Shown here piece after piece: positions 1 to 64,000 of a stretch of 64,000 nucleotides of DNA. The translations under genes and the position numbers were made by a program. The number at the start of each line of letters is the position of its first letter. Positions within the stretch are counted from its first letter, which is position 1. The notes under the pieces are model-generated. The model was not told the origin of the DNA. It worked only from the letters and a program-made list of their open reading frames with translations, and searched no databases. Source of the DNA: a virus. The DNA is taken from positions 7,050 through 71,049 of the IMG/VR virus record IMGVR_UViG_3300012923_000008. One strand, given 5' to 3'.

Positions 1-1
1 A

Positions 2-3000
2 CTGGCCGGCGAGAATCGTACCTATCAAGAAATAATGACATCTTTGTCGTCGAGTGGATATGCTTTACGACAGGAGGATCGAGAAAGTGGGGCGAGATAT
101 GCCGGGAAGACGTTAACTGATTTACCTTCCCGTTCAGAACGTAAGTACTGGGAAAACTATGCCACAGGGATACATTCTCAGATAGGACAGGGAAAACTCT
201 CCTCACAAGAGGCACTGAAGGACGCAGAGAGGGTTGCGCCGATAGGTAACACTGGGATCTATACACAGTCGGTTCGGGAGGCATTTCTTTCCCCGCGGGA
301 ACAAACCGATCTCACTATTGGTGAGGCTCAGTATGGGATGTTCCCCGGCTCGGCACGGGAAATGGTACAGCCGCAGGGGTTTGCACAAGGCGGGAGTGTC
401 GCCTATTTCTCTTTCGGTGGAATCAATACCCCGCCGCCACTGGCCAATACACCGCAACCCTATAAGGGTACTGGTTCTCCTATGACTACCCCGACAATTA
501 GTGGGGGATTCACCACGGAGAGCCGGGGGTTCGTATCGCCTACGCTGTATACGGTGCATCCAAAGCCGAACCTAGGTGGTCTACTGGCGATCCTTGGTAT
601 TGGTGCAGTGGGACTTGCCGGAGTGGTAGGGCTGGAGAAACTTCTCTCTAACGACGAGAAAAAGAAGGCTGAGAGGTTACTCGCTGCGAAGGAGACCACG
701 GGTGGTTGGACTGGGCAGGGAATTCCTGATAGGTTATCGGAGGACAGTTTAAGAAGTCTTTCGACTTCGCAAATCTCTGGTCTCCCGGACGACGTGAGCG
801 GACTGTGTGGGGGTGGCGCTGTTGGGCTTCAGGAGGGTGGCATAGCTAGAGGTGAAAACACCTCTATAGAAAGTCTTCGGTATGGGATTGATCCGTTAGA
901 AGATCAATTTAGAAGCTTTGGACAACTTCAAAAATCAAGGCCTGGACCTGATTTGTCGACCGCATTGCCAGAATTGCGTAGTTCTGCTGGAGATATACTT
1001 GCCCGGGTTAAAGGAGCAAGGCAATATGACGAGTTGACAAGTCAACCGACTACGGAGAAACTGACTAGGCAAATCCATGAACACTTGAACACTACTCTCC
1101 CGCCAATGGACGTTATGAATCTACGGCAAATGCAGCAGGATGCAGAAATATATGAATCTGAGGTCGGACCGAGAACTTTAACCGGTGAACCTCCTACAGC
1201 CGGCCGGGATGTACTTATCGGACGACCAGATATGGACATTCGGGTCAATCGCGGGGAGGAACTGGATCCTAGAGGATTTACAAGGAACCCGTATGGGGGT
1301 GGCACGACAAGAGTATTACCATTCCAGGGGGGTGGGATAGTCGCGGGGATGCTACAAGAACAGGTAGAGCAGCAGGGGAGTATCTTTCCACAAAGCGAGG
1401 GCTATTCTTCCCCATCACTATTCTCTTCTTCTACCCCAACGAGTATCTCTCGTTCTATTGATCCCGGACTTGCTTCTCTCCCCGGCACGATGGCGAATGA
1501 ACTCTACCAAGCCCAGGTGGAAAAGGGGATGAACATTGGGCTCGGCTTCGGTCCCGGAGCGATGAAATTCTCCCGCCTAACGTCTAAGGCTGATACCCTT
1601 ATGCAAGAGGCGGAACGGGTACAGCTTTATGCCGAAGGTAAAGAAGATCCCGTTGCCAGTGCAATAATTGCCCGGCGGTCTTACGACCCAACGAGTGCGA
1701 AGATTGAGCTCATGAGATCGTATTTACCGTCCGAATATCCCGAGATGAAGGGTGGGTTTGCCGCTGGTATGGGCAAGGGTGTCCTTGGTTCGAGGTTTAT
1801 GTTAGAAGCGGCGAGAGAGTACTTTCGTTCTCATCCGGATATTAATGAACTTTCTGGACTTCGGGTCTCCGGGGCACGGGAACAGGCCGGGTCTGAGAGT
1901 TATGCGACGATTTATCGCTCGATGGTCCTTAAGGGGGAAAAGTCAGGTTTTCAAGAAGGTGGTGTTGCTGAAAAAGAATTTCAGCTTGCTAATGCCCAGA
2001 TCATTTATCCTGGTGGTCCGTTGATGAAACAATCGTCTATGCCCCGGATAATAGTGGACGATAAATATTGGGGTACAGCGTGGGGAGCCGGGCGTAATCA
2101 GGAGTTTCCACTCCCGGACCCGGCGAATGCGACAAAGCTAGGAATACCCAAATTCCATACTGGTGGGAAGGCATCAAATGAGGTGATAGCGAAGCTTCTT
2201 ACCAATGAGAGAGTACTGAGCCCAGACGAAACCAAAGCGTATGACTCGTTGCCGAAGTTCCACTCCGGGGGTTTTGTTTGGCCGGCATTTGCTGAGGGTG
2301 GAACGGTCTCCGATGAAGGAATGGTCGGTGGAAGTGCGAGCTATGCCTCGGCGAGAGGTGGTTCTAGTTCTACCGATGCCCGGGCGGTGTATTCGAGTAT
2401 TGGCAGTCTTTCGTCGAGTATGTCAGTTTTATCCTCTGATGTGGAGAAAGTTGCTAGTGGGTTTAAATCCTTAGAACGGGCTACGGGTCCTGCAACACAG
2501 TCTACGGGAAGACTTTCCGGTGAACTAAGTGCGGTAGGGAGTGCATTAGGGACGTTTAAGGGAATATTGAGTTCCTTTAGTAGTATGGGTAGTGGGGGTG
2601 CTGGTGGAGGAGCGGGGGGCGCCGCCGGTGGGATAGGACAGATATTTAGTCTCTTCGGTACGATAGGTGGCCTTTTTGGTCTCCAGAAGGGTGGTCTACG
2701 CGAAGTCACTGGTAGCGGCGGAACTGACTCCCAACTGGTTCAGTTCATGGCTACCCCCGGCGAAATGGTCAGTGTTACGACACCAGAACAGCATAGAGCA
2801 TCTATGGTCGGCGGGCTGCCACATTTTGCAGGTGGCGGAAATTTGACTGTGGGGAAGAGTTTGGCTTCGAATGTATCACAATCCATTCAAGGAGCAGCGA
2901 GTCAAATCACTGGTGGACCAGGAACTAGTGGAGTAAATGTTACCATTGGAAGTATCAATGGTGTGATGAATGCCCATGATGTTAAGGGGCTATTGATGTC

Positions 3001-3070
3001 TCATTTTGAGACTTTTGCCCGGGCGTTTCAGCGGGCGAGTAGGAATAACTTTGACTTGCCAGGACGCTGA
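2..3070 (+). CDS. Tail tape-measure protein, C-terminal part (frame open to the window edge)
   Basis: Long Gly/Ser/Ala-rich ORF directly upstream of the Dit gene. It carries a typical TMP C-terminal motif (GLQKGGLREVTGSGGTDSQ...TPGEMV). There is no stop upstream of 35. Confidence 0.8.
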   Translation: MAGENRTYQEIMTSLSSSGYALRQEDRESGARYAGKTLTDLPSRSERKYWENYATGIHSQIGQGKLSSQEALKDAERVAPIGNTGIYTQSVREAFLSPREQTDLTIGEAQYGMFPGSAREMVQPQGFAQGGSVAYFSFGGINTPPPLANTPQPYKGTGSPMTTPTISGGFTTESRGFVSPTLYTVHPKPNLGGLLAILGIGAVGLAGVVGLEKLLSNDEKKKAERLLAAKETTGGWTGQGIPDRLSEDSLRSLSTSQISGLPDDVSGLCGGGAVGLQEGGIARGENTSIESLRYGIDPLEDQFRSFGQLQKSRPGPDLSTALPELRSSAGDILARVKGARQYDELTSQPTTEKLTRQIHEHLNTTLPPMDVMNLRQMQQDAEIYESEVGPRTLTGEPPTAGRDVLIGRPDMDIRVNRGEELDPRGFTRNPYGGGTTRVLPFQGGGIVAGMLQEQVEQQGSIFPQSEGYSSPSLFSSSTPTSISRSIDPGLASLPGTMANELYQAQVEKGMNIGLGFGPGAMKFSRLTSKADTLMQEAERVQLYAEGKEDPVASAIIARRSYDPTSAKIELMRSYLPSEYPEMKGGFAAGMGKGVLGSRFMLEAAREYFRSHPDINELSGLRVSGAREQAGSESYATIYRSMVLKGEKSGFQEGGVAEKEFQLANAQIIYPGGPLMKQSSMPRIIVDDKYWGTAWGAGRNQEFPLPDPANATKLGIPKFHTGGKASNEVIAKLLTNERVLSPDETKAYDSLPKFHSGGFVWPAFAEGGTVSDEGMVGGSASYASARGGSSSTDARAVYSSIGSLSSSMSVLSSDVEKVASGFKSLERATGPATQSTGRLSGELSAVGSALGTFKGILSSFSSMGSGGAGGGAGGAAGGIGQIFSLFGTIGGLFGLQKGGLREVTGSGGTDSQLVQFMATPGEMVSVTTPEQHRASMVGGLPHFAGGGNLTVGKSLASNVSQSIQGAASQITGGPGTSGVNVTIGSINGVMNAHDVKGLLMSHFETFARAFQRASRNNFDLPGR

Positions 3071-3303
3071 TGGAGGGTAAGGTTGTTGATTTTATACCCG
3101 AGAAAATCGATAGGTGGAAGTATAAACAGATCTATGATCTTCTCCCCGGGAAGTCTATTCTATATGAATGGGATTTGTTCAAGAACGTTCCTGATCCTTG
3201 GAGTAATATGAGAACGGTCGCTTGGGTCTATGGTAGGAAATTAAATTGGAAACTAAGAGCCTTCAAGCGCAAAGAGGGTATTTATATTTCTCGGATCGAG
3301 TAG
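3070..3303 (+). CDS. Small basic hypothetical protein (DUF7303-like, putative DNA-binding)
   Basis: TGATG-coupled to the TMP gene. The C-terminus YGRKLNWKLRAFKRKEGIYISRIE resembles that of 53361..53666. Confidence 0.55.
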   Translation: MEGKVVDFIPEKIDRWKYKQIYDLLPGKSILYEWDLFKNVPDPWSNMRTVAWVYGRKLNWKLRAFKRKEGIYISRIE

Positions 3304-3316
3304 GTGATGTTTAATC

Positions 3317-3949
3317 ATGGCTCTTAATCAATTCCCTGCTTCTACCCGGATCTCATGGTCGGTACTTAAGACTTTGAATTGGGCTACTAGGATGCAGAGG
3401 AGCGTGGTCGGAAGAGAACTAACGATCAGTGACTACGTGTTTCCACTTTGTTCATTTATCCTTACCTGGGAAGTCCTACGAGACTATTGGGACCGGCGGG
3501 GACCGGCATCTGGTAATACTGTACTGGACGAGCTGCGGACAATTTGGAACTTCTATAATCAACAGCAGGCATCGGCCATTCCGTTTGCGTATCTTGATGT
3601 GACCGACAACACTACCCGGCCGCCGGGTGCCGGGGCTACGAATTTTATCTTCGCTACCGGTGACGGAATGACGACGCAGTTTCAGGCACTGTCCCGCCTT
3701 TTGGCTCCTGTTGTTCCTAATGTAATAACCACCGTAAATCTCAATGGATCGCCTACCGGGGCGTACACGATGGATGCTAACACTGGGATAATTACCTTTA
3801 CCTCGGCCCCCGGGATTGGTATTACTATTGGATGGGACGCCACGTACTACTACCGAGTCCGGTTCAACACCGACGGTCTTGAGGCGGAGAACTTCGCCTA
3901 TCAGTTCTGGCAAATGAAACAGTTGAAACTCTTATCAAAGGCGTATTAG
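3317..3949 (+). CDS. Distal tail protein (DUF2460 / GTA-like Dit)
   Basis: Motifs GRE, FATGDGMTTQFQ, GIITFTSAP and YYYRVRF; position after the TMP gene. Confidence 0.85.
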   Translation: MALNQFPASTRISWSVLKTLNWATRMQRSVVGRELTISDYVFPLCSFILTWEVLRDYWDRRGPASGNTVLDELRTIWNFYNQQQASAIPFAYLDVTDNTTRPPGAGATNFIFATGDGMTTQFQALSRLLAPVVPNVITTVNLNGSPTGAYTMDANTGIITFTSAPGIGITIGWDATYYYRVRFNTDGLEAENFAYQFWQMKQLKLLSKAY

Positions 3950-3950
3950 G

Positions 3951-4454
3951 ATGATAAGGCTTATAAACTCGGCTGGATTGGGTCTGGTGGAACAGTGGGA
4001 AGGACTATTCCTCACTGCATACCGGGATATTGCCGGGGTGTGGACCATTGGATATGGGCATACTGGCGGGGTGTATAAGGGAGAGACGATCACTCCCTAT
4101 GAGGCGGGTCAGTTGCTCACTGTTGATCTGGCCGAAGCGGCGGTGGAAGTCCAAGCCCGCGCCCCGCAGGCGACGGATAATCAATTCGCAGCTATGACGA
4201 GTTTTACATTTAACGAGGGAATTGGGGCTTTTCGGAGTTCGACCCTATTGAAACTCTTTAAGGCTGGCGACATCGCCGGGGCGGCGGATCAGTTCCCCCG
4301 GTGGGATAAGGCGCACGTTGACGGGCAGTTGGTCGTCGTACAGGGACTTCTTAATCGACGACTCGCTGAGAGGATGCTGTTTCTTGAAACTCCGGTCCCG
4401 GCCCTGGCTACCGAATTACTAGAATACTATCAGGGACGGAAGCAGAGACAGTGA
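3951..4454 (+). CDS. Endolysin, GH24 lysozyme
   Basis: EG...AYRDIAGVWTIGYGHT catalytic E-D-T motif, SFTFNEG and GLLNRRLAE. Confidence 0.93.
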   Translation: MIRLINSAGLGLVEQWEGLFLTAYRDIAGVWTIGYGHTGGVYKGETITPYEAGQLLTVDLAEAAVEVQARAPQATDNQFAAMTSFTFNEGIGAFRSSTLLKLFKAGDIAGAADQFPRWDKAHVDGQLVVVQGLLNRRLAERMLFLETPVPALATELLEYYQGRKQRQ

Positions 4455-4482
4455 GCAAGGAAGTCCTTTTGGATCCTCTTTC

Positions 4483-4896
4483 GTGAATGCCTCCACAGTT
4501 GCAGCGGCGATTGCAATCATGATTGCAATGCAAGGTGTCACGTTGATCTCCTGTACCGCAGCCAACGGGGCCATTTCGATGGCTGCGGTTCTTGGGATTG
4601 TTGGTGATGATAGAGGTGAACTCGTCGGTTGGTTCATGGTCATCGCTCTGCCGTTTTCAGTCGTAGCTTTCGCCACCCGGCGTTGGCTCTCCCGGCCACT
4701 ATTGGGTTTGTGTTTAGGTCCGCAGCTTCTGATTAGTATCGTCTATGCCACGGGGGCGATATCGGCGATTATTCGTGGGAGTTATGCTGATGGTGTAGCC
4801 CGTCCCCCGCAGTTCATCTTCGTTGACCAAGTGTCAATGATAGTCTTAATGATCCTTCACGCAGCTTCGGTTGCAGAAATTATAGTCAAGAAATGA
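4483..4896 (+). CDS. Membrane protein, holin/antiholin candidate
   Basis: About 4 hydrophobic segments; directly after the endolysin. The start may be the GTG at 4451. Confidence 0.55.
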   Translation: MNASTVAAAIAIMIAMQGVTLISCTAANGAISMAAVLGIVGDDRGELVGWFMVIALPFSVVAFATRRWLSRPLLGLCLGPQLLISIVYATGAISAIIRGSYADGVARPPQFIFVDQVSMIVLMILHAASVAEIIVKK

Positions 4897-5327
4897 CCAC
4901 CTGGAAAGAAGCCCTAGAATTTTTCGACCGTCCCCGTGGCGGAATGGAACTTGAGGCCGCTTTTGCATTCGCAGAGTTTTGGTTCGGTCTCAGTTTGATC
5001 CTATCGCCGGGAGGTCTTGCACTCTGGAACACTGCCGCACTACAGGATTTCTATGGTATGGCCCCGGCGGTTGCCGTTGGAATTCCTTGGGTCTTATCTA
5101 GTTGTGCTACTTTCGCGGGGCTATGGTTTTATCGTGCCGGTAATCCAATCTATGCCCCATTGCGTTGTATCGGAGGGTTCATGTCATGTTGGCTTTGGGG
5201 GTGGATTTCCATCGTGTCTGCAATCGTTGTCGTTGGGCTTTTACCGGCGTTAGGACTCTATGTGGCTGGATTCTTAGCTGGTATTCGAGTAATGTTCTCA
5301 GCGTGGCGGCAATGGCGGCGGGAATAG
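4893..5327 (+). CDS. Membrane protein, holin candidate
   Basis: About 4 TM segments with a basic C-terminus; ATGA overlap with the previous gene. Confidence 0.55.
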   Translation: MTTWKEALEFFDRPRGGMELEAAFAFAEFWFGLSLILSPGGLALWNTAALQDFYGMAPAVAVGIPWVLSSCATFAGLWFYRAGNPIYAPLRCIGGFMSCWLWGWISIVSAIVVVGLLPALGLYVAGFLAGIRVMFSAWRQWRRE

Positions 5328-5746
5328 TAGATCCGAGTATTGCTAAGGGCTCGATCGAAGCAATTGCGGCGATTATTGTCTCGGTTATTAGCTCCGCGGC
5401 GGCATTGGCTTCGGCGTTTTATGCTAATAGACAAAAGACTGACGATGCAAAAGAGGACAATCGTGACCGGGCGAATAATGCAGAAATCTCAGCGCGAGAA
5501 CAACTCTATACTGGCTTGAGCGGGGACCTACGCCGATTGCGAGAGGATTATGATTCACTTAGGACTGACCGCGCCGATCTGTGGAGGAGATTCTTAGAGG
5601 GGCAGGAACATAGTTCTCGGCAGGATAAGGCTTTGGATGATTGTGAAAGGACCAGTGCTACGCTTAAGAGAGAACTATTAGAGACTAGACAGCGATTGGC
5701 CACTTGTGAGAGAAAACTAGGTATAATAAATGGAACCAGTGAATAA
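5312..5746 (+). CDS. N-terminal TM plus coiled-coil protein (lysis accessory or i-spanin-like)
   Basis: One hydrophobic helix followed by a heptad-rich region. The ATG at 5312 is in frame with ORF 5165..5746. Confidence 0.5.
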   Translation: MAAGIVDPSIAKGSIEAIAAIIVSVISSAAALASAFYANRQKTDDAKEDNRDRANNAEISAREQLYTGLSGDLRRLREDYDSLRTDRADLWRRFLEGQEHSSRQDKALDDCERTSATLKRELLETRQRLATCERKLGIINGTSE

Positions 5747-6717
5747 TGCCCCGGCCCTGTACAGCGACGCTTCAGACGTTCCTTGACACATGGAACCCAA
5801 GTACGGGAGCACAGATCGCGGACCTTTATATCTTTACCCTTATCACAGGTGAGGTGTTTTATTATTCGGGGTTTCGGACGGCCTTGGCGGCTCCATTGGC
5901 AAACACTGACTCACCGAAGTTCCTTTTTGAGCGGGGGCCAGTATTTACCCGGACTAAGGTCAAGACACAGATTGGCCCACAGATTGATGAGTTAGAGATA
6001 GCCATGATCGTGGGGGAGAATGACCTCGTTGCGATGGATTCTGGGGGAACGCTTACTTGGCAGAGGGCATTTTGGTCGGGGATCTTCGACGGGGCAGACG
6101 TGGAGCTTCTCCGGGCATTTATTTCTGTCACCCCCGGAATCCCCGCGACTAGAACGGTGGTGGGAACCCTCACTTGGTTCTATGGTCGGATAGGGGACGT
6201 TGAGATTGGCCGGACGAGATGCATGGTCCGGGTGAAGAGTCTTCTCGATCTTCTCACGGTCCAGATGCCCCGGCGGCTTTTTCAGTCAGCGTGTAATCAT
6301 GTATTCGGCTCGCCGATGTGTGGGTTCAATAGAACCACCGGGGTAAGTGCGATAGGAAACACTACCGCATTTGGGGCACAGACTATTACCTGTGGGGCGG
6401 GGAGTGATCAGAATTCACTTAAGACGAGCTATTCGCCGGCAGTGAGTACGGCGTATGATAACGGAACAGTGATCGGTTTGGCGGGGCTAAATGCTGGATT
6501 TACACGAACTATCGGTAAACTTACCGGCGGGACGATTTATTACCTTAAGCCTTGGATTTTCCCAGTCGTTGCTGGGGTAGATACATTTACACTCCTGCCG
6601 GGGTGTAATAAACTATTGAACACGTGCATTAATACTTTTCAGAACCAGGCGGCGAATGGAAGTGCGGGGCGGTATGGTGGATTTCCGTATATTCCCCCGC
6701 CGGAGAGCGCTGTATGA
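5746..6717 (+). CDS. Tail hub protein (DUF2163 / BR0599 family)
   Basis: GIFDGA, PRRLFQSACNH...CG, PGCNKLLNTC and GGFPYIP motifs. Confidence 0.88.
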   Translation: MPRPCTATLQTFLDTWNPSTGAQIADLYIFTLITGEVFYYSGFRTALAAPLANTDSPKFLFERGPVFTRTKVKTQIGPQIDELEIAMIVGENDLVAMDSGGTLTWQRAFWSGIFDGADVELLRAFISVTPGIPATRTVVGTLTWFYGRIGDVEIGRTRCMVRVKSLLDLLTVQMPRRLFQSACNHVFGSPMCGFNRTTGVSAIGNTTAFGAQTITCGAGSDQNSLKTSYSPAVSTAYDNGTVIGLAGLNAGFTRTIGKLTGGTIYYLKPWIFPVVAGVDTFTLLPGCNKLLNTCINTFQNQAANGSAGRYGGFPYIPPPESAV

Positions 6718-7229
6718 TATACTCATCTAAGGGCGAATTCTTTACAGCTGAAAAATGTCGGTATGATGAGGTTAAGTTGAGAGATAAGGTACTGTCCGAA
6801 GCGCAGTCTTGGCTTGGAACTCCGTTCGAACATCTTCAGAGGTGCAAAGGTGCCGGGGTGGATTGTGGACAGTTCCTATTGGGGGTGTATCACAATGCTG
6901 GGTGTATCCCCCACGTCATACCTGACTACTACCCCCGAGACTTCCATTTAAATAGTGACAGGGAGTGGTATCAGGAGATTATTCTGAGATTTGCCCGGGA
7001 GATCCCCGGCCCGCCGAATCCGGGAGATCTAGCACTGTTTAAACTTAATGACGGACTGGTTTACTCTCACGGCGCTATTGTTACTTCTTGGCCGAAAGTG
7101 ATTCACTCTTTCATTCATCGGGGGGTTGTCCCCGCCGATGCGACGCAGGGATACCTTAAGGGCAACCCGGTGAAGTTCTTCGAGCCCTTGGCTTTCTTTT
7201 CTGGCGACGGTGAGAAGTGTCGTCCGTAA
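6714..7229 (+). CDS. NlpC/P60 tail peptidase
   Basis: AQSWLGTPF...GVDCG (catalytic Cys), SHGAI (His) and VIHS. Confidence 0.9.
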   Translation: MIYSSKGEFFTAEKCRYDEVKLRDKVLSEAQSWLGTPFEHLQRCKGAGVDCGQFLLGVYHNAGCIPHVIPDYYPRDFHLNSDREWYQEIILRFAREIPGPPNPGDLALFKLNDGLVYSHGAIVTSWPKVIHSFIHRGVVPADATQGYLKGNPVKFFEPLAFFSGDGEKCRP

Positions 7230-7430
7230 GGGATGGGGATTGTAAGGAGGTGGGCATTTCCCTTCTTCCCCGCCAAATCTTCTCTAACTTGAGCCCAAAG
7301 GACGGCGTAACGGACTGGTCCCCCGTTGTCATAACCGCGGATTCGCGGGGTGTGATAGGCAAGGCAGAGCAAGTCGCGCTATTGTCAAGTCATGCTTGGT
7401 ACCCCGGCACGGTGGCCGGGGCATACCAAA
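7230..7430 (+). ncRNA. Candidate structured RNA, copy A
   Basis: About 200-nt gap between tightly packed tail genes. It shares ordered motifs and a bulged 3' hairpin with 57841..58138. Confidence 0.45.
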
Positions 7431-7443
7431 GAGGGTTTATCTT

Positions 7444-9621
7444 TTGACCGGTCTTTTCCGTACCCGGCAGCCGTTTCTCCAGACTAACGCTTGGCAAAAC
7501 CAGGCTCTTAATGCCTTACACTATAATACCTCTCAGCAGGGCTCGGTCGTTCCCCTTGTTTACGGTACTGTTCGGCAGCAAATTAATCTTCTTGACTTTC
7601 AGGACTACAAAGGTCCTGTGGGGGCAAAGGGTAAGACAGGTTCGTTGCCTATAACGGGTACTCAATCTCGCTCGGCCAAGGGTGGTAGTTCGAAGAGTGG
7701 TAAGAAATCTTCTCCCGATTATAGCCTTGACGTGATGTTCGGACTTTGTCAGGGACCTATTACTGGAATAGGGAATGTCTATACTTCGGCCGGGATCGCG
7801 AATTTTGGCTCTTTGCCACTGAACTTCTACTCCGGTGCTGATGGGCAGGCGGCCGATACAACGTTTGTCAGATTCGGTTCTATCGTGGGGTATTCTGGGA
7901 CGGCTACAGTTTCTGCGACTCCGTTGGATCTTGGTCCGAGTCCGGTTCTGCCGAACATTGCCGTAGAGATCATAGGGCTCGAGGTCGGAATTAATACTGG
8001 TTCTTTTACTTCTGATGCTAACCCGGCGAATGTCATTACAGATTTTCTCACTAACTCCCGCTACGGAGTGGGATTTCCCAGTGGAAATCTCTCTGATCTT
8101 ACAACTCTTACGGGTACTTCATTTGCTGAATACTGCCAAGCCACACCGCTATTAATCTCCACTTCGCTTGATGGACATCAGAAGGCCATCGAGTGGCTCG
8201 ATGCCATTGCTAAACTGTGCAACACGGCGATGTTTTTTGCGGGGAAATTGCTCTATTTTGTTCCTTTCGGTGATCTATCGCTCAATAACAACTCCGCCAC
8301 GTGGACACCGAATCTTGTTCCGGAATATTCGCTTACTGATTACCACTTCATTCCTTGGCGACAGCATGAACTTGGCCGGGAGCCGCAGCCCGGTGAAGAC
8401 GATCCGCTACTCGTAACCCGCACTAACTCGGCCGACGCTAATAATTGGAAAAGTATAGAATACACTGACCGGGACAATTTCTACAATTCAACTACCTTGA
8501 CCGTGGACGATCAGGGACTCATCGACGCGTATGGTTTGCGTATGGGGGACTCTATCCAGGGCCGTGCATTTTGTAGCGTCATTCCTGCCCAGGTCTCAGT
8601 ACAGTTAAATATTCAGCGTGATGCCTATATTCGCAACACCCCGTATAAATTACAAATTGGCTGGCAATTCGCCCGGCTGACGCCGATGGATATTATTACC
8701 CTCACTGGTCGGCATGGCGACCTTTATCTTAACGAACAACCTGTGAGGATTCTTTCTATCGAGGAGGACGATCAGGGGGGACTCACTATCGAGGCCGAAG
8801 AAATACAGCAGGGCGTATCGTTGCCGCCGGTTGTCCCTGGGCCCCCGCCGAACGTTATCGCCTATGGTGCTTCACCGTCGAATTATAGTGCTAACTTTTT
8901 AGTCAGGACCGCGGACCTTACAATAAATTCTCCATATCCAATATCCTCTGGTGCCGCTAAAGAGAATGCGTTTATAATGATGGTGGAGACCAGGGATGAT
9001 ATTTTAGGACCAGTAGCTCCGGTAGTGAGTAGTATTACCAGTATTCCGCCTCTTACTTGGCAGAAGAGGACCGATTTTTCGGGGACCACTCTGCCCGGCC
9101 CGGTCGGGTCTAATATGGAGATTTGGTGGGCTGATTGTAGTAGTCTGGCGTCAGGGACTCTTGTTACTCCTACGGTGCATTTCTCAGGGGTGGCTTATTT
9201 GCCCCAGTTTATCATGCAAGCTGTAGCCAATGTGGGGAACCCGGCTTCGCCGTGGGATACGAATGCTAGTCTACCACATAAGGTCTCTGGAAATTCTGTA
9301 CCACCTCAGATCTCAGGGGTTTCTACGACTAAATCTAATACTGTGACTTTCGTCTGGATGACCTCCCCGCATTTTATGACCAACGTGGGCACTAATGGCG
9401 GGATGACTGTCGGATCACCGCCATTTATCGTCAGTCCATTGTCAACCGTTATCGGGAGTAGCGTTCTTGAAGTTGATACATGGGCCAATTGTTACGTGGT
9501 GTTTAATTCTCCGCAGAGCTCCCTGCTTCTAAAGCCGTTTACGCCGGATGTGAATTCTGTTGTTGGACCTTATCCGACAGTGGGATATCTCATGATCGCT
9601 GACGCTATAGTCGGAGCCTAG
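7444..9621 (+). CDS. Central tail/host-specificity (megatron/J-like) protein, N-terminal half plus an extra C-terminal domain
   Basis: VPLVYG, FGLCQGPI, DANPA..I.DFLTNSRYG and VRILSIEED motifs. TTG start at 7444 after GAGGG. Confidence 0.85.
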   Translation: MTGLFRTRQPFLQTNAWQNQALNALHYNTSQQGSVVPLVYGTVRQQINLLDFQDYKGPVGAKGKTGSLPITGTQSRSAKGGSSKSGKKSSPDYSLDVMFGLCQGPITGIGNVYTSAGIANFGSLPLNFYSGADGQAADTTFVRFGSIVGYSGTATVSATPLDLGPSPVLPNIAVEIIGLEVGINTGSFTSDANPANVITDFLTNSRYGVGFPSGNLSDLTTLTGTSFAEYCQATPLLISTSLDGHQKAIEWLDAIAKLCNTAMFFAGKLLYFVPFGDLSLNNNSATWTPNLVPEYSLTDYHFIPWRQHELGREPQPGEDDPLLVTRTNSADANNWKSIEYTDRDNFYNSTTLTVDDQGLIDAYGLRMGDSIQGRAFCSVIPAQVSVQLNIQRDAYIRNTPYKLQIGWQFARLTPMDIITLTGRHGDLYLNEQPVRILSIEEDDQGGLTIEAEEIQQGVSLPPVVPGPPPNVIAYGASPSNYSANFLVRTADLTINSPYPISSGAAKENAFIMMVETRDDILGPVAPVVSSITSIPPLTWQKRTDFSGTTLPGPVGSNMEIWWADCSSLASGTLVTPTVHFSGVAYLPQFIMQAVANVGNPASPWDTNASLPHKVSGNSVPPQISGVSTTKSNTVTFVWMTSPHFMTNVGTNGGMTVGSPPFIVSPLSTVIGSSVLEVDTWANCYVVFNSPQSSLLLKPFTPDVNSVVGPYPTVGYLMIADAIVGA

Positions 9622-9624
9622 AGC

Positions 9625-10503
9625 GTGCCATTACCTGCGATAAGTCCTTCAGGAGTTTCCTCCGCGTTTCTCTATCCCACTCAGGTTAGCGGGGGTTCTG
9701 GGTTCACGGGTATTATTTCCACACCGCCGTCTTTCGTTAACCCACCGATTATTTTCGAACCGAATACTGACTTTACCGGGAATCAAATCAAAGTCGTTAT
9801 GATCGTCACTGGTGCTCCCCCGAATTGGGGCGGGGCACAGGTCTGGGCGAGTGCAGATGGAAGCACTTATGGTCAGATTGGTACAGTCTACCAGGGCGGT
9901 GTACAGGGAATCCTTACTGCCCTGTTCCCTTCTGGTTCTGACCCGGATACGGTGAATACAATCTCGGTTGATATTTCTCAGAGCGGGGGGCAGATTATCG
10001 CGGGAAGTACTACTGACGCCGATATGGGGATAACTCTCGCGTATGTGGGTGGGGAACTGGTTGGCTATTCAGCTAGTACTCTCACGAGTGTGAATCAGTA
10101 CAACTTGGGTACCTATCTGCGTCGCGGACTCTATGGGAGTACTATCGGGTCCCATGCTATCGGGTCTCGCTTCGGACTTGTAAATGGGAATATTTTCACA
10201 CAGATCTATCCCGCATCATGGATTGGTAGAACGGTTTATTTTAAGTTCTTAAGTTTCAATGCTGTCGGGGGGATGATACAGAGTTTAGCCTCGGCGGTCG
10301 CGTATCCGTATACGCTTACCGGGAATGGGGTGAGCCCGGTAGGGCCGAGCACGACCTGCCCGACTACTATTGTCCTTTTTGGCGGGGCTGCCGAAATCGA
10401 ATGGGGATCGCTTGATAGCGATTGTATTATCGACTGCGCTGACTGGGGGCACTTGACTGATTCGGTGAGTCCGTTTTGTATTGATATGGGAGTACTTGGC
10501 TAG
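9625..10503 (+). CDS. Central tail protein, C-terminal half
   Basis: PPIIFEP, WGGAQVWAS.DG, LRRGLYGS and YFKFLSFN motifs, which normally follow in the same polypeptide. GGAG RBS at 9613. Confidence 0.8.
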   Translation: MPLPAISPSGVSSAFLYPTQVSGGSGFTGIISTPPSFVNPPIIFEPNTDFTGNQIKVVMIVTGAPPNWGGAQVWASADGSTYGQIGTVYQGGVQGILTALFPSGSDPDTVNTISVDISQSGGQIIAGSTTDADMGITLAYVGGELVGYSASTLTSVNQYNLGTYLRRGLYGSTIGSHAIGSRFGLVNGNIFTQIYPASWIGRTVYFKFLSFNAVGGMIQSLASAVAYPYTLTGNGVSPVGPSTTCPTTIVLFGGAAEIEWGSLDSDCIIDCADWGHLTDSVSPFCIDMGVLG

Positions 10504-10970
10504 TGGCAACGCAACAGAGAGTGAAGAGGATACGGGGGACTGCGGGGCAGAATGCCGCTGCGACTTTGCCGGAGGGAAACTTCGTTGTAAAGACTCCTAT
10601 AGATGGTACGGTTTGGGTACATGATGGAAGTACTCCTGGTGGATTTCCTATCGGGGCTGCTGCTGGCGGGGCCTTTGCTCTTGATCCCGTTACTACCGGT
10701 GTACTTCATACTGTGGTCCTTTCTGCTCTTCAAACCTGTACGTATTGGACCTCGGCTACTGGCGGGGCGAAGACGGCAGTTATTCCCGGAGCGGCCTCTG
10801 TTAATAAAGGCTATCTCTGGATTGATAAAACGACCCTGAATAATGGCGATACACATAATATAGTCCCTAGTTCTGGTACTGTTGAATCTTTTACGACTCT
10901 CACGTTTAATGATTTTCGGGCTTCGATTAGTTTGATCTCGGACGGCGTAAGTAACTGGATGATCGTTTAG
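10503..10970 (+). CDS. Short tail-fibre-associated protein (MTD/hyaluronate-lyase N-terminal-like)
   Basis: RIRGTA...EG....VHDGSTPGGFP and ISLISDGVSNW. Confidence 0.6.
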   Translation: MATQQRVKRIRGTAGQNAAATLPEGNFVVKTPIDGTVWVHDGSTPGGFPIGAAAGGAFALDPVTTGVLHTVVLSALQTCTYWTSATGGAKTAVIPGAASVNKGYLWIDKTTLNNGDTHNIVPSSGTVESFTTLTFNDFRASISLISDGVSNWMIV

Positions 10971-10985
10971 GAAAGGAAGACTCTC

Positions 10986-11999
10986 ATGACGCGTAAATGG
11001 CTGTACATCTTCGGACCGGTTGCGGCGGCTAGTGTTGCCGCAATTGTGTTTGGTGTTCCTCCTGTTCTTTCTGACTACATTCCGACTTCTCTCGGGGTGT
11101 ATAATTCTTCTCCGCCAACTCTGACGACTGGTCAGGCTGCTCCGCTTCAGTTGGATGTTAATGGGCAGCTTAAGATCACTGGCTCGGTTTCGGTTTCCGG
11201 TGGGACTGGTACGAGTGCAGTAGATGAGGCGGCGTTTACAGCTGGGAGTGGATCATACACCCCTTTCGGGGGGCTTTATCAGACGACCAGTACATCTAAT
11301 CCTTTGACTTCTGGTCAGGCCGGGGTTGCTCAGCTTACGATTAATCGTGCACTGCATGTGAATCTGAGAAACCTAACTGGTGCTGAAACTGGCGTGGCAG
11401 CGCTTCCACTTCAGGTTTCTTTGGCTAACACGGCTGCCAATGCTACCCCGGTAAGTGATAATCTGGCTCAGATTAATGGTCATACAACGGTCGAGGCCGG
11501 AGCGAATGGGGTGCTTGCTGTTGGTGGTCAGACGGCCACTAATGTTGCTATTACGGAGAACCCCGGGAATCTTGGCGCACAGGCAGTGAGCTCGGAGAAC
11601 TCTGCCGTCACAACTGCACGTAAGGTGCAACTCGTTGCTACCCTAACTGGGAAACAAATCGTTCAGCCGTACGCGAATCCGGAGAACTTTGTTAATGGGA
11701 CCACTGCGGCGATTACTGATACTACGAGCACTTCGACAATCGCCTCGGCGGGCGGTTCACTACGGAATTACCTAACGCAATGTACGATTACTAATTCTCA
11801 CGCTACGGTTGGTACGTTTGTGAAGATCCTCGATGGCTCGACGATTATATGGGAAGTATACGCTGCCGCGGTTGGTGGTGGAGCGGCTGCTACCTTTCCC
11901 GTTCCGCTTCGGGGTACGGCGGCAACGGCGGTGAATTGTCAACCTGTAACGACCGGGGCTAATGTTATCTGTTCTTGCTCTGGCTACACAGGGACGTGA
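10986..11999 (+). CDS. Thr/Ala/Gly-rich beta protein with an N-terminal signal-like segment
   Basis: Strong RBS (GGAAAGGAAG); hydrophobic N-terminus; virion-like composition. Confidence 0.6.
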   Translation: MTRKWLYIFGPVAAASVAAIVFGVPPVLSDYIPTSLGVYNSSPPTLTTGQAAPLQLDVNGQLKITGSVSVSGGTGTSAVDEAAFTAGSGSYTPFGGLYQTTSTSNPLTSGQAGVAQLTINRALHVNLRNLTGAETGVAALPLQVSLANTAANATPVSDNLAQINGHTTVEAGANGVLAVGGQTATNVAITENPGNLGAQAVSSENSAVTTARKVQLVATLTGKQIVQPYANPENFVNGTTAAITDTTSTSTIASAGGSLRNYLTQCTITNSHATVGTFVKILDGSTIIWEVYAAAVGGGAAATFPVPLRGTAATAVNCQPVTTGANVICSCSGYTGT

Positions 12000-12886
12000 T
12001 GATGAAAAGTTTTCTACGACTTCTCTCTGTCCTGGTTCTACTGTGGCCCCTTGTTTGTCACTCTGCGGCGCCGACCGTTAGTAACAATGGGGTTTGTACC
12101 TCCGCGCTCGGGGTAAGTACTCTTGCATGTAGTGTCACGACTACCGGGACTAACAAGATCGTTGTTCTCACAGTGGCGACGCAGAATACCAGCGCCACGG
12201 CACGAACGGTCACTTCGGTCACTGACAATGGGTCTGCGGCGTTAGTGTTCGATTGTGTCCGCAAGGCGGGTGTTTGTACGGGCTCGTCAGCGACGACCGT
12301 GTGTCTCGCTGGATCTATCAATCCATGTACTCTCAATGTGGAGCAATGGTGGGCACTCGCTGCGACGGCGCTCACGACCGAAAGCCTTACTGTAAACTTA
12401 AGCGGTTCAGCAACCGTCGTTATCGGTGGATGGAAGGGCGTTGCCGGGGTGTTTAACACAGCGGCCCCATTTGACAGCAATGCGTCTTTACCCTCGACTA
12501 ACAATGGTGGTAGTGCCACTGTCCCGACTACCGGGACTTTTAGTACATCATCGACGGACGATTTGCTAGTCGATGTCACTGTTGTCGGTCGGAACCAGAC
12601 AGGGTGGGTTCCTTGTAGTATTGGGACATTTGGTTCGTGGCAAGCCACCTTTGCGGAGATTTCTTTCACTTCTCAGATAGAACTTACCGAGAGGGCACAG
12701 GGGGTGACAACGTTGCAGGCTTCCGCGTCAGGGCATAAGAGCACGAGTGGTTCCGGCGGGTGCCCGGCCGGGACTTCCACTGCGTCTGGTGATGGTTGGC
12801 TTTCACTTACCACCGCAATGAATGGTAACGCGGTGGCGGGAAGTGCCTGTCCAGGCTATAGGGCTCTCAAAGGGGTTGGATGCTAA
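11999..12886 (+). CDS. Signal-peptide-bearing beta-sandwich protein, paralog of the extra domain in 7444..9621
   Basis: Signal MMKSFLRLLSVLVLLWPLVCHSA; VEQWWA and PFDSNASLP motifs. Confidence 0.65.
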   Translation: MMKSFLRLLSVLVLLWPLVCHSAAPTVSNNGVCTSALGVSTLACSVTTTGTNKIVVLTVATQNTSATARTVTSVTDNGSAALVFDCVRKAGVCTGSSATTVCLAGSINPCTLNVEQWWALAATALTTESLTVNLSGSATVVIGGWKGVAGVFNTAAPFDSNASLPSTNNGGSATVPTTGTFSTSSTDDLLVDVTVVGRNQTGWVPCSIGTFGSWQATFAEISFTSQIELTERAQGVTTLQASASGHKSTSGSGGCPAGTSTASGDGWLSLTTAMNGNAVAGSACPGYRALKGVGC

Positions 12887-12952
12887 AAGGTGAGAGGAAT
12901 GCTGAGTCTTCTCACTCTTTTCTTTAATCTCAGCTCTTTTAGGAGAACACTT

Positions 12953-13276
12953 ATGACTTCTACACCGATCACGTCAGTCAATCTTGTTACTGGAACTTCA
13001 GAGAATGTCACTATCGTCGATGAGAACGGGGTGGCGTTGCCGGATAGTTCAATAGCCTGGTCTGTGGTGGCCGGTACACTTACGTTCGGTACCTCGGGCA
13101 TTGCGCAGAATCTTATCATTACCCAAGATTCTGTCCATGGTGGTTTTAATTTCGCCGCGATGAGCGCCGGGGTGGGTACAATGCGGGCGACTCACGGGCC
13201 GAGTGGGAAGACCACCGATCTTCCGGTGACTCTTACTAATTCTGTCACTTCTATCTCGGCCGTGTCGGTGACATAA
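12953..13276 (+). CDS. Small Ig-like protein
   Basis: AGGAG RBS before the ATG at 12953; beta-rich, with an IAWSV motif. Confidence 0.55.
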   Translation: MTSTPITSVNLVTGTSENVTIVDENGVALPDSSIAWSVVAGTLTFGTSGIAQNLIITQDSVHGGFNFAAMSAGVGTMRATHGPSGKTTDLPVTLTNSVTSISAVSVT

Positions 13277-13285
13277 GAGAAAAAG

Positions 13286-13312
13286 AGAGGGGAGAAGTCT
13301 TTTCTCCCCTCT
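13286..13312. terminator. Hairpin terminator between convergent transcription units
   Basis: AGAGGGGAGAA/TTCTCCCCTCT 11-bp stem with an A-tract on its left side. Confidence 0.75.
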
Positions 13313-13349
13313 AAAAAATTTTACCTTAAGTACTATCAGGACTTCATTC

Positions 13350-14303
13350 TTATGCTTCTCCGGCGAATCCCCAGGGATCAGCTCCCGTCGTAGTTTGGAG
13401 GAGCCCGGCACCTACCTGGGTAAATGCATTCGGATGCGTCTGGTCATCTGTGGCGGATGTCCAGTCCCAAACGTAATTCGCGGGGTTATTTTGGAAGATT
13501 GTGTGACCACCGTAGAGGTAGATTTGTGGCTTAATGAGATTCCCAGATCCGTCGACGATTAAGTTACTCCCTGATGGTGGGTTTCTCACAGGTAGGTTTG
13601 TCGAGGGATCTACAAATGCGCCCTGTATCGCAGGGTCGGCAATGTTTACCGGGGCAGAATAGAAATAATATTCTGCCATGTTACCGACGTAGTAGGTTCC
13701 GCGTTGTCCGATAGTCCATCTAAATGTCTGGCCGAGATAGTTAGCTGTCACTAGGGGGACGTTAAATGGCCCGCTCCAGCTAATGGTGTGGAATCCGTTC
13801 ACCGCGACTTTGTCGATCAGCGCTGAGATTGTTCCTAATTGTGTGTTTGCCTTGACCCATAGAATGTGCCATCTACCATCGTATGGGATAGAGCCTAGGG
13901 AGCTCGCGGCGTGAAGTTCTCGATTGGACCGCCAGTCGTAAAGATCTACGTCTAAGAATGCAGTGTTTTTCCGGAGGTTACTACTGATTTGTATTACAAT
14001 CGAGGTATTACTTCCAGATCCCCCGGCAGTGTCTGTAACGAGTAGACCTTGGCTATTCGGATAGCCTGTAGCGTTGAATATTACGCTGAGGAATAGATCT
14101 GGGCTATCGGCGGGTAGGGATGCCCAGGACCCGGCGTTTCGAAGGAGTACTGATCCCGGGAAGTTTACTGCGAATTTCCCATCCGTCGGGGGCGGTGGCG
14201 GTGCCCAGGCGTGACGGGGTGACATGATCGCTCCCCCGGCGATTCCGACGCCTGTTGATTTCAGCAGGGCTCTACGCGTGATTACTGATGTTCTTTTTAG
14301 CAT
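13350..14303 (-). CDS. Tat-exported LamG/concanavalin-like protein
   Basis: GAAAGGA RBS then MLKRTSVITRRALLK...AWA twin-arginine signal; DGRWH motif and G.MAEYYF. Confidence 0.7.
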   Translation of the reverse strand: MLKRTSVITRRALLKSTGVGIAGGAIMSPRHAWAPPPPPTDGKFAVNFPGSVLLRNAGSWASLPADSPDLFLSVIFNATGYPNSQGLLVTDTAGGSGSNTSIVIQISSNLRKNTAFLDVDLYDWRSNRELHAASSLGSIPYDGRWHILWVKANTQLGTISALIDKVAVNGFHTISWSGPFNVPLVTANYLGQTFRWTIGQRGTYYVGNMAEYYFYSAPVNIADPAIQGAFVDPSTNLPVRNPPSGSNLIVDGSGNLIKPQIYLYGGHTIFQNNPANYVWDWTSATDDQTHPNAFTQVGAGLLQTTTGADPWGFAGEA

Positions 14304-14323
14304 GATGTTTTTCCTTTCTTCGT

Positions 14324-15292
14324 TCATGGCATGGAGCCCCAGGGGTCTATGATTGCAGTGGTTATGGAGGGGTAGCCCTGTGGCTCTAGAAATGAGGTTG
14401 CCCCGCCTTGATTGTAAAGGAATTGGGGCATTCCATCCCTTAGGCACAGTGCTGCATCGGTCAAGGTAGTACCGTATAGGGGATTTCTACACTTTGGGCC
14501 TAGGTTTTCGGGGAAGAAGTATGTCACTGGCGGCAGTCCCGGCGGGGCGTATGTTGTGATACGGGCGAACCCGGATCTTGTGTGTAGCTGCTCTATGGCA
14601 GCGTTGTCACCGATTTCGAAATGCCCGTAGACTTGTGAGAGAAATCCGTTGTAGAAGTCTGTTGGGAAGCCAACGAGGTTCACATCTGCACAGCCGTACC
14701 AGGGTGCGTTTTCGAATGGTACAGAAAAACTCTGCGCGCTCCCGTCTGACCCTGACCATGGTGCCGGTGCCCACGTCATAATATCCGGAACAGCGTTCCC
14801 GTCTATGTGGTAGGCGTTTGCGTACCATGTTTGGTTTGTGGGGTCGTAGTTATTCGTGTTGAACCGAAGCGCAATCATGTGGTAAAGATTGTCGTTTCTT
14901 ACCAGTTCGTTGGATGTCCAGTAAGCATAGTGTGAAGTGCCGCCTGTGCCGTCAGATACGAAGATCCGCAGGTGAATGCCGTCCTGCAGAGGCGGTCTAT
15001 TGACGTAGTTCTCGAAGGTCACGCGAAAGATTAGGAATCCCTGATATATTGGGCTCCAGGCTTCCATTATCGAAGCCCTTCCGTTAGTCGGGATCGCCTG
15101 GTCGGAATTCCAGAAGAAAGAGAATACTCCTTCTGGAGAATTGGTTATGTTGTCGGTGAAGCCGAGATTGTAGAAATACGAATTTCCGGGGCAATCTACC
15201 GCCCTGACTCCCTGCGATTGGCTCGGGGTGGATAGTAAGATACCACTTAGTGCGGTGGCTGCTAAGAGGGCTGACTTGAATAGGCTTTTCAT
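14324..15292 (-). CDS. Sec-exported LamG-like protein, paralog of 13350..14303
   Basis: Sec signal MKSLFKSALLAATALSGILLS; DNLYHM motif; C-terminal DPWG. Confidence 0.7.
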   Translation of the reverse strand: MKSLFKSALLAATALSGILLSTPSQSQGVRAVDCPGNSYFYNLGFTDNITNSPEGVFSFFWNSDQAIPTNGRASIMEAWSPIYQGFLIFRVTFENYVNRPPLQDGIHLRIFVSDGTGGTSHYAYWTSNELVRNDNLYHMIALRFNTNNYDPTNQTWYANAYHIDGNAVPDIMTWAPAPWSGSDGSAQSFSVPFENAPWYGCADVNLVGFPTDFYNGFLSQVYGHFEIGDNAAIEQLHTRSGFARITTYAPPGLPPVTYFFPENLGPKCRNPLYGTTLTDAALCLRDGMPQFLYNQGGATSFLEPQGYPSITTAIIDPWGSMP

Positions 15293-15304
15293 TTTGGTCC
15301 TCTG

Positions 15305-15898
15305 TTAGAAGGTTCGGGGTGTATTGTTTCGGGTCGTGTTGTTTTCTTGTAGCCATGTTTCTAGTTCTTGGAGCATGTGCTCGGGGGTGGAGGAGTTGTG
15401 AATCACCAGATCCACTTCGATCCGGAGATATTCTAACTCGCTTACGTGGTCGTCCACGAGTTCTAATCCGGGGCGTTCGATACGGATTATTTTCCCGCCG
15501 TGGTGTCGGATCACTTCTGCCTCATTTAAGAAGCGTAGGTCTTCGGCGACGATATTTTGATAAACGTCATTCGCTCTTCTGTGGTAAATTATTCTCCTTT
15601 CCCATTGCCCGATCCAGAGATCCCAGTCGACTAGTTCTCTTCCCCACTCTGTGCCGAGGGTTTTCTGTACATGGCGATTGGACCTCCCGTTAAAATACTC
15701 GCATTCTTCTTCTTTTCCGTCTCCCCAGACTAGACGGCTGATCTCATCCTCTGGCACTCCTTGTAGTCTTAGCATTACCGCGACTGATTCCTTAATCGGA
15801 TCTGCAAAGGCGAAGCGCCAGTAGCCGAGGCGCTGGTTTAGCTGTTTTGCCAGTTCGGTTTTACCACTTGTTTTTGGTCCACAGAGTCCGAGGATCAT
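15305..15898 (-). CDS. Deoxynucleoside monophosphate kinase
   Basis: GLCGPKTSGKT, FADPIK, LGTEWGR, DLRFLNE and HVSE motifs. Confidence 0.92.
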   Translation of the reverse strand: MILGLCGPKTSGKTELAKQLNQRLGYWRFAFADPIKESVAVMLRLQGVPEDEISRLVWGDGKEEECEYFNGRSNRHVQKTLGTEWGRELVDWDLWIGQWERRIIYHRRANDVYQNIVAEDLRFLNEAEVIRHHGGKIIRIERPGLELVDDHVSELEYLRIEVDLVIHNSSTPEHMLQELETWLQENNTTRNNTPRTF

Positions 15899-16176
15899 GA
15901 GATTTAATACCTCTTATGTCGATCGGAAGAGTCGCCACTGCCGAATAGTTCTCTTTTTGCTTTGCTCGCTGAATACCAGAAAAATCTATAACCAAGGTAC
16001 GTATCCGCTAGGCCTGTGATGGGGATGAATAAGTATAGATAGTTCACAGTCTATTCTCCTTTCTGCGTCCGCCGTTCCATCCGCGGGATCGATAGGTGCC
16101 GTTGGTGATCTTTATCTCTTTCTGTCTCGTTCGCCATCTCTGAGTTCGTTTCACGTGGTCCTCTTTGCTCTTTTCG

Positions 16177-16569
16177 TTATTCTTCGCTTTTAGCCAAGTC
16201 ACGTCGAGACTCCCTTCTTCCTGGTGTTTTAGTGGCGTGTTTTGACCATTGAGTTATGGTCTTAAAGGGGCCTTTGCCACAGGTGCAGAGGATTCCTTTC
16301 TCGGGGTTGTCGTGTACGATAAGGTGCTTTGGTAATCCTTTGGTTTGTGCTTCGTCCCAGAGCTTTCGCCATTGGCCTGAGATTAAGTCGGAGTAGTTTG
16401 TGATGAAGGTGTCAAAGGCTAAACTATGTCCTTTCTCCTCTCTCGTCTTCGTCGGGGAGTTCGTCCTCTTCTGACCAGTCCCCGGCGGATTGCCAGATGT
16501 TCCAATCGCGGCAGCTTCTCTGTCTTGTGCGGTTCGGGTTTGAGTCTCCATAGCGTCTTGTATCTCCAT
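16177..16569 (-). CDS. Hypothetical protein with a Cys/His zinc-finger-like segment (start uncertain)
   Basis: CTCGKGPF...WSKH. It overlaps the upstream gene by 146 nt, so the true start is probably later. Confidence 0.4.
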   Translation of the reverse strand: MEIQDAMETQTRTAQDREAAAIGTSGNPPGTGQKRTNSPTKTREEKGHSLAFDTFITNYSDLISGQWRKLWDEAQTKGLPKHLIVHDNPEKGILCTCGKGPFKTITQWSKHATKTPGRRESRRDLAKSEE

Positions 16570-16729
16570 GTTTCCATCTCCAAGCGGTTTTTAGTGAACA
16601 GCCGATTAGGTCGGCGGCTCGGGCTAGTGAATCACCACGTTCCAGAGCTTTTAGGACTGTCTGGCGTTGCGTCTCTGTGTATATAGCGGCGTTTCCGCTG
16701 GGTCCGTGGAAAAGAACTGAACTCGGCAT
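16424..16729 (-). CDS. Helix-turn-helix protein
   Basis: GDSLARAADLIGCSLKTAWRWK. Confidence 0.75.
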   Translation of the reverse strand: MPSSVLFHGPSGNAAIYTETQRQTVLKALERGDSLARAADLIGCSLKTAWRWKHGDTRRYGDSNPNRTRQRSCRDWNIWQSAGDWSEEDELPDEDERGERT

Positions 16730-17916
16730 TAGACTACCTCTTGTCTTGGTTGTGGTACATATGTCCCGGGCTTCGTGCCCCGGCGAATGAGATCGCTCCT
16801 TTCCATTGCCTCGATGATGGGTTTGATCTTGTCACTTGTGGTTCGTTCTTGGATGAAGTTCCAAAGGATAGCTTCGGGTAGTGGCTGTCGTTTTTCGCGG
16901 ACTACCGAGGCGTATTGGGAATAGAGAAACTGATAGGACTCACGGATTAGTTGTTCGTCGGACCTTTGCCTCATGGCTTTGAATACATCGGGCATAAATT
17001 CCTCTGCAGAGAGAAGCCACTTCTTGGCTCGAAGGAAATCGCCAAGAGTGACTGTTAGACTTTGGTGATAACTTACGGCGGAGATCATGGAGAGTTTTAA
17101 AACGTGTGGGCCTCGACGACCGCGATAGTGCGTTAGTCTACTATGGTCTGGCACTGGTGGGAGTTTCTGCCCGAACCATTCGTTCAGAGCCTTCATGGCG
17201 TCGGGTTCCCAGAGGCATTCGCCAGAGAGGGAGAAGATTCTGATTAGATCTTTTTGCAGACTATCTCTTGTAAGTTTATTGGCCTTCTTCTTAAAGACGT
17301 CCCTGTTCGGGTCATGCGTCTCTGAACCGTAGATAAAGATCAGGCGACTGGTAAAGCCGCCGCCCCAGGCGACTTCGGGGAAGATAGTACCAATGTAGTC
17401 TGGTGTCGCCCCGCCGAGAATATTCACCGTTGGGCGTTCGATGTGGACAGACGAGGTGCTACTTCGCGGGGCGGTGAACTGGTCTTTGTTGTCATATAGG
17501 TCTGTCAGGGTCGCGAAGAAGTCTTCGTCACTATTGGCGAAAAGGACACCGAGCTCGGCACTAGGGACTGACATAGCGGAGTAGATCACGGCTCCGCTGC
17601 CATTAGTGTAGTCGCGGGTAGATTTCTGAAGAGTGTCGAGAAAGCTTCTCCTTGATGGGTTATCCGGGCCGACGTGGAGCTGTGGGACCTCGATCCAGTA
17701 CTTTCTGGCTTCGTTTATCATTAGGGTCTTCCCACTCGCGGGGAATCCGCAGAGGATGGTGAACTGGTTTGGAAAGAGCATTCCTCGATCTGTCTCGGTC
17801 CAGACCCGACGTTCTAGTGCACCTGCTATGATCGTGATCCCGGTCCAGAGTCTAAATGATTCCGGACTCTGTATGTCTTCCGTGTCTTGGACGAATGTTT
17901 CAATCCAATCTGGCAC
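16729..17916 (-). CDS. DUF3987/YfjI-like P-loop ATPase (putative replicative helicase)
   Basis: SPESFRLW, PNQFTILCGFPASGKT Walker A, LTDLYD, GGATPD and GGGFTSRLIF. Confidence 0.8.
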   Translation of the reverse strand: MPDWIETFVQDTEDIQSPESFRLWTGITIIAGALERRVWTETDRGMLFPNQFTILCGFPASGKTLMINEARKYWIEVPQLHVGPDNPSRRSFLDTLQKSTRDYTNGSGAVIYSAMSVPSAELGVLFANSDEDFFATLTDLYDNKDQFTAPRSSTSSVHIERPTVNILGGATPDYIGTIFPEVAWGGGFTSRLIFIYGSETHDPNRDVFKKKANKLTRDSLQKDLIRIFSLSGECLWEPDAMKALNEWFGQKLPPVPDHSRLTHYRGRRGPHVLKLSMISAVSYHQSLTVTLGDFLRAKKWLLSAEEFMPDVFKAMRQRSDEQLIRESYQFLYSQYASVVREKRQPLPEAILWNFIQERTTSDKIKPIIEAMERSDLIRRGTKPGTYVPQPRQEVV

Positions 17917-18110
17917 AAGAAAGGGGTCCTTCTCTTAGGTAGGAGTATTTAGTCTTTCTATTTCGTCGCTTACACTACGGTTTATGTAGTCGATATACAG
18001 TCGGGTAAATACCATCTTCATCTCTTCTGGTTTGATTTTTAGTACTCTTGAATGGTATAGGCTTTTCCCTTCGCCGCAGACTATTACGATGCTGATTGAT
18101 TTTAGTTCTT

Positions 18111-18476
18111 TCATGAGAGTCTTTCCTTCCAAAGTTTGAGCATTTCTTCCCGGCGCTGTATGAGTATGTTACGCTCCGCTAGCGTTGTGATGTGTTTACA
18201 GTTGGAGCAATGTCCTAGACTATCTTTTAGAGTTCGACTGATTTGTAGTCCATTGATCCTTTCGGTTTCGCCGGGGACCATGAAACCGCCGCTGTTTGAA
18301 CATGTGAAACATGGACTGCAACTGTCCATAGTACGATCAGCGGCGTCGAATAGTCTTTGTAAGGCTTTATCTTCTCTCTTTATTTCTTCACTCCCACGTT
18401 CTTCACTTTCGAACTCGAAACAACGGCCTTTTCGTAGACACTCGTGTTGAGTAGTACAGATTTCACAAAAAGCCAT
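18111..18476 (-). CDS. Cys-rich hypothetical protein
   Basis: Several CxxC motifs; tightly coupled to its neighbours. Confidence 0.55.
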   Translation of the reverse strand: MAFCEICTTQHECLRKGRCFEFESEERGSEEIKREDKALQRLFDAADRTMDSCSPCFTCSNSGGFMVPGETERINGLQISRTLKDSLGHCSNCKHITTLAERNILIQRREEMLKLWKERLS

Positions 18477-18692
18477 TTATCGCTTTGCTCCCGGTTTGTC
18501 GAGGGTTTCCCATCGCTGTGGATAGCAATCAATAGAATTAATGGGCCATCCGGCTTCCTGAAGTTCTTGGGAGAATTTCTCGATGGCATCCATTACCTCT
18601 TCTAATGGAATGTATTCGGGGTCTTTTTGCCTAATGTGGACGTTTATACCGGCGGTGTGAATGTCGGCGCACATTTGCCACAGGGTTGTCAT
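18477..18692 (-). CDS. Small hypothetical protein whose C-terminus copies that of PolA
   Basis: Ends LDKPGAKR; PolA ends LDKPGMKR. Confidence 0.6.
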   Translation of the reverse strand: MTTLWQMCADIHTAGINVHIRQKDPEYIPLEEVMDAIEKFSQELQEAGWPINSIDCYPQRWETLDKPGAKR

Positions 18693-20179
18693 CTCTTCAT
18701 TCCCGGCTTGTCGAGTCCTCGGGGGTTGATTTCGATCTGCTTTCCGTTCTCGTACTTGTATCGCATTCCTTTGTTCCAGCCGGTTTTGGCTTCGGTGGGA
18801 ACAGAGAAGGATCTAGATTTGGTAAGAGGGATTTCAACTCTGAGTAGTTCTTGAGCAATACGCAGGACCTCGTCTTCATCGTCATCCTCGCGGAATTGGA
18901 AGTACCACGCGTCGTGTTCTTGAGTGAGGAGCTGTATTCGTTCTTTCATCTTAGTCCACATTCGATAACCACCGAGGTTTATATCGTCGGCGTTGGCACT
19001 GGCTTGCATAAATGCCGCGGCTTGACGGATAGTTTCTTCGGAGTCGGGCCGGTCAAAGAAGTCTCTGCGGCGGCCGAAAATATTGACTAGATACTGTTTT
19101 GTTTGGATTTGATGCGCGAGCCAGCGGTGATATTTGGGAATTGCAGGGAAGGCACGGAAGTACCTTTCTTGAAAGTCAATCACCGTTTGGACAGGGAGGT
19201 TGTTGTAAATTGATATTGTCGGGGGTTTTCCCAGAATGTTTGTGGCGTGGCCGACCTTTTTTGCTACTTGTCGGTAAGTGTCTTTGGCGATTAGGAGTGG
19301 ACCTTCTGCCACTCGGCGGTCTTTTTTAAGATCCCCGGTCCAAGGAAGTTCGTTTGGCCAAGCCATACGGGCTATTGTGGTGTGTCCATCGCTGGTCTCC
19401 AGGGCGTCTAGATAGGTCCAGTCATCGAAGAGGATACCACATAGAAGTCCCACGTGTCGGCTCTCGGCTTGTTCTTTGTCTATCCCGCAGAGCTTGTAGC
19501 CGGGGTCCGCGATGAACATCCGGCGAAGCTTTTCGTCTACGTTTTGGAGATTCCCCCCGGTGCCGGTGAAAGACTTCGAGCTACTCCAGCGACCCTCGTT
19601 TGTCCCGGCGATATTGAAGGAGGTCCGTATTCGCCAGTCGGGGTCGATTTCCATCTCGAGTTTTTCCCGCTGTTTTGAAAGGCTACGACAGGCGAGAATT
19701 GCTGCGGCGATGATCCTCGCCCGGGGGAATCTGGTCCGGATCTTCTCCAGGGTCTCTTCATCCATTGGACGTTTAGTCTCGCCTCCGAAGTGAGTCTCTA
19801 TAGGATGGATTCTCATTACGTTGTAAAAGAGGTTTTGGATTTGCTGAGAGGAATTGAAAAAATACGGGGCTTGATCGAACCCTGTGGTTTGACCGGAGGC
19901 GGCGTGTACTAATTCGGCGAGGAAAGAGTTAATCCCCTTGAGTCGCTCTTTTATGTCTATTATTCCTCTGTCCTGTTCCATTGGGTCTATTAAGAATCCC
20001 CTTAGCATCATCTCCATCGCCGGACCTTGCATGGCGCGGGAGAGAGAATAGACTGGATCAGCACCGGGGAGAGAGAGAAGTTTGTCGAGGATTCCGTAGG
20101 TTCTACATACGTCATAGCCGTTGTAGATTTGGGGGTCGGAGGAGGGGGCGTTTAGTTCGTGGGTGGCGACTAGGGGCAT
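18689..20179 (-). CDS. polA: Family A DNA polymerase, polymerase subunit (starts at Exo III)
   Basis: YNGYD (Exo III), GRWSS, GNLQN, motif A IDKEQAESR, motif B RQVAKK and motif C QEHDA. Confidence 0.92.
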   Translation of the reverse strand: MPLVATHELNAPSSDPQIYNGYDVCRTYGILDKLLSLPGADPVYSLSRAMQGPAMEMMLRGFLIDPMEQDRGIIDIKERLKGINSFLAELVHAASGQTTGFDQAPYFFNSSQQIQNLFYNVMRIHPIETHFGGETKRPMDEETLEKIRTRFPRARIIAAAILACRSLSKQREKLEMEIDPDWRIRTSFNIAGTNEGRWSSSKSFTGTGGNLQNVDEKLRRMFIADPGYKLCGIDKEQAESRHVGLLCGILFDDWTYLDALETSDGHTTIARMAWPNELPWTGDLKKDRRVAEGPLLIAKDTYRQVAKKVGHATNILGKPPTISIYNNLPVQTVIDFQERYFRAFPAIPKYHRWLAHQIQTKQYLVNIFGRRRDFFDRPDSEETIRQAAAFMQASANADDINLGGYRMWTKMKERIQLLTQEHDAWYFQFREDDDEDEVLRIAQELLRVEIPLTKSRSFSVPTEAKTGWNKGMRYKYENGKQIEINPRGLDKPGMKR

Positions 20180-20520
20180 GAGTTGTTCTCTTTTATGGTT
20201 CCCCAATGGTTGTTTCTATTTGGGTCTGGCTCGGATAGAAATCTGTGATTACCACCGATGTCGGGATCGTGTAGCTTTATCATACTACACTTATATAGTG
20301 TCATAATGACTTTTGGTCCCGTTAGTTTTATCTCGAAACTTTCAGGTAACGGCCATTGTCCGATAGAGATAGCCCGGGCTACGATTGTTATTTTTGTTCG
20401 AGAATCGCCTGGGTCATTATGTGTTATTGTCATTTCGAACTCGGCGGAGACGTCTTGAAGAATACCGATTCGTTCGCCGTTGGAGTTAATTGTGCCTTCG
20501 GGGAAAAGGAGCATTGACAC
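20170..20520 (-). CDS. Hypothetical protein
   Basis: ORF tiles between dcd and polA on the coding strand. Confidence 0.55.
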   Translation of the reverse strand: MSMLLFPEGTINSNGERIGILQDVSAEFEMTITHNDPGDSRTKITIVARAISIGQWPLPESFEIKLTGPKVIMTLYKCSMIKLHDPDIGGNHRFLSEPDPNRNNHWGTIKENNSCP

Positions 20521-20523
20521 CTT

Positions 20524-20979
20524 TTAATTTCCTTTTTCGAATATTGCGTCCTGACCAGGCTTCTGGTCTTGGAACTTCCCTTCATAGGGTTGTAGAGTGG
20601 GTTCTTCGAGACGGAAAAAGATCACCTGTACTATTCCGGTCCCTTTGTAGATCGCGAGTGGTTTCTCCCCGCCGTGCATATTGATCTCGAGTCTCAGTAC
20701 TCCGCGCCAGCCAGGCTCCACGACGGTCGTGGCGTGTTCCACATGGAGGCGTGCCCAGGTAGACTTGGAGGTCAGGATTCCTAATACGTCGTCGGGCATG
20801 TTGAGACGTTCTATGGTATCGGCTCTAATGGATCGTCCTGGCCAGAGGGTTATGTCTTCGGCTAGGCGCAGGTCGTACCCGGCAGGACCTAGACCGTAGG
20901 TCACTCCGTTGAAACGAGTGCGGGGGGCGCAAGGGGAGATGAGACCGAGTCGTTGTATGGTCTGCGCGGGGAGGATCAT
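20524..20979 (-). CDS. dcd: dCTP deaminase (dUTPase superfamily)
   Basis: GLGPAGYDLRL, KSTWAR, EPGWRGVLRLEI and YEGKFQDQ. Confidence 0.88.
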   Translation of the reverse strand: MILPAQTIQRLGLISPCAPRTRFNGVTYGLGPAGYDLRLAEDITLWPGRSIRADTIERLNMPDDVLGILTSKSTWARLHVEHATTVVEPGWRGVLRLEINMHGGEKPLAIYKGTGIVQVIFFRLEEPTLQPYEGKFQDQKPGQDAIFEKGN

Positions 20980-21362
20980 TGGTGATTTTCCTCGCATAGA
21001 ATATGTCCACAGACCTTGCAGGTGGGGTATTTTTCTATCTCATGTTCTAAGGGAACCGGCAAGTGTTTTCCTTTCACCCGCTTCGCACGCATCTCGAGCA
21101 TTAGTATCATATGTCGGGCATGGCCGATGCAGATCTCTGTCTCGGCACAAGGGATTTGGTTATTGAGATAAAGCAAGCGATCTATTAGAGCCCGGAGGAC
21201 TTCTTGGCAGTTCGTTCCAGGATGTGGAGATCCTTCATTTCCGGGGTATCTTTCTCCGATTCGTTTCATGAAGAAAAGATATTGACGAAATGGAGCCGGA
21301 TCTTTTGGCACAACGTCGTAAACTTCTAGTACGTACGAGTGTCCGGGGGTTATATACTTCAT
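20976..21362 (-). CDS. Hypothetical phage protein
   Basis: PGHSY, GTNCQEVLRALIDRL.YL and a terminal CxxC; coupled to dcd. Confidence 0.65.
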   Translation of the reverse strand: MKYITPGHSYVLEVYDVVPKDPAPFRQYLFFMKRIGERYPGNEGSPHPGTNCQEVLRALIDRLLYLNNQIPCAETEICIGHARHMILMLEMRAKRVKGKHLPVPLEHEIEKYPTCKVCGHILCEENHQ

Positions 21363-21560
21363 TTTAGTGGTATTCCTGTTCCTTTAACACTGTTCACAAG
21401 CCATTCACCAAAGGCGAGAAGATCCTCCGGGCTGAATAGAATTTCCGGGCCGCCTTGGAGTGATAAAGAATAACCCAATGGTCCTACGACCGAGTGTGAA
21501 CAGCAAAATACTGTAATAAAGGCACCGTGTTTTGTTGAGAACGATGTTGTCGAGTTCATC

Positions 21561-21761
21561 TCAGTCATCCCGTTTGAGTGATTCACCATTTCCTGTGAGA
21601 GCGTACTGAGCAAACTTTTCCCTCTGTTCATCTGATATTGAACGCTGTAATCGAGCTACAATCGAAAGTAAAGCATATCTCGAAACCAGTCCCTGATTAG
21701 TAAGGGAATATAACAGGAGGGCCAAATCTATGACCGTGACGTCGTCCATGTGTATTTGCAT
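21561..21761 (-). CDS. Small hypothetical protein ending ESLKRDD
   Basis: Same last 7 residues as 21952..23142. Confidence 0.55.
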   Translation of the reverse strand: MQIHMDDVTVIDLALLLYSLTNQGLVSRYALLSIVARLQRSISDEQREKFAQYALTGNGESLKRDD

Positions 21762-21767
21762 CTTTAG

Positions 21768-21950
21768 TTATCTTTCCCTCTTGAGAGAGAAGAGTCTTCG
21801 GTGATCGAGATAGATATTACCCATTAATAAAAGTAGTACTGGAACTATTTCTCGTGGATGGGAATCACAAGTCCATAATAATAAAAGAAGAGTGAATCCA
21901 GTACCCAAACCGTAGAGATATGGACGCATGTTGGGATTACGATTGCTCAT
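21768..21950 (-). CDS. Small membrane protein ending SLKRER
   Basis: Two hydrophobic segments. The ATG at 21950 directly follows the upstream stop. Confidence 0.55.
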   Translation of the reverse strand: MSNRNPNMRPYLYGLGTGFTLLLLLWTCDSHPREIVPVLLLLMGNIYLDHRRLFSLKRER

Positions 21951-21951
21951 T

Positions 21952-23142
21952 TTAGTCATCCCTCTTGAGAGATTCACTGCCGTACATGGTCTTCCAGGGT
22001 GAGTCATTACGATAGATCGAGTCCAGGTAGCCTAGTCCTTTTGGCATTTCGGGGTACAGGGCATGATGAAGGAGCATTGTGTCGTGGACACAATTTCTGG
22101 GTCTTATTCCACAGCAGAGGAGTCTATTCACGTCGTACATGCCGTTTTGAAACACCAGCTCGGCACCGGTGTTAAGGCCATACTCGACCCAATCCCACGC
22201 CCTGACTTCGTGCCACTGATCGGACCAGAAGGAAGCGAGCTCTCCATTGTCCTCACGTCTCGTCATAAAGGGGATACAGAGACTCTGACTCTCGCTCCGG
22301 GCGAAGCCGACCATAGAGATTTGCCGGGTGAGGATGTTGTAAGATTTTGGGGTGTGCTTTTTCATACGCTGTAGTTCAGCCTTAGTGTAGAGTACCGTTC
22401 CTGATTCTATGTCGCAGGAGAATCTTTGAGCCGGGACTTTAAACCAATTCTCGATCTCGTCGAGGGTAGGGTAGTTTAGTTGCCAGGTCTTTGGACGAGT
22501 GATGAGCGAAGAGTGACTTTCCTGTGCGGCTTTCTTGAGGTCGGAAATAATTGTAGGGCGAAGACTCCAGTCGCGTAGTGCTGCCGGGTGATAGGTTGGG
22601 AGAGCCTTGATTCCAAACCTAGTATTCTGTACTGTTCCCCTTATGGTGCTGATCTTTGTCTGCTGTAATACCGCCCAGCAAGCGGTATTACCAAGAGGAA
22701 TGAGAATGTTAGGTGAGAGGGAGATGATTTCCTCGAAGAGATTGTCTAAATGATGACGGAAGGCTTTAAGAAGATAGAGTTTTTTCGCTCCGACTATGTA
22801 GGGCGGAATGTCTAGGCAGACGTCGTCGAGTCTTCCGCCAAAGAAGAGCTGTTCGTTATCCTTATGAGGGTGTTCGTGGAAGACATTGGTCACTCCTACC
22901 CCTTGGTTCCTTACTTGTGCCCAGAACTTGACCATCTGGAGGAAATTCACTGGGTTGAAGGTTCCGCAGGGGCAGTAGCCGAATGGGACTCGCTGGTGAC
23001 AGTGACGGCATTCGATGATTAGAGGGAGGCAGAGGCCACTTTCTCCAGCCATCCGAGCGAGTTCCTGTCCACTTCTCCCGACAAAGTATGCACCTGGTCC
23101 TTCGTTAACTCCCCAGGATTCGCCGATTAGGAGGGCTCGCAA
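21952..23142 (-). CDS. Uracil-DNA-glycosylase (family 4)-like domain fused to 3'-5' exonuclease Exo I/II (N-terminal subunit of the split PolA)
   Basis: GESWG..E....FVGRSG, LGNTA and TYHPAA; then DIE (Exo I), QNGMYD (Exo II) and HDTMLLHH. Confidence 0.88.
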   Translation of the reverse strand: MRALLIGESWGVNEGPGAYFVGRSGQELARMAGESGLCLPLIIECRHCHQRVPFGYCPCGTFNPVNFLQMVKFWAQVRNQGVGVTNVFHEHPHKDNEQLFFGGRLDDVCLDIPPYIVGAKKLYLLKAFRHHLDNLFEEIISLSPNILIPLGNTACWAVLQQTKISTIRGTVQNTRFGIKALPTYHPAALRDWSLRPTIISDLKKAAQESHSSLITRPKTWQLNYPTLDEIENWFKVPAQRFSCDIESGTVLYTKAELQRMKKHTPKSYNILTRQISMVGFARSESQSLCIPFMTRREDNGELASFWSDQWHEVRAWDWVEYGLNTGAELVFQNGMYDVNRLLCCGIRPRNCVHDTMLLHHALYPEMPKGLGYLDSIYRNDSPWKTMYGSESLKRDD

Positions 23143-23607
23143 AGGATTACATTCCTTCTAGGGCACATTTTACTGATGTGATTGTGCTTGTATGATATAT
23201 TCCCTGTTTTTCCCATAATTCCCGTAGCTCTTTTGCCCGGAGAAGTATCTTGTCGTTTGGATCATCCTGGTGTTTGTATTCGTATCGTGCCGCTGAGATC
23301 ATTCCGAATTGGTCGTGTTTGTGTTCGAGATCAAATCCTTTGTAGATCATGTGATTTTCCTTTCCCTTTATATTTTAAACCTGCCAAGTGAACTTCGCTG
23401 TAGTTGTACCGTTTCTAGATCCATCACGCGCCGGTGAAGAATCTCTAGTGTGTTCATGTTGCTACGTAATGCCCCGGCGAGTTGATCTATACTTTTCGTA
23501 TGGTATGCAATTGATACGTTTATTTCATTAATTAGGTCTATTAAGATTTTTTCACTGTTTTGATTTCTCTTGCGAAAGAATAGCATTGTCTTTTCCTTTC
23601 TCCTTTT

Positions 23608-23682
23608 GCCACCGAATTATCCGCCGCTCGGTGGCCACACGACTGCCACACTATATCCGCAGGAGGAGGAACGGTATAGTGT
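23608..23682 (-). ncRNA. Two-hairpin RNA element with a UCCUCCUCCU (anti-SD) loop
   Basis: Stems 23648-60/23671-82 and 23608-16/23627-35. The G-U pairs form only on the minus strand. Confidence 0.45.
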
Positions 23683-23718
23683 TGGATGGGGAGAAGAGGT
23701 AGTGGGGTAGAGCTTTCT

Positions 23719-24243
23719 CTATCGTGGGTCTTGACTCAGGGCCGTCATCACGTTGAACTCGACGATCCGTTCGTTTGCGGTTCCTTCGTCCCGCTTGTAA
23801 CTGTCCCGGCCGATTTGCATGAGGACCTTCTTACCTCGCATTTCGGAGATGCATTCGTCCATGGGCTTCGCTTCGGGGAAACCCATCGAGGTGAAGAACT
23901 CCCGGTTCATACTCATGGCGCCAGTGGCGATCCATATCTGCCCGGCGGGTAGGACTCCACCGCAGCGATCCCGGCGGGGGAATTCGTAGTCGGTGAGGCT
24001 TACCCCGTTGAGGAGCTTTTGCATTTCTGGGGTTACGTCAGGGCCGAATTCGTTTGGTTGACAGATAAAGGCGAAGTACCGGGTACCTTTGTTCGAGCTT
24101 TTTCCGGTAACGAGATCGATGCACTCTCCAAAGAGATGACAGAGAGGGAGAAGAGGCTTTGCTTCCCACTCGCCGATTGGTTTCGCGATCATCTCGCGAA
24201 GATCGACAGGGAGGTCATCAAAGACTTGGTCTTGTACAGGCAT
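23719..24243 (-). CDS. Putative ssDNA-binding protein (DUF669-like)
   Basis: PLLP...GKSSNKGTRYF OB-like pattern; position after the recombinase gene. Confidence 0.5.
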   Translation of the reverse strand: MPVQDQVFDDLPVDLREMIAKPIGEWEAKPLLPLCHLFGECIDLVTGKSSNKGTRYFAFICQPNEFGPDVTPEMQKLLNGVSLTDYEFPRRDRCGGVLPAGQIWIATGAMSMNREFFTSMGFPEAKPMDECISEMRGKKVLMQIGRDSYKRDEGTANERIVEFNVMTALSQDPR

Positions 24244-24307
24244 AGTGTGTTGTCCTTCGTCAAAAAGGAAGAAGAGTGATTAGAATAGAGGATTTTAATT
24301 CTCTGTT

Positions 24308-25063
24308 TTAGCCTCCTATCTTTAGGGGAGAGGGACGTGTGACCGTGGCAGGAGTCGAAGCGGGAGGAGGGTTCTTAGTTAAACTATTAGGACTAGCATC
24401 TGTTTGTTGTAGTCCTAGTGGTTGGTTGAATCGTTCTTCTAAAGATTCTATTGGATAACGCTTTACGTTGAGCTGAATTAGTGGGTTGTCTCGAAGTTCT
24501 TCTGCGGTGATAGTTCCACGTAATACGTCTGGGTATAGGTCTCGCAAGAGGAACCCTCTAGCGCGGAGTACTAGCATTCGGCGGGGATACTCGGTCCAGG
24601 GACCTTTCTTATTCCAAAGTGACGCTCTGCGGGCGTCGGTCATTGAGAATCGGCGTTCGATAGGAATTGGAGTTCCACTACGCCAGGAGCGGGCTACGCC
24701 GACCCAAGTCATGGGGTCGTCTGATTGTCCTTCTATGCAGTCGTCATAAGATAAGCAGAGTCCGGAGGCCCATACCAGGGCCATTGCCGCGTCACCGAAA
24801 ATACCGGGTCGGCCATTAATTACAGCAATAGAGTTGAGACTTTGTAGGGGACGGAGACCGATCTCGGCCCCCCATTGCACAGCGACCATAATGTCACCGG
24901 GTTGTCCACGAAAGGAGTTGGGGACCAGGTTGGATTTAGCCAGTCGGGTAGCTAGTTCTAATGCCTCGGTAAAGTTTTGTGGCATTAAAGCTGCCCAGGG
25001 CACTACTCGCGTATTGGAGGTTTCTTCCTCGGGTTCATGGTCTATGGTGACTATTTCTGACAT
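24308..25063 (-). CDS. recT: RecT-family single-strand annealing protein
   Basis: LAKSNLVP..FRGQP, GAEIGL.PLQSL..I.VINGRP and GPW..YP.RML..RA. Confidence 0.88.
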   Translation of the reverse strand: MSEIVTIDHEPEEETSNTRVVPWAALMPQNFTEALELATRLAKSNLVPNSFRGQPGDIMVAVQWGAEIGLRPLQSLNSIAVINGRPGIFGDAAMALVWASGLCLSYDDCIEGQSDDPMTWVGVARSWRSGTPIPIERRFSMTDARRASLWNKKGPWTEYPRRMLVLRARGFLLRDLYPDVLRGTITAEELRDNPLIQLNVKRYPIESLEERFNQPLGLQQTDASPNSLTKNPPPASTPATVTRPSPLKIGG

Positions 25064-25523
25064 AAGAGGGCATTTCCTTTCCTTAATTTGGTTTTTGGCC
25101 GGGGTTTGGTTCGTGATCATATAGGCGAATTCGTTGGTAAGCTATGAGGATTCCCTCGGGGATCTTATTTATAACCCTCTCTGCTACTTCCGGAGTTTCT
25201 GTTGAAGCATGGAGTAGTCTAGCCAGAACGAAGGCAAGGACTCTTATGGCCTCGCTGTAAGTTAGTCCACTTTTTGAGATCAGGTCGTAGACGATCTGTT
25301 GTACGACTTCGCCGGGAAGCGGAGTGGGGAGTGGTTGATGGTTATTTTCCATTCAGTTGATACCTAATTTGGGTGATGAAGAAGAACGTGGTTAACGGCC
25401 ATATAGCTAGGAATAGAATTATAAGTAACCAATCTTTTCTTTTAGGTAATTCGTGTTCCGTCATAATTATTACTATCATTATGAATATACCAAGATAGAG
25501 GTAATGCGCAAGTATACTGGTCA

Positions 25524-26555
25524 TCAGAGGCTCCTTACTAGTTCTCGCGGCTGGGCCGGGTCCCAGGTGCGATGAGAGAAATTGGCTTTGAGAATGAGAT
25601 CCCTCATACTTGGATCGGCAGAACAGACTTCCCGGAATGGGCAGCCGTAGCGGGTCTCGCCGGTCTTTGGGTCTGTGTGGGGAAGTCCACAGGCTTTGTC
25701 ATTACGTGGGAAGTGATTCTTCTCGACGTGACGTTCTAGTTCTTCGAAGAAGTCGAAGAGATCGACGATCCATTCGTCAAGCTGGGCCGGGGTTCGACCG
25801 ACAATACCTCGTTGGAACTTAGTACTATTGATTAGGATCTGCGCGGCGTCGATTATCATGTCGAGGACGGGAGACGATTGGTTGGTTAGGATAGAGTTTC
25901 CTCCGACGAGATACGTGCTGACTTGATTGTCGGGATTAAAGCGAGAGAAGTAGGATTGGGTTATTTGGAATTTGGTGGTCTTGCGGTCTTGTATGGCTGG
26001 ACGGCCCTCGAAGAGGGGTATTTTATCCAAATGCCCTACCAGGCGGAATTCTTCCCCGGTGAGTCGGGATCGGTAGCCCAGGCTAACGTCGAAATGTAGT
26101 TCTACCGCGGGTTTTCCACTGTCAAGGATTAGGGTCTCTAATGGATCGTTTTCAAATTGGGCCAGGTACCAAAGGACACTTCTTATCAGGGTCCCGCGAT
26201 TCTTATATGGGTCTTCGCTGGTCCAGGGACGGCGAAGTTTTTTGTCCCAGGTTCGCTGGAGAAGATCACTAGTGACTTCTTCCGTAGCATCCCTGTGAGA
26301 ATGGCCTTCGGCCTTAAGGTGATCGTAGTACTCTAAGGCATGATGATACTCTATTCCGAAATAGAAGTGGACGTTGGTGTCCCTGGGTTCGTAGCCGTCG
26401 ATTATGGTGGTTTTGTATTTCCACCAGCAGAATTTGCCTTCGCCGATGGAGGTACTGTCCCAGGCGGTCTGTAGGGTAGGGAGAAGGGGGGAGAATGACG
26501 TGTTGGTAGGGATAGTGGGATCGAGGGGTTCTAGTTCGACTAGTTCGTCACTCAT
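25524..26555 (-). CDS. PD-(D/E)XK Cas4/RecB-like exonuclease
   Basis: FGIEYH.ALE, VELHF, GHLDK, DRKTT, Q...Y and terminal Cys cluster C...CPFREVC. Confidence 0.85.
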   Translation of the reverse strand: MSDELVELEPLDPTIPTNTSFSPLLPTLQTAWDSTSIGEGKFCWWKYKTTIIDGYEPRDTNVHFYFGIEYHHALEYYDHLKAEGHSHRDATEEVTSDLLQRTWDKKLRRPWTSEDPYKNRGTLIRSVLWYLAQFENDPLETLILDSGKPAVELHFDVSLGYRSRLTGEEFRLVGHLDKIPLFEGRPAIQDRKTTKFQITQSYFSRFNPDNQVSTYLVGGNSILTNQSSPVLDMIIDAAQILINSTKFQRGIVGRTPAQLDEWIVDLFDFFEELERHVEKNHFPRNDKACGLPHTDPKTGETRYGCPFREVCSADPSMRDLILKANFSHRTWDPAQPRELVRSL

Positions 26556-26923
26556 TCGGAATTGTCCCCGGCAAGAATATCAGCCACGGAAACCGAGAGT
26601 GTCGAGACACTCTGTGAGGGTTTTCTCTTTGGCTTTGTGGTGATTCCGAGCTGTTGTTCAAGGACGAACTGATCTCGCTGGGACCAATAGTAAGAGACAA
26701 GCTGTGCACGGTCCTTTGGGTCTGGGACCTGGCCTAGAGCGAGGGCACCGGAATCTATTCTATTCATTAGTTCGTCGAGGGTCATAGGATCGACCTCGGA
26801 GAGTGGACTCGGGTAGGGATCTTTTCCGTTGTCTTTTCTCTCACTGGCCTCTAACATTGCCTTGAGAGTTTGCTTCGGCTCTAGGCCGGGGCCGAGGAGG
26901 AGGGGTTTTGGTTTTTCTATCAT
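26552..26923 (-). CDS. Hypothetical protein
   Basis: Coupled ORF ending SVADIL. Confidence 0.6.
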   Translation of the reverse strand: MIEKPKPLLLGPGLEPKQTLKAMLEASERKDNGKDPYPSPLSEVDPMTLDELMNRIDSGALALGQVPDPKDRAQLVSYYWSQRDQFVLEQQLGITTKPKRKPSQSVSTLSVSVADILAGDNSE

Positions 26924-27126
26924 AGGGTCAGATCTTCCCTTTCGAGGATCTCGATTACGGAAAGCTCAGGTCTTTGGATCTTCTTTCCGCGGAGTTTTCT
27001 TATGATCTTTCTAAAGAGGTCCGAGATAGTTCTGTCGCCGTTGAGATGAGCCTTTAGCCACTCGTGGTCATCGTCACTTACCATAATGTGGAGTCTATGG
27101 AGGGGTTCCTCGAAGAGTTTTGGCAC
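26920..27126 (-). CDS. Ribbon-helix-helix-like DNA-binding protein
   Basis: RLHIMVSDDDHEWLK...ISDLFRKII. Confidence 0.55.
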   Translation of the reverse strand: MPKLFEEPLHRLHIMVSDDDHEWLKAHLNGDRTISDLFRKIIRKLRGKKIQRPELSVIEILEREDLTL

Positions 27127-27138
27127 AGGGAAAGACTC

Positions 27139-29262
27139 CTAACACTCTGAGATTTCGAGTACTGTCAATCGCCGGAGGTAATCAGGTCCACGTCTCTTGA
27201 ATTGACGCTCGGCCTCGTTATATGACGTAGCAAACTCCGCGGTGTCACCGTGTAGGTTGTCAATCTCGAAATGTATGCGGAACCAGCGATGGTCGTTCGT
27301 TAATTTCGGGTCAGGGTTCATGTAGGGATGCCTACGGCTAAGAGTATCCCTATTACCCAGGTGATGATACTGATTATCATTGCGTACGCAATTCCTCTTG
27401 CTGGTCGCAAGTCGTCTCGGAGGACTTTCACTTTATTTCTCCCTTGATTAGCCGCAGTCGATGGTCTGGATCGGAAGGACATAGGCGGATTTGGATCACC
27501 TCTAGTTCCTTATCGCCGATCTCTTGTCGGAAGCGGTAGAGGATCTGTTTGACCCGGAGCGATGGGGTTACTGTGCCCTTCTGCTCTTCGTGGATTAGGA
27601 TTTGAATCCCGATTCTTGCTTCTAGGGCTTCCCGGAGAATTTTCTCGGCCTGTTCTCGGAGGATGGTCAAGAGGAAGTTCCTTGTGTCGCATAGATTTCT
27701 CGACACTTAGGACAGTCTGCTCTATTTGCTATTGAGTCAAGTTTAAATCTGATAGTCAGTTGATCATCGTTGGTTTGTATTGTCTGCATTAGGGCTAAAA
27801 GAATTACGTAACCAAGGGGATCAGTGATCACTAGGTCCTTTATCTTTTGTCCACAGAGAGTGGTATTGCCATGGGTTTGAAGATGGGTTGTCATGAGGAA
27901 ACTCCCGGGGAGGGTTCTTTCTTCTCCCACTGTGCGCGTTCGACCTCGATAGCTTCGTGTTCCGTGGGGAATGGGCCGTGGGTTTGCCCGTCACGACCTA
28001 TGAAGTACCAAAGACCGTCGTCCCGCTGAGACACGGACGAATAGTATGGATGCTGGGGTTTCTGTGTGTCGGTCAAGACTGTGATCCTTCTTCTAGTTTT
28101 GTTCCACAATAAGGGCAGAACTTCATTCCTGCGACTACGAGGCAGCCGCCCCCGCAGCAGCCGAGGATATTCCAGCCTTCTCCGTCTTCGTCTTTTTCGA
28201 ACTGGGCAAGTGGTCTCATTGAGAGAGGATAGAGTCCTCTGGCGACCGGGTCTTGGTATTCTCTGGCCTTTTCGGCGAATTCTTTACAGCAGTAGGTCAT
28301 GGTTATTCCTCACTCGTTAGGAGATCGGCGACGGATAGGGAAAGGTTAGAACGAATAGTCTTGTTCTTTACTATCAGTTCTCCTGGGATAGTGTGGTCTA
28401 GCTTGGTGATATCGAGGGAGAAGTATGACAAAACGAATTCCTCTGGGTCTTGTGTAAATTCTTTAAGCATATCGTGTAGTGTTGTGGAGTGACATTCTAT
28501 AGAGTACCACTTTCCTGAGAACCGTTGGTCCATGATAGGTAACATCATGGAAAGTTCTATCTTTCCGTTTTCTTTCGGCCAGATCTGGAGGCGCGGGATT
28601 ACGTGCCAGCCGGAAGAGAAGGCCGGGCGGTGGAGAATGCGCGGTCGGTTTGGATCGTGGAGGTTCATTTACCTTTAAATCCTTGGGCCACCTTTTGAAT
28701 TTCGATGGTGTCGATGGTTACTCGGTATACGATACGGTTTTCATTTATGAGTTCACTGAATTCGTAAGTGTACTTTCCCTGATCGGAGGAGATTCGACAA
28801 ATGGTACCTTCTCCGAGTGTGTCCCAGGAGCCGTGCTTGTTTTGACGTTGAATTCTCATGAAGCTTGTTCCTTAAGTCGAACTTCTACCTTTCGTCGGAC
28901 CTCGACGACGCAGCCGCGAATGTTCGTGGTGAGATTTTCCCCCACCTTATAGCGTCGCTTATAGTTCTTCACGGCGTAACGGAAGAGTTCGGCCTCCTTT
29001 GGGGAGGCCAGTGGGGCGGTCTCGGAGAAGCCAATGATTTGGGCTTGTTCGAGAAGTTCACGGATAGTTTCTAGTGGCCATTGCATGAGAGAATGCCTCT
29101 ATATTTAATAGCTTTTCTGAGGTTCACTTCGCGCCAGTAACGCCATAGACCGACGTAGCGAATACGTTTTGTGCGGACTGGGTAGACTATTAGGAGTTTG
29201 TCTGATAGTTGGAGTTTGTTTTTGTCCCAAATTTCTCTTAATGTATCGTCTATATTTTTCAC
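27139..29262 (-). other. Cluster of about 10 tiny coupled early/middle ORFs
   Basis: ORFs 27139-27321, 27428-27670, 27667-27894, 27891-28076, 28073-28300, 28303-28668, 28665-28859, 28856-29086 and 29071-29262 tile with stop/start overlaps. Confidence 0.6.
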
Positions 29263-29630
29263 AGTTCAAACTCCACCCTTGGACCGCCGGAAGCTCCCAC
29301 GCAGAACTTGGCACGGAGCGGGCCGTCAAGGTGTATGTCTTTGGCGACTTCGCGGGGGATGTAGCCAAGGTGCCAGGATTCGGAAACTATCTGGTCCGTG
29401 TTAAATCCGTAGGATTGGAGACGTTCTTCGACCTCTTGGAGAGAGGTGTTCGTGGTAATAGCATTCCCGTCTACCCAGACGGCGATCGCGTTAGGGTCGT
29501 CGTGAGATGTGCCGGTGTTTTCCCCGTAGGGGTCGCTCATTAGTTCCAGTTCTTGTCCAACGGGAAGGATGGAGAGGATTGCTTTCGCGGGGGGCCGGTA
29601 ATGGGCGCCGACTATTGGGTGGATGGGCAT
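29259..29630 (-). CDS. HIRAN domain protein
   Basis: IVGAHYR, DPY...DPNAIAV and HLGYIPREVA. Confidence 0.85.
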   Translation of the reverse strand: MPIHPIVGAHYRPPAKAILSILPVGQELELMSDPYGENTGTSHDDPNAIAVWVDGNAITTNTSLQEVEERLQSYGFNTDQIVSESWHLGYIPREVAKDIHLDGPLRAKFCVGASGGPRVEFEL

Positions 29631-29954
29631 GGGAAGGGATTCCCCTTTACAGTTTTAGTTCTTGTGTTATTCTTTTTCCTTCTTCCAATTCTAGAAAGAA
29701 GTCCTCGATCGTGGTCTGGATTCTTTGTGCGAGGTCCTTCTTCTCGTCTTCGGTCACTGGAGGTTTTTCGTCTTCAAGGAAACTCTCAGCGAGATCGTAG
29801 CATTTTTGGTCGTAGGCCATTATCAGCCTCCTGTTATTCTTAGAAGGGTCCATCCTGGCCTTGGTCCGAGCTGCATGTAGGCGTCGGATAGGGTTTCTGC
29901 TGTGATGAACCGCATCTGGCCACCACTGCGGAGGAATACATAGGTTTTCATTCC

Positions 29955-30263
29955 CTATTTCTCTCTTTGGAAGAAATTCCGGCCGAAGAGTTGCTTTGGT
30001 TTTGGTTGGAATTTTGCTTCGGCCTTGTCGAGAGTCTCCCGGAGCTGGTCGAAGGCTGGTTTTACTTCTTCTTCGTAGGAATATTCGTAGTTCTGTGTGT
30101 TGGCACAATTGCCGATGAGTTCGATAGCTCTGCCGGCTTGTGAAATTCGCCCGCCACCGTATTTGAGAAATCTTTCGCGTTTCGTTAAGGATTGCTTTTC
30201 GACGAAATCGGGAACGTTGGTCAGGGGGAGGACTTCTTGGATAGGACTGGTCTTTGTTTTCAT
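29955..30263 (-). CDS. Hypothetical protein
   Basis: KRERFLK...R......IELIGNCAN..NYEYS pattern seen in small phage proteins. Confidence 0.6.
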   Translation of the reverse strand: MKTKTSPIQEVLPLTNVPDFVEKQSLTKRERFLKYGGGRISQAGRAIELIGNCANTQNYEYSYEEEVKPAFDQLRETLDKAEAKFQPKPKQLFGRNFFQREK

Positions 30264-30433
30264 CTCTTCGTCTCCAGAGGAGAAAGGGTGGAAAAGAGAG
30301 GCAGTCTATATTCGGGTTGTGTGTACAGACTGCCTCTCTAACTAACTTGGTCTCCGTCTCATAAAGGTATGTTGTTTGTTTTCTCTTTAGGGGGCTTTGT
30401 AGTTTGTTTCCCCCCGCATGGGCGCCTCCATGG

Positions 30434-31198
30434 TTAGAAGGTAGATCCGGGATCACGGTCCGGTAATTCCCGAGCCAGCGATTGCTTCAGGTCTTGGTAT
30501 TCTTTCTTTTGGGAAATATAGGGACTTTTGTCACAAATTTCCAAACGAGAAAGAAGGGAGGAATGGTCTAGGACGCTTGGCCAGTTACGGCAGTCGTGGA
30601 AGCCGAATGGTTGGGGGTTGAATTTGACAGACGTTATTGGGTGTTCGTGGGAGAATTGCTTCGCGAGAGCTTCTGATGCCCACTCGAATACGGGGTGCTG
30701 ACTAGGGTGGTATTCCTGGAGTTCTTTCCTATAGGTTCGGCAAAGAACATCGTCTTCAAGGGTACCGGGCTGGTAGTGCTTTTTAGCGAGCCAACGCATA
30801 AGTTCGGTAGATCTGAGACTGAAGCCGCCGTTACCGACACGGTAGTTCTTGTGCCAGGGCCACAGGGCTCCGATGTAGTCGAAAGAGAGGAACTCGCTTC
30901 TCCAGGCTTTGGGGTTTGTTACCCAGCCGTCCCATTGGATGACGAGGATGTGAGATGTGGTGATGTATTTCGGGGTTTCCCACCAGAGGAATTGATTGTA
31001 AGAGGTGGTAGATGTTATCTCGTCGATCTTTATCGTGTGCCTACGTTCAGAGAACTTTTCCGGGTTGTCGGTGAAGATAATTATGTTCTCAGGGAAGATT
31101 AGATCTAGGGTATCTCTCATAGCCAGGTCTGATAATTCTTCCGCTATTGTGTCGATTAGGACTATGGTGACGTTGGGGAGGGAGAGCTTCTTATTCAT
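30434..31198 (-). CDS. DUF5672 family glycosyltransferase-like protein
   Basis: HILVIQWDG, DYIGA.W, VGNGGFSLRS, EDD and FGFH. Confidence 0.85.
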   Translation of the reverse strand: MNKKLSLPNVTIVLIDTIAEELSDLAMRDTLDLIFPENIIIFTDNPEKFSERRHTIKIDEITSTTSYNQFLWWETPKYITTSHILVIQWDGWVTNPKAWRSEFLSFDYIGALWPWHKNYRVGNGGFSLRSTELMRWLAKKHYQPGTLEDDVLCRTYRKELQEYHPSQHPVFEWASEALAKQFSHEHPITSVKFNPQPFGFHDCRNWPSVLDHSSLLSRLEICDKSPYISQKKEYQDLKQSLARELPDRDPGSTF

Positions 31199-31461
31199 GA
31201 CTGTATGATCTCGTTGAAACCTTCGGAGAAGAAAGCCATTCCTCTTGATGAAAGTTTAGTTTGCAAGTAGACGTTAAATAGCCCTCCGTACACTTTTAAT
31301 TCTATTGGAGCATTCTTTGACCAGCAGGTGATCTCGCCGTTATAAGTCGCTAGGTAGGCCGGGTTGCGACCGTCCTCGAAGGCTATCCGCCATATCTGAT
31401 CTCGGAACGGCATATTGGGAAAAGGAAGTGAGTTTTCTTTGTGGGTTTTTGACATGGGACC

Positions 31462-31509
31462 ATAGTACTCCGTTTAGGTGGGCCGGGTCAAGTGCGGCGA
31501 AGTGTCGCA
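31462..31509 (-). promoter_or_regulatory. Sigma70-type promoter (TTGACC-18-TACTAT) with an adjacent TGCGAC-N5-GCCGCA box; probably leaderless for the ATG at 31455
   Basis: -35 at 31486-91, -10 at 31462-67, box at 31493-31509. Confidence 0.65.
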
Positions 31510-31577
31510 GGGTCGTGGGCCGGTTAGAGAGTAAGGGGTTACTATTTAACCCCTTTCCCTTCTCCTAGTGTAACTTT

Positions 31578-31883
31578 TTAGTTCACCCAGACGATTTGCG
31601 GGGTTTCTTGGGCACCGTCGCTACAAGTCAGGGCACCGCCGAGCTGGTAATTCAGGTCTGTTCCATCGTCCATGTGACGGATGATAATGTTCTGGATGTC
31701 AGTGCGTCCGGTTGGGTATGCGTAGGGGGTGACAACGCCGACGATTTCTACTTTATCACAGACCTTCCCGGCTTGAACGGTGCCGGGTTTAACCTGTCCG
31801 TGGAAGACAGTAGGTTCGGCGGAGAGTGAAAAGGAAACCAGTATAAATGCTGCTGCGTATAGAGTGTATTTCGTGTGTTTCAT
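31578..31883 (-). CDS. Small secreted protein
   Basis: Signal peptide MKHTKYTLYAAAFILVSFSLSA. Confidence 0.55.
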   Translation of the reverse strand: MKHTKYTLYAAAFILVSFSLSAEPTVFHGQVKPGTVQAGKVCDKVEIVGVVTPYAYPTGRTDIQNIIIRHMDDGTDLNYQLGGALTCSDGAQETPQIVWVN

Positions 31884-32196
31884 TTTTGTCCCTCTTGGGC
31901 ATGATTGCCCCACCTGCCCGGTAGGGAGAATATTACCGGGCAGATAAAGAATCATGAAGAATGGGGATTGGAGGTTATTATTCGCATTGGATTTTTGTTC
32001 TTTCTCTTCGGATCTCGCCAGGCGGTGATGGGTTTACTGACGTGGACATTGTTGAGGGAATGGAATAAGGAATCGTTGGGGTGACGATTGCCGCCGGCAC
32101 TTTCTAGTTCAAGAATAATAAAGTTTCGGATCTCGTTGAAACTTGCATGGTTAGGTGGGTCGAATTTGATAAGGACTGTGATCGGTGGACGTTTTC

Positions 32197-34095
32197 TCAT
32201 CTTACGACTCCTTTTAAGATCTGTAGTAGAGTCCGTGGAAGGGTTTCGATGTCTTGTATCCTTTCACACTTATCGACGTAACGGCGGAGAAATGAGACTG
32301 TCCTTTCCGTTCCTATTCCAAGACCTAGAGTTTCTATTCCTAATCTCTTGGCTTTTTTATGGATGGTTTCCATGAGAAGATAATCACTATGTCTTCGGTC
32401 AGCTTTGAGGAAATCGGGGGTTCCGTCGGTGACTAGAAAGATTATTCTTCTGGGTTCGGTTCTATTTAGGATTCTTTCTAGTGCTTTTCCGTAGGCGCAA
32501 CCGAGAGGGGTAGAGCCATAAGTTTCTATTGCGCCGAGTTTAGCTCGGGATTTGGTATAGGGTTCGGAGTAGTCCTTGAAGATGAGAATGTCCATTCCTT
32601 GTAGGCGGCCAATGCCGGGGCCTGAACGGCTTGAATAACGTCCATTGGTCGTGAAGCCGGAAATAGAAAGTTTTATCTCGGGTATTGCACCTAGTGCTTC
32701 TGCGAGAACTATTGCCGCGGATCGGACTAAAATTTCGTTCATAGAGACGCTTAGATCAAGGAGAAGCTCGACAGAGGTGTTAATGAGATTTTTGTCACGC
32801 CGTTCTTTGAAGATAGAGCTTTGACCAAGGGCTGTGATGTGAAGACGTTCCCGGTCTAGGGTTTCGGCATCTTCGAGGCCGCGGAGCCAGGACTTCTTGC
32901 TCTTTGCCTGAAGGTGTATGCGGAACATTTTCTTTAGAGAGAGGATTTGCGGGGCGAGGGAAGCACGAGTGTAAAGGTAGGTTTCCAGGTCTTCTTCACT
33001 CGGGACGAAAATTCTGTCGAGGGAAAGGTCGGCGGGAGGAGAGATAGAGTCACCGGTGTGTGGGGGGGATTGATGAGGAAGAGGATCATGAAAAGAATTA
33101 TAAGACGATATGGCTTCGATGAGGGAGTTTAATAGGTTTTTGACTTCGGTTAGAGTGTTCCATTCTTGGGCGGAAGAAGAGAGGCTTGATGGAGATGGAG
33201 TTTCACTTGGATCTTCGCCCGGCGAGGGAAATGGAAAATTCCCAATGCTATCGGAGTGTTCCGGATTATCGCCGGGTGATAGGTTGGTTTCGTCTAGGGG
33301 AAATTCACTAGGATTAGAACTAGAACTAGTATCTCCATTCCCGGGGTCTCGTTCCTTGTTATCCTCTTCGTTTGCATCGCTTTGCTCCTGGAATAGGGCT
33401 GTTATCTTCTCGGCGAGAACGATACAGTCCGCCGTGGATTGGCAGAGAGGGAGATTTGCCATCTCGATGGCAATTTCTGGGTGGAGAGTTTCTAATTCTC
33501 CCTGAAGTCTCTTCGTGTCGATGTTGCGGTACTTCTTATAGGCTTCTTTGTAAAGGAGGCCCATTATGTCAGGGTTTTGACATTTCTCGATGGGTATTCT
33601 ATCGTCGAGATATTGCGCGAGAGCGTTGAGATACTTCTTGTCGCCGGGGTATTTCCTTATGTCGAGGTTTTCTATCCTTATGTCTTCGAGGACGTTTAAG
33701 ACGTAGGAGAATACTGAATCGTGTTTCTGTTTTATTGTTTTCAGGTAGAGTGGGAGATCGGTGTGGGTCTGGTGTCCCGGCCCCTCGTGGAGGGCATAGC
33801 CGAAGAAGATAGAGAATTGAGATGGGGTTAGGAAGGTCCCGGCGGGTAGGGCGGGGAGTTGGACGAGGGATTCGGTGGTATAGCCTTCATTGCCGCCGAA
33901 ACGGATGGAGAGGTGATGGCCATCGCGGGTGGAGAGGTGGATAACGCGGGTGACTAGTTCTTGAAAGCTGTGAAGTTTCACAGGGGATAATCCTCTTTCT
34001 CTTTCATGTCGGGGTTCCAGGCCATCCCCCACCACATTAGTTTCCAGAGGAGAAACTCTATGAGGGCGGCGAACCAGTTTATTGGACAATACCAC
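32197..34095 (-). CDS. CobT-like protein (HE..H metallopeptidase-like N-terminus plus vWA domain)
   Basis: GYALHE..H, NVLEDIRIE, acidic linker, MIDAS DLSVSM, STP and VTDG.P. Confidence 0.85.
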   Translation of the reverse strand: MVLSNKLVRRPHRVSPLETNVVGDGLEPRHERERGLSPVKLHSFQELVTRVIHLSTRDGHHLSIRFGGNEGYTTESLVQLPALPAGTFLTPSQFSIFFGYALHEGPGHQTHTDLPLYLKTIKQKHDSVFSYVLNVLEDIRIENLDIRKYPGDKKYLNALAQYLDDRIPIEKCQNPDIMGLLYKEAYKKYRNIDTKRLQGELETLHPEIAIEMANLPLCQSTADCIVLAEKITALFQEQSDANEEDNKERDPGNGDTSSSSNPSEFPLDETNLSPGDNPEHSDSIGNFPFPSPGEDPSETPSPSSLSSSAQEWNTLTEVKNLLNSLIEAISSYNSFHDPLPHQSPPHTGDSISPPADLSLDRIFVPSEEDLETYLYTRASLAPQILSLKKMFRIHLQAKSKKSWLRGLEDAETLDRERLHITALGQSSIFKERRDKNLINTSVELLLDLSVSMNEILVRSAAIVLAEALGAIPEIKLSISGFTTNGRYSSRSGPGIGRLQGMDILIFKDYSEPYTKSRAKLGAIETYGSTPLGCAYGKALERILNRTEPRRIIFLVTDGTPDFLKADRRHSDYLLMETIHKKAKRLGIETLGLGIGTERTVSFLRRYVDKCERIQDIETLPRTLLQILKGVVR

Positions 34096-34128
34096 TTGAG
34101 TCCTTGAAACGATGGATGAAGTTTCATT

Positions 34129-35748
34129 CTATTCCTCCTCTAACGTGATGTCTAGTCTATCGAGGAAGGTCTTTACGAGTTCTCTATCGTCGTCATCGAG
34201 CCAGGAGAGGAGGCAAAGAGAAAGGGCCTCTGTGAGTGAGAAGCCTTGCTGTCTTTGTTCGAAGAAGGAGATGAGCTTTCTTGTGGAAAGTGTTATGGCG
34301 AGTTCGCCTCTTGAGAAGGCTTTGCGGACTTCTTCGGCGAGGGAGAGAATTTTATCAAGTTCTATCTCTGGACCATCTACCTCGATGTAGTCATTGAACC
34401 TGTCTAGGAGCATTTCTTCTTCTTTGGTCCGAGGTAAATAGTCCATTATCACACTATAGTCGAATCTATCTAGTGTGGCGGTGTTTTGTACCTCTGTCCC
34501 CGTGAACTGGCCAGTGCTGTCACCTTTCCCGCCGGTGTTGTCGGTAGCGAGGACGCAAAAACCAGGAGAGGCACGAAGGATTTCTCCTGTCTCTGGGATA
34601 AAAAGCTTCCCATTGCGTTCTAGGACTGGGTGGAGAATGGCGGCCAGGTTCGGTGGAAGAAAAGAGAACTCATCGACTAGAAGGGCGAGCCCGTTTCGCA
34701 TTGCCGTGGGTAGTGCCCCGTCTTGAAAATAGGTCTCCCCGTTCTTTAGTTTTATTCCACCGAGGAAGAATTCTCTCGTTATCCCGTCGTGGGGATTGAT
34801 CCGGAATAGGCCGTGGCTTAGCAGGGCACAGACCTGTTCGACGAGCATGGTTTTCCCACACCCGGCCGGGCCGTGGAGGTAGACGTGTCGATCAGTTGTG
34901 AGGGCCTTTCTGACTACCCTACTGGCAAAGGGATCGAAGTAGAATTTGTGATCAATGACGGGTACGAATGGAGAGTGAGTAGCCTCTCTATCTAAATCTA
35001 TTCCAAAGTCTAGCTCCGGCTCTAGTTCTTCTTTCTGTTCCGCCGTGGCGGGGCTCTGTTTTCCGGTACGCCCTGTCGAGCGGGGATTGCTTCGCAGAGC
35101 TTGAAACACTATCTCGTCGGCGGTCTTTTGGACTAGGGAGATGATTTTTTTCTCCACCCCTTCACTGATTTTAAATTCTATTGTTTCGTTTTCTAATGAT
35201 GATTTGATATTCTTGATGATGTCGGGTCTTAATTGGGTAACGACTTGCTGTACTGCGTCAGTGGTTTGGATTCTGATTTCCTCTCTAAAGAAAATGAGTT
35301 TTTTCTCTATCGTTGCATCGACTGTGCGTAATAATTCTTCCACCGGATCTTTTGGGCGAAAGTTTAATGGGACGGTGGGAAATGGATTAGGGAGATTTAC
35401 TTTAGGAATAGCCGAAGCCTTCTCGAAAGCCGAAGCCCTTTCGAAGAGGTTTCTCATTTCGTCGGGGTCGTTTAGGATATTTTCGACATCTAGGGCGTTC
35501 TGAGACCTTCGCCCTTTGGCGAGATTCTTTGGCCGATTTCCTAGTATTACGTCGAAGTAGTTCTTAATGCAATAGCACTTTTCTAATTGTTCGTGGCGGA
35601 GTTGATTTATTTTCTCTTGTGGCATACCTTTGAGGTTGAGCCATTGACATAGGTCAAGGCTGTTTGCGTTTTCGATGAAATGATTTGGGTGTTTTCCTTG
35701 CCAGGGTATCCCGCCGATGCGGTTTTCGAGAGAAAGGAGGTCGGTCAT
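34129..35748 (-). CDS. CobS/MoxR-family AAA+ ATPase with a long N-terminal extension
   Basis: GPAGCGKT, LLVDE, ATDNT.G.GD, ATLDRF and STRKL. Confidence 0.9.
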   Translation of the reverse strand: MTDLLSLENRIGGIPWQGKHPNHFIENANSLDLCQWLNLKGMPQEKINQLRHEQLEKCYCIKNYFDVILGNRPKNLAKGRRSQNALDVENILNDPDEMRNLFERASAFEKASAIPKVNLPNPFPTVPLNFRPKDPVEELLRTVDATIEKKLIFFREEIRIQTTDAVQQVVTQLRPDIIKNIKSSLENETIEFKISEGVEKKIISLVQKTADEIVFQALRSNPRSTGRTGKQSPATAEQKEELEPELDFGIDLDREATHSPFVPVIDHKFYFDPFASRVVRKALTTDRHVYLHGPAGCGKTMLVEQVCALLSHGLFRINPHDGITREFFLGGIKLKNGETYFQDGALPTAMRNGLALLVDEFSFLPPNLAAILHPVLERNGKLFIPETGEILRASPGFCVLATDNTGGKGDSTGQFTGTEVQNTATLDRFDYSVIMDYLPRTKEEEMLLDRFNDYIEVDGPEIELDKILSLAEEVRKAFSRGELAITLSTRKLISFFEQRQQGFSLTEALSLCLLSWLDDDDRELVKTFLDRLDITLEEE

Positions 35749-36514
35749 TTAGAGAGGTCTCCGAAGATGGGGAAAAGGTTTCCTTTTTTCTCTATTCTTC
35801 CGGTTTGAAGAATAGAAGGGTTCCGATAGGAAAGCCGAAGCCCTTTTGGATTTTCCAAGGCTCTAGGAACCAACGCTGGGTAGAAAGGAGGTTTTTCTTA
35901 TCGGTTCTGGCGCGAAATTCCTTTGTGCTACTAGCACAGAGATCGGAGATATGGATGCCCCGTTGTCTTGCGGACTGTTTTGCTTGGTGAAAGGTTTCGG
36001 CCTTGATGATTAGGAGGATCTTGTTCACTGTTAGATCCTCCCCCGCAGTATGTCATGGTAAAGATTTCTCTGTTCGTTATGGACACAGAGGGCATACTTC
36101 ATACAGGCTTTATGCATGTTGGTTGAGATGTTACTTGTGACACAGCGTAGTCGAATGTCTTCCTGAACTTTCACGTCTGGTGTGTCACAGTGTATTCGGT
36201 GTACGAGGAATTTTATACTGTTCCTCGGGAGTTTTGCGTTCCAGCGCTTTCCGTATTCGTAACGGTAATCTGTCATGGAGAGGTCTCCTAGAAAGAGGAA
36301 CTGATCTTGCGAAGTTCCAGGCGTAGCACTGTCGTGCTATTAGCACTCGCGATAGTGCCATTTATATACACCTTTTCGTCTTCTTCATAGAGGATGTCTT
36401 GGTTTACTTTCCAGGTCTCCCTTGTGGCTTCTAGGTCGAAGTAGAGCTTAGGGCCGAAAGGAGTTTTACGCCTTATTGGGATGATCTTGGACATTGGAGA
36501 GATCTCCTTAGGGG

Positions 36515-36544
36515 GTACTTGATACTTTGTACTTGATACTTGAT
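36515..36544. repeat. Short tandem repeat (GTACTTGATACTT x2)
   Basis: Copies at 36515-27 and 36529-41, intergenic. Confidence 0.7.
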
Positions 36545-36867
36545 TAGTCAGGTATACTGGCCTTCGGCCTAAGAGAGTTGGGGATTTCCCTCTAACAGTT
36601 TTGAAAGTCGCTTTGGTGATGTGGTGTAGCGTCTCGCGTCCATTTTGTACACCCGGTCGTCGGGCGCGTTTTCATCGACGCAGAAGATTTCGATCATTGT
36701 GTCGGTCTTGACAGACCAGTCACCTTTTTTATCTATTATGATGGCAACGCGAGGTAACACTGTGTCGTGTACGCTTCTGGTCATTCTCTATTTCCTTCTC
36801 AGTGCGTTGAGGATGAGGATCAGTAGCCAGATTGAGGCTAGGAAGTAGAAGAGGGTGCGCAAGAGAA

Positions 36868-36901
36868 AGGTCTCCGTTTCGCTTAGGTCTCCGTTTCACT
36901 T
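36868..36901. repeat. 17-bp tandem duplication containing an RBS
   Basis: AGGTCTCCGTTTC at 36868 and 36885. Confidence 0.75.
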
Positions 36902-37757
36902 CTATTCCTTTTCTGGAGTTTCTATTATCCCTAAGTTTCCTCTACTGAAGTAGCCATCGGCGGTGTAGCCCCTTATGTATTCCTCTGCTTCGTCTTTGGT
37001 TGCGACTGAGGTTAGTAAGTGTGTTCTACCCTCGTCTTCAGGCAAACACGGATATCGTACTACGATCCAAGACATGGGAGACACCTATTTCCTTTCTTAG
37101 AGGATCTTCTCGACGCTTATGACTAGAGAGTTTGGGTCTCGTTTGCTTCCGAATTTTTCGTCAGCAAACTCTATTCCCTGTCCACGTGTATTTGCACTTG
37201 TATGATGAACCCGTCTGTGTAAGGCCATGTGTTCACGGACTTTGAGCTGAACGAGTAGTTTCGCGTTCTCTCTTTCCTGCTCGACTTTTCTCTCTTCCTG
37301 ATCTCTCAGCCAGGAATTGAGCTCGAGAAGCTCTATACCAATAGTGTCACCCCAGAGATAAGTGTCTTGTGGGAGTTCTATCTTACGTCTACTCCCGTTC
37401 GGAGATCCCATCTCAGCACGGAACTCGTTCGTTTCTGGGTCTAGGAGGATTACTATCTGGGCAGTCGCCCGGGTCATAATTTACACTCCTCAGGAAGTCC
37501 GCCAGGACAGGATGGATACACATCGTCGGAAACATACGCCTTGATGATTTTCTTTGGAACTGTCGTTAAATCCCATATGACAAATTCACCGTATTCTTGT
37601 GCACGTACGATTGCTTGGTTCAGTGTGTTACAACCGTACGCGCGCCGCCAGGTTTTACAATCGTCTACTTGGTACTGGTACTTTTGAGCAGTCGCTCTGG
37701 GCATGGAATTGGTCCTTTTTTCTGGAGGATTTTTTAGAGGATTTTCTAGTTATAGAG

Positions 37758-37815
37758 AGAATACCATAAAGCAAGGGAACTCGTCAATGGGATCGAGGTG
37801 CGACATTTTGTCGCA
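37758..37815 (-). promoter_or_regulatory. Sigma70-type promoter (TTGACG-18-TATTCT, extended TG) with a palindromic TGCGAC-N5-GTCGCA box
   Basis: -35 at 37782-87, -10 at 37758-63, box at 37799-37815. Confidence 0.7.
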
Positions 37816-38342
37816 CACGCATAGGTTGCCCTCGATAACCTAGGGTTGGACTCCTTTTACAAGTTTACTAGTAACGCTAACTCTTTCTAATAGAAACTTT
37901 GGATTACTCATTGTCATTCTTGGCCGGGTCCGGTTCAAGAGTGTGACTAGTGTTTCCATTATTACCATTTGATTCTCAAGAAGACACTGGATGGTTTTGT
38001 TTTCTTTTTCAGTCATGGATTTCCCTCCTATTCGTTACACGGATCGTTATAGACTTCTGAGAGAAGGATGTCTGATTGCCCTATAAAAGCATAGCCTATA
38101 CCGTCATACGATACCCAGATGGAAATTATTTCGTTAGAACTTTTCCTTAACATTACATGTGTCGGCGGCTTGTGTGTTGCGAATAGGGGAAACACATGCT
38201 GCTTTGTCATGATTTCTCTTCCTCGTCTTGGACAGTGGCCTTGAGTTGTAGTGAACCCCTTGTAGCCGCAGGTGCAGGTATTTTCGCCGGGGATTATATA
38301 GGGACTTATCCATGTGTGTTGATCACGGGTGTTTTCCATTTT

Positions 38343-38873
38343 CTATTCCTCCTTTGTCTTTGGTAGCCAGCTCTCATGGTCGAGGACTTCGTCTCCGCTG
38401 ACGGATGCGTTTGTGTCACTTAGTCTTTGATTTATTTCTTGTGCGGTAAGTGGGGCGTAATCGTCATCCCTTTCTTCGTCATCGCCGCTTTCTTCTTCGT
38501 ATGTTTCTTCTATCACTATCCCGTCCTCTGTTTTTCGTTCTCTCTTCACTATCTTTCTCTGCCTGTACCCCGCTCGTAGTATTCTCATCCTGTTCTTTGC
38601 ACTCTTATTCTTCTTGGCATTGTCGAGAAACCTCTGTCGTTCGGAGAAGAGGTTCTCTAATGAATCTTGGTCTATTTCAAACCTATAGGCGTCCTCGGCT
38701 GCGGTCCGGATTATAGCCACCCGGTCGAGAAGACGTTCTATGTCTTTTTCATAGAGCATCTCCTTCGCGTCTTTTTCTATTTGCTTTAGGGTCTTTTTCA
38801 TTTCTTTCGCATTGTTACTACACTCTATGGCGTAGTTAATGATTGTGATTACTTGCTCTGCGGTGATTGGCAT
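38343..38873 (-). CDS. Hypothetical coiled-coil/acidic protein
   Basis: GGAGGA RBS; 176-aa ORF. Confidence 0.6.
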   Translation of the reverse strand: MPITAEQVITIINYAIECSNNAKEMKKTLKQIEKDAKEMLYEKDIERLLDRVAIIRTAAEDAYRFEIDQDSLENLFSERQRFLDNAKKNKSAKNRMRILRAGYRQRKIVKRERKTEDGIVIEETYEEESGDDEERDDDYAPLTAQEINQRLSDTNASVSGDEVLDHESWLPKTKEE

Positions 38874-38882
38874 GATGACTCT

Positions 38883-39176
38883 CTATCCTCCCCAGATCTT
38901 TAAGTCTAAAGGTTTCGGTGATTGCAATTGTCCTTTGTCTTTTTCTTTGTCCTTTTCCTTTTCTAATCTATTCTTTTCCTTCTTGTCTCTCATCCACTCT
39001 TCTCCGTTGTTCTCTCTATCACAGCCGCAGTTTGTAGTCCTACCCGCTATTAGGTTACTCATTTGAAATTCCTTCCTTATTCCGCACTCACATTCTACCG
39101 TCGCTCTATAGCGCGCGCGGTCTATTTCTATTAGGGTTAGCTGTCCGAACTTGTGGCCGGGGAAATACTTTGTCAT
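38883..39176 (-). CDS. Zinc-ribbon protein resembling the N-terminal domain of HNH/AP2 endonucleases
   Basis: G.KFGQLTL...CECG...L..G.T..CGC. Confidence 0.7.
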   Translation of the reverse strand: MTKYFPGHKFGQLTLIEIDRARYRATVECECGIRKEFQMSNLIAGRTTNCGCDRENNGEEWMRDKKEKNRLEKEKDKEKDKGQLQSPKPLDLKIWGG

Positions 39177-39235
39177 TCCGGTGAGCTCCCTGGAGTTGGG
39201 CGAACGTTCGGGGGGTGTGAAGGTCCTTGAGAGGC

Positions 39236-39265
39236 ATTTTATGTTCGATCGGAGGTTAAAGTCAA
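39236..39265 (-). promoter_or_regulatory. Sigma70-type leftward promoter TTGACT-18-TAAAAT
   Basis: Near-consensus hexamers at the head of the leftward gene block. Confidence 0.65.
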
Positions 39266-39486
39266 TCCTAAAGTCTCGTGGGCCTTATAAAAAAACTCTA
39301 ATTAAAAAATTTGTTATTCTTTCTCTCTTTAGTAAAAAAATAATTATATATATATTTTTTTTTCTATTCTCTTTTTTTTCTTTGTTTGAAATGTATAAAA
39401 TTTTTTTTAAATAGAGTTTTTTTTAGAACTTTTAATTTTTTTAACTTTATCTTTTCTTTTTGGATTAGCTTTAACATACGATCGAA
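39244..39486. repeat. Nested imperfect inverted repeats around an extremely AT-rich core (origin or terminus candidate)
   Basis: 39244-68 versus 39462-86 (21/25 match); AAAAAAACTCTA 39289-300 versus TAGAGTTTTTTT 39412-23. Confidence 0.7.
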
Positions 39487-39630
39487 TGTTAACCCTTTAT
39501 GAAGGACCTTGTGAAGGGCGAACCAAAGGGTGAACAAACGACTCTCTCTTCTGTTTTCAACGGCTTTTGCCTTTCAAGTTTTTTGAACTAAATTCGGCTT
39601 TAGGGCTTACATTTCCCTTTTTCATCACCA

Positions 39631-39805
39631 TCTATTCCTTGTCCGATTGCCATCCCCTCCACCGCGGAATATCCCGCGAGGTCTAAGGAATAGACTGGGT
39701 GTTTGGAACGAGACCGCCGCGAATGGGTGCGAGCTCATTCCCGATGCGAAAAGTAGAGCCTAATACTTTGACTAGGCCAGTGTCATTCCGACACTGGTTT
39801 GTTTT
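39631..39805 (+). ncRNA. Structured leader or sRNA ending in a terminator-like hairpin
   Basis: Stems 39631-40/39685-94, 39721-40, 39758-77 and 39777-84/39790-97, followed by a U-tract. Confidence 0.45.
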
Positions 39806-39823
39806 CTATCGGAGAACGAGACT

Positions 39824-40519
39824 ATGGCAAAGGGAAAGACGTTAGAGAACCTTGAGAGCAGCAACGGGGCGAGTGAGCCCACGGTTGTTGTTGACTTCGC
39901 GGCGTTTTCGACGATTGACGAGACGGCGCCAAAGGTGCGTGACGCTTTCGAACTCGCGGATAGTGCCGTTACGTTCGGGTGCGGACAGTGGCCACATGTG
40001 CCCGTTGCGTTCGATCGCTCGGCGCTTGATATGCGTATGGCACAGAACGCTCTCGCCCTCGCACAAGCGCGCAAAGGGTCTGGCGCCTGGGATGACGAAA
40101 CCCTGGAGGGCGTCGCCTCGAAGGCCGCTCTTGCCGTTACCGAGACCGTGTTTCAACCTACGCTTCTTGAAGACGCGGTTGACAATTACCTGCGCCGCTA
40201 CGTTGAACTTCCTAAGCGGGAAGGGAAAACCCTCGACACGTCGGCTTGGAGTAGTGCCGAAAAGCGTTTCTCGGCCGTAACACGTATTCTCAACTACTCT
40301 CTCGATCAGGTCATCCCCGCGACCATCCCTGACGGGCAAGGTGGTGAAATCGTTACCAATTTCCCACTTGCCGGTTCGCGCTGGGTTGACGCAATCGCCA
40401 ACGAGATCGGCGAATACATCCTGGAACAGCGGCCGGATAACAAAAAGGACATGAAAAAGCCGGGCGAAAAGGCCGCGAAAACTGCCAACGGTCCTCAGTC
40501 GGCCGCCGCCGCGCTGTAA
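39824..40519 (+). CDS. Hypothetical protein in a stand-alone transcription unit
   Basis: GGAG RBS, GC3-rich codons and its own terminator. Confidence 0.75.
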   Translation: MAKGKTLENLESSNGASEPTVVVDFAAFSTIDETAPKVRDAFELADSAVTFGCGQWPHVPVAFDRSALDMRMAQNALALAQARKGSGAWDDETLEGVASKAALAVTETVFQPTLLEDAVDNYLRRYVELPKREGKTLDTSAWSSAEKRFSAVTRILNYSLDQVIPATIPDGQGGEIVTNFPLAGSRWVDAIANEIGEYILEQRPDNKKDMKKPGEKAAKTANGPQSAAAAL

Positions 40520-40534
40520 TACTTTTTGAAAGGG

Positions 40535-40562
40535 CAAGGGGAGAAATCCCCTTGGTCTTTCT
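40535..40562 (+). terminator. Intrinsic terminator
   Basis: CAAGGGGA-GAAA-TCCCCTTG followed by GTCTTTCT. Confidence 0.75.
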
Positions 40563-41099
40563 ACGGGAAATTGCTCCGACAGTGTATATCTGTGACATCT
40601 GCGACTGCGCCGACTAGGGGAGGGATTTTCCCTCCCTTTTTCCCTATCCCCCTACCGGCTTGGAGCCTCAATCAAAAATTGCGGCTCTACTTCGGGGCCA
40701 GGCAACTTGGGGAAAATTGACAGGGTTTTTGATGGGCCGGAAAGAAAAAGAAAGGAAGAGAACGATGGAAAAAGAACTAGAGTACAAGAGAGATCCAAGA
40801 CGGGATAGGATAAGAGCGTTACTAAAACTCTGTCCCAAAGAGCGGGTCTGTAAGATAGAGAAGGTGAAGATGGGAGAAGTAGTATACCCCCGGTTTCCCC
40901 GAAAGAAGTCCTTTCCCAGGGCAGCGTAGAGGGGAGGTTTTATGACTAAATGGTTGATCTCCTGGCTAAGACGATATAGAATGTGGAAGCGCTGGCATGG
41001 AGGTTATCCCTACCCCGCCAACTGGTATTCTGAGAACCAGCGACGGGAGGCAATGGCGCGTGGATATAAGGTACGAGACGGATTTCTGGAGAGAGGGTT

Positions 41100-41714
41100 A
41101 TGATCTTATTACCAAAACGCGGTGCAATAAGTACCCTTTCCATCGAGGTCGAGCGGGAGCTCACCGAGGAGGATCTCCTTGAGCTCTCGAATCTCCCCGA
41201 CAACTCTCCGCCACAAGTGAAGACCATTAGTTCTCGGCACAGACGTACCGCGATGATGGTCGCCGAGGGGAAGGAGAACCATTTCATTGCTCACGCCCTG
41301 GGCTACACCCCGGCCAGGATCTATCAGCTCAAGCAAGATCCGAGCTTTAAGGAACTAGTACATTACTATTCCGACCAGATCCACGAAAAAAGCCTTGGCG
41401 ACGAGCAAAGGTTTCAGGAGAAGCTACGCTCCGCCGGGGAGCAGGCGCTAGATCTGATTAATGATCGTCTTGAAGATCCAATAATCAGTGACCGGATCTC
41501 CACTGCCGAACTTCGTAACATTGTCACGGTCGCTGCCGACCGTACCGTAGCCCCGCCAAAGGCAATGGTCAATGCCCCGATTCCGCCGCAAAGCATTACC
41601 TTAAACTTTGGCACCACTCTAAAGCCAAGGGAAGAAGAGAAAGAAGCTCTTCCAGAAACTCTCTCTATCCTCACTATCTCTCCTTCCGAAGAAATAGAAA
41701 ATGAAGAAGACTAA
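41100..41714 (+). CDS. HTH protein, putative terminase small subunit
   Basis: RHR..A...AEG.....IA..LGYTP.RI..L..DPSF.EL; upstream of TerL. Confidence 0.55.
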   Translation: MILLPKRGAISTLSIEVERELTEEDLLELSNLPDNSPPQVKTISSRHRRTAMMVAEGKENHFIAHALGYTPARIYQLKQDPSFKELVHYYSDQIHEKSLGDEQRFQEKLRSAGEQALDLINDRLEDPIISDRISTAELRNIVTVAADRTVAPPKAMVNAPIPPQSITLNFGTTLKPREEEKEALPETLSILTISPSEEIENEED

Positions 41715-41773
41715 AAAACCCATCACACTCTATAGATACGGCGATCGTTCCACTGAATCCGTGGAGGCATACC

Positions 41774-42271
41774 GTGCTTACATGCGAGACCGGTCAAGAG
41801 AGTATAGAAGAAAAACAACTAATCCCAAATATCGTATCAAAAAGAATCCCCCCGAGAATCCTTCCTACACCGACCACGAACTTACAGAAGCAGGGTCTTC
41901 GTTATGAGAGAAAGGTGGTACGAGCACTTAGGTCTCGTGGAATTCACCTTGAGCACAATCCTTGGTTTGAGTATTATGGCAGAGTATATTGCCCTGATAT
42001 TCTTGTTTATGAATTATCTCTCTCCCGGATCATCGTTATTGAAGTAAAACTCACCTATACCCCGATGGCATTAGCGAAGCTAAAGTCAATCTATTGTCCT
42101 ATGGTAAAGTCCGCGACGGTTCTAGAGAGATATAAGATTTTTCCACTAGTGATTTGTAAAAACATTACCTCTAACGTCCTAAATGATCTCTTCTTCAACG
42201 ACTCTATCCACACAGCCATCACGTCTCACCATCCCGTCTATCTCTGGCCCGGTTTTGGACCAATTTCGTGA
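41774..42271 (+). CDS. PD-(D/E)XK nuclease (resolvase-like)
   Basis: GLRYE...PDIL...IEVK. Confidence 0.7.
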   Translation: MLTCETGQESIEEKQLIPNIVSKRIPPRILPTPTTNLQKQGLRYERKVVRALRSRGIHLEHNPWFEYYGRVYCPDILVYELSLSRIIVIEVKLTYTPMALAKLKSIYCPMVKSATVLERYKIFPLVICKNITSNVLNDLFFNDSIHTAITSHHPVYLWPGFGPIS

Positions 42272-42282
42272 GGACTTCCAAG

Positions 42283-42915
42283 ATGACACGAAAGTACAAG
42301 TCGGCACTCACTGTTGCTTTTGCCCTCATATCTCCACCATCGCACGCCGCCTGTCCAACGTACTCTTTCACCCTAAGCTATTCATCAGCTGACGTACCGG
42401 CGCAGTCAGGAACACTAACGGACAGCGATGGCAACACATGGACATGGACAGCCCCCGATTTTCCCCCGGTAACCCGTAGCACCGTCCCGGTTACTCTGAC
42501 ACCGGTGACCTGTAGTGCTAGTAATGCCTTTAGTAATGTATTCGTCTTTTCCAATGGCGGACTGTCTCCCGACGATGGATTTAACGGATGCGGCGAGGGT
42601 GCAGTAGTTGGAACATATACTACCCTGGGAAACATTGGCCAAAGTTGGACTTGGGACAATAACTCGCACTTAATCGGTGGATCTTGTACCGGGGCCGGTT
42701 TAAAGGACAACGGTAGTGGATTGGCTATAATATCAGCTACCCCGGATGCACTGGCCCTCACCCCGGCTGGGGTGTATCCAAACGCAGGATTTACCATAAA
42801 ATCCACTGTGACGGGGAAGTATCTCGGACGTATCGGCAACTCTCTCAGTGCCCCCGGCTCACTAGTCTTCGGTACAACCCAAACCGTATGGAAAGTCACG
42901 GCGACGCATAATTAA
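42283..42915 (+). CDS. Secreted protein, possibly lectin-like (beta-trefoil)
   Basis: Signal ending SHA; Q.W motifs and TGKYL. Confidence 0.55.
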   Translation: MTRKYKSALTVAFALISPPSHAACPTYSFTLSYSSADVPAQSGTLTDSDGNTWTWTAPDFPPVTRSTVPVTLTPVTCSASNAFSNVFVFSNGGLSPDDGFNGCGEGAVVGTYTTLGNIGQSWTWDNNSHLIGGSCTGAGLKDNGSGLAIISATPDALALTPAGVYPNAGFTIKSTVTGKYLGRIGNSLSAPGSLVFGTTQTVWKVTATHN

Positions 42916-43079
42916 TCGGATAAGAGAAATGTCATTCTGGTGTAGACTTGGTTTCCATAGATGGAAATTCATGCACAATAGATATGTTCCACCTGATGCG
43001 TTTTATCTCATGGAATATTGTCCTGGATGCAATTCTTATCGAATAAAAGACCACGGAAAATGGAGAAGGATTACACAGG

Positions 43080-43538
43080 ATGAGTTTGAAGCCTATCGCA
43101 TCAGCTAGTCCTTCCCCTTTAGAGATCCAGTCCTGGCTGGAATGGGCCGGGGGAAGGATGCTCACTATACAGGTCCACGGGGTATGGCCCTCTTCTTATC
43201 GTTCTTTCTGGCCTGACTACCCAGATGATCCTAATACAGCCTTTGGTTATACTCCGGAAAATTATAGAGCTGCCACTCCTTCTCCTACCGAATTATCATT
43301 GACAGATAGAATATCTATGTTAGTTCTTCTAATTTCCATAGCGAAGATTAGAAGAATTGTGCAAATGAGATCTCTCGTTTCTCCTATTAGAAATAATTAC
43401 ATCTATTCTTGGTCCCGCATCGCCGAAATACTTAATTCGGACCGCCGGATAGTAAAGTATAACCATGGGAAAGGTTTATCTATTATCTCAACCAAAATCG
43501 AGATGTCTGAAGCAAAGTACATTAGGGACAAACTCTAA
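43080..43538 (+). CDS. DUF6362-like protein (putative late-transcription regulator)
   Basis: P..Y.SFWPD, PSP and C-terminal HTH SWSRIA. Confidence 0.65.
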   Translation: MSLKPIASASPSPLEIQSWLEWAGGRMLTIQVHGVWPSSYRSFWPDYPDDPNTAFGYTPENYRAATPSPTELSLTDRISMLVLLISIAKIRRIVQMRSLVSPIRNNYIYSWSRIAEILNSDRRIVKYNHGKGLSIISTKIEMSEAKYIRDKL

Positions 43539-44116
43539 TGTCTATATACACAGAAGGTATATTTGTCAACGGGACGAAGTTCTGTAAGAAATGCAATTTA
43601 AGAAGGTCGATCGAAGATTTCCCCGTTTCTCGTAAAGGTCACACTAGCCGCTACTGTGTCACTTGTTTCACATCAATAGTGAGAGAAGTAAAACCGATCT
43701 CTGATCGTAGAGGTACCATTTTTTACCATATAAAAGCTCTCTTTTTATCAGCAAGACAACGCACAGAAAAGTCGAAGTACAAAGCAGCTAATGTAAACAA
43801 CTATGAAGGAGTTATCCAGTTCGATATTACAGAGAACTATCTGTACTCAATTTATGAGAGTCAGCGCGGAAAATGTGCTCTATCAGGGCGAGAGATGACT
43901 TTAGGTAAACCGGAGAACGGCTTCCCTGATAAAAACGCGATGTCACTTGATCGCATAATTCCGTTATTGGGATACGTTAAAGGAAATGTACGTTTTGTCA
44001 CACATCAAGTTAATATGGCAAAAGGGATGTATAATGACGAAGACTTGATTCAGTTAGTTTTTGATATAACGGCCCATCAGAAATATCTTGACAAAGCCCG
44101 GACGGTTGCCCCATGA
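43538..44116 (+). CDS. His-Me (HNH-like) endonuclease with an N-terminal zinc finger
   Basis: CKKC..F..C..C; Q.GKCALSG; SLDRI....GY.KGNV......N..K. Confidence 0.82.
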   Translation: MSIYTEGIFVNGTKFCKKCNLRRSIEDFPVSRKGHTSRYCVTCFTSIVREVKPISDRRGTIFYHIKALFLSARQRTEKSKYKAANVNNYEGVIQFDITENYLYSIYESQRGKCALSGREMTLGKPENGFPDKNAMSLDRIIPLLGYVKGNVRFVTHQVNMAKGMYNDEDLIQLVFDITAHQKYLDKARTVAP

Positions 44117-44117
44117 T
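44088..44117 (+). promoter_or_regulatory. Putative late promoter TTGACA-18-CATGAT
   Basis: Perfect -35 hexamer upstream of the terL leader. Confidence 0.55.
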
Positions 44118-44280
44118 CTTTGCTATGCTCGGGACCGTGTACCCCGAGTATGCCGGTCCCCCGGCTCTTTAGCACTTTGTCATCTCTCGTCTCCTTCGTC
44201 AAGACTAGGGCCAGAAGCGGAAGGTAGTAGGGGCCATCTCCTCCTCCTTTCTCTCCTGGCCCTAAACTTTTAGGAAAGCC

Positions 44281-45807
44281 CTTCCTATCTCCACTTTCTC
44301 TACCTTCACCCGGCCGGTCCTGTATCCAAAACAGGAAGCAGCGATCTTCTGCAAAGAAAGATTTGCCGCTGTAGAAGCTTCGACGAAATCTGGCAAAACC
44401 GTCGGCTGCATTGCCTGGATCGTAGAGAAAGCCTTCCAATACCGTCCCGGTCAGAACGCCTGGTGGGTAGCTCCAGTCTATCCCCAGGCAGACATTGCCT
44501 ACCGGCGGATAAAGAACTTTCTCACCCCGGGCTCGTTCACGGCCTACGCGTCTCCTTTCCCCCGGATCGAGTTAATCTCCGGGGGAACTATTTGGATAAA
44601 GAGCGCCGACAATCCGGATAGTCTCTTTGGTGAAGACGTATATGATGTGGTCTTGGACGAAGCCTCCCGGTCAAAGCCTGAGACTTGGCCGGCTATTAGG
44701 TCAACTCTGTCTGCTACTCGTGGCAATGCTCGCCTTATCGGCAACGTTAAAGGTAGAAAGAATTTCTTCTATAATCTCGCAAGACTTGCGGAACGCGGGG
44801 AACTTCCCGGCTGGCACTATGCCAAGATTACCTATCAAGACGCCATAGACGCGGGAGTCTTAGACCCTGCCGATATCGAAGATGCCCGGCGAACTATGCC
44901 GGAGATGGTATTCCGGGAACTCTACGAGGCCGTGGCCTCTGACGACACCGCGAACCCATTTGGAAATGAGCACATAAGACAGTGTGTCGTAAAGAAATTG
45001 TCCGCCCTTCCTGTTGTGTCTTGGGGAATTGACCTTGCAAAGAAAGAAGACTATCTCGTTCTCGTGGGGCTCGACCAGTCCGGCGCCGTCTCAGGATTTC
45101 ATCGTTGGCGGGGTGTCCCTTGGCGAGATTCAATTAGACGAATTCACTCCATCGTTGGAGAAGATACTCCCGCGCTCGTTGACAGTACAGGTGTTGGGGA
45201 CCCGGTCCTCGAAGAACTCCAGGTCGAACATGGTAACTTTACCGGCTACATTTTCTCGACGATTTCGAAACAGAAACTAATGGAAGGATTAGCGGTAAGT
45301 ATTCAGTCTCACGAGATTCATTTTCCTGACGGGCCTATCCGTCAGGAACTCGACTCTTTCGAGTACCACACCACCCCAGCTGGTCGGACTCTCTACTCTG
45401 CCCCCGAAGGTCACCCCGACGACTGTGTATGTGCCCTCGCCCTAGCCCGACAGTCCTGGTCAGAGTCTCAGCCCGGTGCTAACATTACCGCCTGGATAAG
45501 AGACGAGACAGAGAAGGCGAAAGAGAAAACCAGGGTCGAAATCGAAAGCGATTTCGATGGGATTTCCCATCCCTCTCCGTTCCCCCGCCGAGAGGATCAG
45601 AGTCTTTCTCTTGACAATGAGCTCACACAGCTCTATCAAGACACCCTCGCCGGGCTCTCTGAACCGGATGCCAAGCTCTGTCGTCGTTGTGGGCAGGAGG
45701 TGACCGATTCTTCTCGTATTTCCGACGGGCAGTTCGTCTGGCATATGAACTGTGTAGTTGGGACAGCGACAAGGGACTCCCAAACTCAAATGGTGAGAAT
45801 GCTCTAA
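44281..45807 (+). CDS. terL: Terminase large subunit (start codon non-canonical or uncertain)
   Basis: The frame is open from 44266: LYPKQ, Walker A ASTKSGKT, WWVAP, Walker B VVLDEA, GIDLA, VDSTGVG and HPDDCV. Confidence 0.92.
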   Translation, partial: LPISTFSTFTRPVLYPKQEAAIFCKERFAAVEASTKSGKTVGCIAWIVEKAFQYRPGQNAWWVAPVYPQADIAYRRIKNFLTPGSFTAYASPFPRIELISGGTIWIKSADNPDSLFGEDVYDVVLDEASRSKPETWPAIRSTLSATRGNARLIGNVKGRKNFFYNLARLAERGELPGWHYAKITYQDAIDAGVLDPADIEDARRTMPEMVFRELYEAVASDDTANPFGNEHIRQCVVKKLSALPVVSWGIDLAKKEDYLVLVGLDQSGAVSGFHRWRGVPWRDSIRRIHSIVGEDTPALVDSTGVGDPVLEELQVEHGNFTGYIFSTISKQKLMEGLAVSIQSHEIHFPDGPIRQELDSFEYHTTPAGRTLYSAPEGHPDDCVCALALARQSWSESQPGANITAWIRDETEKAKEKTRVEIESDFDGISHPSPFPRREDQSLSLDNELTQLYQDTLAGLSEPDAKLCRRCGQEVTDSSRISDGQFVWHMNCVVGTATRDSQTQMVRML

Positions 45808-46190
45808 TGTCTCACACAGCAGCCAAAATTGTCTCCTATTTCGTTGACGGTCAACAGGTAAGCACTTCCACCTTCACTTACACCGCCGACGACCAGAATA
45901 ATCTCAGCACTGTCGTTCCCCCGCACACTACGAATTTTCTCTCCTCTTTTAATATCACTCTTTCAGCACTTCGTTCCATGTGCATGATCTCCGACGAATC
46001 CTTGACCGTCAAGACCAATAGCTCCAGTGCTCCGCAGGAGACAATTTCTCTCGTCGCCGGGAAACCTTTGACTTGGGACACTGACGAATCCTACCCAGAA
46101 CCATTTGCGGGAAACGTCACGGCCCTGTACCTGACGAATTCTGGTGCGCTCAGTGCCAACTTCAATTTCTGGTCCTTGTCTCAACAATGA
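45807..46190 (+). CDS. Small beta-rich structural-like protein
   Basis: TAATG-coupled to terL. Confidence 0.6.
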   Translation: MSHTAAKIVSYFVDGQQVSTSTFTYTADDQNNLSTVVPPHTTNFLSSFNITLSALRSMCMISDESLTVKTNSSSAPQETISLVAGKPLTWDTDESYPEPFAGNVTALYLTNSGALSANFNFWSLSQQ

Positions 46191-46205
46191 CCTCGGAGTC
46201 CTTCT

Positions 46206-46589
46206 ATGGCAACTGACTCCCTTTCGGCTCTGAAGGCCGAACTCACCGCTGCTATCGCGGCACTTGATCCCGAGATCCTCGACGTAGACCACCTTAGCAT
46301 TGCCGTCATTGACCAGGATCTCGCGGCGGCTCTAAGGGTGGCCGAAGGAATAATACGTCATCGGCGAGACCTAGTTCAGACGTGTCTGAACGATATAGCA
46401 CAACTCAATGAAGACCTCCTCGCTCTCGCTAATGAGGGCTACCCTAATCCTGAGGTCTTTACAATAAGTCCAGAACTTTTAGCACAGCTAGGCCGAGAGA
46501 TCGCCGATCTAAATGCCGGTGCGGCTGTGTTTACCGGAGGTCAACCCGAAAGGGGTGACTTTAATCCTCAGAGGAGTGTACCTGTATGA
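46206..46589 (+). CDS. Hypothetical helical protein
   Basis: GGAG RBS; ends ERGDFNPQRSVPV. Confidence 0.6.
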   Translation: MATDSLSALKAELTAAIAALDPEILDVDHLSIAVIDQDLAAALRVAEGIIRHRRDLVQTCLNDIAQLNEDLLALANEGYPNPEVFTISPELLAQLGREIADLNAGAAVFTGGQPERGDFNPQRSVPV

Positions 46590-46903
46590 GTGAACTAACT
46601 GTAGTCGTTGGCCGCGGAAAGACTGGAGTACTGACCTTCGATGAAGTAACACCACCCCTCGATGGGGCCGTTGCCACTGACAACGCCGCCGTTGCTACGA
46701 TTTCCCTTGCCCCCGATCATGTCACCTGGGTTGCCCAGGGCGTATCTCTTGGCGATGCGAACATCAGCTACACCGGCACCTCTGTTCTACCCGATGTCGG
46801 CCCGGCGGTGGTTCCCAATATGATCGTCCACGTCGTTGCAGCGCCATTAGCAGAAACGGGAGACTTCAACCCCGCCGCCGCGACAGACGTACCTGGACCA
46901 TAA
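46586..46903 (+). CDS. Ig-like small protein
   Basis: TDNAAVATI...GVSLGDANI (Big_2-like); ends ETGDFNP...VPGP. Confidence 0.55.
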   Translation: MSELTVVVGRGKTGVLTFDEVTPPLDGAVATDNAAVATISLAPDHVTWVAQGVSLGDANISYTGTSVLPDVGPAVVPNMIVHVVAAPLAETGDFNPAAATDVPGP

Positions 46904-46929
46904 AAACCTCTCCTTGGGAAATAATTCCG

Positions 46930-47334
46930 GTGACCGTAGCTGTAGGCATATCACAAATCCAGTTTACTGTTACGGTCACCGGTGGTCCCGGTGGGGTAAG
47001 GGATTGGGTAGGACTATTCGGGATAAACGCCGATAATAGTATGTATCTCGACTGGCGCTACCTGGCTAATAATAGCAGGACAGTACGCCCCACTGTGGGA
47101 GTTAGTACTGGTACTGTGACACTCGCTATGCCTAGTGTCAGTGGTAGCTACGAGGTGCGTTTTCTATCGGCTTCCGGAGTTGAAGAGTTCACGATGCTTG
47201 CCCCGCCTAGCCCGATGTTTTCATTCGGCGACACTAAAGGTGCCGCGATCAATCTCTCACCACTTCCGCCAGGCGGGAACTTCACACTAGTCAAACCTGA
47301 TGGGACAGTCTGGGGAACCGTACATGTTCCCTAA
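46930..47334 (+). CDS. Beta-sandwich hypothetical protein
   Basis: DWVGLF...W.Y...P...GSYEVRF pattern. Confidence 0.55.
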   Translation: MTVAVGISQIQFTVTVTGGPGGVRDWVGLFGINADNSMYLDWRYLANNSRTVRPTVGVSTGTVTLAMPSVSGSYEVRFLSASGVEEFTMLAPPSPMFSFGDTKGAAINLSPLPPGGNFTLVKPDGTVWGTVHVP

Positions 47335-47353
47335 CGAAAGGGTCAAATCGCTT

Positions 47354-47599
47354 ATGACTAAGCATTTAGGAATAGTACTATCCCTTTTTATTCTCTCTTC
47401 CTGTGCGGGTACGGTAGATCCCGTTACTCGTGGAGCAGAGGGCGTTACCGGCGGGGCGGTGATGGGTTGCGCTGTAGGGGCAGCGATGACAATCTGGACC
47501 GGACCGATCGCCGCCGTCGGTTGTGGACTAGGAGCTATGGCCGGGGCCGGTATGGGTGGAATGCTCGGCGTGGCAACCGCGCCTCAGATAGGATTCTAG
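47354..47599 (+). CDS. Glycine-zipper lipoprotein
   Basis: Lipobox LSSC followed by GxxxG repeats. Confidence 0.65.
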   Translation: MTKHLGIVLSLFILSSCAGTVDPVTRGAEGVTGGAVMGCAVGAAMTIWTGPIAAVGCGLGAMAGAGMGGMLGVATAPQIGF

Positions 47600-47602
47600 T
47601 TC

Positions 47603-50044
47603 TTGGACCTCCTGGCACTTCTTCGTGACCACCAGGATCGGCAAGATCCTTTTGGGCAGAGAATGTCCCATGAGGAATGGAGAGTCGAGAAACAGCAAGG
47701 TCGAATCTCTGCCCCCGGCACAGGGATGATGGGACACCTGAATACCTACAGTCAGGCTCCGACAGGACCTAGTTCTCGCCGGTCAGGTATGATCGGAGCC
47801 GGATACAATGGCTCTAATCCCCCCGACAAGGACCCTTGGTTCGGACAACAGTACCGGATGGGATCTGGCCAGGAAGGCTCCCAGCCTAGTCAGTACCGAG
47901 ATCAGCGAACTTCTCAACCTCCTCCTTGGATCGACGACGTGGACATGGCGAGTATCTGGTACTCTCCTATGGAACCCGTCTGGCCATTCGGACCGCCGTA
48001 CTATAACAGACCTCGTGAATGGTCTTATCCCGTCGGGTATAACCTTAACTACATTCAGCCCCGGATGGAGCTTATGCAAAAGCTCCGTGGAATGCGTGCC
48101 TCGTGGGGCCTTCTTTCCACAGTCGAGACCACTCGCCAGGACCAGCTTCTTCGTCTTCCTTGGACCATCCAGCGTCGGGATAAACCCAGGGCCAGTTCTA
48201 AGGTCGTGGACAGTGTTCGTCAGTTCTTCCGCCGACCAGATGGAAAACTCACCTACGGTCAGTGGTCGAGAAAACTTATGTTCGACCTCTTTGATATAGA
48301 TTCACCCTATATCTACATGGACAGAGACCGGACCGGGAAACTCCAGCACGTAGAGGTTCTCGACGGGGCGACAATATTCCCACTTATCGACGATGCCGGA
48401 AAACGACCATCAACAGAGTATCGTACCGATGAATCTGGAATAGTCTACCTTCATCGGCAGCCAGCCTTTCAACAGATTATATACGGCCTTCCGATGATAA
48501 ACATGTCGGAAGACGAACTCATTTACGCCATGATGCGGCCCCGGCCGGAAGCGCCAATGTTTGGCTATTCCCCCGTCGAGCAGATCATGGTCGAAGCGAT
48601 GGAAGGTATACGCAAAACCTTCTATCAGTTAGAGTTCTGGCGTAGTGGCTCTATGCCAGAATTGATTATCACCGTCCCTGATGCCTGGACGCCGAAGCAG
48701 ATCGCCATGTTCCAGGCTCATTTCGACGCCTTGCTCTCGGGGCAGCTCTCCCTTAAGTCCAAGGTTCGCTTCGTCCCCGGCGGAATGAAGCCATTCGACA
48801 TCAAGAACGCTTCTGGAGAGTCGCTATGGTCCCAGCGGGACGAACTCCTAGCCAGGCTCGTCTGTTTCGCTTTTTCCATTCCACCTACTCCTTTCGTCCG
48901 GCAGATGAATCGGGCGACGGCCCAGACGGCGCAGCAGACCGCACAAGAAGAAGGTTTGTATCCCTTAATGTCGTGGTGGAAAGACGACATTATGGATACG
49001 ATAATACAAGAAAAGCTTGGCTACGATGACATAGAGTTCGTCTTTCTCCCACGGCCCGAGGTAGACCTTCTAAAGCAGGCCCAGATTCATCAGATACAGT
49101 TTCATAACGCGATAGGATCGGTGAATGAAATCCGGGACGAGCTTGGCCGGGAACCAATTGAGGGTGGTGATGGGCACTTCTTTGTCTTTGGATCAGGAGC
49201 GGTAAAATACGAAGATGTCGTCGAAGGGAAAGCACTCCTTCCCGGGGCACCAGCGCCAGGTAATCAAGGTCAAGGACCAGAGAAAAGTAAAGACCCTTCT
49301 ACCTCTTCGTCCTCTTCACCTATCCGTGGCCCGGCGAAACCCCACGGGGCGAGTCCACTACCACAGCCCGGACAGAAGCTCCTCAAGGTCTCTCAGGACA
49401 AAGCTAGTCAAGAACAGAAGAAGGCGGGAAATTTCAAGAAAGACCATATACGACTACATGGACTAGACATCTCGATAGAGAACCCGAAAGGGTCAGTTCG
49501 TTCCACGAAGGACGAGTTCGGCCGGGGCTGGTCCGGCAAGATGCCCGTGCCCTACGGCTATATCCGGGGCACCCTTGGCGCTGACGGCGAACAGATGGAC
49601 GTCTTTCTAGGGAAAAAGAAATCTTCCCCGGTGGCATTCGTTATAGATCAGGACAAAGTCTCTCACGAAGGGCTCGATCAGGGATTCGACGAACACAAAA
49701 TTGCCCTATGTTATCTCTCTCTTCATCGAGTCCTTAAGGATTACTTCAAGGCTAACAGCGATGGTAAGGGTCCCCTCCGCTGTGGCACCGTGACAAGGCT
49801 CTCTCTCCACGACCTCAAAACTTGGCTCTCTTCTTGTGATCCTAAGAAGCCCATTTCCGAACAGGGCGTCGGACAAGTCGTTTACCGCCGGGGCGTGAAA
49901 TCGGACACGATTTCCAAATCTGATACCATTTCCTCCTCTACCGGCCACCTGTGGTACGATCAAGGGCAAAAGAGAAAGAAGAAGAAAAAGAAAACATTCT
50001 CTAGTTCTTCTGGTCCCCGCTGGTTAGAACTAAGCGCCTCGTAA
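47603..50044 (+). CDS. Portal protein fused to a C-terminal inorganic-pyrophosphatase-like (InPase) domain
   Basis: Portal motifs LDGATI.PL, FGYSPVE, F.IPP and NEIR.ELG.EP; then AGNFKK.H..HGL.ISIENPKGS.R and YGYIRGT.GADG..DVF. Confidence 0.85.
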   Translation: MDLLALLRDHQDRQDPFGQRMSHEEWRVEKQQGRISAPGTGMMGHLNTYSQAPTGPSSRRSGMIGAGYNGSNPPDKDPWFGQQYRMGSGQEGSQPSQYRDQRTSQPPPWIDDVDMASIWYSPMEPVWPFGPPYYNRPREWSYPVGYNLNYIQPRMELMQKLRGMRASWGLLSTVETTRQDQLLRLPWTIQRRDKPRASSKVVDSVRQFFRRPDGKLTYGQWSRKLMFDLFDIDSPYIYMDRDRTGKLQHVEVLDGATIFPLIDDAGKRPSTEYRTDESGIVYLHRQPAFQQIIYGLPMINMSEDELIYAMMRPRPEAPMFGYSPVEQIMVEAMEGIRKTFYQLEFWRSGSMPELIITVPDAWTPKQIAMFQAHFDALLSGQLSLKSKVRFVPGGMKPFDIKNASGESLWSQRDELLARLVCFAFSIPPTPFVRQMNRATAQTAQQTAQEEGLYPLMSWWKDDIMDTIIQEKLGYDDIEFVFLPRPEVDLLKQAQIHQIQFHNAIGSVNEIRDELGREPIEGGDGHFFVFGSGAVKYEDVVEGKALLPGAPAPGNQGQGPEKSKDPSTSSSSSPIRGPAKPHGASPLPQPGQKLLKVSQDKASQEQKKAGNFKKDHIRLHGLDISIENPKGSVRSTKDEFGRGWSGKMPVPYGYIRGTLGADGEQMDVFLGKKKSSPVAFVIDQDKVSHEGLDQGFDEHKIALCYLSLHRVLKDYFKANSDGKGPLRCGTVTRLSLHDLKTWLSSCDPKKPISEQGVGQVVYRRGVKSDTISKSDTISSSTGHLWYDQGQKRKKKKKKTFSSSSGPRWLELSAS

Positions 50045-50075
50045 GAACAGTCTTTTTCGCTAGGAGAACAATACC

Positions 50076-50759
50076 ATGCCAACAGCACGTATCGCCTTCA
50101 CGGGTGGAGTAATTCAGGGTCAGTATGGAACCTACCAGGTCGGGAGCGACGGAACCGCAACCGTCGATACCAGGGATGTCATTCCCCTGTTAGGGAAAGG
50201 GGCTTCACTCCTGAGTAACCGGTCAGCATTTTACACCACGCCGGTGGGACCACTAGCGGCAACTAGTGGTCGTATTATTGCCTCTGGTGCCCTATCCAAC
50301 GGGACACTTTCTATCTCTAATCAGCCGGACGTAATGCGACAGGTAAACGTCGTCTGGGGAACCGGAACCGCCCCGATCAGTGCAGGGAATATGGCAATTA
50401 CCTACGTCGCCAACGACGGGCAGACCTATACCGAAAACCTGGCCCTTGCCCTCGCCGCGAGTTCTATCGGAACCTACCCGCTCTCCCGCGGCTGTATTCA
50501 CATCTCTACCCCAATCGTCACTGCCCTCGCCGGCGGAACTTCTCCATTCCGTCACCTCGACACTACTGCATTCCTCGCTGTCCCTGTCGATCCAGTGGCT
50601 CAGGACTATGCCACTGTCTCCGAGGCCGCCGACGGCACGATCGAGACCGGCGGATGGTCGGATAGTACAACGAGCATTGGCTGTGTCTCCCCGCTCACGG
50701 CTCCGAACGGAACGCACACCTTCTCTATGTTCTATCAGTTCGTAGCCCCGGTGATCTAA
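50076..50759 (+). CDS. Putative virion structural/decoration protein
   Basis: AGGAG RBS; Thr/Ser/Gly-rich; QPDV.R and APNG motifs. Confidence 0.55.
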   Translation: MPTARIAFTGGVIQGQYGTYQVGSDGTATVDTRDVIPLLGKGASLLSNRSAFYTTPVGPLAATSGRIIASGALSNGTLSISNQPDVMRQVNVVWGTGTAPISAGNMAITYVANDGQTYTENLALALAASSIGTYPLSRGCIHISTPIVTALAGGTSPFRHLDTTAFLAVPVDPVAQDYATVSEAADGTIETGGWSDSTTSIGCVSPLTAPNGTHTFSMFYQFVAPVI

Positions 50760-51126
50760 ATGCCTGGCTTTGACAAGGAAGTCGCTGATTTTCATCGTGA
50801 ACTTCGAAAGTCAGTGGAAGGGAAAGAGGTTAACACTTCAGAGACAGACGCTCCTAATGGCATGGACAAGTCCGTCAAGGAGCAGGTTATCTCTGACCTC
50901 GACGGACTAATAGAGAAGCGGGAGAAGCCGAAACCATCTATGGGTATTCTCCCGTGAAGTCATCCTTAGACGAAGACGTGGCAGGGAATATTAAAAACAA
51001 AGAGCACCAGTGGGAAACGATTACGGCTTCTGGGACTAGTCACGACTTCTGCACACGCTGTGGGAGGAAGAAAGAAGATTCTCAGCTCCCCGATGGCAAT
51101 TTTCTCCCCTGTAAAGGTTTCATTTA

Positions 51127-52554
51127 ATGCCCGAAGAGATCACCGAGTCTAAATCGGCTGACGAGCTGGTTGATATCGGTACCCAGTTCTTTCTTCAAAA
51201 GCGGGTCGACATTGCAAGACTATATTTCGATGCGGCACTTCTCAAGGAGCCCGATCATGGTCGGGCATTGCATAATCTTAGTAGTGCTCTAATACAGGGT
51301 CATTTGCTTCCAGCGGCATTAAGTACAGCCCGAAGAGCTCTAAACTCCGGCCTCGATAACAACGGCGTGTTGATGAATATCACAGCCGCCCTAAATGGTC
51401 TAGGACAATTCGAGGAAGTCTTAGAAGGGACGGATAAGATCATTAGAAGTATGCCTCCCTTTGATCCCCGCCTCCCTGCGGTACTTCACAATCGCGGTCT
51501 CGTCCTAAATCATCTCGAACAGTATGAAGAGGCTGTGAAGTCTTACGAAAAAGCACTGATCCTAGCTAGTTCTGAGGATCAAAAGAACATGATCCTTAGT
51601 GATCGGGCACTGGCCATTCTCGCTATAGGGAAGATCGTCGAGGGTTGCCGGGAGTACGAAGTCCGGTGGACAAATCGGCTCTATAAGTCCAAGGTTTGGG
51701 AACTTGGCATTCCTCAGTGGCAAGGGGAAAGCCTAGAGGGTAAAAGAATTATTCTTCAGCACGAGCAGGGGTTCGGCGACGGAGTGATGCTAGTGAGACT
51801 AGTTCCGGAGCTATTACTACGTGGCGCAAATGTTTCTCTCGCCGTGCCAGGTCCGCTGGTGGAACTCTTTACCCATCACGTCCCCTGGCAAGGGGTTCCC
51901 GTCTTCGAATGGAACGACGACGAAGAAAGGATGCGAGAATGGCGGGCAGACTACCAAGTCCCTATGCTCACCGCGCTGGGACTTTTAGGATATAAACCTA
52001 AGCACATATTTGATAATCCTTATCTTCATGCAACACCGGATAAGGACAATCTTGGTCCCCCGGGATTTCGAGTGGGCTTATGCTGGGCCAGTGGATATCA
52101 TAGCTTCGCCCTCGCCATTCGTCGCCGATATGTCCCGCTGAGTTTGTTTTTTCCTCTCGCTGAAATCCCAGGCGTAAGATTAGTCTCTCTCCAGAAAGAC
52201 GACCCGGCGAAGGACATCCTGAATCTCGGCGCGGAGAGTTTTATCCATGACGCTATGGCTCGGTGCTCTGACTTTGCCGATACAGCGAGGGTTATCGCCG
52301 GGCTTGACCTTGTCGTTTCCGTTGATTCTGCGGTGGTACACATTGCTGGCGCCCTCGGTATTCCCTGCATTATGCTCGGTCCCTACGTCCGTTGCTGGCG
52401 CTGGTGGGGTGGGGAGACTGGCTGGCCTTGGTATAAGGACTTCCGAATATTCAAACAGTCGCAGTGGGGGGTTTGGAACAAAGAGGTCGAAAGGGTGATT
52501 GACCTTGTGAAAGAATTAAAACTAGACCAAGATGAAACTAGGAACGTGGCATGA
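51127..52554 (+). CDS. TPR-repeat plus GT9-like glycosyltransferase
   Basis: TPR repeats; W.GESL.GKRI...EQGFGD; VSLQK; DFADTA.VI..LDLVVSVDSAVVH.AGALG. Confidence 0.9.
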   Translation: MPEEITESKSADELVDIGTQFFLQKRVDIARLYFDAALLKEPDHGRALHNLSSALIQGHLLPAALSTARRALNSGLDNNGVLMNITAALNGLGQFEEVLEGTDKIIRSMPPFDPRLPAVLHNRGLVLNHLEQYEEAVKSYEKALILASSEDQKNMILSDRALAILAIGKIVEGCREYEVRWTNRLYKSKVWELGIPQWQGESLEGKRIILQHEQGFGDGVMLVRLVPELLLRGANVSLAVPGPLVELFTHHVPWQGVPVFEWNDDEERMREWRADYQVPMLTALGLLGYKPKHIFDNPYLHATPDKDNLGPPGFRVGLCWASGYHSFALAIRRRYVPLSLFFPLAEIPGVRLVSLQKDDPAKDILNLGAESFIHDAMARCSDFADTARVIAGLDLVVSVDSAVVHIAGALGIPCIMLGPYVRCWRWWGGETGWPWYKDFRIFKQSQWGVWNKEVERVIDLVKELKLDQDETRNVA

Positions 52555-52807
52555 GAAAGGTGGAGTTTTAGTTAATGCCATCGATCGTCTGGGATTTTCG
52601 TACAGGTAAGCCAGCACCGGTGCTGGCTCCGTTGCGGTCAAATGGTGGAGCGGTAGCTAAGACTGTCTGGTGTGCAGCGGTCTCCAGAGACGTGGAGGGA
52701 ATTGCCTGCGAATGCTATATGAAATGTAATTATTACTATACTGGTAAGTGTACGGCTGGCCTCGATGGGCGCACCTTCCGAGATCCACATGACTGAAGAC
52801 CATTTTT

Positions 52808-53368
52808 ATGCATGACACAGCAATGACAACCGGGAACGCCTTCTTTCGCTGTTACGGTGACGTGATAGGACGACCGAAGATCCTGGACGTGGGAAGTATG
52901 GACGTCAATGGAACTCTGCGAGACTGTATGCCACAGGGCTCGATGTATCTAGGGATGGATATCTCCCCCGGGCCAGGTGTCGATAAAGTGATAGCTGAGC
53001 CTGGAAAACTCCTCATTCCGAGTGAGGCTTTCGACCTAGTGGTTTCCACCTCCTGTCTAGAGCACGACCCTGCGTTCTGGCTCACCTTTGCCGAGATGGC
53101 TAGAGTAGTCTCTCCGGCAGGGTTTGTCTATGTTTCCGTCCCATCCAATGGCCCCTATCACGGGCATCCCGGCGACTACTGGCGATTCTACAAGGACACC
53201 CCCAATGCCCTATCCTCATGGGCCTACAAGTGCGGGTACTTCCTAGACGTGATAGAGAGCTTTCAGATGTCCCCCTCCCAGGACGGCTGGATAGATCAAG
53301 TCATGGTCTTCGGAAAAAGACCATCCCCGGAAAGGAAGTCTATTCGGGAGTTTCTCACAGGTGTCTAA
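52808..53368 (+). CDS. Class I SAM-dependent methyltransferase
   Basis: ILDVGS.DVNG, G.D...GPGVD, FDLVVS...LEH and H.HPGDYWRF. Confidence 0.9.
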   Translation: MHDTAMTTGNAFFRCYGDVIGRPKILDVGSMDVNGTLRDCMPQGSMYLGMDISPGPGVDKVIAEPGKLLIPSEAFDLVVSTSCLEHDPAFWLTFAEMARVVSPAGFVYVSVPSNGPYHGHPGDYWRFYKDTPNALSSWAYKCGYFLDVIESFQMSPSQDGWIDQVMVFGKRPSPERKSIREFLTGV

Positions 53369-53666
53369 TAGCTCTACTATCAAGGTAATCGACATTAGTC
53401 CTGGTGAATATTCTTCTGACGTGAAAGATCTTTTTCCTTATGAGATTAAGGATTCTCCCTTAACAATAAAAGATGCCCGGGAGAAAAATAAATTCAAACG
53501 GCAAAATGATTTTCTGAAAAAGCTCCCAGTCAGGAAGATGTTTGTTGTCGATTTTGAATCAAAGGATGCAAGTAAGTGGGTCAGCCGCTGGGGAAAACGC
53601 CTCGGTCGCAGGTTCATCGTCCGAAAGCTCACCGATAAACTCACGGAGATACATCGTGTCGAATAG
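53361..53666 (+). CDS. Small basic protein (DUF7303-like)
   Basis: WGKRLGRRFIVRK...IHRVE. Confidence 0.55.
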   Translation: MSNSSTIKVIDISPGEYSSDVKDLFPYEIKDSPLTIKDAREKNKFKRQNDFLKKLPVRKMFVVDFESKDASKWVSRWGKRLGRRFIVRKLTDKLTEIHRVE

Positions 53667-53928
53667 TCTTGAAGACGTATACAGTCCCTGGCACAGTGGT
53701 CATTCGAGGATGATTCCGATATATTCTGGGCAGGATGGCTGCCTAAATCACTGGGTTAGTTGGAATAGAGGTCCTATCGTTATAGAACGCCCACAGTGGA
53801 ATCAGCCGGCACTTCCCCCCCCAACTCCCGGGGATAACGCGATAGATGTTACCGAAAAGAAAATAGATGATCCATTCGTTGACGACTTCGGGGATGGTAT
53901 CAGTGACACTTCGTCGTACGAGTCGTAG
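53656..53928 (+). CDS. Hypothetical protein
   Basis: GGAG RBS and GTG start giving MSNSLED. Confidence 0.5.
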   Translation: MSNSLEDVYSPWHSGHSRMIPIYSGQDGCLNHWVSWNRGPIVIERPQWNQPALPPPTPGDNAIDVTEKKIDDPFVDDFGDGISDTSSYES

Positions 53929-54018
53929 GGCGAGCCGCCCCATACGGGGTTCACGACGTAGCGGGTCTCACAGAGGTTATGGACACTCTGCCGGTCGGGG
54001 TCCAAGGAGAAAGAGATA

Positions 54019-56106
54019 ATGGAAGAAAAAGAAGGTTTTAGTCTTTATCTGCCACTTACAAAAGTAGAGAAACAAAAAGACGGCACGTGCATTGTCTCCG
54101 GCTACGCTTCCACCCCGACACTGGATTGGGACAACGAGGTCGTAACCCTCGACGCAATACGCAAGGCCCTGCCGGGTTATTGGGAGTACGCCAATATCCG
54201 CGAGATGCACCAGCCAAAGGCGGCCGGGGTGGGGGTGGATTATAAGTTCGACGACGTAGGCTGGTGGTTAAAGGCAAGAATCAGTGACCCGGTAGCGGTT
54301 CAGAAATGTGTCGATAGAGTCTATAAAGGCTATTCTATTGGCGGACGGAAGACCGACTTTGACCCTTTGAAGAAGAACCACGTTACCGGGGTGGAGATCG
54401 TCGAGGTCTCACTAGTGGATCGCCCGGCGAATCCTGACTGTAAGATCGCTTTGGCGAAGCGGGCGAAAGACAGCTCGGAAGGTGCGTATTTAATAAAGGC
54501 TAAAGCTCCCCGCCGAGACGCTTCTTCTCGTGCTCTTTCAAAGATGGCTCAGGCGGTAGAACTTATGTCCAAGGCCGGTCCCCCGGCGGCGAAGGACGGA
54601 TTTAGTCTTCCAGCGGAAAAGACCACTCGGGAGTCGTCTCCTAAAGATCCAGAGGTACAGAATAACAAATCCTCGGGTGCCTGTGAAGAACACGGGGTAG
54701 TGGGTTGCAAAGACTGCATGGACAAAAGGGAAGTTAAGCCTAAGGAACGGGAAAGGCTCGCTGGAGAAGGAAAAGCCAACCCAGACGGGTCGTTTCCTAT
54801 CAAGAATAAATCCGACCTCGACAACGCTAGACAAGCTATCGGCCGGAGCAAGAACCCCGGGAAGACTAGAAGTCTCATTCGTACCCGGGCTCGCGAATTC
54901 GGTGTTAAGCTTCCTTCCAAGTGGAAAAAGAAAACAGCCCGGAAACTGATTAAAGAAGCTGAGAAGAGTGCCAAACTTGCTAAGGTCCTCTCTCTGTCTT
55001 CCATTTCTCCAGCAGCGCCAACGCCATCCTTCCTTACCCTGAAAGGCGCACTAGTGGAGCAGGGTCGAAGAAGAAAGGATTTGTCCCCCATTCTTTCTTC
55101 TTCAGAGTCGAATCCCCTTCCCCGACTACGGAAGGGTGGCAAAAACGAGAACTACACCAACAAGCAGAATTTCTCTGGTTTTCTCAACAGCGAGGACACA
55201 ATGGATCTTTCAGCAGTGTCGAATGGCGGTTCGGGTGATCTCGACACTGCTATTCTAAATGTTATCAAGCGGGCAAGTACTCCTTCTCGCGACAAGCGTA
55301 TGACTATGGCCCGCGGAAATCTCAATAAGGCCAGGAAAGCTCGCAAGGACGCCGCGGACGAAATTAAGAACTGTCACGCGGCGATTTCCAAGCGGTTTAT
55401 GGCCAAACTGGCTAAGAACGGCCGTCCGGGTCATAAGCCCGGTGACGATGACGACGATGACGACATGGCCGAGACCGAAAAGGTCCTAAAAGGGCTTCAG
55501 AAAGCCTATTCGTCCCTCACGACTATGAAGACCTTCATTAAGGCTGCCGATTCGCAGATCGAGAAGGCCGTAGCCAGAAGTGGACAACGGGGCCAGGAGG
55601 CAAATGATCCCGCCGGTGGAACCCCAATCAATAAGCCCACCGGATTGGAGGATCTCTCGCCAGGCGAAATGGCCACTGCTGGTGGCGGCCGGGAACCCCC
55701 AATGTATCCCACAGACGGTGGAGTCTATCCCGGTAAGTTGGCAAAACTCGCTGACAAGAACGGCATGATCTCCGCCGGGGTGGCAGAAATGCTCGCCGAA
55801 AACGCCCGCCTCGAAGGGCAGGTGTCCCTCTTAGGCAAGGTCTCTAATCCTGGTCCCCGCCCCTACGCGTTCGATATGGCCAAGGTCTACGGTGTAGATC
55901 AATCGCCCCGCTCCGAGAACCGGCAAAAGGCTGACATTCTCTTCAATGGGGTAGACCCAACGGCTCTTCAGTCCCAGGATGAAAATGCACGCAATACCGC
56001 CGCCGCGACCGTCGCTGGAAACTATCTCATGTCCAGCACTTTTGGCAAATCCATTGTCGATCCGAATTTCCGGGGTAAGGCCGGAATGGGAAGAGAAGGA
56101 AGATAA
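54019..56106 (+). CDS. Prohead protease/scaffold fusion (XkdF/HK97-like)
   Basis: VSGYAS...D, IREMHQ, KGYSIGG and EVSLVDRPANP, followed by a long charged scaffold region. Confidence 0.88.
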   Translation: MEEKEGFSLYLPLTKVEKQKDGTCIVSGYASTPTLDWDNEVVTLDAIRKALPGYWEYANIREMHQPKAAGVGVDYKFDDVGWWLKARISDPVAVQKCVDRVYKGYSIGGRKTDFDPLKKNHVTGVEIVEVSLVDRPANPDCKIALAKRAKDSSEGAYLIKAKAPRRDASSRALSKMAQAVELMSKAGPPAAKDGFSLPAEKTTRESSPKDPEVQNNKSSGACEEHGVVGCKDCMDKREVKPKERERLAGEGKANPDGSFPIKNKSDLDNARQAIGRSKNPGKTRSLIRTRAREFGVKLPSKWKKKTARKLIKEAEKSAKLAKVLSLSSISPAAPTPSFLTLKGALVEQGRRRKDLSPILSSSESNPLPRLRKGGKNENYTNKQNFSGFLNSEDTMDLSAVSNGGSGDLDTAILNVIKRASTPSRDKRMTMARGNLNKARKARKDAADEIKNCHAAISKRFMAKLAKNGRPGHKPGDDDDDDDMAETEKVLKGLQKAYSSLTTMKTFIKAADSQIEKAVARSGQRGQEANDPAGGTPINKPTGLEDLSPGEMATAGGGREPPMYPTDGGVYPGKLAKLADKNGMISAGVAEMLAENARLEGQVSLLGKVSNPGPRPYAFDMAKVYGVDQSPRSENRQKADILFNGVDPTALQSQDENARNTAAATVAGNYLMSSTFGKSIVDPNFRGKAGMGREGR

Positions 56107-56171
56107 GAGAAACAATGGAAAATAGACGAGTCATTAATTCCCTCTTTTTCCCTCTCTAGGAGCCTTTTCTC

Positions 56172-57842
56172 ATGGATGGTCTACCAGTTGCTTTCACCGG
56201 AAACGGTGGTGTCGGAAATGAATTCATCGGGGCACTGCTGAGTAATCCGCAGTTCGTCGAAGGTCTTGCGAAGAAACTTGGCTGGGACCTGAGCAAAGCT
56301 GATACGATCTCGCAGGCGACGAATCTCCTCTGGTACGATCTCGCCCCGATCGTGCAAATGCTGTACCCCTATAGGGAGTTGATCCCCAGGATTTCCCGTC
56401 TCGCTAGGGTCGCCGGTGATGGTGGTAATGCGTACCACTGGAAACGGATAGTGGGCGTGAACGTGAGTGGGATCTCGTCCGGCGTCAGTGAAGGGAATCG
56501 CGGGGCCAGGATTGCCATCGCCGAACAGGATATGATGGCAAAATACAGTGGACTCGGCTTCGAAAGCTCGGTCTCGTTCGAGGCCCGGTACGGCGGCCGG
56601 AACCTCTCTCCGGAAACCCTTGGTCTTGCCACGCAGTCTTCGCTCCGTTCTCTCATGATCGACGAAGAGAAGATCCTAATCAATGGGAACGGCAACTTCC
56701 CCGTCGGAGTCACTCCCACGCCGACAATTGCCAGTACTGCTGTGGTAGGGGTTACCGGTGTCTGGGCTGGGGCGACGGCGTTTGTGATCTGTGTTGCTCT
56801 AACGGGCATGGGCCGACTAGGGTATTCGGCGTATAATTCGACGACCAATCTCGGCGGAGTACCGGGGCAGGTATCGAAGACCAACGCCGACGGGAGTATT
56901 GACACTTATGGCGGCGGTAGTGCCCAGCCGAGTGCTGAGACAAGTCTGGTAATCTCCGGCACCAATTGCGCCGTCTGCACTGTCACCCCGGTCCCGGGAG
57001 CATTCGCCTACGCCTGGTACGCGAGTACCACTACGGGAACGGAGACCCTGATAGGGCTTACCCCGAGCAATCGGGTAGTACTCACAGGAACCCTCCCCAC
57101 TGGTGCTCAGCCCATTGGGAACCTCAAGGTCGGGGCTGGTTTCGTCGATAATTCGGTGAATCAACTGATCCCGGACGGGGTTCTGAATCAGATCTCCGCC
57201 GCGATCACCGGCCCAAGTCCGGGTCAAATCATGGCTACGAACCAGATTCTGCCGAACGTAGTCAACACTGGCGATACGATCTCCGTCGCCCCGAGCGGTG
57301 CACTGATCTACACGATGGCAGCGGGGAACACTGGGCTCACAGTGCAGGGAAGTAATTTCCCTCATATCGACGCCTTTTTGCAGGCGGCCTATGACCAGTA
57401 CAAGATCGGGTTCGATCGGATGCTGATCTCGGCGGCCGATAACACCGACACCTTCGGCGCTATGCTCGGGCAGAGTGCAAGTGCAAGCCCCTATAGGATT
57501 TGGTTCGACGCCGATCAGGCTAGTGGAAGAATCATCGCCGGAAGACGCGTTACGGCGTATCAGAACAAGTCCTTCGGCAACGACATCGACGTGGAGATTC
57601 ATCCTTACGTTCCGCCGGGGACGATCCTGTTCTGGTCGGATAGATCACCCTATGAACTCTCCGGGGTAGCGAATCTCATCGAGGCCAAGGTAAGGCAAGA
57701 CTATTACCAAATTCCCTGGCCCTGGCGGACCCGGCGATACGAATACGGCGTGTACGTGGACGAGACGTTCCCGTGCTACTTCACCCCGGCATTCGGGATG
57801 ATTACGAACAAGAATCCTGTGACAGGGAACTTCGTCTATTAG
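56172..57842 (+). CDS. Major capsid protein
   Basis: Follows the protease gene; YDL.P....LYP, VSEGNRG, EE.I...GN and IHPY.PPGTIL. Confidence 0.85.
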   Translation: MDGLPVAFTGNGGVGNEFIGALLSNPQFVEGLAKKLGWDLSKADTISQATNLLWYDLAPIVQMLYPYRELIPRISRLARVAGDGGNAYHWKRIVGVNVSGISSGVSEGNRGARIAIAEQDMMAKYSGLGFESSVSFEARYGGRNLSPETLGLATQSSLRSLMIDEEKILINGNGNFPVGVTPTPTIASTAVVGVTGVWAGATAFVICVALTGMGRLGYSAYNSTTNLGGVPGQVSKTNADGSIDTYGGGSAQPSAETSLVISGTNCAVCTVTPVPGAFAYAWYASTTTGTETLIGLTPSNRVVLTGTLPTGAQPIGNLKVGAGFVDNSVNQLIPDGVLNQISAAITGPSPGQIMATNQILPNVVNTGDTISVAPSGALIYTMAAGNTGLTVQGSNFPHIDAFLQAAYDQYKIGFDRMLISAADNTDTFGAMLGQSASASPYRIWFDADQASGRIIAGRRVTAYQNKSFGNDIDVEIHPYVPPGTILFWSDRSPYELSGVANLIEAKVRQDYYQIPWPWRTRRYEYGVYVDETFPCYFTPAFGMITNKNPVTGNFVY

Positions 57843-58138
57843 GGTGGTTCTTCGTCGGTGGACGGGTTCCCTCCGGTACGCCCCACTCGCGGATTACGTA
57901 TCTTCCGACAGGGGAATAGAACCTTGACCGTGGCTCCATAGTAGAGGTAGAAGGTGCGGCTGAAAGGTCTACCATTGTGCTATGCGCAGCAAAGACCCAG
58001 AAACGTGGTGAACCCCTACCGTAGCTTTGGCGTAATTCGGCGGGGTCACTGACAATGATGCACAAAGCATGATTCGCGTGCTTAAGTTCGTCTTGGTACC
58101 CCTGTCCTTAGCTGGCAGGGGTGTACCAAAACCACTCT
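57841..58138 (+). ncRNA. Candidate structured RNA, copy B (about 300 nt)
   Basis: The ends pair (AGGGTGGTT/AACCACTCT); internal stems; shares its 3' module with 7230..7430. Confidence 0.5.
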
Positions 58139-58395
58139 TTCAAGGGGATTTGTTTCGTGATTGATCCAGGGAAATTCTGCAAGGTCGTGATCCAACCGGG
58201 AAGTAGTGCAAGTAAGTTCTTCCCGTTTAGTATAAGCGAAAGCGGACTTGCCGCGGAGTTGCGTCGATTTGCCGACGCAATTGAGTCGGGAACTGTTGTT
58301 CCGCAGAAAGTTCAGACTGGTGTAGTGGCACTACCGTCTGAGCATGCGAAGCAAGCCATTATGATCGAATTTGCTGAAGTCAAGGGGAGCTGATC

Positions 58396-58884
58396 TTGGC
58401 CGGTCTCTGTCAGGACTGCGATGCCTGTTGTAGAGTTTTCGAGGTGAAGACAACTTTGCAAGATAAAATCCCCTTGAACAAGCCGTTTGGAATTCCCTGT
58501 CAACATTTGGGTCACACGGTGCTTGGTCACGGTTGTACGATCTACAAAGACCGTCCCGACGCCTGTAATCATTACGTCTGCCTTTGGCTTGAAGCGGCAA
58601 GAAGCGTTTCTCGTAACGCTCCCGAGAATATGCGCCCCGACATCTCTGGCTGTGTACTCGGGTGGCCTTGGGGAGTAGATCGGGAAACCCTTCATGTATA
58701 CCCTATCCCGGGACACCCTAAGTACCCCGACGCTTGGAAATTCCCACCGGTGAGTGACTATCTTCAGGACCTTCTCCGCCGTGGTGGGAAACTTATGATC
58801 TTCGTCGAAGGTAAGCGCATTGCCATTCGCGGGGATATGGCTGTGATCGGAACCGAAGAAGAATTTGAACGACTAACAGGATAG
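58396..58884 (+). CDS. YkgJ-like cysteine-cluster protein
   Basis: CQDCDACC, C.HL, C.IY.DRP.AC and C.WL. Confidence 0.75.
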   Translation: MAGLCQDCDACCRVFEVKTTLQDKIPLNKPFGIPCQHLGHTVLGHGCTIYKDRPDACNHYVCLWLEAARSVSRNAPENMRPDISGCVLGWPWGVDRETLHVYPIPGHPKYPDAWKFPPVSDYLQDLLRRGGKLMIFVEGKRIAIRGDMAVIGTEEEFERLTG

Positions 58885-58897
58885 GAAGGACTTTTCT

Positions 58898-59335
58898 ATG
58901 TGGTTTCAATTCCCTACTGGACAGGACGCTATCTCAGTCGAACGGCAAATGTTTACCTCTGAATGGAAGAACGAGGAAGGTGTTCATTTCTTCCGTGCCC
59001 CGGGACATTTCTCCGGCAAACTTACCAAGGAGGGTGGCTGTAAGCTCTTGATTGCTCCCCCTCTAGGAGTACCGAAAGACTTGCCAGATATGCCGGCAAT
59101 TCAGATGCCACAGGCCGACGGTGCGGACGAGAAGCTCCTTTCTCTACAGGCTTCACTCTCTGACGAACGTTCCACTTCTTCCTCTCTTCGGGCTGAACTT
59201 GCGGCGAAGCTCCATGAAAATGATTCTCTTAAACTTCAGGTTCATGAACTCTCTGAGAGGATCAACGAACTAGAAGAGAAGATTTCCGACGACGATGACT
59301 CAGGACTAATCACCCTTCCTAAGAAAGGACGGTAA
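58898..59335 (+). CDS. Hypothetical protein with a C-terminal coiled coil
   Basis: GGAAGGA RBS; lies in the head-completion region. Confidence 0.6.
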   Translation: MWFQFPTGQDAISVERQMFTSEWKNEEGVHFFRAPGHFSGKLTKEGGCKLLIAPPLGVPKDLPDMPAIQMPQADGADEKLLSLQASLSDERSTSSSLRAELAAKLHENDSLKLQVHELSERINELEEKISDDDDSGLITLPKKGR

Positions 59336-59611
59336 GCCATGTCCGGACGCGGCTATCAGGGTCCGAGGGAGCGATACGGAGAACATAGGGTTCCGGGGAC
59401 CACTTTTGGATGCGGCATTCTTAACCGAGAAGCTCGGGAGAAGGAACTACGCTCTGCATCTTGGCCAGAAGGGGTTCATTTCGAGGATGCAGAAAAAGTA
59501 GAGAGGTCGTTGGTCTCTAAGTTCGACCATGAAATGAGTCAATCGTTCTGTGGTAATTCCACTGAGATGGCTTTTTGTAGTCGGTTCGCAGGTAGAGAAT
59601 AGACCCTTAGG

Positions 59612-60547
59612 ATGACTCTTTCTTCCGGCGATCTCACTACCCTACCCCGAGTTCAGCTCTGGCTCCCTGGGAGTGGAAGCACTGCTAACCCTCTTCTTAG
59701 TTCCATCATTATCCCTGACGCGTCAAGGACTATCACTAACAAGCTCAATCGGGCAAGACTTTTCTCTCAAACATTTGTTCGCACCATTGACGGAGTAGGG
59801 AATTATCAGGTCGTGCTTCCGGACTATCCGGTGACGGAAATTACTAGTCTTCAGGTCGGTGGACAATTGATTCTCGCCGCCCCGTTGCCGGTTCCAGGAC
59901 AGCCATTTCTTATCCCACAGAATGGGTTCGGGGGATTTGGATACAGGTTCGTTCCCTGGGGTGGGGATCTTCCCGGCGATCCGGCCGTAATAGAGATGGT
60001 AAACGGAACGTTCTATCGAGGTGTACAGAATGTAAAGGTGACGTACCAGGCGGGATACGAAGTCCAGGGCGAAGCTCACATAGTTCCCAATAGTCCCGGC
60101 CCGTACACGGTCACTACCTTTCAGCCGCAGGGGATTTGGTGTAGGGATAACGGAGTGGTGTACGCTAGTAATATGACGGGTCTAATGTCTACTACTATTT
60201 CCCCGCCACCGACTGGAAGTTACAATCCACCTCCCGATCCACCGGGAACCCTTGCCGCTTTGGGGCAATACACTTTCTCTCCTGGCGACGCAGGAAAAGA
60301 GATACTCCTTACCTATTCCTTCGTTCCGTCTGATCTGGAAATGGCCTGTATTCTACTCATTGCTGAGAGCTTTTCTTACCGGGACAGAATTGGACAGCTG
60401 GATAAGATCCTTGGAGGGCAAGAGACGATACGGTTCCTTCGCGGGGGGTTTCCCCGGCAGATGTTTCCTGACCTCCCGCCCGAGGTCGAGGCTCGGATTT
60501 GGCCATATGTGAATGTTATTCCACCTGCTATCGGAGCCCCTGTCTGA
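59612..60547 (+). CDS. Head-tail adaptor protein
   Basis: DLTTL..V..W, YPV..ITSL, NV.VTY.AGY and P.DLE.AC. Confidence 0.78.
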   Translation: MTLSSGDLTTLPRVQLWLPGSGSTANPLLSSIIIPDASRTITNKLNRARLFSQTFVRTIDGVGNYQVVLPDYPVTEITSLQVGGQLILAAPLPVPGQPFLIPQNGFGGFGYRFVPWGGDLPGDPAVIEMVNGTFYRGVQNVKVTYQAGYEVQGEAHIVPNSPGPYTVTTFQPQGIWCRDNGVVYASNMTGLMSTTISPPPTGSYNPPPDPPGTLAALGQYTFSPGDAGKEILLTYSFVPSDLEMACILLIAESFSYRDRIGQLDKILGGQETIRFLRGGFPRQMFPDLPPEVEARIWPYVNVIPPAIGAPV

Positions 60548-60788
60548 TGTCACATCCTCCTCTATCGGCATTTGCTTATGATCCAATAGATTATGTTATT
60601 AGTTGGTTTAAATGGAGACAACATCCAGGATTGATTTATTACAGCTGGCGCTGTCGAGAATCATACTCGTGGGTATGGGGTAGTTGGGTTAATTATCTTC
60701 CTTGGCGTTTACATATAGGTTTGTGGAATTATCTTTTTCACCGGAATGTAGACTGGAGGAAGCATGGCACTTGGTGGAGAGGGAAGAG

Positions 60789-60953
60789 ATGTTAGAGCTT
60801 CTCCTCATTGTTTTAGTCATAGTCCTTCTTCTAGGTCGATCCCCGGCGTGGACTAACACGGACCCGGTAGGGCTTTTTGTGACAGTTCTATTAATCGTCG
60901 TACTAATCGTGCTCTTCGGAAATGCGGTTGGACTTTTGCACTGGAGATACTAA
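60789..60953 (+). CDS. Small membrane protein (DUF3309-like)
   Basis: Two hydrophobic helices flanking LG.SP.W. Confidence 0.5.
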   Translation: MLELLLIVLVIVLLLGRSPAWTNTDPVGLFVTVLLIVVLIVLFGNAVGLLHWRY

Positions 60954-61426
60954 GTGAACGAAGATCGTAAGGCTACGTTTACCGTTACTACTATTCCAGA
61001 TAGTTCTATCCCTGTTGGGATGCTTGTTTTTATAAATGCTTTTGAGGAAAGTATAAGCTGTAAGTTGGGTGAGCAGCCTCCACTAGATTTCTTTCGACGA
61101 AACCCTGAGAGACTGGACGGAATGGTCATACGAGTACACCCTGATGAAATTGATAGTTTAAATAAAAGGCTTGAATTTTAATGTCTTCGATGGAAGTCCA
61201 CTCCATCCGCTATGAGTAACGATATGCACGGGACTGATCTCTATAATCCTCAATGCCGGTCAACCACCAACATTCGTCCAATAGAGTGTAAGGATTGTAC
61301 TATTAAACAATATCATTGGTGTCCATACTTCAATGGTTACGTTGATGATTTGGGTACAGATGATAAGACTTTGCAGAGTTGTATTAGCGTCTTTTATAAT
61401 CCAACACCATTTAGAGGATTTCCATA

Positions 61427-61840
61427 ATGCTTACGATAGAAATCGCCCATTATAAAGGATTAAATTACACTCCTGCGGTTTGTCTTGCTACCAAGGTTCA
61501 AGCAGAGCTTATCGCCAGTGGTAAATCTGAGCCCCTATTGTCCGTCGGATGGGATGACAATGCGATTGTGGCCTCTATTAATGAAAAAGAGGTTGGTCTC
61601 ATCACTTGGAGATATATTGAGTGGATTAGAACTGTGAATATACATCTGGGATGGGTCGACCCAGAATATCGTCGGAATGGGATTTATTCACAGATGTGGA
61701 GAGAATTAGTGCAGAAGGCTCGAGATTTAGAAGCGAAATGTATAACGGGAACAACGCATATGGATAACTACGCGATGCGTAAAGTTGCCAGGTCTATGGG
61801 CCGTGTCGAAATTTCTATAAATCTAAGTTATCGGTTATAA
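61427..61840 (+). CDS. GNAT acetyltransferase
   Basis: VDPEYRRNGI motif A and N..MR....MG. Confidence 0.82.
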   Translation: MLTIEIAHYKGLNYTPAVCLATKVQAELIASGKSEPLLSVGWDDNAIVASINEKEVGLITWRYIEWIRTVNIHLGWVDPEYRRNGIYSQMWRELVQKARDLEAKCITGTTHMDNYAMRKVARSMGRVEISINLSYRL

Positions 61841-61844
61841 TTCA

Positions 61845-62300
61845 ATGCTCTCGATAGAGATCAGCCCATCCCCCCGGTTCGGTGAAAAGATCTATGGTCT
61901 CTCTAATAGGATTCGTTCTAAATGGAACGCGAGGCTCGAAGAGACAGCGCACCTCTTGAAGGAAAAGGTCCTTCAGAATCTCGATGGCAAGATCCTTCAC
62001 AAGCGCAGTGGTCAGCTCTATGAGAGTATTCATGAAGAGACCTACTCTTCGGGGTATGACTTCGTTGCCTTCGTTGGCCCTATCCCGGCCACGCCGAAAG
62101 CCTATGCCCTAGAATTAGGAGGCAAAGGTGACTACATTATCCCTGTCGGTCCGAAGGGATTCCTGGCTTCTAAGTCTGGTGATTTTTTCTCTAAGCGGGA
62201 CGTTATTCATCCACCGAGTAAAGAGTACGCCTATCTCCGTACGGCGATGGAAGAAGTCGAGGCTACTATTCCTAGCGAGTTCTCGTTGGATCCAGAATGA
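61845..62300 (+). CDS. Neck/tail-completion protein (HK97 gp10-like)
   Basis: LHKRSGQL..SI, YALE.G and YLR.AM. Confidence 0.7.
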   Translation: MLSIEISPSPRFGEKIYGLSNRIRSKWNARLEETAHLLKEKVLQNLDGKILHKRSGQLYESIHEETYSSGYDFVAFVGPIPATPKAYALELGGKGDYIIPVGPKGFLASKSGDFFSKRDVIHPPSKEYAYLRTAMEEVEATIPSEFSLDPE

Positions 62301-62458
62301 GTTACTTTTTGGTAATCGAGGAAGAGGATGGATTTTATTGGATGGGGCGAGATAAGATGCCCATTGGGCCTTATAGAACACGGCAGGCCGCGGTAGATGG
62401 ATTTATAAAAGAAGATCATGTATCACAACAGCTAATTGATGACAGTGACACGGAATGA
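62297..62458 (+). CDS. 53-aa hypothetical protein (not in the ORF track), paralog of 27891..28076
   Basis: ATGA overlaps at both ends; DGFYWMGRD..IGPY.T...A. Confidence 0.6.
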   Translation: MSYFLVIEEEDGFYWMGRDKMPIGPYRTRQAAVDGFIKEDHVSQQLIDDSDTE

Positions 62459-62949
62459 TTACGCCACAGATACCATTTCCACCGGGGCCGAGGACTGCCA
62501 TCCGGGCAGGGATTATGACCTTGGTACAGGGAATGACCTTCGGAACCCCTATCAATGGGGCTTTGACTTGGCGAACCACGAGTCCTCGTCTCAAGCTCTG
62601 GGCAGACGTTCCGAGCCAAGAACAACCAGCTGCCTTTGTCACCAAACACCGCGAGCGTCGTGAAATTGCCAGAATCCCTATCCAGGCCGGACTTGAAGTT
62701 CGCTACCTTCATTTGTCGATTTATTGCTACTCTCGTACTGATGATCCTGTTAGTGTTGGCAGCGATGATCTCGACATTATGATGGAAGCCTTCGATGCAG
62801 CCTTTACCCCTGACAAGATGGGAACCCTATTATTAACACTCGGTGGCTTAGCTTACTACGCCCGCATGGAAGGTCAGATCTTCCAGGATCCGGGCGACAT
62901 AGACAATCAGGCAATGATGATCGTACCAGTAGTGGTGGAGATGCCATGA
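62455..62949 (+). CDS. Tail terminator protein
   Basis: RLKLW.DV...QPA, TLGGL and EG.I..DPGD.D.Q; precedes the tail tube gene. Confidence 0.72.
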   Translation: MITPQIPFPPGPRTAIRAGIMTLVQGMTFGTPINGALTWRTTSPRLKLWADVPSQEQPAAFVTKHRERREIARIPIQAGLEVRYLHLSIYCYSRTDDPVSVGSDDLDIMMEAFDAAFTPDKMGTLLLTLGGLAYYARMEGQIFQDPGDIDNQAMMIVPVVVEMP

Positions 62950-62958
62950 GAAGGACTC

Positions 62959-63033
62959 ATGTGCCTTCTCACGATCAGAGAGTCTTACTGGTATGGCAAG
63001 ATCAAGAGCTTCCTTCTAGTGGAGATGCCGTGA
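62959..63033 (+). CDS. 24-aa mini-ORF ending VEMP
   Basis: AAGGA RBS; MCLLTIRESYWYGKIKSFLLVEMP; TGATG-coupled to the next gene. Confidence 0.45.
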   Translation: MCLLTIRESYWYGKIKSFLLVEMP

Positions 63034-63470
63034 TGAGTGAAGAGAAAGAACAATCAGTGGTTAACCCTGCTGAACGTATTCCTGAACCAAATGTGGTACT
63101 CAGACAAGTACTCCAGATCATCGACGATTGGGAACAGGACTACTTTGTTCCTATCTCACTCGCTCCGCACACTAAGGCCCATATGGACAATGCGATCGCT
63201 CAGTTGAAGGAAAGAGTCAAAGGACTTTCTCTGTGACCGTACTTGTAGGTCGGCTTGTCTCCGGCCCGAAGATGCTAGAGATCATTGACCTCGAAATTGG
63301 CTCTACGGAGCAGGCTCGGCAGTGGTACGTTGATCTTGTCTCCTCTTTCGGCATTTCTCGAACCTCTCCCTCTTTCCTCCCGACGCCGTTAAGCCCAGAT
63401 GAGCTTCGGGAAATAAATAACTCAGCTGGGCAACAACGACGACTAAACCTCACTTAGGAGTAATTACGCT

Positions 63471-64000
63471 ATGGAACTGCTCTTTGGTATCGGTGCCCTT
63501 TGGGGACAGAGGGTGGACGTGAACGGAAACAATATCGGAATCGGTCCCCACCAGTTCGCGATCATTCAAGACACGAGTGTGGACTTCGATTTCGAAACGA
63601 AGGAACTCTACTCGCAGCTCGGCTTTCCCGTCGACGCCGCCCGCGGTAAGGGCAAGGTTACGGCGAAGAGCAAGATGGCTCGGGTTTATACAGCCATTTA
63701 TGCTGACATCTTCTTCGGTGAGACGTTCGCCGCTGGGGAGATCAATGTCTCACAGAACGAGCTCGTGACACTTGGGGCGGGTGGTCTTTATACTGTCACG
63801 CATTCGGCGGCATTTGTAGCTGACCTCGGCGTCTTCGTCAACGCTGGCGGTCAGCTTTTCCTCGCGTATTCGACTACCGCCCCGAGCAATACCCAATACG
63901 GTGTGAGTACTGCCGGAGTGTATACGTTCAATACTTCTATCGCCGGGACGCAGTTGGCGATCAGCTACGTCTACACTGATTCCGGCGGGTTCGAGTTCAC
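63471..64000 (+). CDS. Major tail (tube) protein, 5' part
   Basis: AGGAG RBS; MELLFGIG.LW...Q..SVDF....KELY.Q..FP...ARGKGK; runs off the window. Confidence 0.82.
   Translation, partial: MELLFGIGALWGQRVDVNGNNIGIGPHQFAIIQDTSVDFDFETKELYSQLGFPVDAARGKGKVTAKSKMARVYTAIYADIFFGETFAAGEINVSQNELVTLGAGGLYTVTHSAAFVADLGVFVNAGGQLFLAYSTTAPSNTQYGVSTAGVYTFNTSIAGTQLAISYVYTDSGGFEF

Follow-up and report, generated by a model that had tools for sequence, protein, structure and literature searches.

Two copies of a structured non-coding element, termed A and B, lie in the late gene block of an uncultivated soil phage and are read here, tentatively and with somewhat less than even confidence, as cis-acting intercistronic leader elements that operate in gene sense within the late polycistronic mRNA. 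The existence of the elements, their relatedness and their non-coding nature are established, as are their folding on the sense strand, purifying selection on part of them and their position beside ribosome-binding sites; their function we infer in its entirety. Taken together, the evidence is that of what is probably a lineage-specific mRNA leader element, and not yet of a demonstrable new class of RNA.

The window, i.e. the whole stretch of 64,000 nucleotides that was analysed, comprises bases 7050-71049 of a 71,049-base IMG/VR virus record recovered from soil metagenomes. Among cultured phages, its capsid-module protein is closest to those of two Brevundimonas phages (36% identity), and these matches, together with the domain set of the tail tip, point to a probable alphaproteobacterial host. 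The tail-tip module (5746-9621) consists of a phiJL001 Gp84_N + BR0599 tail gene (5746-6717), a minor tail protein gene (6714-7229; PHROG 329 'minor tail protein' only, no Pfam family) and a Phage-tail_3, host-specificity-like gene (7444-9621), the first and last assigned from PHROG and Pfam matches. It is similar to the tail modules of alphaproteobacterial phages and of gene transfer agents.

Copy A is the 214-nt spacer at 7230..7443 (+), with the minor tail (NlpC/P60-like) gene on its left and the Phage-tail_3 gene on its right; its non-coding status follows from the list of open reading frames, the PHROG and Pfam assignments of the flanks and an internal frame without homolog. Copy B is the 314-nt non-coding spacer at 57843..58156 (+), between the 556-aa capsid-module gene (56172-57842, phrog_13692, stop codon 57840-57842) and a 78-aa ORFan gene that starts with GUG at 58157. 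Both therefore sit in non-coding gaps of the late plus-strand block, the other gaps of which are mostly filled by small reading frames with positive codon scores. A covariance-model scan, with the phage's own genome as positive control, found exactly two copies in the 71-kb genome. The 246-nt gap after the tape-measure gene (3071-3316) was considered as a third copy and rejected, being unstructured (z 0.03) and without a model match.

At the junction held by copy A, the only relative found for the tail-tip gene, locus L002, carries an 87-aa reading frame (L002:1946-2209) that is XRE-type HTH-like by sequence, and the junction is accordingly regarded as a variable insertion site. At the other junction, many relatives have a CxxCxxCC cysteine-rich protein gene directly 3' of the capsid-module gene (loci L003-L012); in the window its counterpart lies at 58396-58884 (PF03692-like, below the curated cut-off), with copy B and the 78-aa gene inserted between the two.

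In pattern scans of viral, metagenome and genome collections, the element has one true relative, an ortholog of copy B that is roughly 85% identical to it: L067, a 2,024-base metagenome contig that aligns to window positions 57699-58878 at 84.6% identity and contains the whole copy-B spacer. The same contig settles the status of the neighbouring gene (58157-58393), which has no Pfam or PHROG family and forms three clusters in a collection of 5.8 billion proteins (itself, one at 90% and one at 61% identity). Its differences from L067 number 4, 4 and 28 at the three codon positions, which marks it as a real gene, and the correspondence of its GTG start codon with TTG in L067 fixes the start at 58157. 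With A, B and L067, the known family amounts to three sequences, a size at which an R-scape-type covariation statistic is impossible.

A first-pass annotation of this DNA had listed a series of ordered motifs common to the two spacers, and all of them were found, in order and on the plus strand, within 7304-7430 and 58029-58130: GGCGTAA (7304-7310 in A, 58029-58035 in B), GCGGGGT (7345-7351 and 58040-58046), TCGC (7374-7377 and 58073-58076), AAGT (7387-7390 and 58084-58087), the 11-mer CTTGGTACCCC (7395-7405 and 58092-58102), GGGG (7418-7421 and 58118-58121), a 2-nt bulge (CA at 7422-7423, TG at 58122-58123) and TACCAAA (7424-7430 and 58124-58130). The details fared unevenly in that AAGU and UCGC, present in A and B, are lost in the ortholog, which reads AAUU and UGCC, and in place of the small stem drawn around AAR-GCA..UCGC the ortholog supports an AAGCAUG/CGUGCUU pairing.

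The extent to which this similarity exceeds chance differs along the element. The 11-mer has two exact occurrences in total; by BLAST it is, taken alone, at chance level (E 2.8-4.2), and allowing up to 2 mismatches shows no enrichment, with 12 matches where 16.8 would be expected. In local alignments across the 71-kb genome, A and B are each the other's best match, by a narrow margin (35 versus 29 and 28; 99th percentile 26). The composite pattern of the bulged hairpin P3, with its 20 specified bases, is rare, occurring at nine loci in the metagenome collection, at one in viral contigs and at seven in genome contigs (one genome for each of 185,579 species), and among all these loci L067 alone is related, on inspection, in sharing anything upstream. 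When a covariance model was built from copy B and L067 only, with copy A left out, copy A was the best non-self match in the window (22.6 bits, rough E about 6e-5; next unrelated match 8.7 bits). Unrelated loci chosen for the P3 pattern alone reach 18 bits with the same model, so that P1 and P2 of copy A add only about 4 bits. On these comparisons P3 appears as the part that A and B clearly have in common above chance, and their upstream similarity, in P1 and P2, as weakly supported.

In copy A, P3 spans 7396..7429 (+) and is predicted from sequence and fold to have a lower stem UUGGUA/UACCAA, the CA bulge, an upper stem CCCCGGC/GCCGGGG and a 6-nt loop; in copy B it spans 58093..58129 (+), with the same lower stem and CCCC/GGGG, UG as the bulge, and an upper stem that differs from that of A yet pairs. 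The hairpins are G+C-rich, with 13-14 bp, arms of 13-14 nt and loops of 6-7 nt. The 2-nt 3' bulge previously proposed for both was borne out, and both fold as described, at -22.0 kcal/mol each on the sense strand (z -2.57 for A, -3.56 for B; -19.4 kcal/mol for L067). On the minus strand the L067 hairpin drops to -15.8 kcal/mol (z -0.66); that of copy B is more stable there, at -25.7 kcal/mol, which counts against a sense-RNA reading. The base of P3 and the position of the bulge are identical in A and B, and the base is identical in A, B and L067 despite the diverged apex.

Position is the strongest clue to function. In all three sequences (A, B and L067) a Shine-Dalgarno sequence lies 1-12 nt beyond the end of P3, with a UUG or GUG start 8 nt further on, the distance from hairpin to start codon being 14-27 nt. 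For the tail gene these signals are GAGGG (7431-7435, +) and a likely UUG start at 7444-7446, with homology to L002 beginning five codons after 7444; for the 78-aa gene they are AAGGGGA (58142-58148) and GUG (58157-58159), together 58142..58159 (+). The leader reading is preferred because the hairpin ends so close to the Shine-Dalgarno sequence and because the helices are kept on the sense strand.

The same placement has been considered as that of an attenuator, or partial terminator of transcription, through which the downstream genes would be expressed less. By stability, P3 does rank within the top 25 of the genome's 50-nt hairpin windows, and in many relatives (L041, L009, L023 and L060, for example) the capsid-homolog gene is immediately followed by a hairpin, in many cases with a U run, that precedes the ribosome-binding site of the next gene. 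Of the two features of an intrinsic terminator, however, P3 has the G+C-rich hairpin and lacks the 3' U tract, its tails reading AGAGGGUUUAUC (A), AACCACUCUUUC (B) and CCCUACCCAACA (L067); a terminator scan does not call it, and the phage has canonical hairpin-plus-U terminators at its operon ends (12889-12916 (+), 13312-13286 (-), 39773-39801 (+) and 40535-40554 (+)). Attenuation is accordingly rated as highly improbable. The first two of these terminators form a pair where the late and early blocks converge and served as the phage's own terminator standard.

Upstream of P3, three further helices were recognised in copy B. P0, taken from the minimum-free-energy (MFE) fold of the single sequence, pairs 57843..57849 with 58130..58136 (both +) and would thereby close the whole spacer, starting one base after the capsid-gene stop; in L067 two of its pairs are changed on both sides and kept, and two end pairs are broken. 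P1 (58005..58053, +) contains GGCGUAA and GCGGGGU. P2 (58057..58092, +), with the AAGCAUG/CGUGCUU upper stem, is fast-evolving, with wobble-compatible changes. No reading frame is kept across the spacer: the plus frames contain 4-6 stops, and a 1-nt insertion in L067 shifts an 87-aa minus-strand frame.

Conservation between copy B and L067 is markedly uneven. Identity is 96% in P1 (48/50 alignment columns), 94.5% in the block 57985-58056, 83% in the 5' half of the spacer, 78% in P3, 70% in P2 and 67% in the stretch from P3 to the start codon; at third codon positions it is 64.6% in the 78-aa gene and 75% in the end of the capsid gene. Since the identity of P1 lies far above that of synonymous sites (65-75%), P1 is under purifying selection as non-coding sequence. 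P2 and the stretch after P3 would, by the same yardstick, evolve at about the neutral or synonymous rate. P1 shows two changes in all, each of which maintains its helix or makes it better, and the single insertion there, a U opposite a bulged A, fills the P1 bulge.

This pattern bears on two alternatives. Were the elements a functionless relic, a scrap duplicated by insertion or recombination at two variable junctions, with a hairpin that persists by chance or gene conversion, then their absence from eight related records and 62 capsid-homolog loci, the weak similarity upstream of P3 and the near-synonymous rate of P2 and of the spacer after P3 would all be in keeping. P1 and the block 57985-58056 are, however, far more conserved than synonymous sites, the changes are pair-preserving and strand-specific, and the base of P3 has stayed the same in three sequences whose apices diverged, so that decay without function is considered rather unlikely.

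Somewhat easier to entertain, though still unlikely, is a DNA-level explanation in which P1 is a promoter or another site bound by RNA polymerase or by an activator, transcription begins near P2, and P3 serves as the 5' stabilising hairpin of a separate transcript, an arrangement that we take to resemble moron architecture. P1 is conserved as sequence, whereas P2 evolves neutrally; relatives show both junctions to be hot spots for insertion (the HTH gene of L002 at the position of A, an extra gene after the capsid gene in L010); and copy B is accompanied by a small ORFan gene of its own. Against this, the sole two changes in P1 favour the helix, copy A is without an extra gene of its own, and neither spacer contains a sigma-70-like promoter, which is weak evidence as the promoter type of the host may differ.

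The 3' domain of copy B (58003-58136) was folded alone, from the window sequence, and the L067 substitutions were scored on the predicted pairs: on the plus strand seven changed pairs are kept and two broken, on the minus strand two are kept and seven broken. Folding L067 instead gives 9 kept and 3 broken (+) versus 2 and 6 (-). In coding controls 38% of changed pairs are kept, and only 1/64 control windows does as well as copy B. In P3 the substitutions (U-A to U-G, G-C to G-U, U-G to C-G) pair in the sense strand only. In its single ortholog, the 3' domain of copy B thus appears to behave like a structured RNA of mRNA sense.

Other structure statistics discriminate less. The 5' half of the copy-B spacer gives 2 kept and 16 broken pairs when the window sequence is folded, versus 7 and 3 when that of L067 is folded; the fold of the whole spacer is not unusually stable (z -0.95 for A, -0.86 for B); and the whole-spacer MFE of B, tested in L067, does not separate the strands (11 kept and 17 broken on the plus strand versus 9 and 11 on the minus strand). 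RNAalifold on B and L067 returns 88 pairs, 0 broken and 3 compensated, a result that is not counted because coding controls look the same, with none broken and few compensated. Likewise, the 97.4% pairing of a model-fitted three-row alignment, matched by 0/500 shuffles, is a description only, as the alignment was fitted to the structure. The covariation earlier read from the stems of A and B loses its force for similar reasons, in that it compares two paralogs only and two-sequence RNAalifold is equally clean on coding controls.

Copy A is the less clearly defined of the two. Alignment to the B/L067 model suggests a P1-like hairpin at 7325..7360 (+), weakly supported, which contains UUCGCGGGGU, i.e. 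the GCGGGGU motif at 7345-7351, and a poorly defined P2 region at 7364..7395 (+). A 519-base variant contig from sequencing run X1 matches 7301-7350 with 3 differences and 7452-7500 with 6, and replaces 7351-7451 by 106 unalignable letters, which is 5 nt longer; this parallels copy B in having a conserved P1 side and a fast P2/P3 side. Among contigs over 6200-8400 there was no second full copy of A, run X2 containing identical 151-nt pieces and the contigs of runs X3 and X4 lying outside the element.

In the MFE fold of the whole A spacer, a predicted 9-bp helix (7276-7284 with 7431-7439) encloses P1-P3 and sequesters the tail gene's Shine-Dalgarno sequence; as modelled, it might correspond to P0 in copy B. 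Within 7231-7274, a purine run with AAGGAGG (7244-7250) is followed by a pyrimidine run, UUCCCUUCUUCCCC, and the two runs pair in the same fold. The AAGGAGG is a strong Shine-Dalgarno look-alike without a start codon at workable spacing.

That look-alike also enters into the question of whether copy A is a small protein gene, a 76-aa reading frame at 7217-7447 (or 7250-7447) whose TGA overlaps the UUG start of the tail gene at 7444. The frame is open, its codon score of 0.11-0.14 bits per codon is the best of six frames, at the low end of real genes, and a strong AAGGAGG lies within its region. Yet no usable start codon stands at the right spacing from it, and the frame has no Pfam or PHROG match; the variant contig is 5 nt longer within the frame, a length change that is not a multiple of three and so argues against it; and in copy B the corresponding frame is interrupted by a stop codon in the loop of P3, with B and L067 differing by a 1-nt indel. 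A conserved protein in this frame had been named as the finding that would overturn the RNA interpretation, and none emerged: there is no homolog, and the frame is absent from the collection of 5.8 billion proteins, in which the 78-aa gene is present. A protein-coding origin of copy A is therefore very doubtful.

Searches for known families and for relatives further delimit the element. As previously surmised, it matches no catalogued RNA family: Rfam 15, which covers known ribozymes, riboswitches, phage motifs and alphaproteobacterial sRNAs, gave 0 matches at the gathering threshold on the whole window. Relaxing the cut-off to E of 10 brought up, in the two regions, only MicA (15.9 bits, threshold 41), Xoo8 (7.5, threshold 90) and Lnt (16.7, threshold 55); ARAGORN found 0 tRNA or tmRNA genes in the window. 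Neither region has a BLAST match among 50,697 phage records. In viral contigs, the strict hairpin pattern gave 0 matches, the exact P1-block patterns of B and A gave 0 and 0, and no locus was found for the homolog (P0005) of the 78-aa gene; the relaxed pattern gave one chance locus there, eight chance loci and L067 in metagenomes, and seven chance loci in genome contigs. Across 74 loci, the model found only L067, copy A (as L001) and chance look-alikes of P3. Three of the chance pattern loci (L071:2531-2684, L072:3832-3985 and L073:1205-1247) are on unrelated metagenome contigs with G/C-run palindromic repeats of their own, L071 and L072 being identical over the 230 bases inspected around the match.

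A model search of eight related phage records gave 0 matches, and the element is thus dispensable for phages of this kind. It is equally absent from the 62 capsid-homolog loci, where the two genes either adjoin without a gap or are separated by a simple hairpin, in many cases followed by a U run. A REP/BIME-type host repeat was rejected, as in the 185,579 species genomes, among which the true host may not be represented, the P3 pattern yielded seven loci with one match each, in unrelated taxa and none with the upstream motifs. A sigma-54 promoter, an activator dyad, an integron attC site, a CRISPR-repeat mimic, IS200/IS605-type ends and a K-turn were considered by eye and dropped for misfit of spacing or consensus, or for want of a multi-copy source.

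A more ambitious proposal is that of an autonomous or catalytic RNA of a new class, be it a riboswitch-like switch, a self-cleaving RNA or a small RNA gene. Copy B has four C-run/G-run segments able to pair alternatively (58013-16, 58042-45, 58099-102 and 58118-21), with equivalents in copy A, such that pairing of the first with the second and the third with the fourth could give way to pairing of the second with the third; the closing helix P0 has two compensated pairs, P1 is strongly constrained, and no known family matches. The spacers, however, have no independent promoter or terminator that could be found, no ribozyme model scores at E of 10 or below in the two regions, the switching segments are invariant in L067, and the family counts three sequences only; such a class is improbable. 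The GGGGU/ACCCC switch suggested earlier is possible on paper, although in copy B GGGGU sits in the P1 helix that the ortholog keeps, and no test conducted here points to the ribozyme, antitermination or mobile-RNA options raised alongside it.

A bolder form of the leader reading would make A and B the two founding members of a previously undescribed class of leader RNA in phage late operons, ordered P0-P1-P2-P3. Its constrained P1 core would respond to a factor from the phage or the host, or to the arrival of ribosomes that finish translating the upstream gene, and a switch from CCCC:GGGGU + ACCCC:GGGG to GGGGU:ACCCC would gate the next cistron. This is regarded as quite unlikely, if marginally less so than a free-standing RNA.

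The preferred reading is that of leader elements in the late mRNA. The element would consist of three parts, namely the sequence-constrained core hairpin P1, the fast-evolving spacer hairpin P2 and the stable bulged hairpin P3, the last of which abuts the ribosome-binding site of the next cistron. It would act after transcription, uncoupling the downstream cistron from the upstream one, and so may set the mRNA stability, the processing and/or the translation of the downstream cistron. The two placements, after the capsid module and before the tail-tip protein, would be points at which the needed amounts of protein fall. A factor that reads the invariant base of P3 with its fixed 2-nt bulge, and/or P1, may take part; a scan of the 20 larger reading frames of the early and middle regions recognised no protein of RNA-binding or antitermination type.

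The means by which tailed phages obtain very different amounts of protein from a single long late transcript are understood only in part. Given a host or an expression system, a compact element with a constrained core and a fixed bulged hairpin before two late cistrons would offer a tractable example. For now the element is a minor, lineage-specific feature of one uncultivated soil phage, and its main use lies in the annotation of these spacers as non-coding RNA leaders, rather than as genes or terminators.

Among known systems, intercistronic stabiliser hairpins and REP-type elements are stable stem-loops between the cistrons of one operon, and the T-phi hairpin of T7 reportedly follows capsid gene 10 at a point where protein amounts change. 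The likeness lies in a stable stem-loop between cistrons where protein amounts change, and simple hairpins occupy the junction after the capsid gene in relatives of this phage. The elements described here differ in having no U tract, and hence are not canonical terminators, in not being a multi-copy host repeat in the represented genomes, and in carrying 100-250 nt of extra conserved leader. A literature search on post-capsid hairpins and late-operon mRNA stability returned nothing on point.

The HK022 put RNAs (putL and putR) are cis-acting antiterminator RNAs. They resemble copies A and B in that there are two paralogous copies per phage, with adjacent stem-loops whose stems differ between copies with pairing kept (AF069308), whereas put sites follow early promoters and A and B lie deep in the late operon. 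The put RNAs and the present elements have no sequence in common, and a model of the two HK022 put regions (two sequences, 10 base pairs) recovered its own two; neither the window nor L067 contains a match to it with an E value up to 10.

Also among the closest described elements are the extended start-associated sequences (ESAS) of Cluster K mycobacteriophages, whose 17-bp arms accompany SAS, a 13-bp consensus at the start codon; SAS occurs in 11-19 copies per genome, about half of them with ESAS, in the non-structural half of the genome, and the function of ESAS is given as unknown (PMC3203893). ESAS and the present elements appear alike as phage-specific inverted repeats with a variable spacer, just upstream of gene starts, gene-oriented and conserved in close relatives (PMC3203893). 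The geometry is similar too (arms, loops and distance to the start as given above for P3), without sequence relation. The present elements differ in having two copies, in belonging to a structural operon, in having no SAS consensus, and in their fixed 2-nt bulge and conserved upstream hairpins; a test for SAS found no common 13-mer at the two starts, with two copies only to compare. Repeated hairpins of the ESAS kind beside gene starts have been known since 2011, with a mechanism still lacking. Altogether, A and B represent a new, very small, lineage-specific element that can be likened to ESAS and to post-capsid intercistronic hairpins and is a member of neither.

Follow-up and report, generated by a model that had tools for sequence, protein, structure and literature searches.

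Gene-end relics of the kind described here are already known from one case, in mycobacteriophages. The inserted ORFan gp68 of Island3 resembles the upstream gp67 in its 18 C-terminal residues, a likeness that the authors ascribe to recombination between sequences of about 50 bp (PMC3029335). The pair is a published precedent for an inserted ORFan that shares the tip of the gene beside it. Here we turn to a 64-kb stretch of DNA (the window), which belongs to a 71,049-bp soil phage genome from a metagenome assembly and in which a handful of small accessory genes repeat, at one end, a few codons of the tip that is conserved in the adjoining core gene.

An earlier note on this DNA listed ten such "echoes" and took them for the product of a systematic, genome-wide mechanism of gene accretion. 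Every peptide that it quoted is present where it had placed it. Five stand above chance (the ESLKRDD/SLKRER/ESLKRDD trio, LDKPG[M/A]KR, M[P/T]RATAQ, GDFNP and a DNA repeat at VEMP), ML[T/S]IEI is borderline and four are at chance level. The observation is thus confirmed in part, and the interpretation is partly supported overall; the "systematic mechanism" is overstated, with an echo at only about 5–6 of about 120 junctions and in only 2 of the 8 indel units observed between this genome and its relatives.

Genes were called with our own heuristic gene caller (123–124 on the 71,049-bp genome), and the termini of neighbouring pairs (no more than 2 genes apart; about 245 pairs) were compared with those of all remaining "far" pairs (n = 7260) and with 5000 permutations of gene order. 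Among local scores for the C-termini of all pairs, the four best all belong to neighbours, namely LDKPG[A/M]KR (37), ESLKRDD (35), DPWG (35) and GDFNP (33); none of the 7260 far pairs matches any of these scores, and no permutation in 5000 yields four neighbour pairs that score at least 27 (mean 0.196). At the N-terminus, M[P/T]RATAQ has an anchored identity of 5/7, equalled by 0/7260 far pairs, and ML[T/S]IEI one of 4/7, equalled by 2/7260; two neighbour pairs as good as these arise in 31 of 5000 permutations. SLKRER against ESLKRDD reaches an anchored 4/8, which 9/7260 far pairs equal, and adds an exact 14-nt DNA match.

Could chance, together with the Shine-Dalgarno (SD), stop and start constraints that are common to these junctions, have produced the echoes? 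We consider this very improbable. The core set is equalled by no far pair (0/7260) and no permuted order (0/5000), and far pairs are a fair control because the same signal constraints apply to them; chance is therefore refuted as the source of the core set and stands for the four weak cases. In its favour, numerous far pairs match just as well in anchored DNA windows on the strength of their SD and stop signals, so that the excess at the DNA level is modest: with at least 14 of 18 nt matching, 4/221 near against 9/7282 far pairs for stop-anchored windows (p = 4e-4) and 5/219 against 26/7162 for start-anchored ones (p = 0.002).

The four weak cases are soon described. MSNS is equalled by 57/7260 far pairs, so that about 2 are expected among some 245 neighbour pairs; GVSS/GTSS is equalled by 100/7260 and DPE/DTE by 670/7260. 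GVS/GVS is a 3-residue match whose first copy lies about 270 residues before the end of a 725-aa gene and is not terminal.

Outside the echo, shuffle tests detect no similarity between echo partners (z from -1.35 to 1.84), with the exception of ORF60 and pol1 (z 2.75; 5/300 shuffles equally good), and all-against-all blastp recovers none of the echo pairs at E<=0.5. The DNA differences within the echoes had been called mainly silent, and they are: a hand count over the five best echoes gives 14 synonymous, 3 nonsynonymous and 14 identical codons in 31, an excess that is partly tautological because the echoes were picked by peptide identity.

A stack of echoes follows the first half of the DNA polymerase:
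21952–23142, minus strand: pol1, which encodes the N-terminal half (UDG-like and exonuclease regions) of a family-A DNA polymerase split in two
21768–21950, minus strand: ORF60, small accessory ORF ending in FSLKRER (tail codons 21771–21788)
21561–21749, minus strand: ORF62, an ORFan ending in TGNGESLKRDD (tail codons 21564–21593)
21359–21559, minus strand: ORF66, third ORF of a 588-nt block (our gene caller picked a later start, 21478)
21947–21956, minus strand: upstream copy of the 10-nt direct repeat ACTAAAATGA, at the stop and start junction that forms the block edge
21359–21368, minus strand: downstream copy of ACTAAAATGA, at the ORF66/ORF128 junction

The match of pol1 to Pfam UDG and to positions 552–779 of phrog_17 (DNA polymerase) is followed by a C-terminus, YGSESLKRDD (tail codons 21955–21975), of the type K[R/K/A]D[D/E]-stop that closes pol1 in 12 of the 14 relatives' pol1 genes. 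The tails of ORF60 and pol1 have 14 nt identical. In L015 (about 82% nucleotide identity), the pol1 tail is joined directly to the ORF128 homologue without the 588-nt ORF60-ORF62-ORF66 block; the window has ACTAAAATGA in exact form just twice, once at each edge of this block. ORF62, the one accessory partner searched, has no homologues beyond the same genome and a near-identical 71,104-bp contig. By tblastx, its final 18 codons share 61% identity with the final 18 of pol1 in L021/L022 (E 0.005–0.007), and its GNGESLKRDD is the longer GxGESLKRDD form of those phages, whereas pol1 in the window and in L015 has GSESLKRDD. The ORF62 tail thus looks like a relic of a GxGESLKRDD-type pol1 end. Between the window and L015, the pol1 tail differs by 4 nt, all silent; between the window and L021, 3/7 codons are silently changed, as are 3/7 between copies 1 and 3 of the ESLKRDD echo. 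In other words, orthologous pol1 tails carry as many silent changes as echo copies do.

The second half of the polymerase has a neighbour of the same kind:
18689–20179, minus strand: pol2, C-terminal (polymerase-domain) half of the split enzyme, ending in NPRGLDKPGMKR (tail codons 18692–18715)
18477–18692, minus strand: ORF71, small accessory ORF ending in ETLDKPGAKR (tail codons 18480–18503)
18111–18476, minus strand: ORF121, a whole-ORF cassette in its own right that bears no echo

Pfam DNA_pol_A and positions 900–1242 of phrog_17 match pol2. Within the last 16 residues of 51 pol2 homologues, GL occurs in 50, GLDK in 31 and LDKPG in 16; 12 of these 16 have the A form, as ORF71 does, and 1 has the M form of the window's pol2. 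One homologue (P0009) ends in exactly LDKPGAKR. ORF71 thus ends in the allelic form that most LDKPG tails of pol2 have, unlike the resident pol2. Both polymerase tails are conserved far beyond the remaining C-terminal region.

The third case concerns N-termini:
37474–37704, minus strand: ORF76, accessory ORF beginning with MPRATAQ (37684–37704)
37097–37477, minus strand: conserved 126-aa gene beginning with MTRATAQIVI, the owner of the shared peptide

The 126-aa family has 12 representatives in the 50% library; among 11 inspected, RATAQ is N-terminal in 4, with one MPRATAQ (P0060) and one MTRATAQ, and the conserved N-terminal motif of the family is RATAQI. The start of ORF76 reproduces an allelic form of this N-terminus, which belongs to the adjoining gene. 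In all three testable cases, then, the owner is a core gene, and relatives conserve both the gene and its tip; the small accessory partner has only that tip in common with it. The earlier note had allowed for a diverged homologous end, and this part of it fits: the echo copies match allelic forms of the adjoining tip in other phages.

The note's other form, a 12–27-bp target duplication, fares less well. It would have an insertion copy 20–30 bp of the resident gene end within the same genome, as in target-site duplication or a slipped template switch, after which the copies diverged while the peptide was selected in both. Recent, near-exact junction repeats (14 nt exact at SLKRE, 14/15 nt at VEMP, the 10-nt ACTAAAATGA that brackets the 588-nt block) speak for it, and tail-ORF-tail is the geometry that target duplication leaves. 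But it fails to explain older copies that are nearer to other alleles than to the resident gene; A against M in LDKPGxKR is a three-base codon change, and GxG against GS is a one-codon difference in length. With about 45% of echo codons silently changed and 3/31 replaced, it needs long purifying selection on ORFan tails, and neither a transposase nor inverted repeats nor a fixed repeat length was seen. We regard it as unlikely.

That the ORFs beside the echoes are accessory is borne out by L015 and by relatives' contigs, from which they are missing as precise cassettes. Contigs of relatives skip ORF71 with ORF121, ORF121 alone, ORF114, ORF67, ORF63 and ORF86 at stop/start boundaries, the support from run X1 possibly coming from the same sample as the source genome. 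One contig skips 18117–18688 (ORF71 and ORF121); in a contig of run X2, 18115–18478 (ORF121) is swapped for 18 nt. Next to conserved core genes, this phage lineage gains and loses small accessory ORFs as entire cassettes, one or more whole ORFs at a time. The breaks, however, do not fall at echo copies, as the earlier note had supposed, but at stop/start junctions, with the downstream echo copy 200–365 nt away, so that the echoes did not serve as substrates for these polymorphisms. Breakpoints away from the repeats in relatives that lack the ORFs were part of what that note had itself named as refuting it.

Most likely, the echoes are scars of accessory-gene entry by recombination, and we think it probable that the real ones were left by recombination with diverged relatives that was homologous on one side and illegitimate on the other. 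At a minority of cassette sites, the ORF would have arrived in one such event: a homologous crossover within pol1, pol2 or the 126-aa gene, the conserved core gene in each case, and another join, illegitimate, 7–15 codons in from the corresponding end of the resident copy. The incoming DNA would supply a complete new gene end, and the old one, only 20–45 nt, would persist, fused in frame to the foreign ORF. Such an event would be homology-facilitated illegitimate recombination, or "terminal displacement." The silent differences would be older than the duplication and date from the time when different phages carried the copies as alleles of an essential gene, each kept by purifying selection, and the three tails stacked after pol1 suggest repeated events at one site. 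Later, homologous recombination among close relatives would shift whole blocks at stop/start junctions. No donor genome or intermediate state was found, so that we infer the illegitimate join and its direction.

The next gene's SD and start region would also lie in the retained piece, and recombinants that keep it would thereby keep downstream translation. The tail-coding DNA does include the SD for the following start, as the earlier note held: AAGAGGGA lies 8–13 nt ahead of the next ATG, and CCGGGA about 10 nt ahead of the start in both LDKPG copies. Against recombination scars, all relics are short (7–15 codons), and random joins should leave some longer; selection for the translation-initiation region may be the cause. 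Each relic also matches a known allele without replacement change, so that it must either be young or have been held by selection. In ORF62, two silent changes have degraded the SD (AAA CGG) and the peptide is intact, which fits selection at the peptide level as well as it fits allelic origin.

Might the small proteins, whatever their origin, keep the peptide to dock onto, or compete for, the partner of the polymerase halves, as decoy, adaptor or regulator? The conserved pol1 and pol2 tails imply that they matter in the polymerase, and the ORF62 peptide survived the weakening of its SD. Unrelated, non-neighbouring early proteins of this phage group share acidic C-terminal tails without similarity of body, which makes docking-type tails plausible here. 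Still, the closest relatives do without the ORFs that bear echoes, the polymerase halves of 14 IMG/VR relatives and of L021–L023 have no echo after them, and the pattern coding for ESLKRDD and a stop occurs once per contig in IMG/VR. Docking needs no strict adjacency to the owner gene, and a scar predicts it. We hold such mimicry to be somewhat less probable even than duplication in place.

The remaining pairs are these:
46206–46589, plus strand: 127-aa gene between terminase and portal, ending in ERGDFNPQRSVPV
46586–46903, plus strand: 105-aa ORF ending in ETGDFNPAAATDVPGP
61427–61840, plus strand: GNAT acetyltransferase beginning with MLTIEI
61845–62300, plus strand: 151-aa ORF beginning with MLSIEI
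62935–62949, plus strand: VEMP junction repeat GTGGAGATGCCATGA, copy 1 (VEMP tail, SD, ATGA start/stop overlap)
63019–63033, plus strand: VEMP junction repeat GTGGAGATGCCGTGA, copy 2, which ends a 24-codon mini-ORF just ahead of ATG 63033
13350–15292, minus strand: DPWG pair, two adjoining genes of about 320 aa that end in ADPWGFAGEA and IDPWGSMP

The tail of the 127-aa gene is unchanged in its two homologues (80% and 89% identity overall), and 4/5 GDFNP codons differ synonymously between it and the 105-aa ORF. VEMP is a DNA repeat, GTGGAGATGCC[A/G]TGA, each copy of which lies 4 nt from a gene boundary. We class GDFNP, ML[T/S]IEI and VEMP with recombination scars by analogy, ownership having been tested in 3 of the 5–6 real echoes.

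GDFNP, DPWG and perhaps ML[T/S]IEI might instead be very old tandem paralogues in which only a terminal motif is still recognisable. Partner lengths are alike (127/105 and 317/322 aa, the latter both with apparent signal peptides by eye), the distance of the motif from the end differs between partners, and in relative G003 two genuine tandem paralogues end in identical tails (z 27.8). Yet nothing is similar beyond the motif (z -0.88, 0.52, -0.29), and the DPWG DNA, 13/15 identical, is too alike for divergence that is otherwise beyond recognition. This reading seems to us improbable. The DPWG pair, apparently secreted, lies outside the earlier note's list and may be an echo or a remote tandem paralogy.

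The note had also named an encoded RecT and a Cas4-like nuclease as candidate catalysts, and the window encodes a RecT-like protein and a nuclease:
24308–25063, minus strand: RecT-like single-strand annealing protein, a candidate recombinase (phrog_561, E 3e-38)
25524–26555, minus strand: PD-(D/E)XK exonuclease (Pfam PDDEXK_1; phrog_1218 and phrog_1706; weak Cas4-like match)

The acidic tails are found in three proteins of G003, with L.L[D/E]DLGL before the stop, in three of G002, and in the window at 26552–26923 and 28303–28668 together with the homologues of these two in L021/L022.

How does a small accessory gene come to begin or end with the very residues that begin or end the gene next door? 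We call such a short terminal peptide, or its DNA, an echo when it is common to two adjoining genes, and the copy carried by the accessory ORF a relic. The earlier note had listed ten echoes and read them as the mark of a genome-wide accretion of genes at gene termini, an observation that we confirm in part and an interpretation that we likewise support in part.

The window comprises bases 7050 to 71049 of one 71,049-bp contig, and the public runs containing this genome carry the label soil metagenome. Its genes, arranged in long co-directional blocks with no tRNA genes in the window, encode a portal, a terminase, a split family-A DNA polymerase, a primase-like DUF3987 protein, a dNMP kinase, a dCTP-deaminase-like protein, a RecT-like annealase, and a PD-(D/E)XK exonuclease; with portal, terminase, and replication genes among them, this is therefore the genome of a tailed phage. 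The 123-124 genes were called by a simple dynamic programme using codon bias and ribosome-binding sites, which sometimes gets starts wrong (ORF66 becomes a 39-aa ORF). A plus-strand ORF of about 2700 aa starts about 5 kb upstream of the window and ends at 3070. The 386-aa protein encoded at 44647-45807 (plus strand) matches only the C-terminal part of large-terminase profiles (phrog_7579 115-237 of 239 at residues 2-121), and the terminase may be split or atypical. The features most needed here are the following.

13350-14303 and 14324-15292, minus strand: the DPWG pair, about 320 aa each, with Tat-type and Sec-type signal peptides by eye
18689-20179, minus strand: pol2, the polymerase-domain half of the split polymerase, with tail LDKPGMKR, followed by accessory ORF71 and ORF121
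20524-20979: a dCTP-deaminase/dUTPase-like gene, between the polymerase halves in the window and in a relative's contig (L015), after pol2 in two others (L021 and L022)
21952-23142, minus strand: pol1, the UDG-like/exonuclease half, with tail ESLKRDD, followed by accessory ORF60, ORF62, and ORF66
37097-37477: a conserved 126-aa gene, with accessory ORF76 beside it

Close relatives are absent from the GenBank phage collection, where megablast with 10 kb gave 0 matches and tblastn with pol2 gave only relatives of at most 34% identity. Single-protein queries of IMG/VR likewise found only relatives of at most 49% identity (and none for the 539-aa ATPase), and an alignment query added L021-L023. 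Three complete but distant genomes (G002-G004) have just 8 of 123 genes in common with this one and are therefore uninformative on the remaining echo pairs.

Terminal similarity was scored over all gene pairs, with near pairs (genes no more than two apart) set against the 7260 others, the far pairs. All the peptides quoted in the earlier note lie where it placed them. The top four C-terminal scores belong to neighbours (LDKPG[A/M]KR, ESLKRDD, DPWG, and GDFNP), no far pair equals them (0/7260), and gene-order permutation gave four such C-terminal neighbour pairs in none of 5000 orders (mean 0.196). At the N-terminus, the M[P/T]RATAQ match is equalled by 0/7260 far pairs and ML[T/S]IEI by 2/7260; two such neighbour pairs arose in 31/5000 permutations. 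The VEMP echo is a DNA repeat, GTGGAGATGCC[A/G]TGA, whose copies each lie 4 nt off gene boundaries and enclose 84 nt with a 24-codon mini-ORF. Far pairs do as well as MSNS 57 times in 7260, as GVSS/GTSS 100 times, and as DPE/DTE 670 times, so that about 2, 3, and 23 neighbour pairs, respectively, are expected by chance, and GVS/GVS is a match of three residues with one copy deep within a 725-aa gene. Of the ten listed echoes, then, five are genuine, four are no more than noise, and one lies on the borderline; DPWG, absent from that list, is as strong as its best member.

The signal resides mainly at the peptide level. Anchored DNA windows give a near-pair excess that is modest (p=4e-4 and 0.002) because Shine-Dalgarno (SD), stop, and start signals yield many far-pair matches. 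There are 41 direct DNA repeats of at least 11 nt with copies no more than 1.2 kb apart, where Markov-1 shuffles predict 16.8, and most of them lie away from gene ends; of the longest, 17 exact nt (GAAAGCCGAAGCCCTTT, 35425-35441 and 35830-35846, copies 405 nt apart), one copy falls within the ATPase gene and its partner at a distance of 38 nt from a gene boundary. GDFNP and DPWG could be remnants of old tandem paralogy. The DPWG motif stands near the C-terminus of both proteins of its pair, with 13 of 15 nt identical. The tail of the 127-aa GDFNP gene is kept in its two homologues, which goes halfway to settling the ownership of that tip. The DPWG pair has no family match, and echo partners in general have no detectable similarity beyond the shared tip.

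To which genes do the tips belong? Split family-A DNA polymerases occur in phages, with exonuclease and polymerase halves as separate ORFs in a conserved arrangement, and the same holds here, the split being conserved in every relative read (the contigs L001-L014 and L021-L023). The novelty does not lie in the split itself; what is particular here is the gap between the halves, in which the number of unrelated ORFs varies among relatives from 0 to about 6, so that it is a cassette hot spot. The pol1 genes of 12 of 14 relatives end in K[R/K/A]D[D/E], even though their polymerases are only 33-64% identical to that of the window (88% in L015). For pol2, we compared the final 16 residues across 51 homologues, that of the window included, and found GL in 50, GLDK in 31, and LDKPG in 16, the LDKPG tails continuing with A in 12, V in 2, S in 1, and M in 1 (that of the window); the tail of P0009 is precisely LDKPGAKR. 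With the A form in 12 of 16 such tails, the LDKPGAKR of ORF71 is the common allelic form, and the resident pol2 carries a rare one. The end of ORF62, GNGESLKRDD, resembles the longer GKGESLKRDD tail of L021 and L022, relatives 64% identical (tblastx E 0.005-0.007 over the last 18 codons of their pol1), and the pol1 of the window and of its closest relative, L015, ends in GSESLKRDD, one codon shorter. Twelve representatives of the 126-aa gene's family are in the 50% library, and the N-terminus of the family is conserved (..RATAQI[V/T]I.LDPETGE..); one representative starts MPRATAQ and another MTRATAQ, and the tip of ORF76 thus corresponds to one allele of the conserved start next door.

All three testable cases, then, agree: the tip is owned by the conserved core gene, and a small neighbour that is otherwise dissimilar carries an allelic copy of it. 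ORF62, the sole accessory neighbour searched, has no homologue among 5.8 billion proteins save itself and a near-identical 71,104-bp contig. The 151-aa ORF that is the MLSIEI partner has no tblastn match, the GNAT protein has distant matches only, and Pfam and PHROGs hold nothing for most echo partners.

The synonymous divergence on which the earlier note had laid weight is real (in the five best echoes, by hand count, 14 of 31 codons differ silently and 3 by replacement), and it is also partly an artefact, because echoes found by peptide identity have some silent excess built in. For ORF62, nucleotide matches span 24 nt (87.5% identical) and 31 nt (80.6%), and for ORF71 15 nt (93%); ORF60 (SLKRER) has 14 exact nt in common with the pol1 tail. 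Between L015 and the window, the pol1 tail differs at four nt, all silent, and between L021 and the window in 3 of 7 codons; echo copies 1 and 3 also differ in 3 of 7 codons, the same amount as the tails of pol1 orthologues. The simplest reading is that the copies were alleles of one essential gene, diverged in different phages while purifying selection acted on it, and were united later.

In relatives, some of these junctions are empty. L015 is a 3.1-kb metagenome contig whose DNA is about 82% identical to the window, and in it the ESLKRDD end of pol1, its TAA stop, a G, and an ATG join straight to a homologue of ORF128; at the same site, the window has 588 extra nt, namely ORF60, ORF62, and ORF66, and the edges of this block are the sole two exact copies in the window of ACTAAAATGA, a stop-plus-start junction. 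L015 is also without ORF67 and carries an extra 92-aa ORF elsewhere. Relatives' contigs from two soil runs (one of them possibly the source sample) omit exactly the pair ORF71 and ORF121, and also ORF114, ORF67, ORF63, and ORF86; their joints lie at stop and start codons to within a few bases, and in one contig ORF121 alone is replaced by 18 nt. The small ORFs are therefore precise indel cassettes, and among those missing from relatives are the echo-bearing ORF60 and ORF62 (in L015) and ORF71 (in a contig). The breakpoints lie 200-365 nt from the downstream echo copy, and an echo occurs in only 2 of 8 indel units. Of the proposed accretion at gene termini, the empty sites in relatives stand, but the breakpoints fall at stop/start junctions and not in the echo copies. 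In other words, the echoes are not present recombination substrates; they are older scars inside blocks that ordinary recombination shuffles today.

A diverged strain co-occurs in the window genome's own run over 13000-32999 (contigs less than 90% alike, depth about 5 against about 9) and departs from the window genome mainly by whole-ORF cassettes, and in a run from another study there are short contigs of 100% identity as well as a variant without ORF121. We considered and set aside assembly chimerism, the echo copies being too diverged and too short to act as assembler repeats; contigs of one soil run, possibly the source sample, span 19975-22974 without differences. ORF71, ORF60, and ORF62 as frameshift or read-through extensions of the polymerase halves were also set aside (no slippery heptamer by eye in the last codons, ORFs absent from close relatives), as was a transposon with target-site duplication (repeat lengths of 10-30 nt, most copies diverged); no transposase was found among the proteins scanned, which were part of the ORFs.

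What kind of event could leave such scars? The geometry suggests homology-facilitated illegitimate recombination with displacement. DNA from a diverged relative would enter by a homologous crossover inside the core gene; the second join would be illegitimate, 7-15 codons within the end of the resident gene. The incoming DNA would thereby bring a complete new gene end together with a foreign ORF, and the old end would remain behind, in frame, on that ORF. An N-terminal echo would be the mirror image of the same event. Relatives conserve all three anchors that this model calls for, namely pol1, pol2, and the 126-aa gene. AAGAGGGA stands 8-13 nt ahead of the next ATG both after pol1 and after ORF60, and CCGGGA stands about 10 nt ahead of the start in both LDKPG copies; the retained 20-45 nt thus doubles as the SD/start region of the next gene, and this would account for the survival of such joins. 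That pol1 is followed by a stack of three tails implies that the site saw repeated events. The last of the three has the GxGESLKRDD form, as in L021 and L022, and ORF71 carries the A form seen in most LDKPG tails; the distal and A-form tails would be the ancestral ones. The encoded RecT-like protein and exonuclease, proposed earlier as catalysts, could serve as helpers, because Rad52-like phage recombinases tolerate divergence. Against the scar model, all relics are short, for which our explanation is itself inferential, and the ORF62 copy has kept its peptide intact without an SD. Protein and IMG/VR searches, a contig scan, and tail-pattern searches found no donor genome or intermediate.

Every relic equals a known allele with no replacement at all, and this calls for selection or a recent origin. 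Selection is the essence of a rival reading, which we consider improbable, that the tips are functional docking or decoy tails. Functional docking tails are plausible in this phage group, because unrelated, non-neighbouring early proteins have acidic C-terminal tails in common, tails that we take to resemble the docking tails of SSB tips or clamp-binding proteins. In both polymerase halves the tail is conserved from one orthologue to the next, and the ORFans have no orthologues (ORF62 search). A complex prediction for pol2 with ORF62 gave a median score below the mark, had no controls, and weighs neither way on binding. There is perhaps an outside chance that relic tips, be they the C-terminal tail of a polymerase half or the N-terminus of the 126-aa protein, plug captured ORFans at once into replisome docking sites and so make new regulators or decoys of phage replication. 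A bolder version of this reading would make the RecT/exonuclease pair a means of semi-directed cassette capture at conserved gene ends, integron-like but without an integrase. The acidic-tailed early proteins have no similarity of body and constitute a phenomenon separate from the junction echoes; they are listed here for their own sake.

26552-26923, minus strand: acidic tail ..SVADLLTSEE before the stop, with similar tails on homologues in L021 and L022
28303-28668, minus strand: acidic tail ..SVADILAGDNSE before the stop, likewise with similar tails on homologues in L021 and L022
38803-39048, 41947-42261, and 42502-42756 of G003: three proteins ending in L.L[D/E]DLGL
29889-30116, 31272-31511, and 35766-36035 of G002: three proteins with tails of the ..ELDLSDLDD type

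Scars of displacement, which we prefer to docking tails, have several known counterparts. The modular theory of Susskind and Botstein, and work by Clark et al. in 2001 on HK620, are said to feature conserved boundary or linker sequences between phage modules, which also come up in the introduction of PMC3029335. Like echoes, these are short similar stretches exactly at gene boundaries; linkers are common to many phages at the same junction, whereas each echo is specific to one locus within one genome. Neither pol1 nor pol2 is followed by an echo in L001-L014 or L021-L023, and ESLKRDD before a stop occurs once per contig in two IMG/VR contigs, LDKPGxKR before a stop in none. Being locus-specific and single-copy in relatives, an echo is not a classical boundary sequence.

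Displacement of Rhs C-termini was reportedly described by Jackson et al. in 2009. As outlined for T6SS effector-immunity arrays, homology-facilitated illegitimate recombination leads to sequential displacement (Kirchberger et al. 2017, PMC5361080). Both systems, like ours, have a conserved homologous anchor on one side, a nonhomologous join on the other, an older piece kept downstream, and arrays; they displace whole functional modules (toxin tips and immunity genes) in bacterial chromosomes, whereas here a gene end of only 20-45 nt is fused to a foreign small phage ORF and a conflict function is not evident. Phage mosaicism through relaxed homologous recombination by Rad52-like/RecT recombinases is set out by De Paepe et al. 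(2014, PMC3945230). Our phage likewise encodes a RecT-like annealase and an exonuclease, and in both cases exchange runs between diverged relatives and traces remain at fragment borders; the published exchange is homology driven and among temperate coliphages, whereas our echo copies share only 76-87% over 24-33 nt (partly a hand count).

The nearest case is mycobacteriophage Island3, whose gp68, in the published account of that locus, is an inserted ORFan that Brujita, a close relative, does not have and for which homologues are lacking; over 18 residues its C-terminus resembles that of upstream gp67, for which the authors, unable to tell insertion from deletion, invoked recombination between sequences of about 50 bp (Pope et al. 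2011, PLoS One, PMC3029335). There, as here for ORF62, an ORF missing in a close relative and without homologues has an end that repeats that of the adjacent gene. That account concerns one locus, 18 residues (about 50 bp) long and similar in nucleotides too; here, the echo copies fall short of that length, at 7-15 codons, and have diverged further. We file the echoes, then, as a kind of mosaic-joint scar already known from one published locus, to which this genome adds several loci at both termini, relics that match other alleles, and a three-tail array at the split-polymerase hot spot. A limited literature search found no description of multi-locus terminal echoes in phages, although one may be in print.

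How phages gain ORFans and how mosaic joints form are debated questions, with illegitimate recombination on one side and short-homology recombination on the other. Echoes are readable scars in which the end of one allele of a core gene is left beside the complete end of another. They point to one way in which phages gain genes, namely homologous recombination, on one side only, with a diverged relative, and such events cluster where essential genes end, in this genome around the halves of the split polymerase. Phage genomes at large could easily be screened for the signature, an ORFan with an allelic tip from the conserved gene beside it, which could both date and orient insertions. It also carries a warning for annotation: identical terminal peptides in neighbouring genes need not imply a common function. 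If the relic tips did prove functional, terminal displacement would be a route to new regulators or decoys of the phage's own replication machinery.

Two observations stand apart from the echoes. In the early region (32197-35748, minus strand), an AAA_5/CbbQ-type ATPase gene (34129-35748) adjoins a gene for a CobT-like VWA protein (32197-33981), and the two are a MoxR/VWA-like pair, unusual in a phage replication module. Two small proteins encoded 34 kb apart, at 27891-28076 (minus strand) and 62297-62458 (plus strand), are homologous (blastp E 6e-4), and one of them has a weak DUF6316/GYF-like match.
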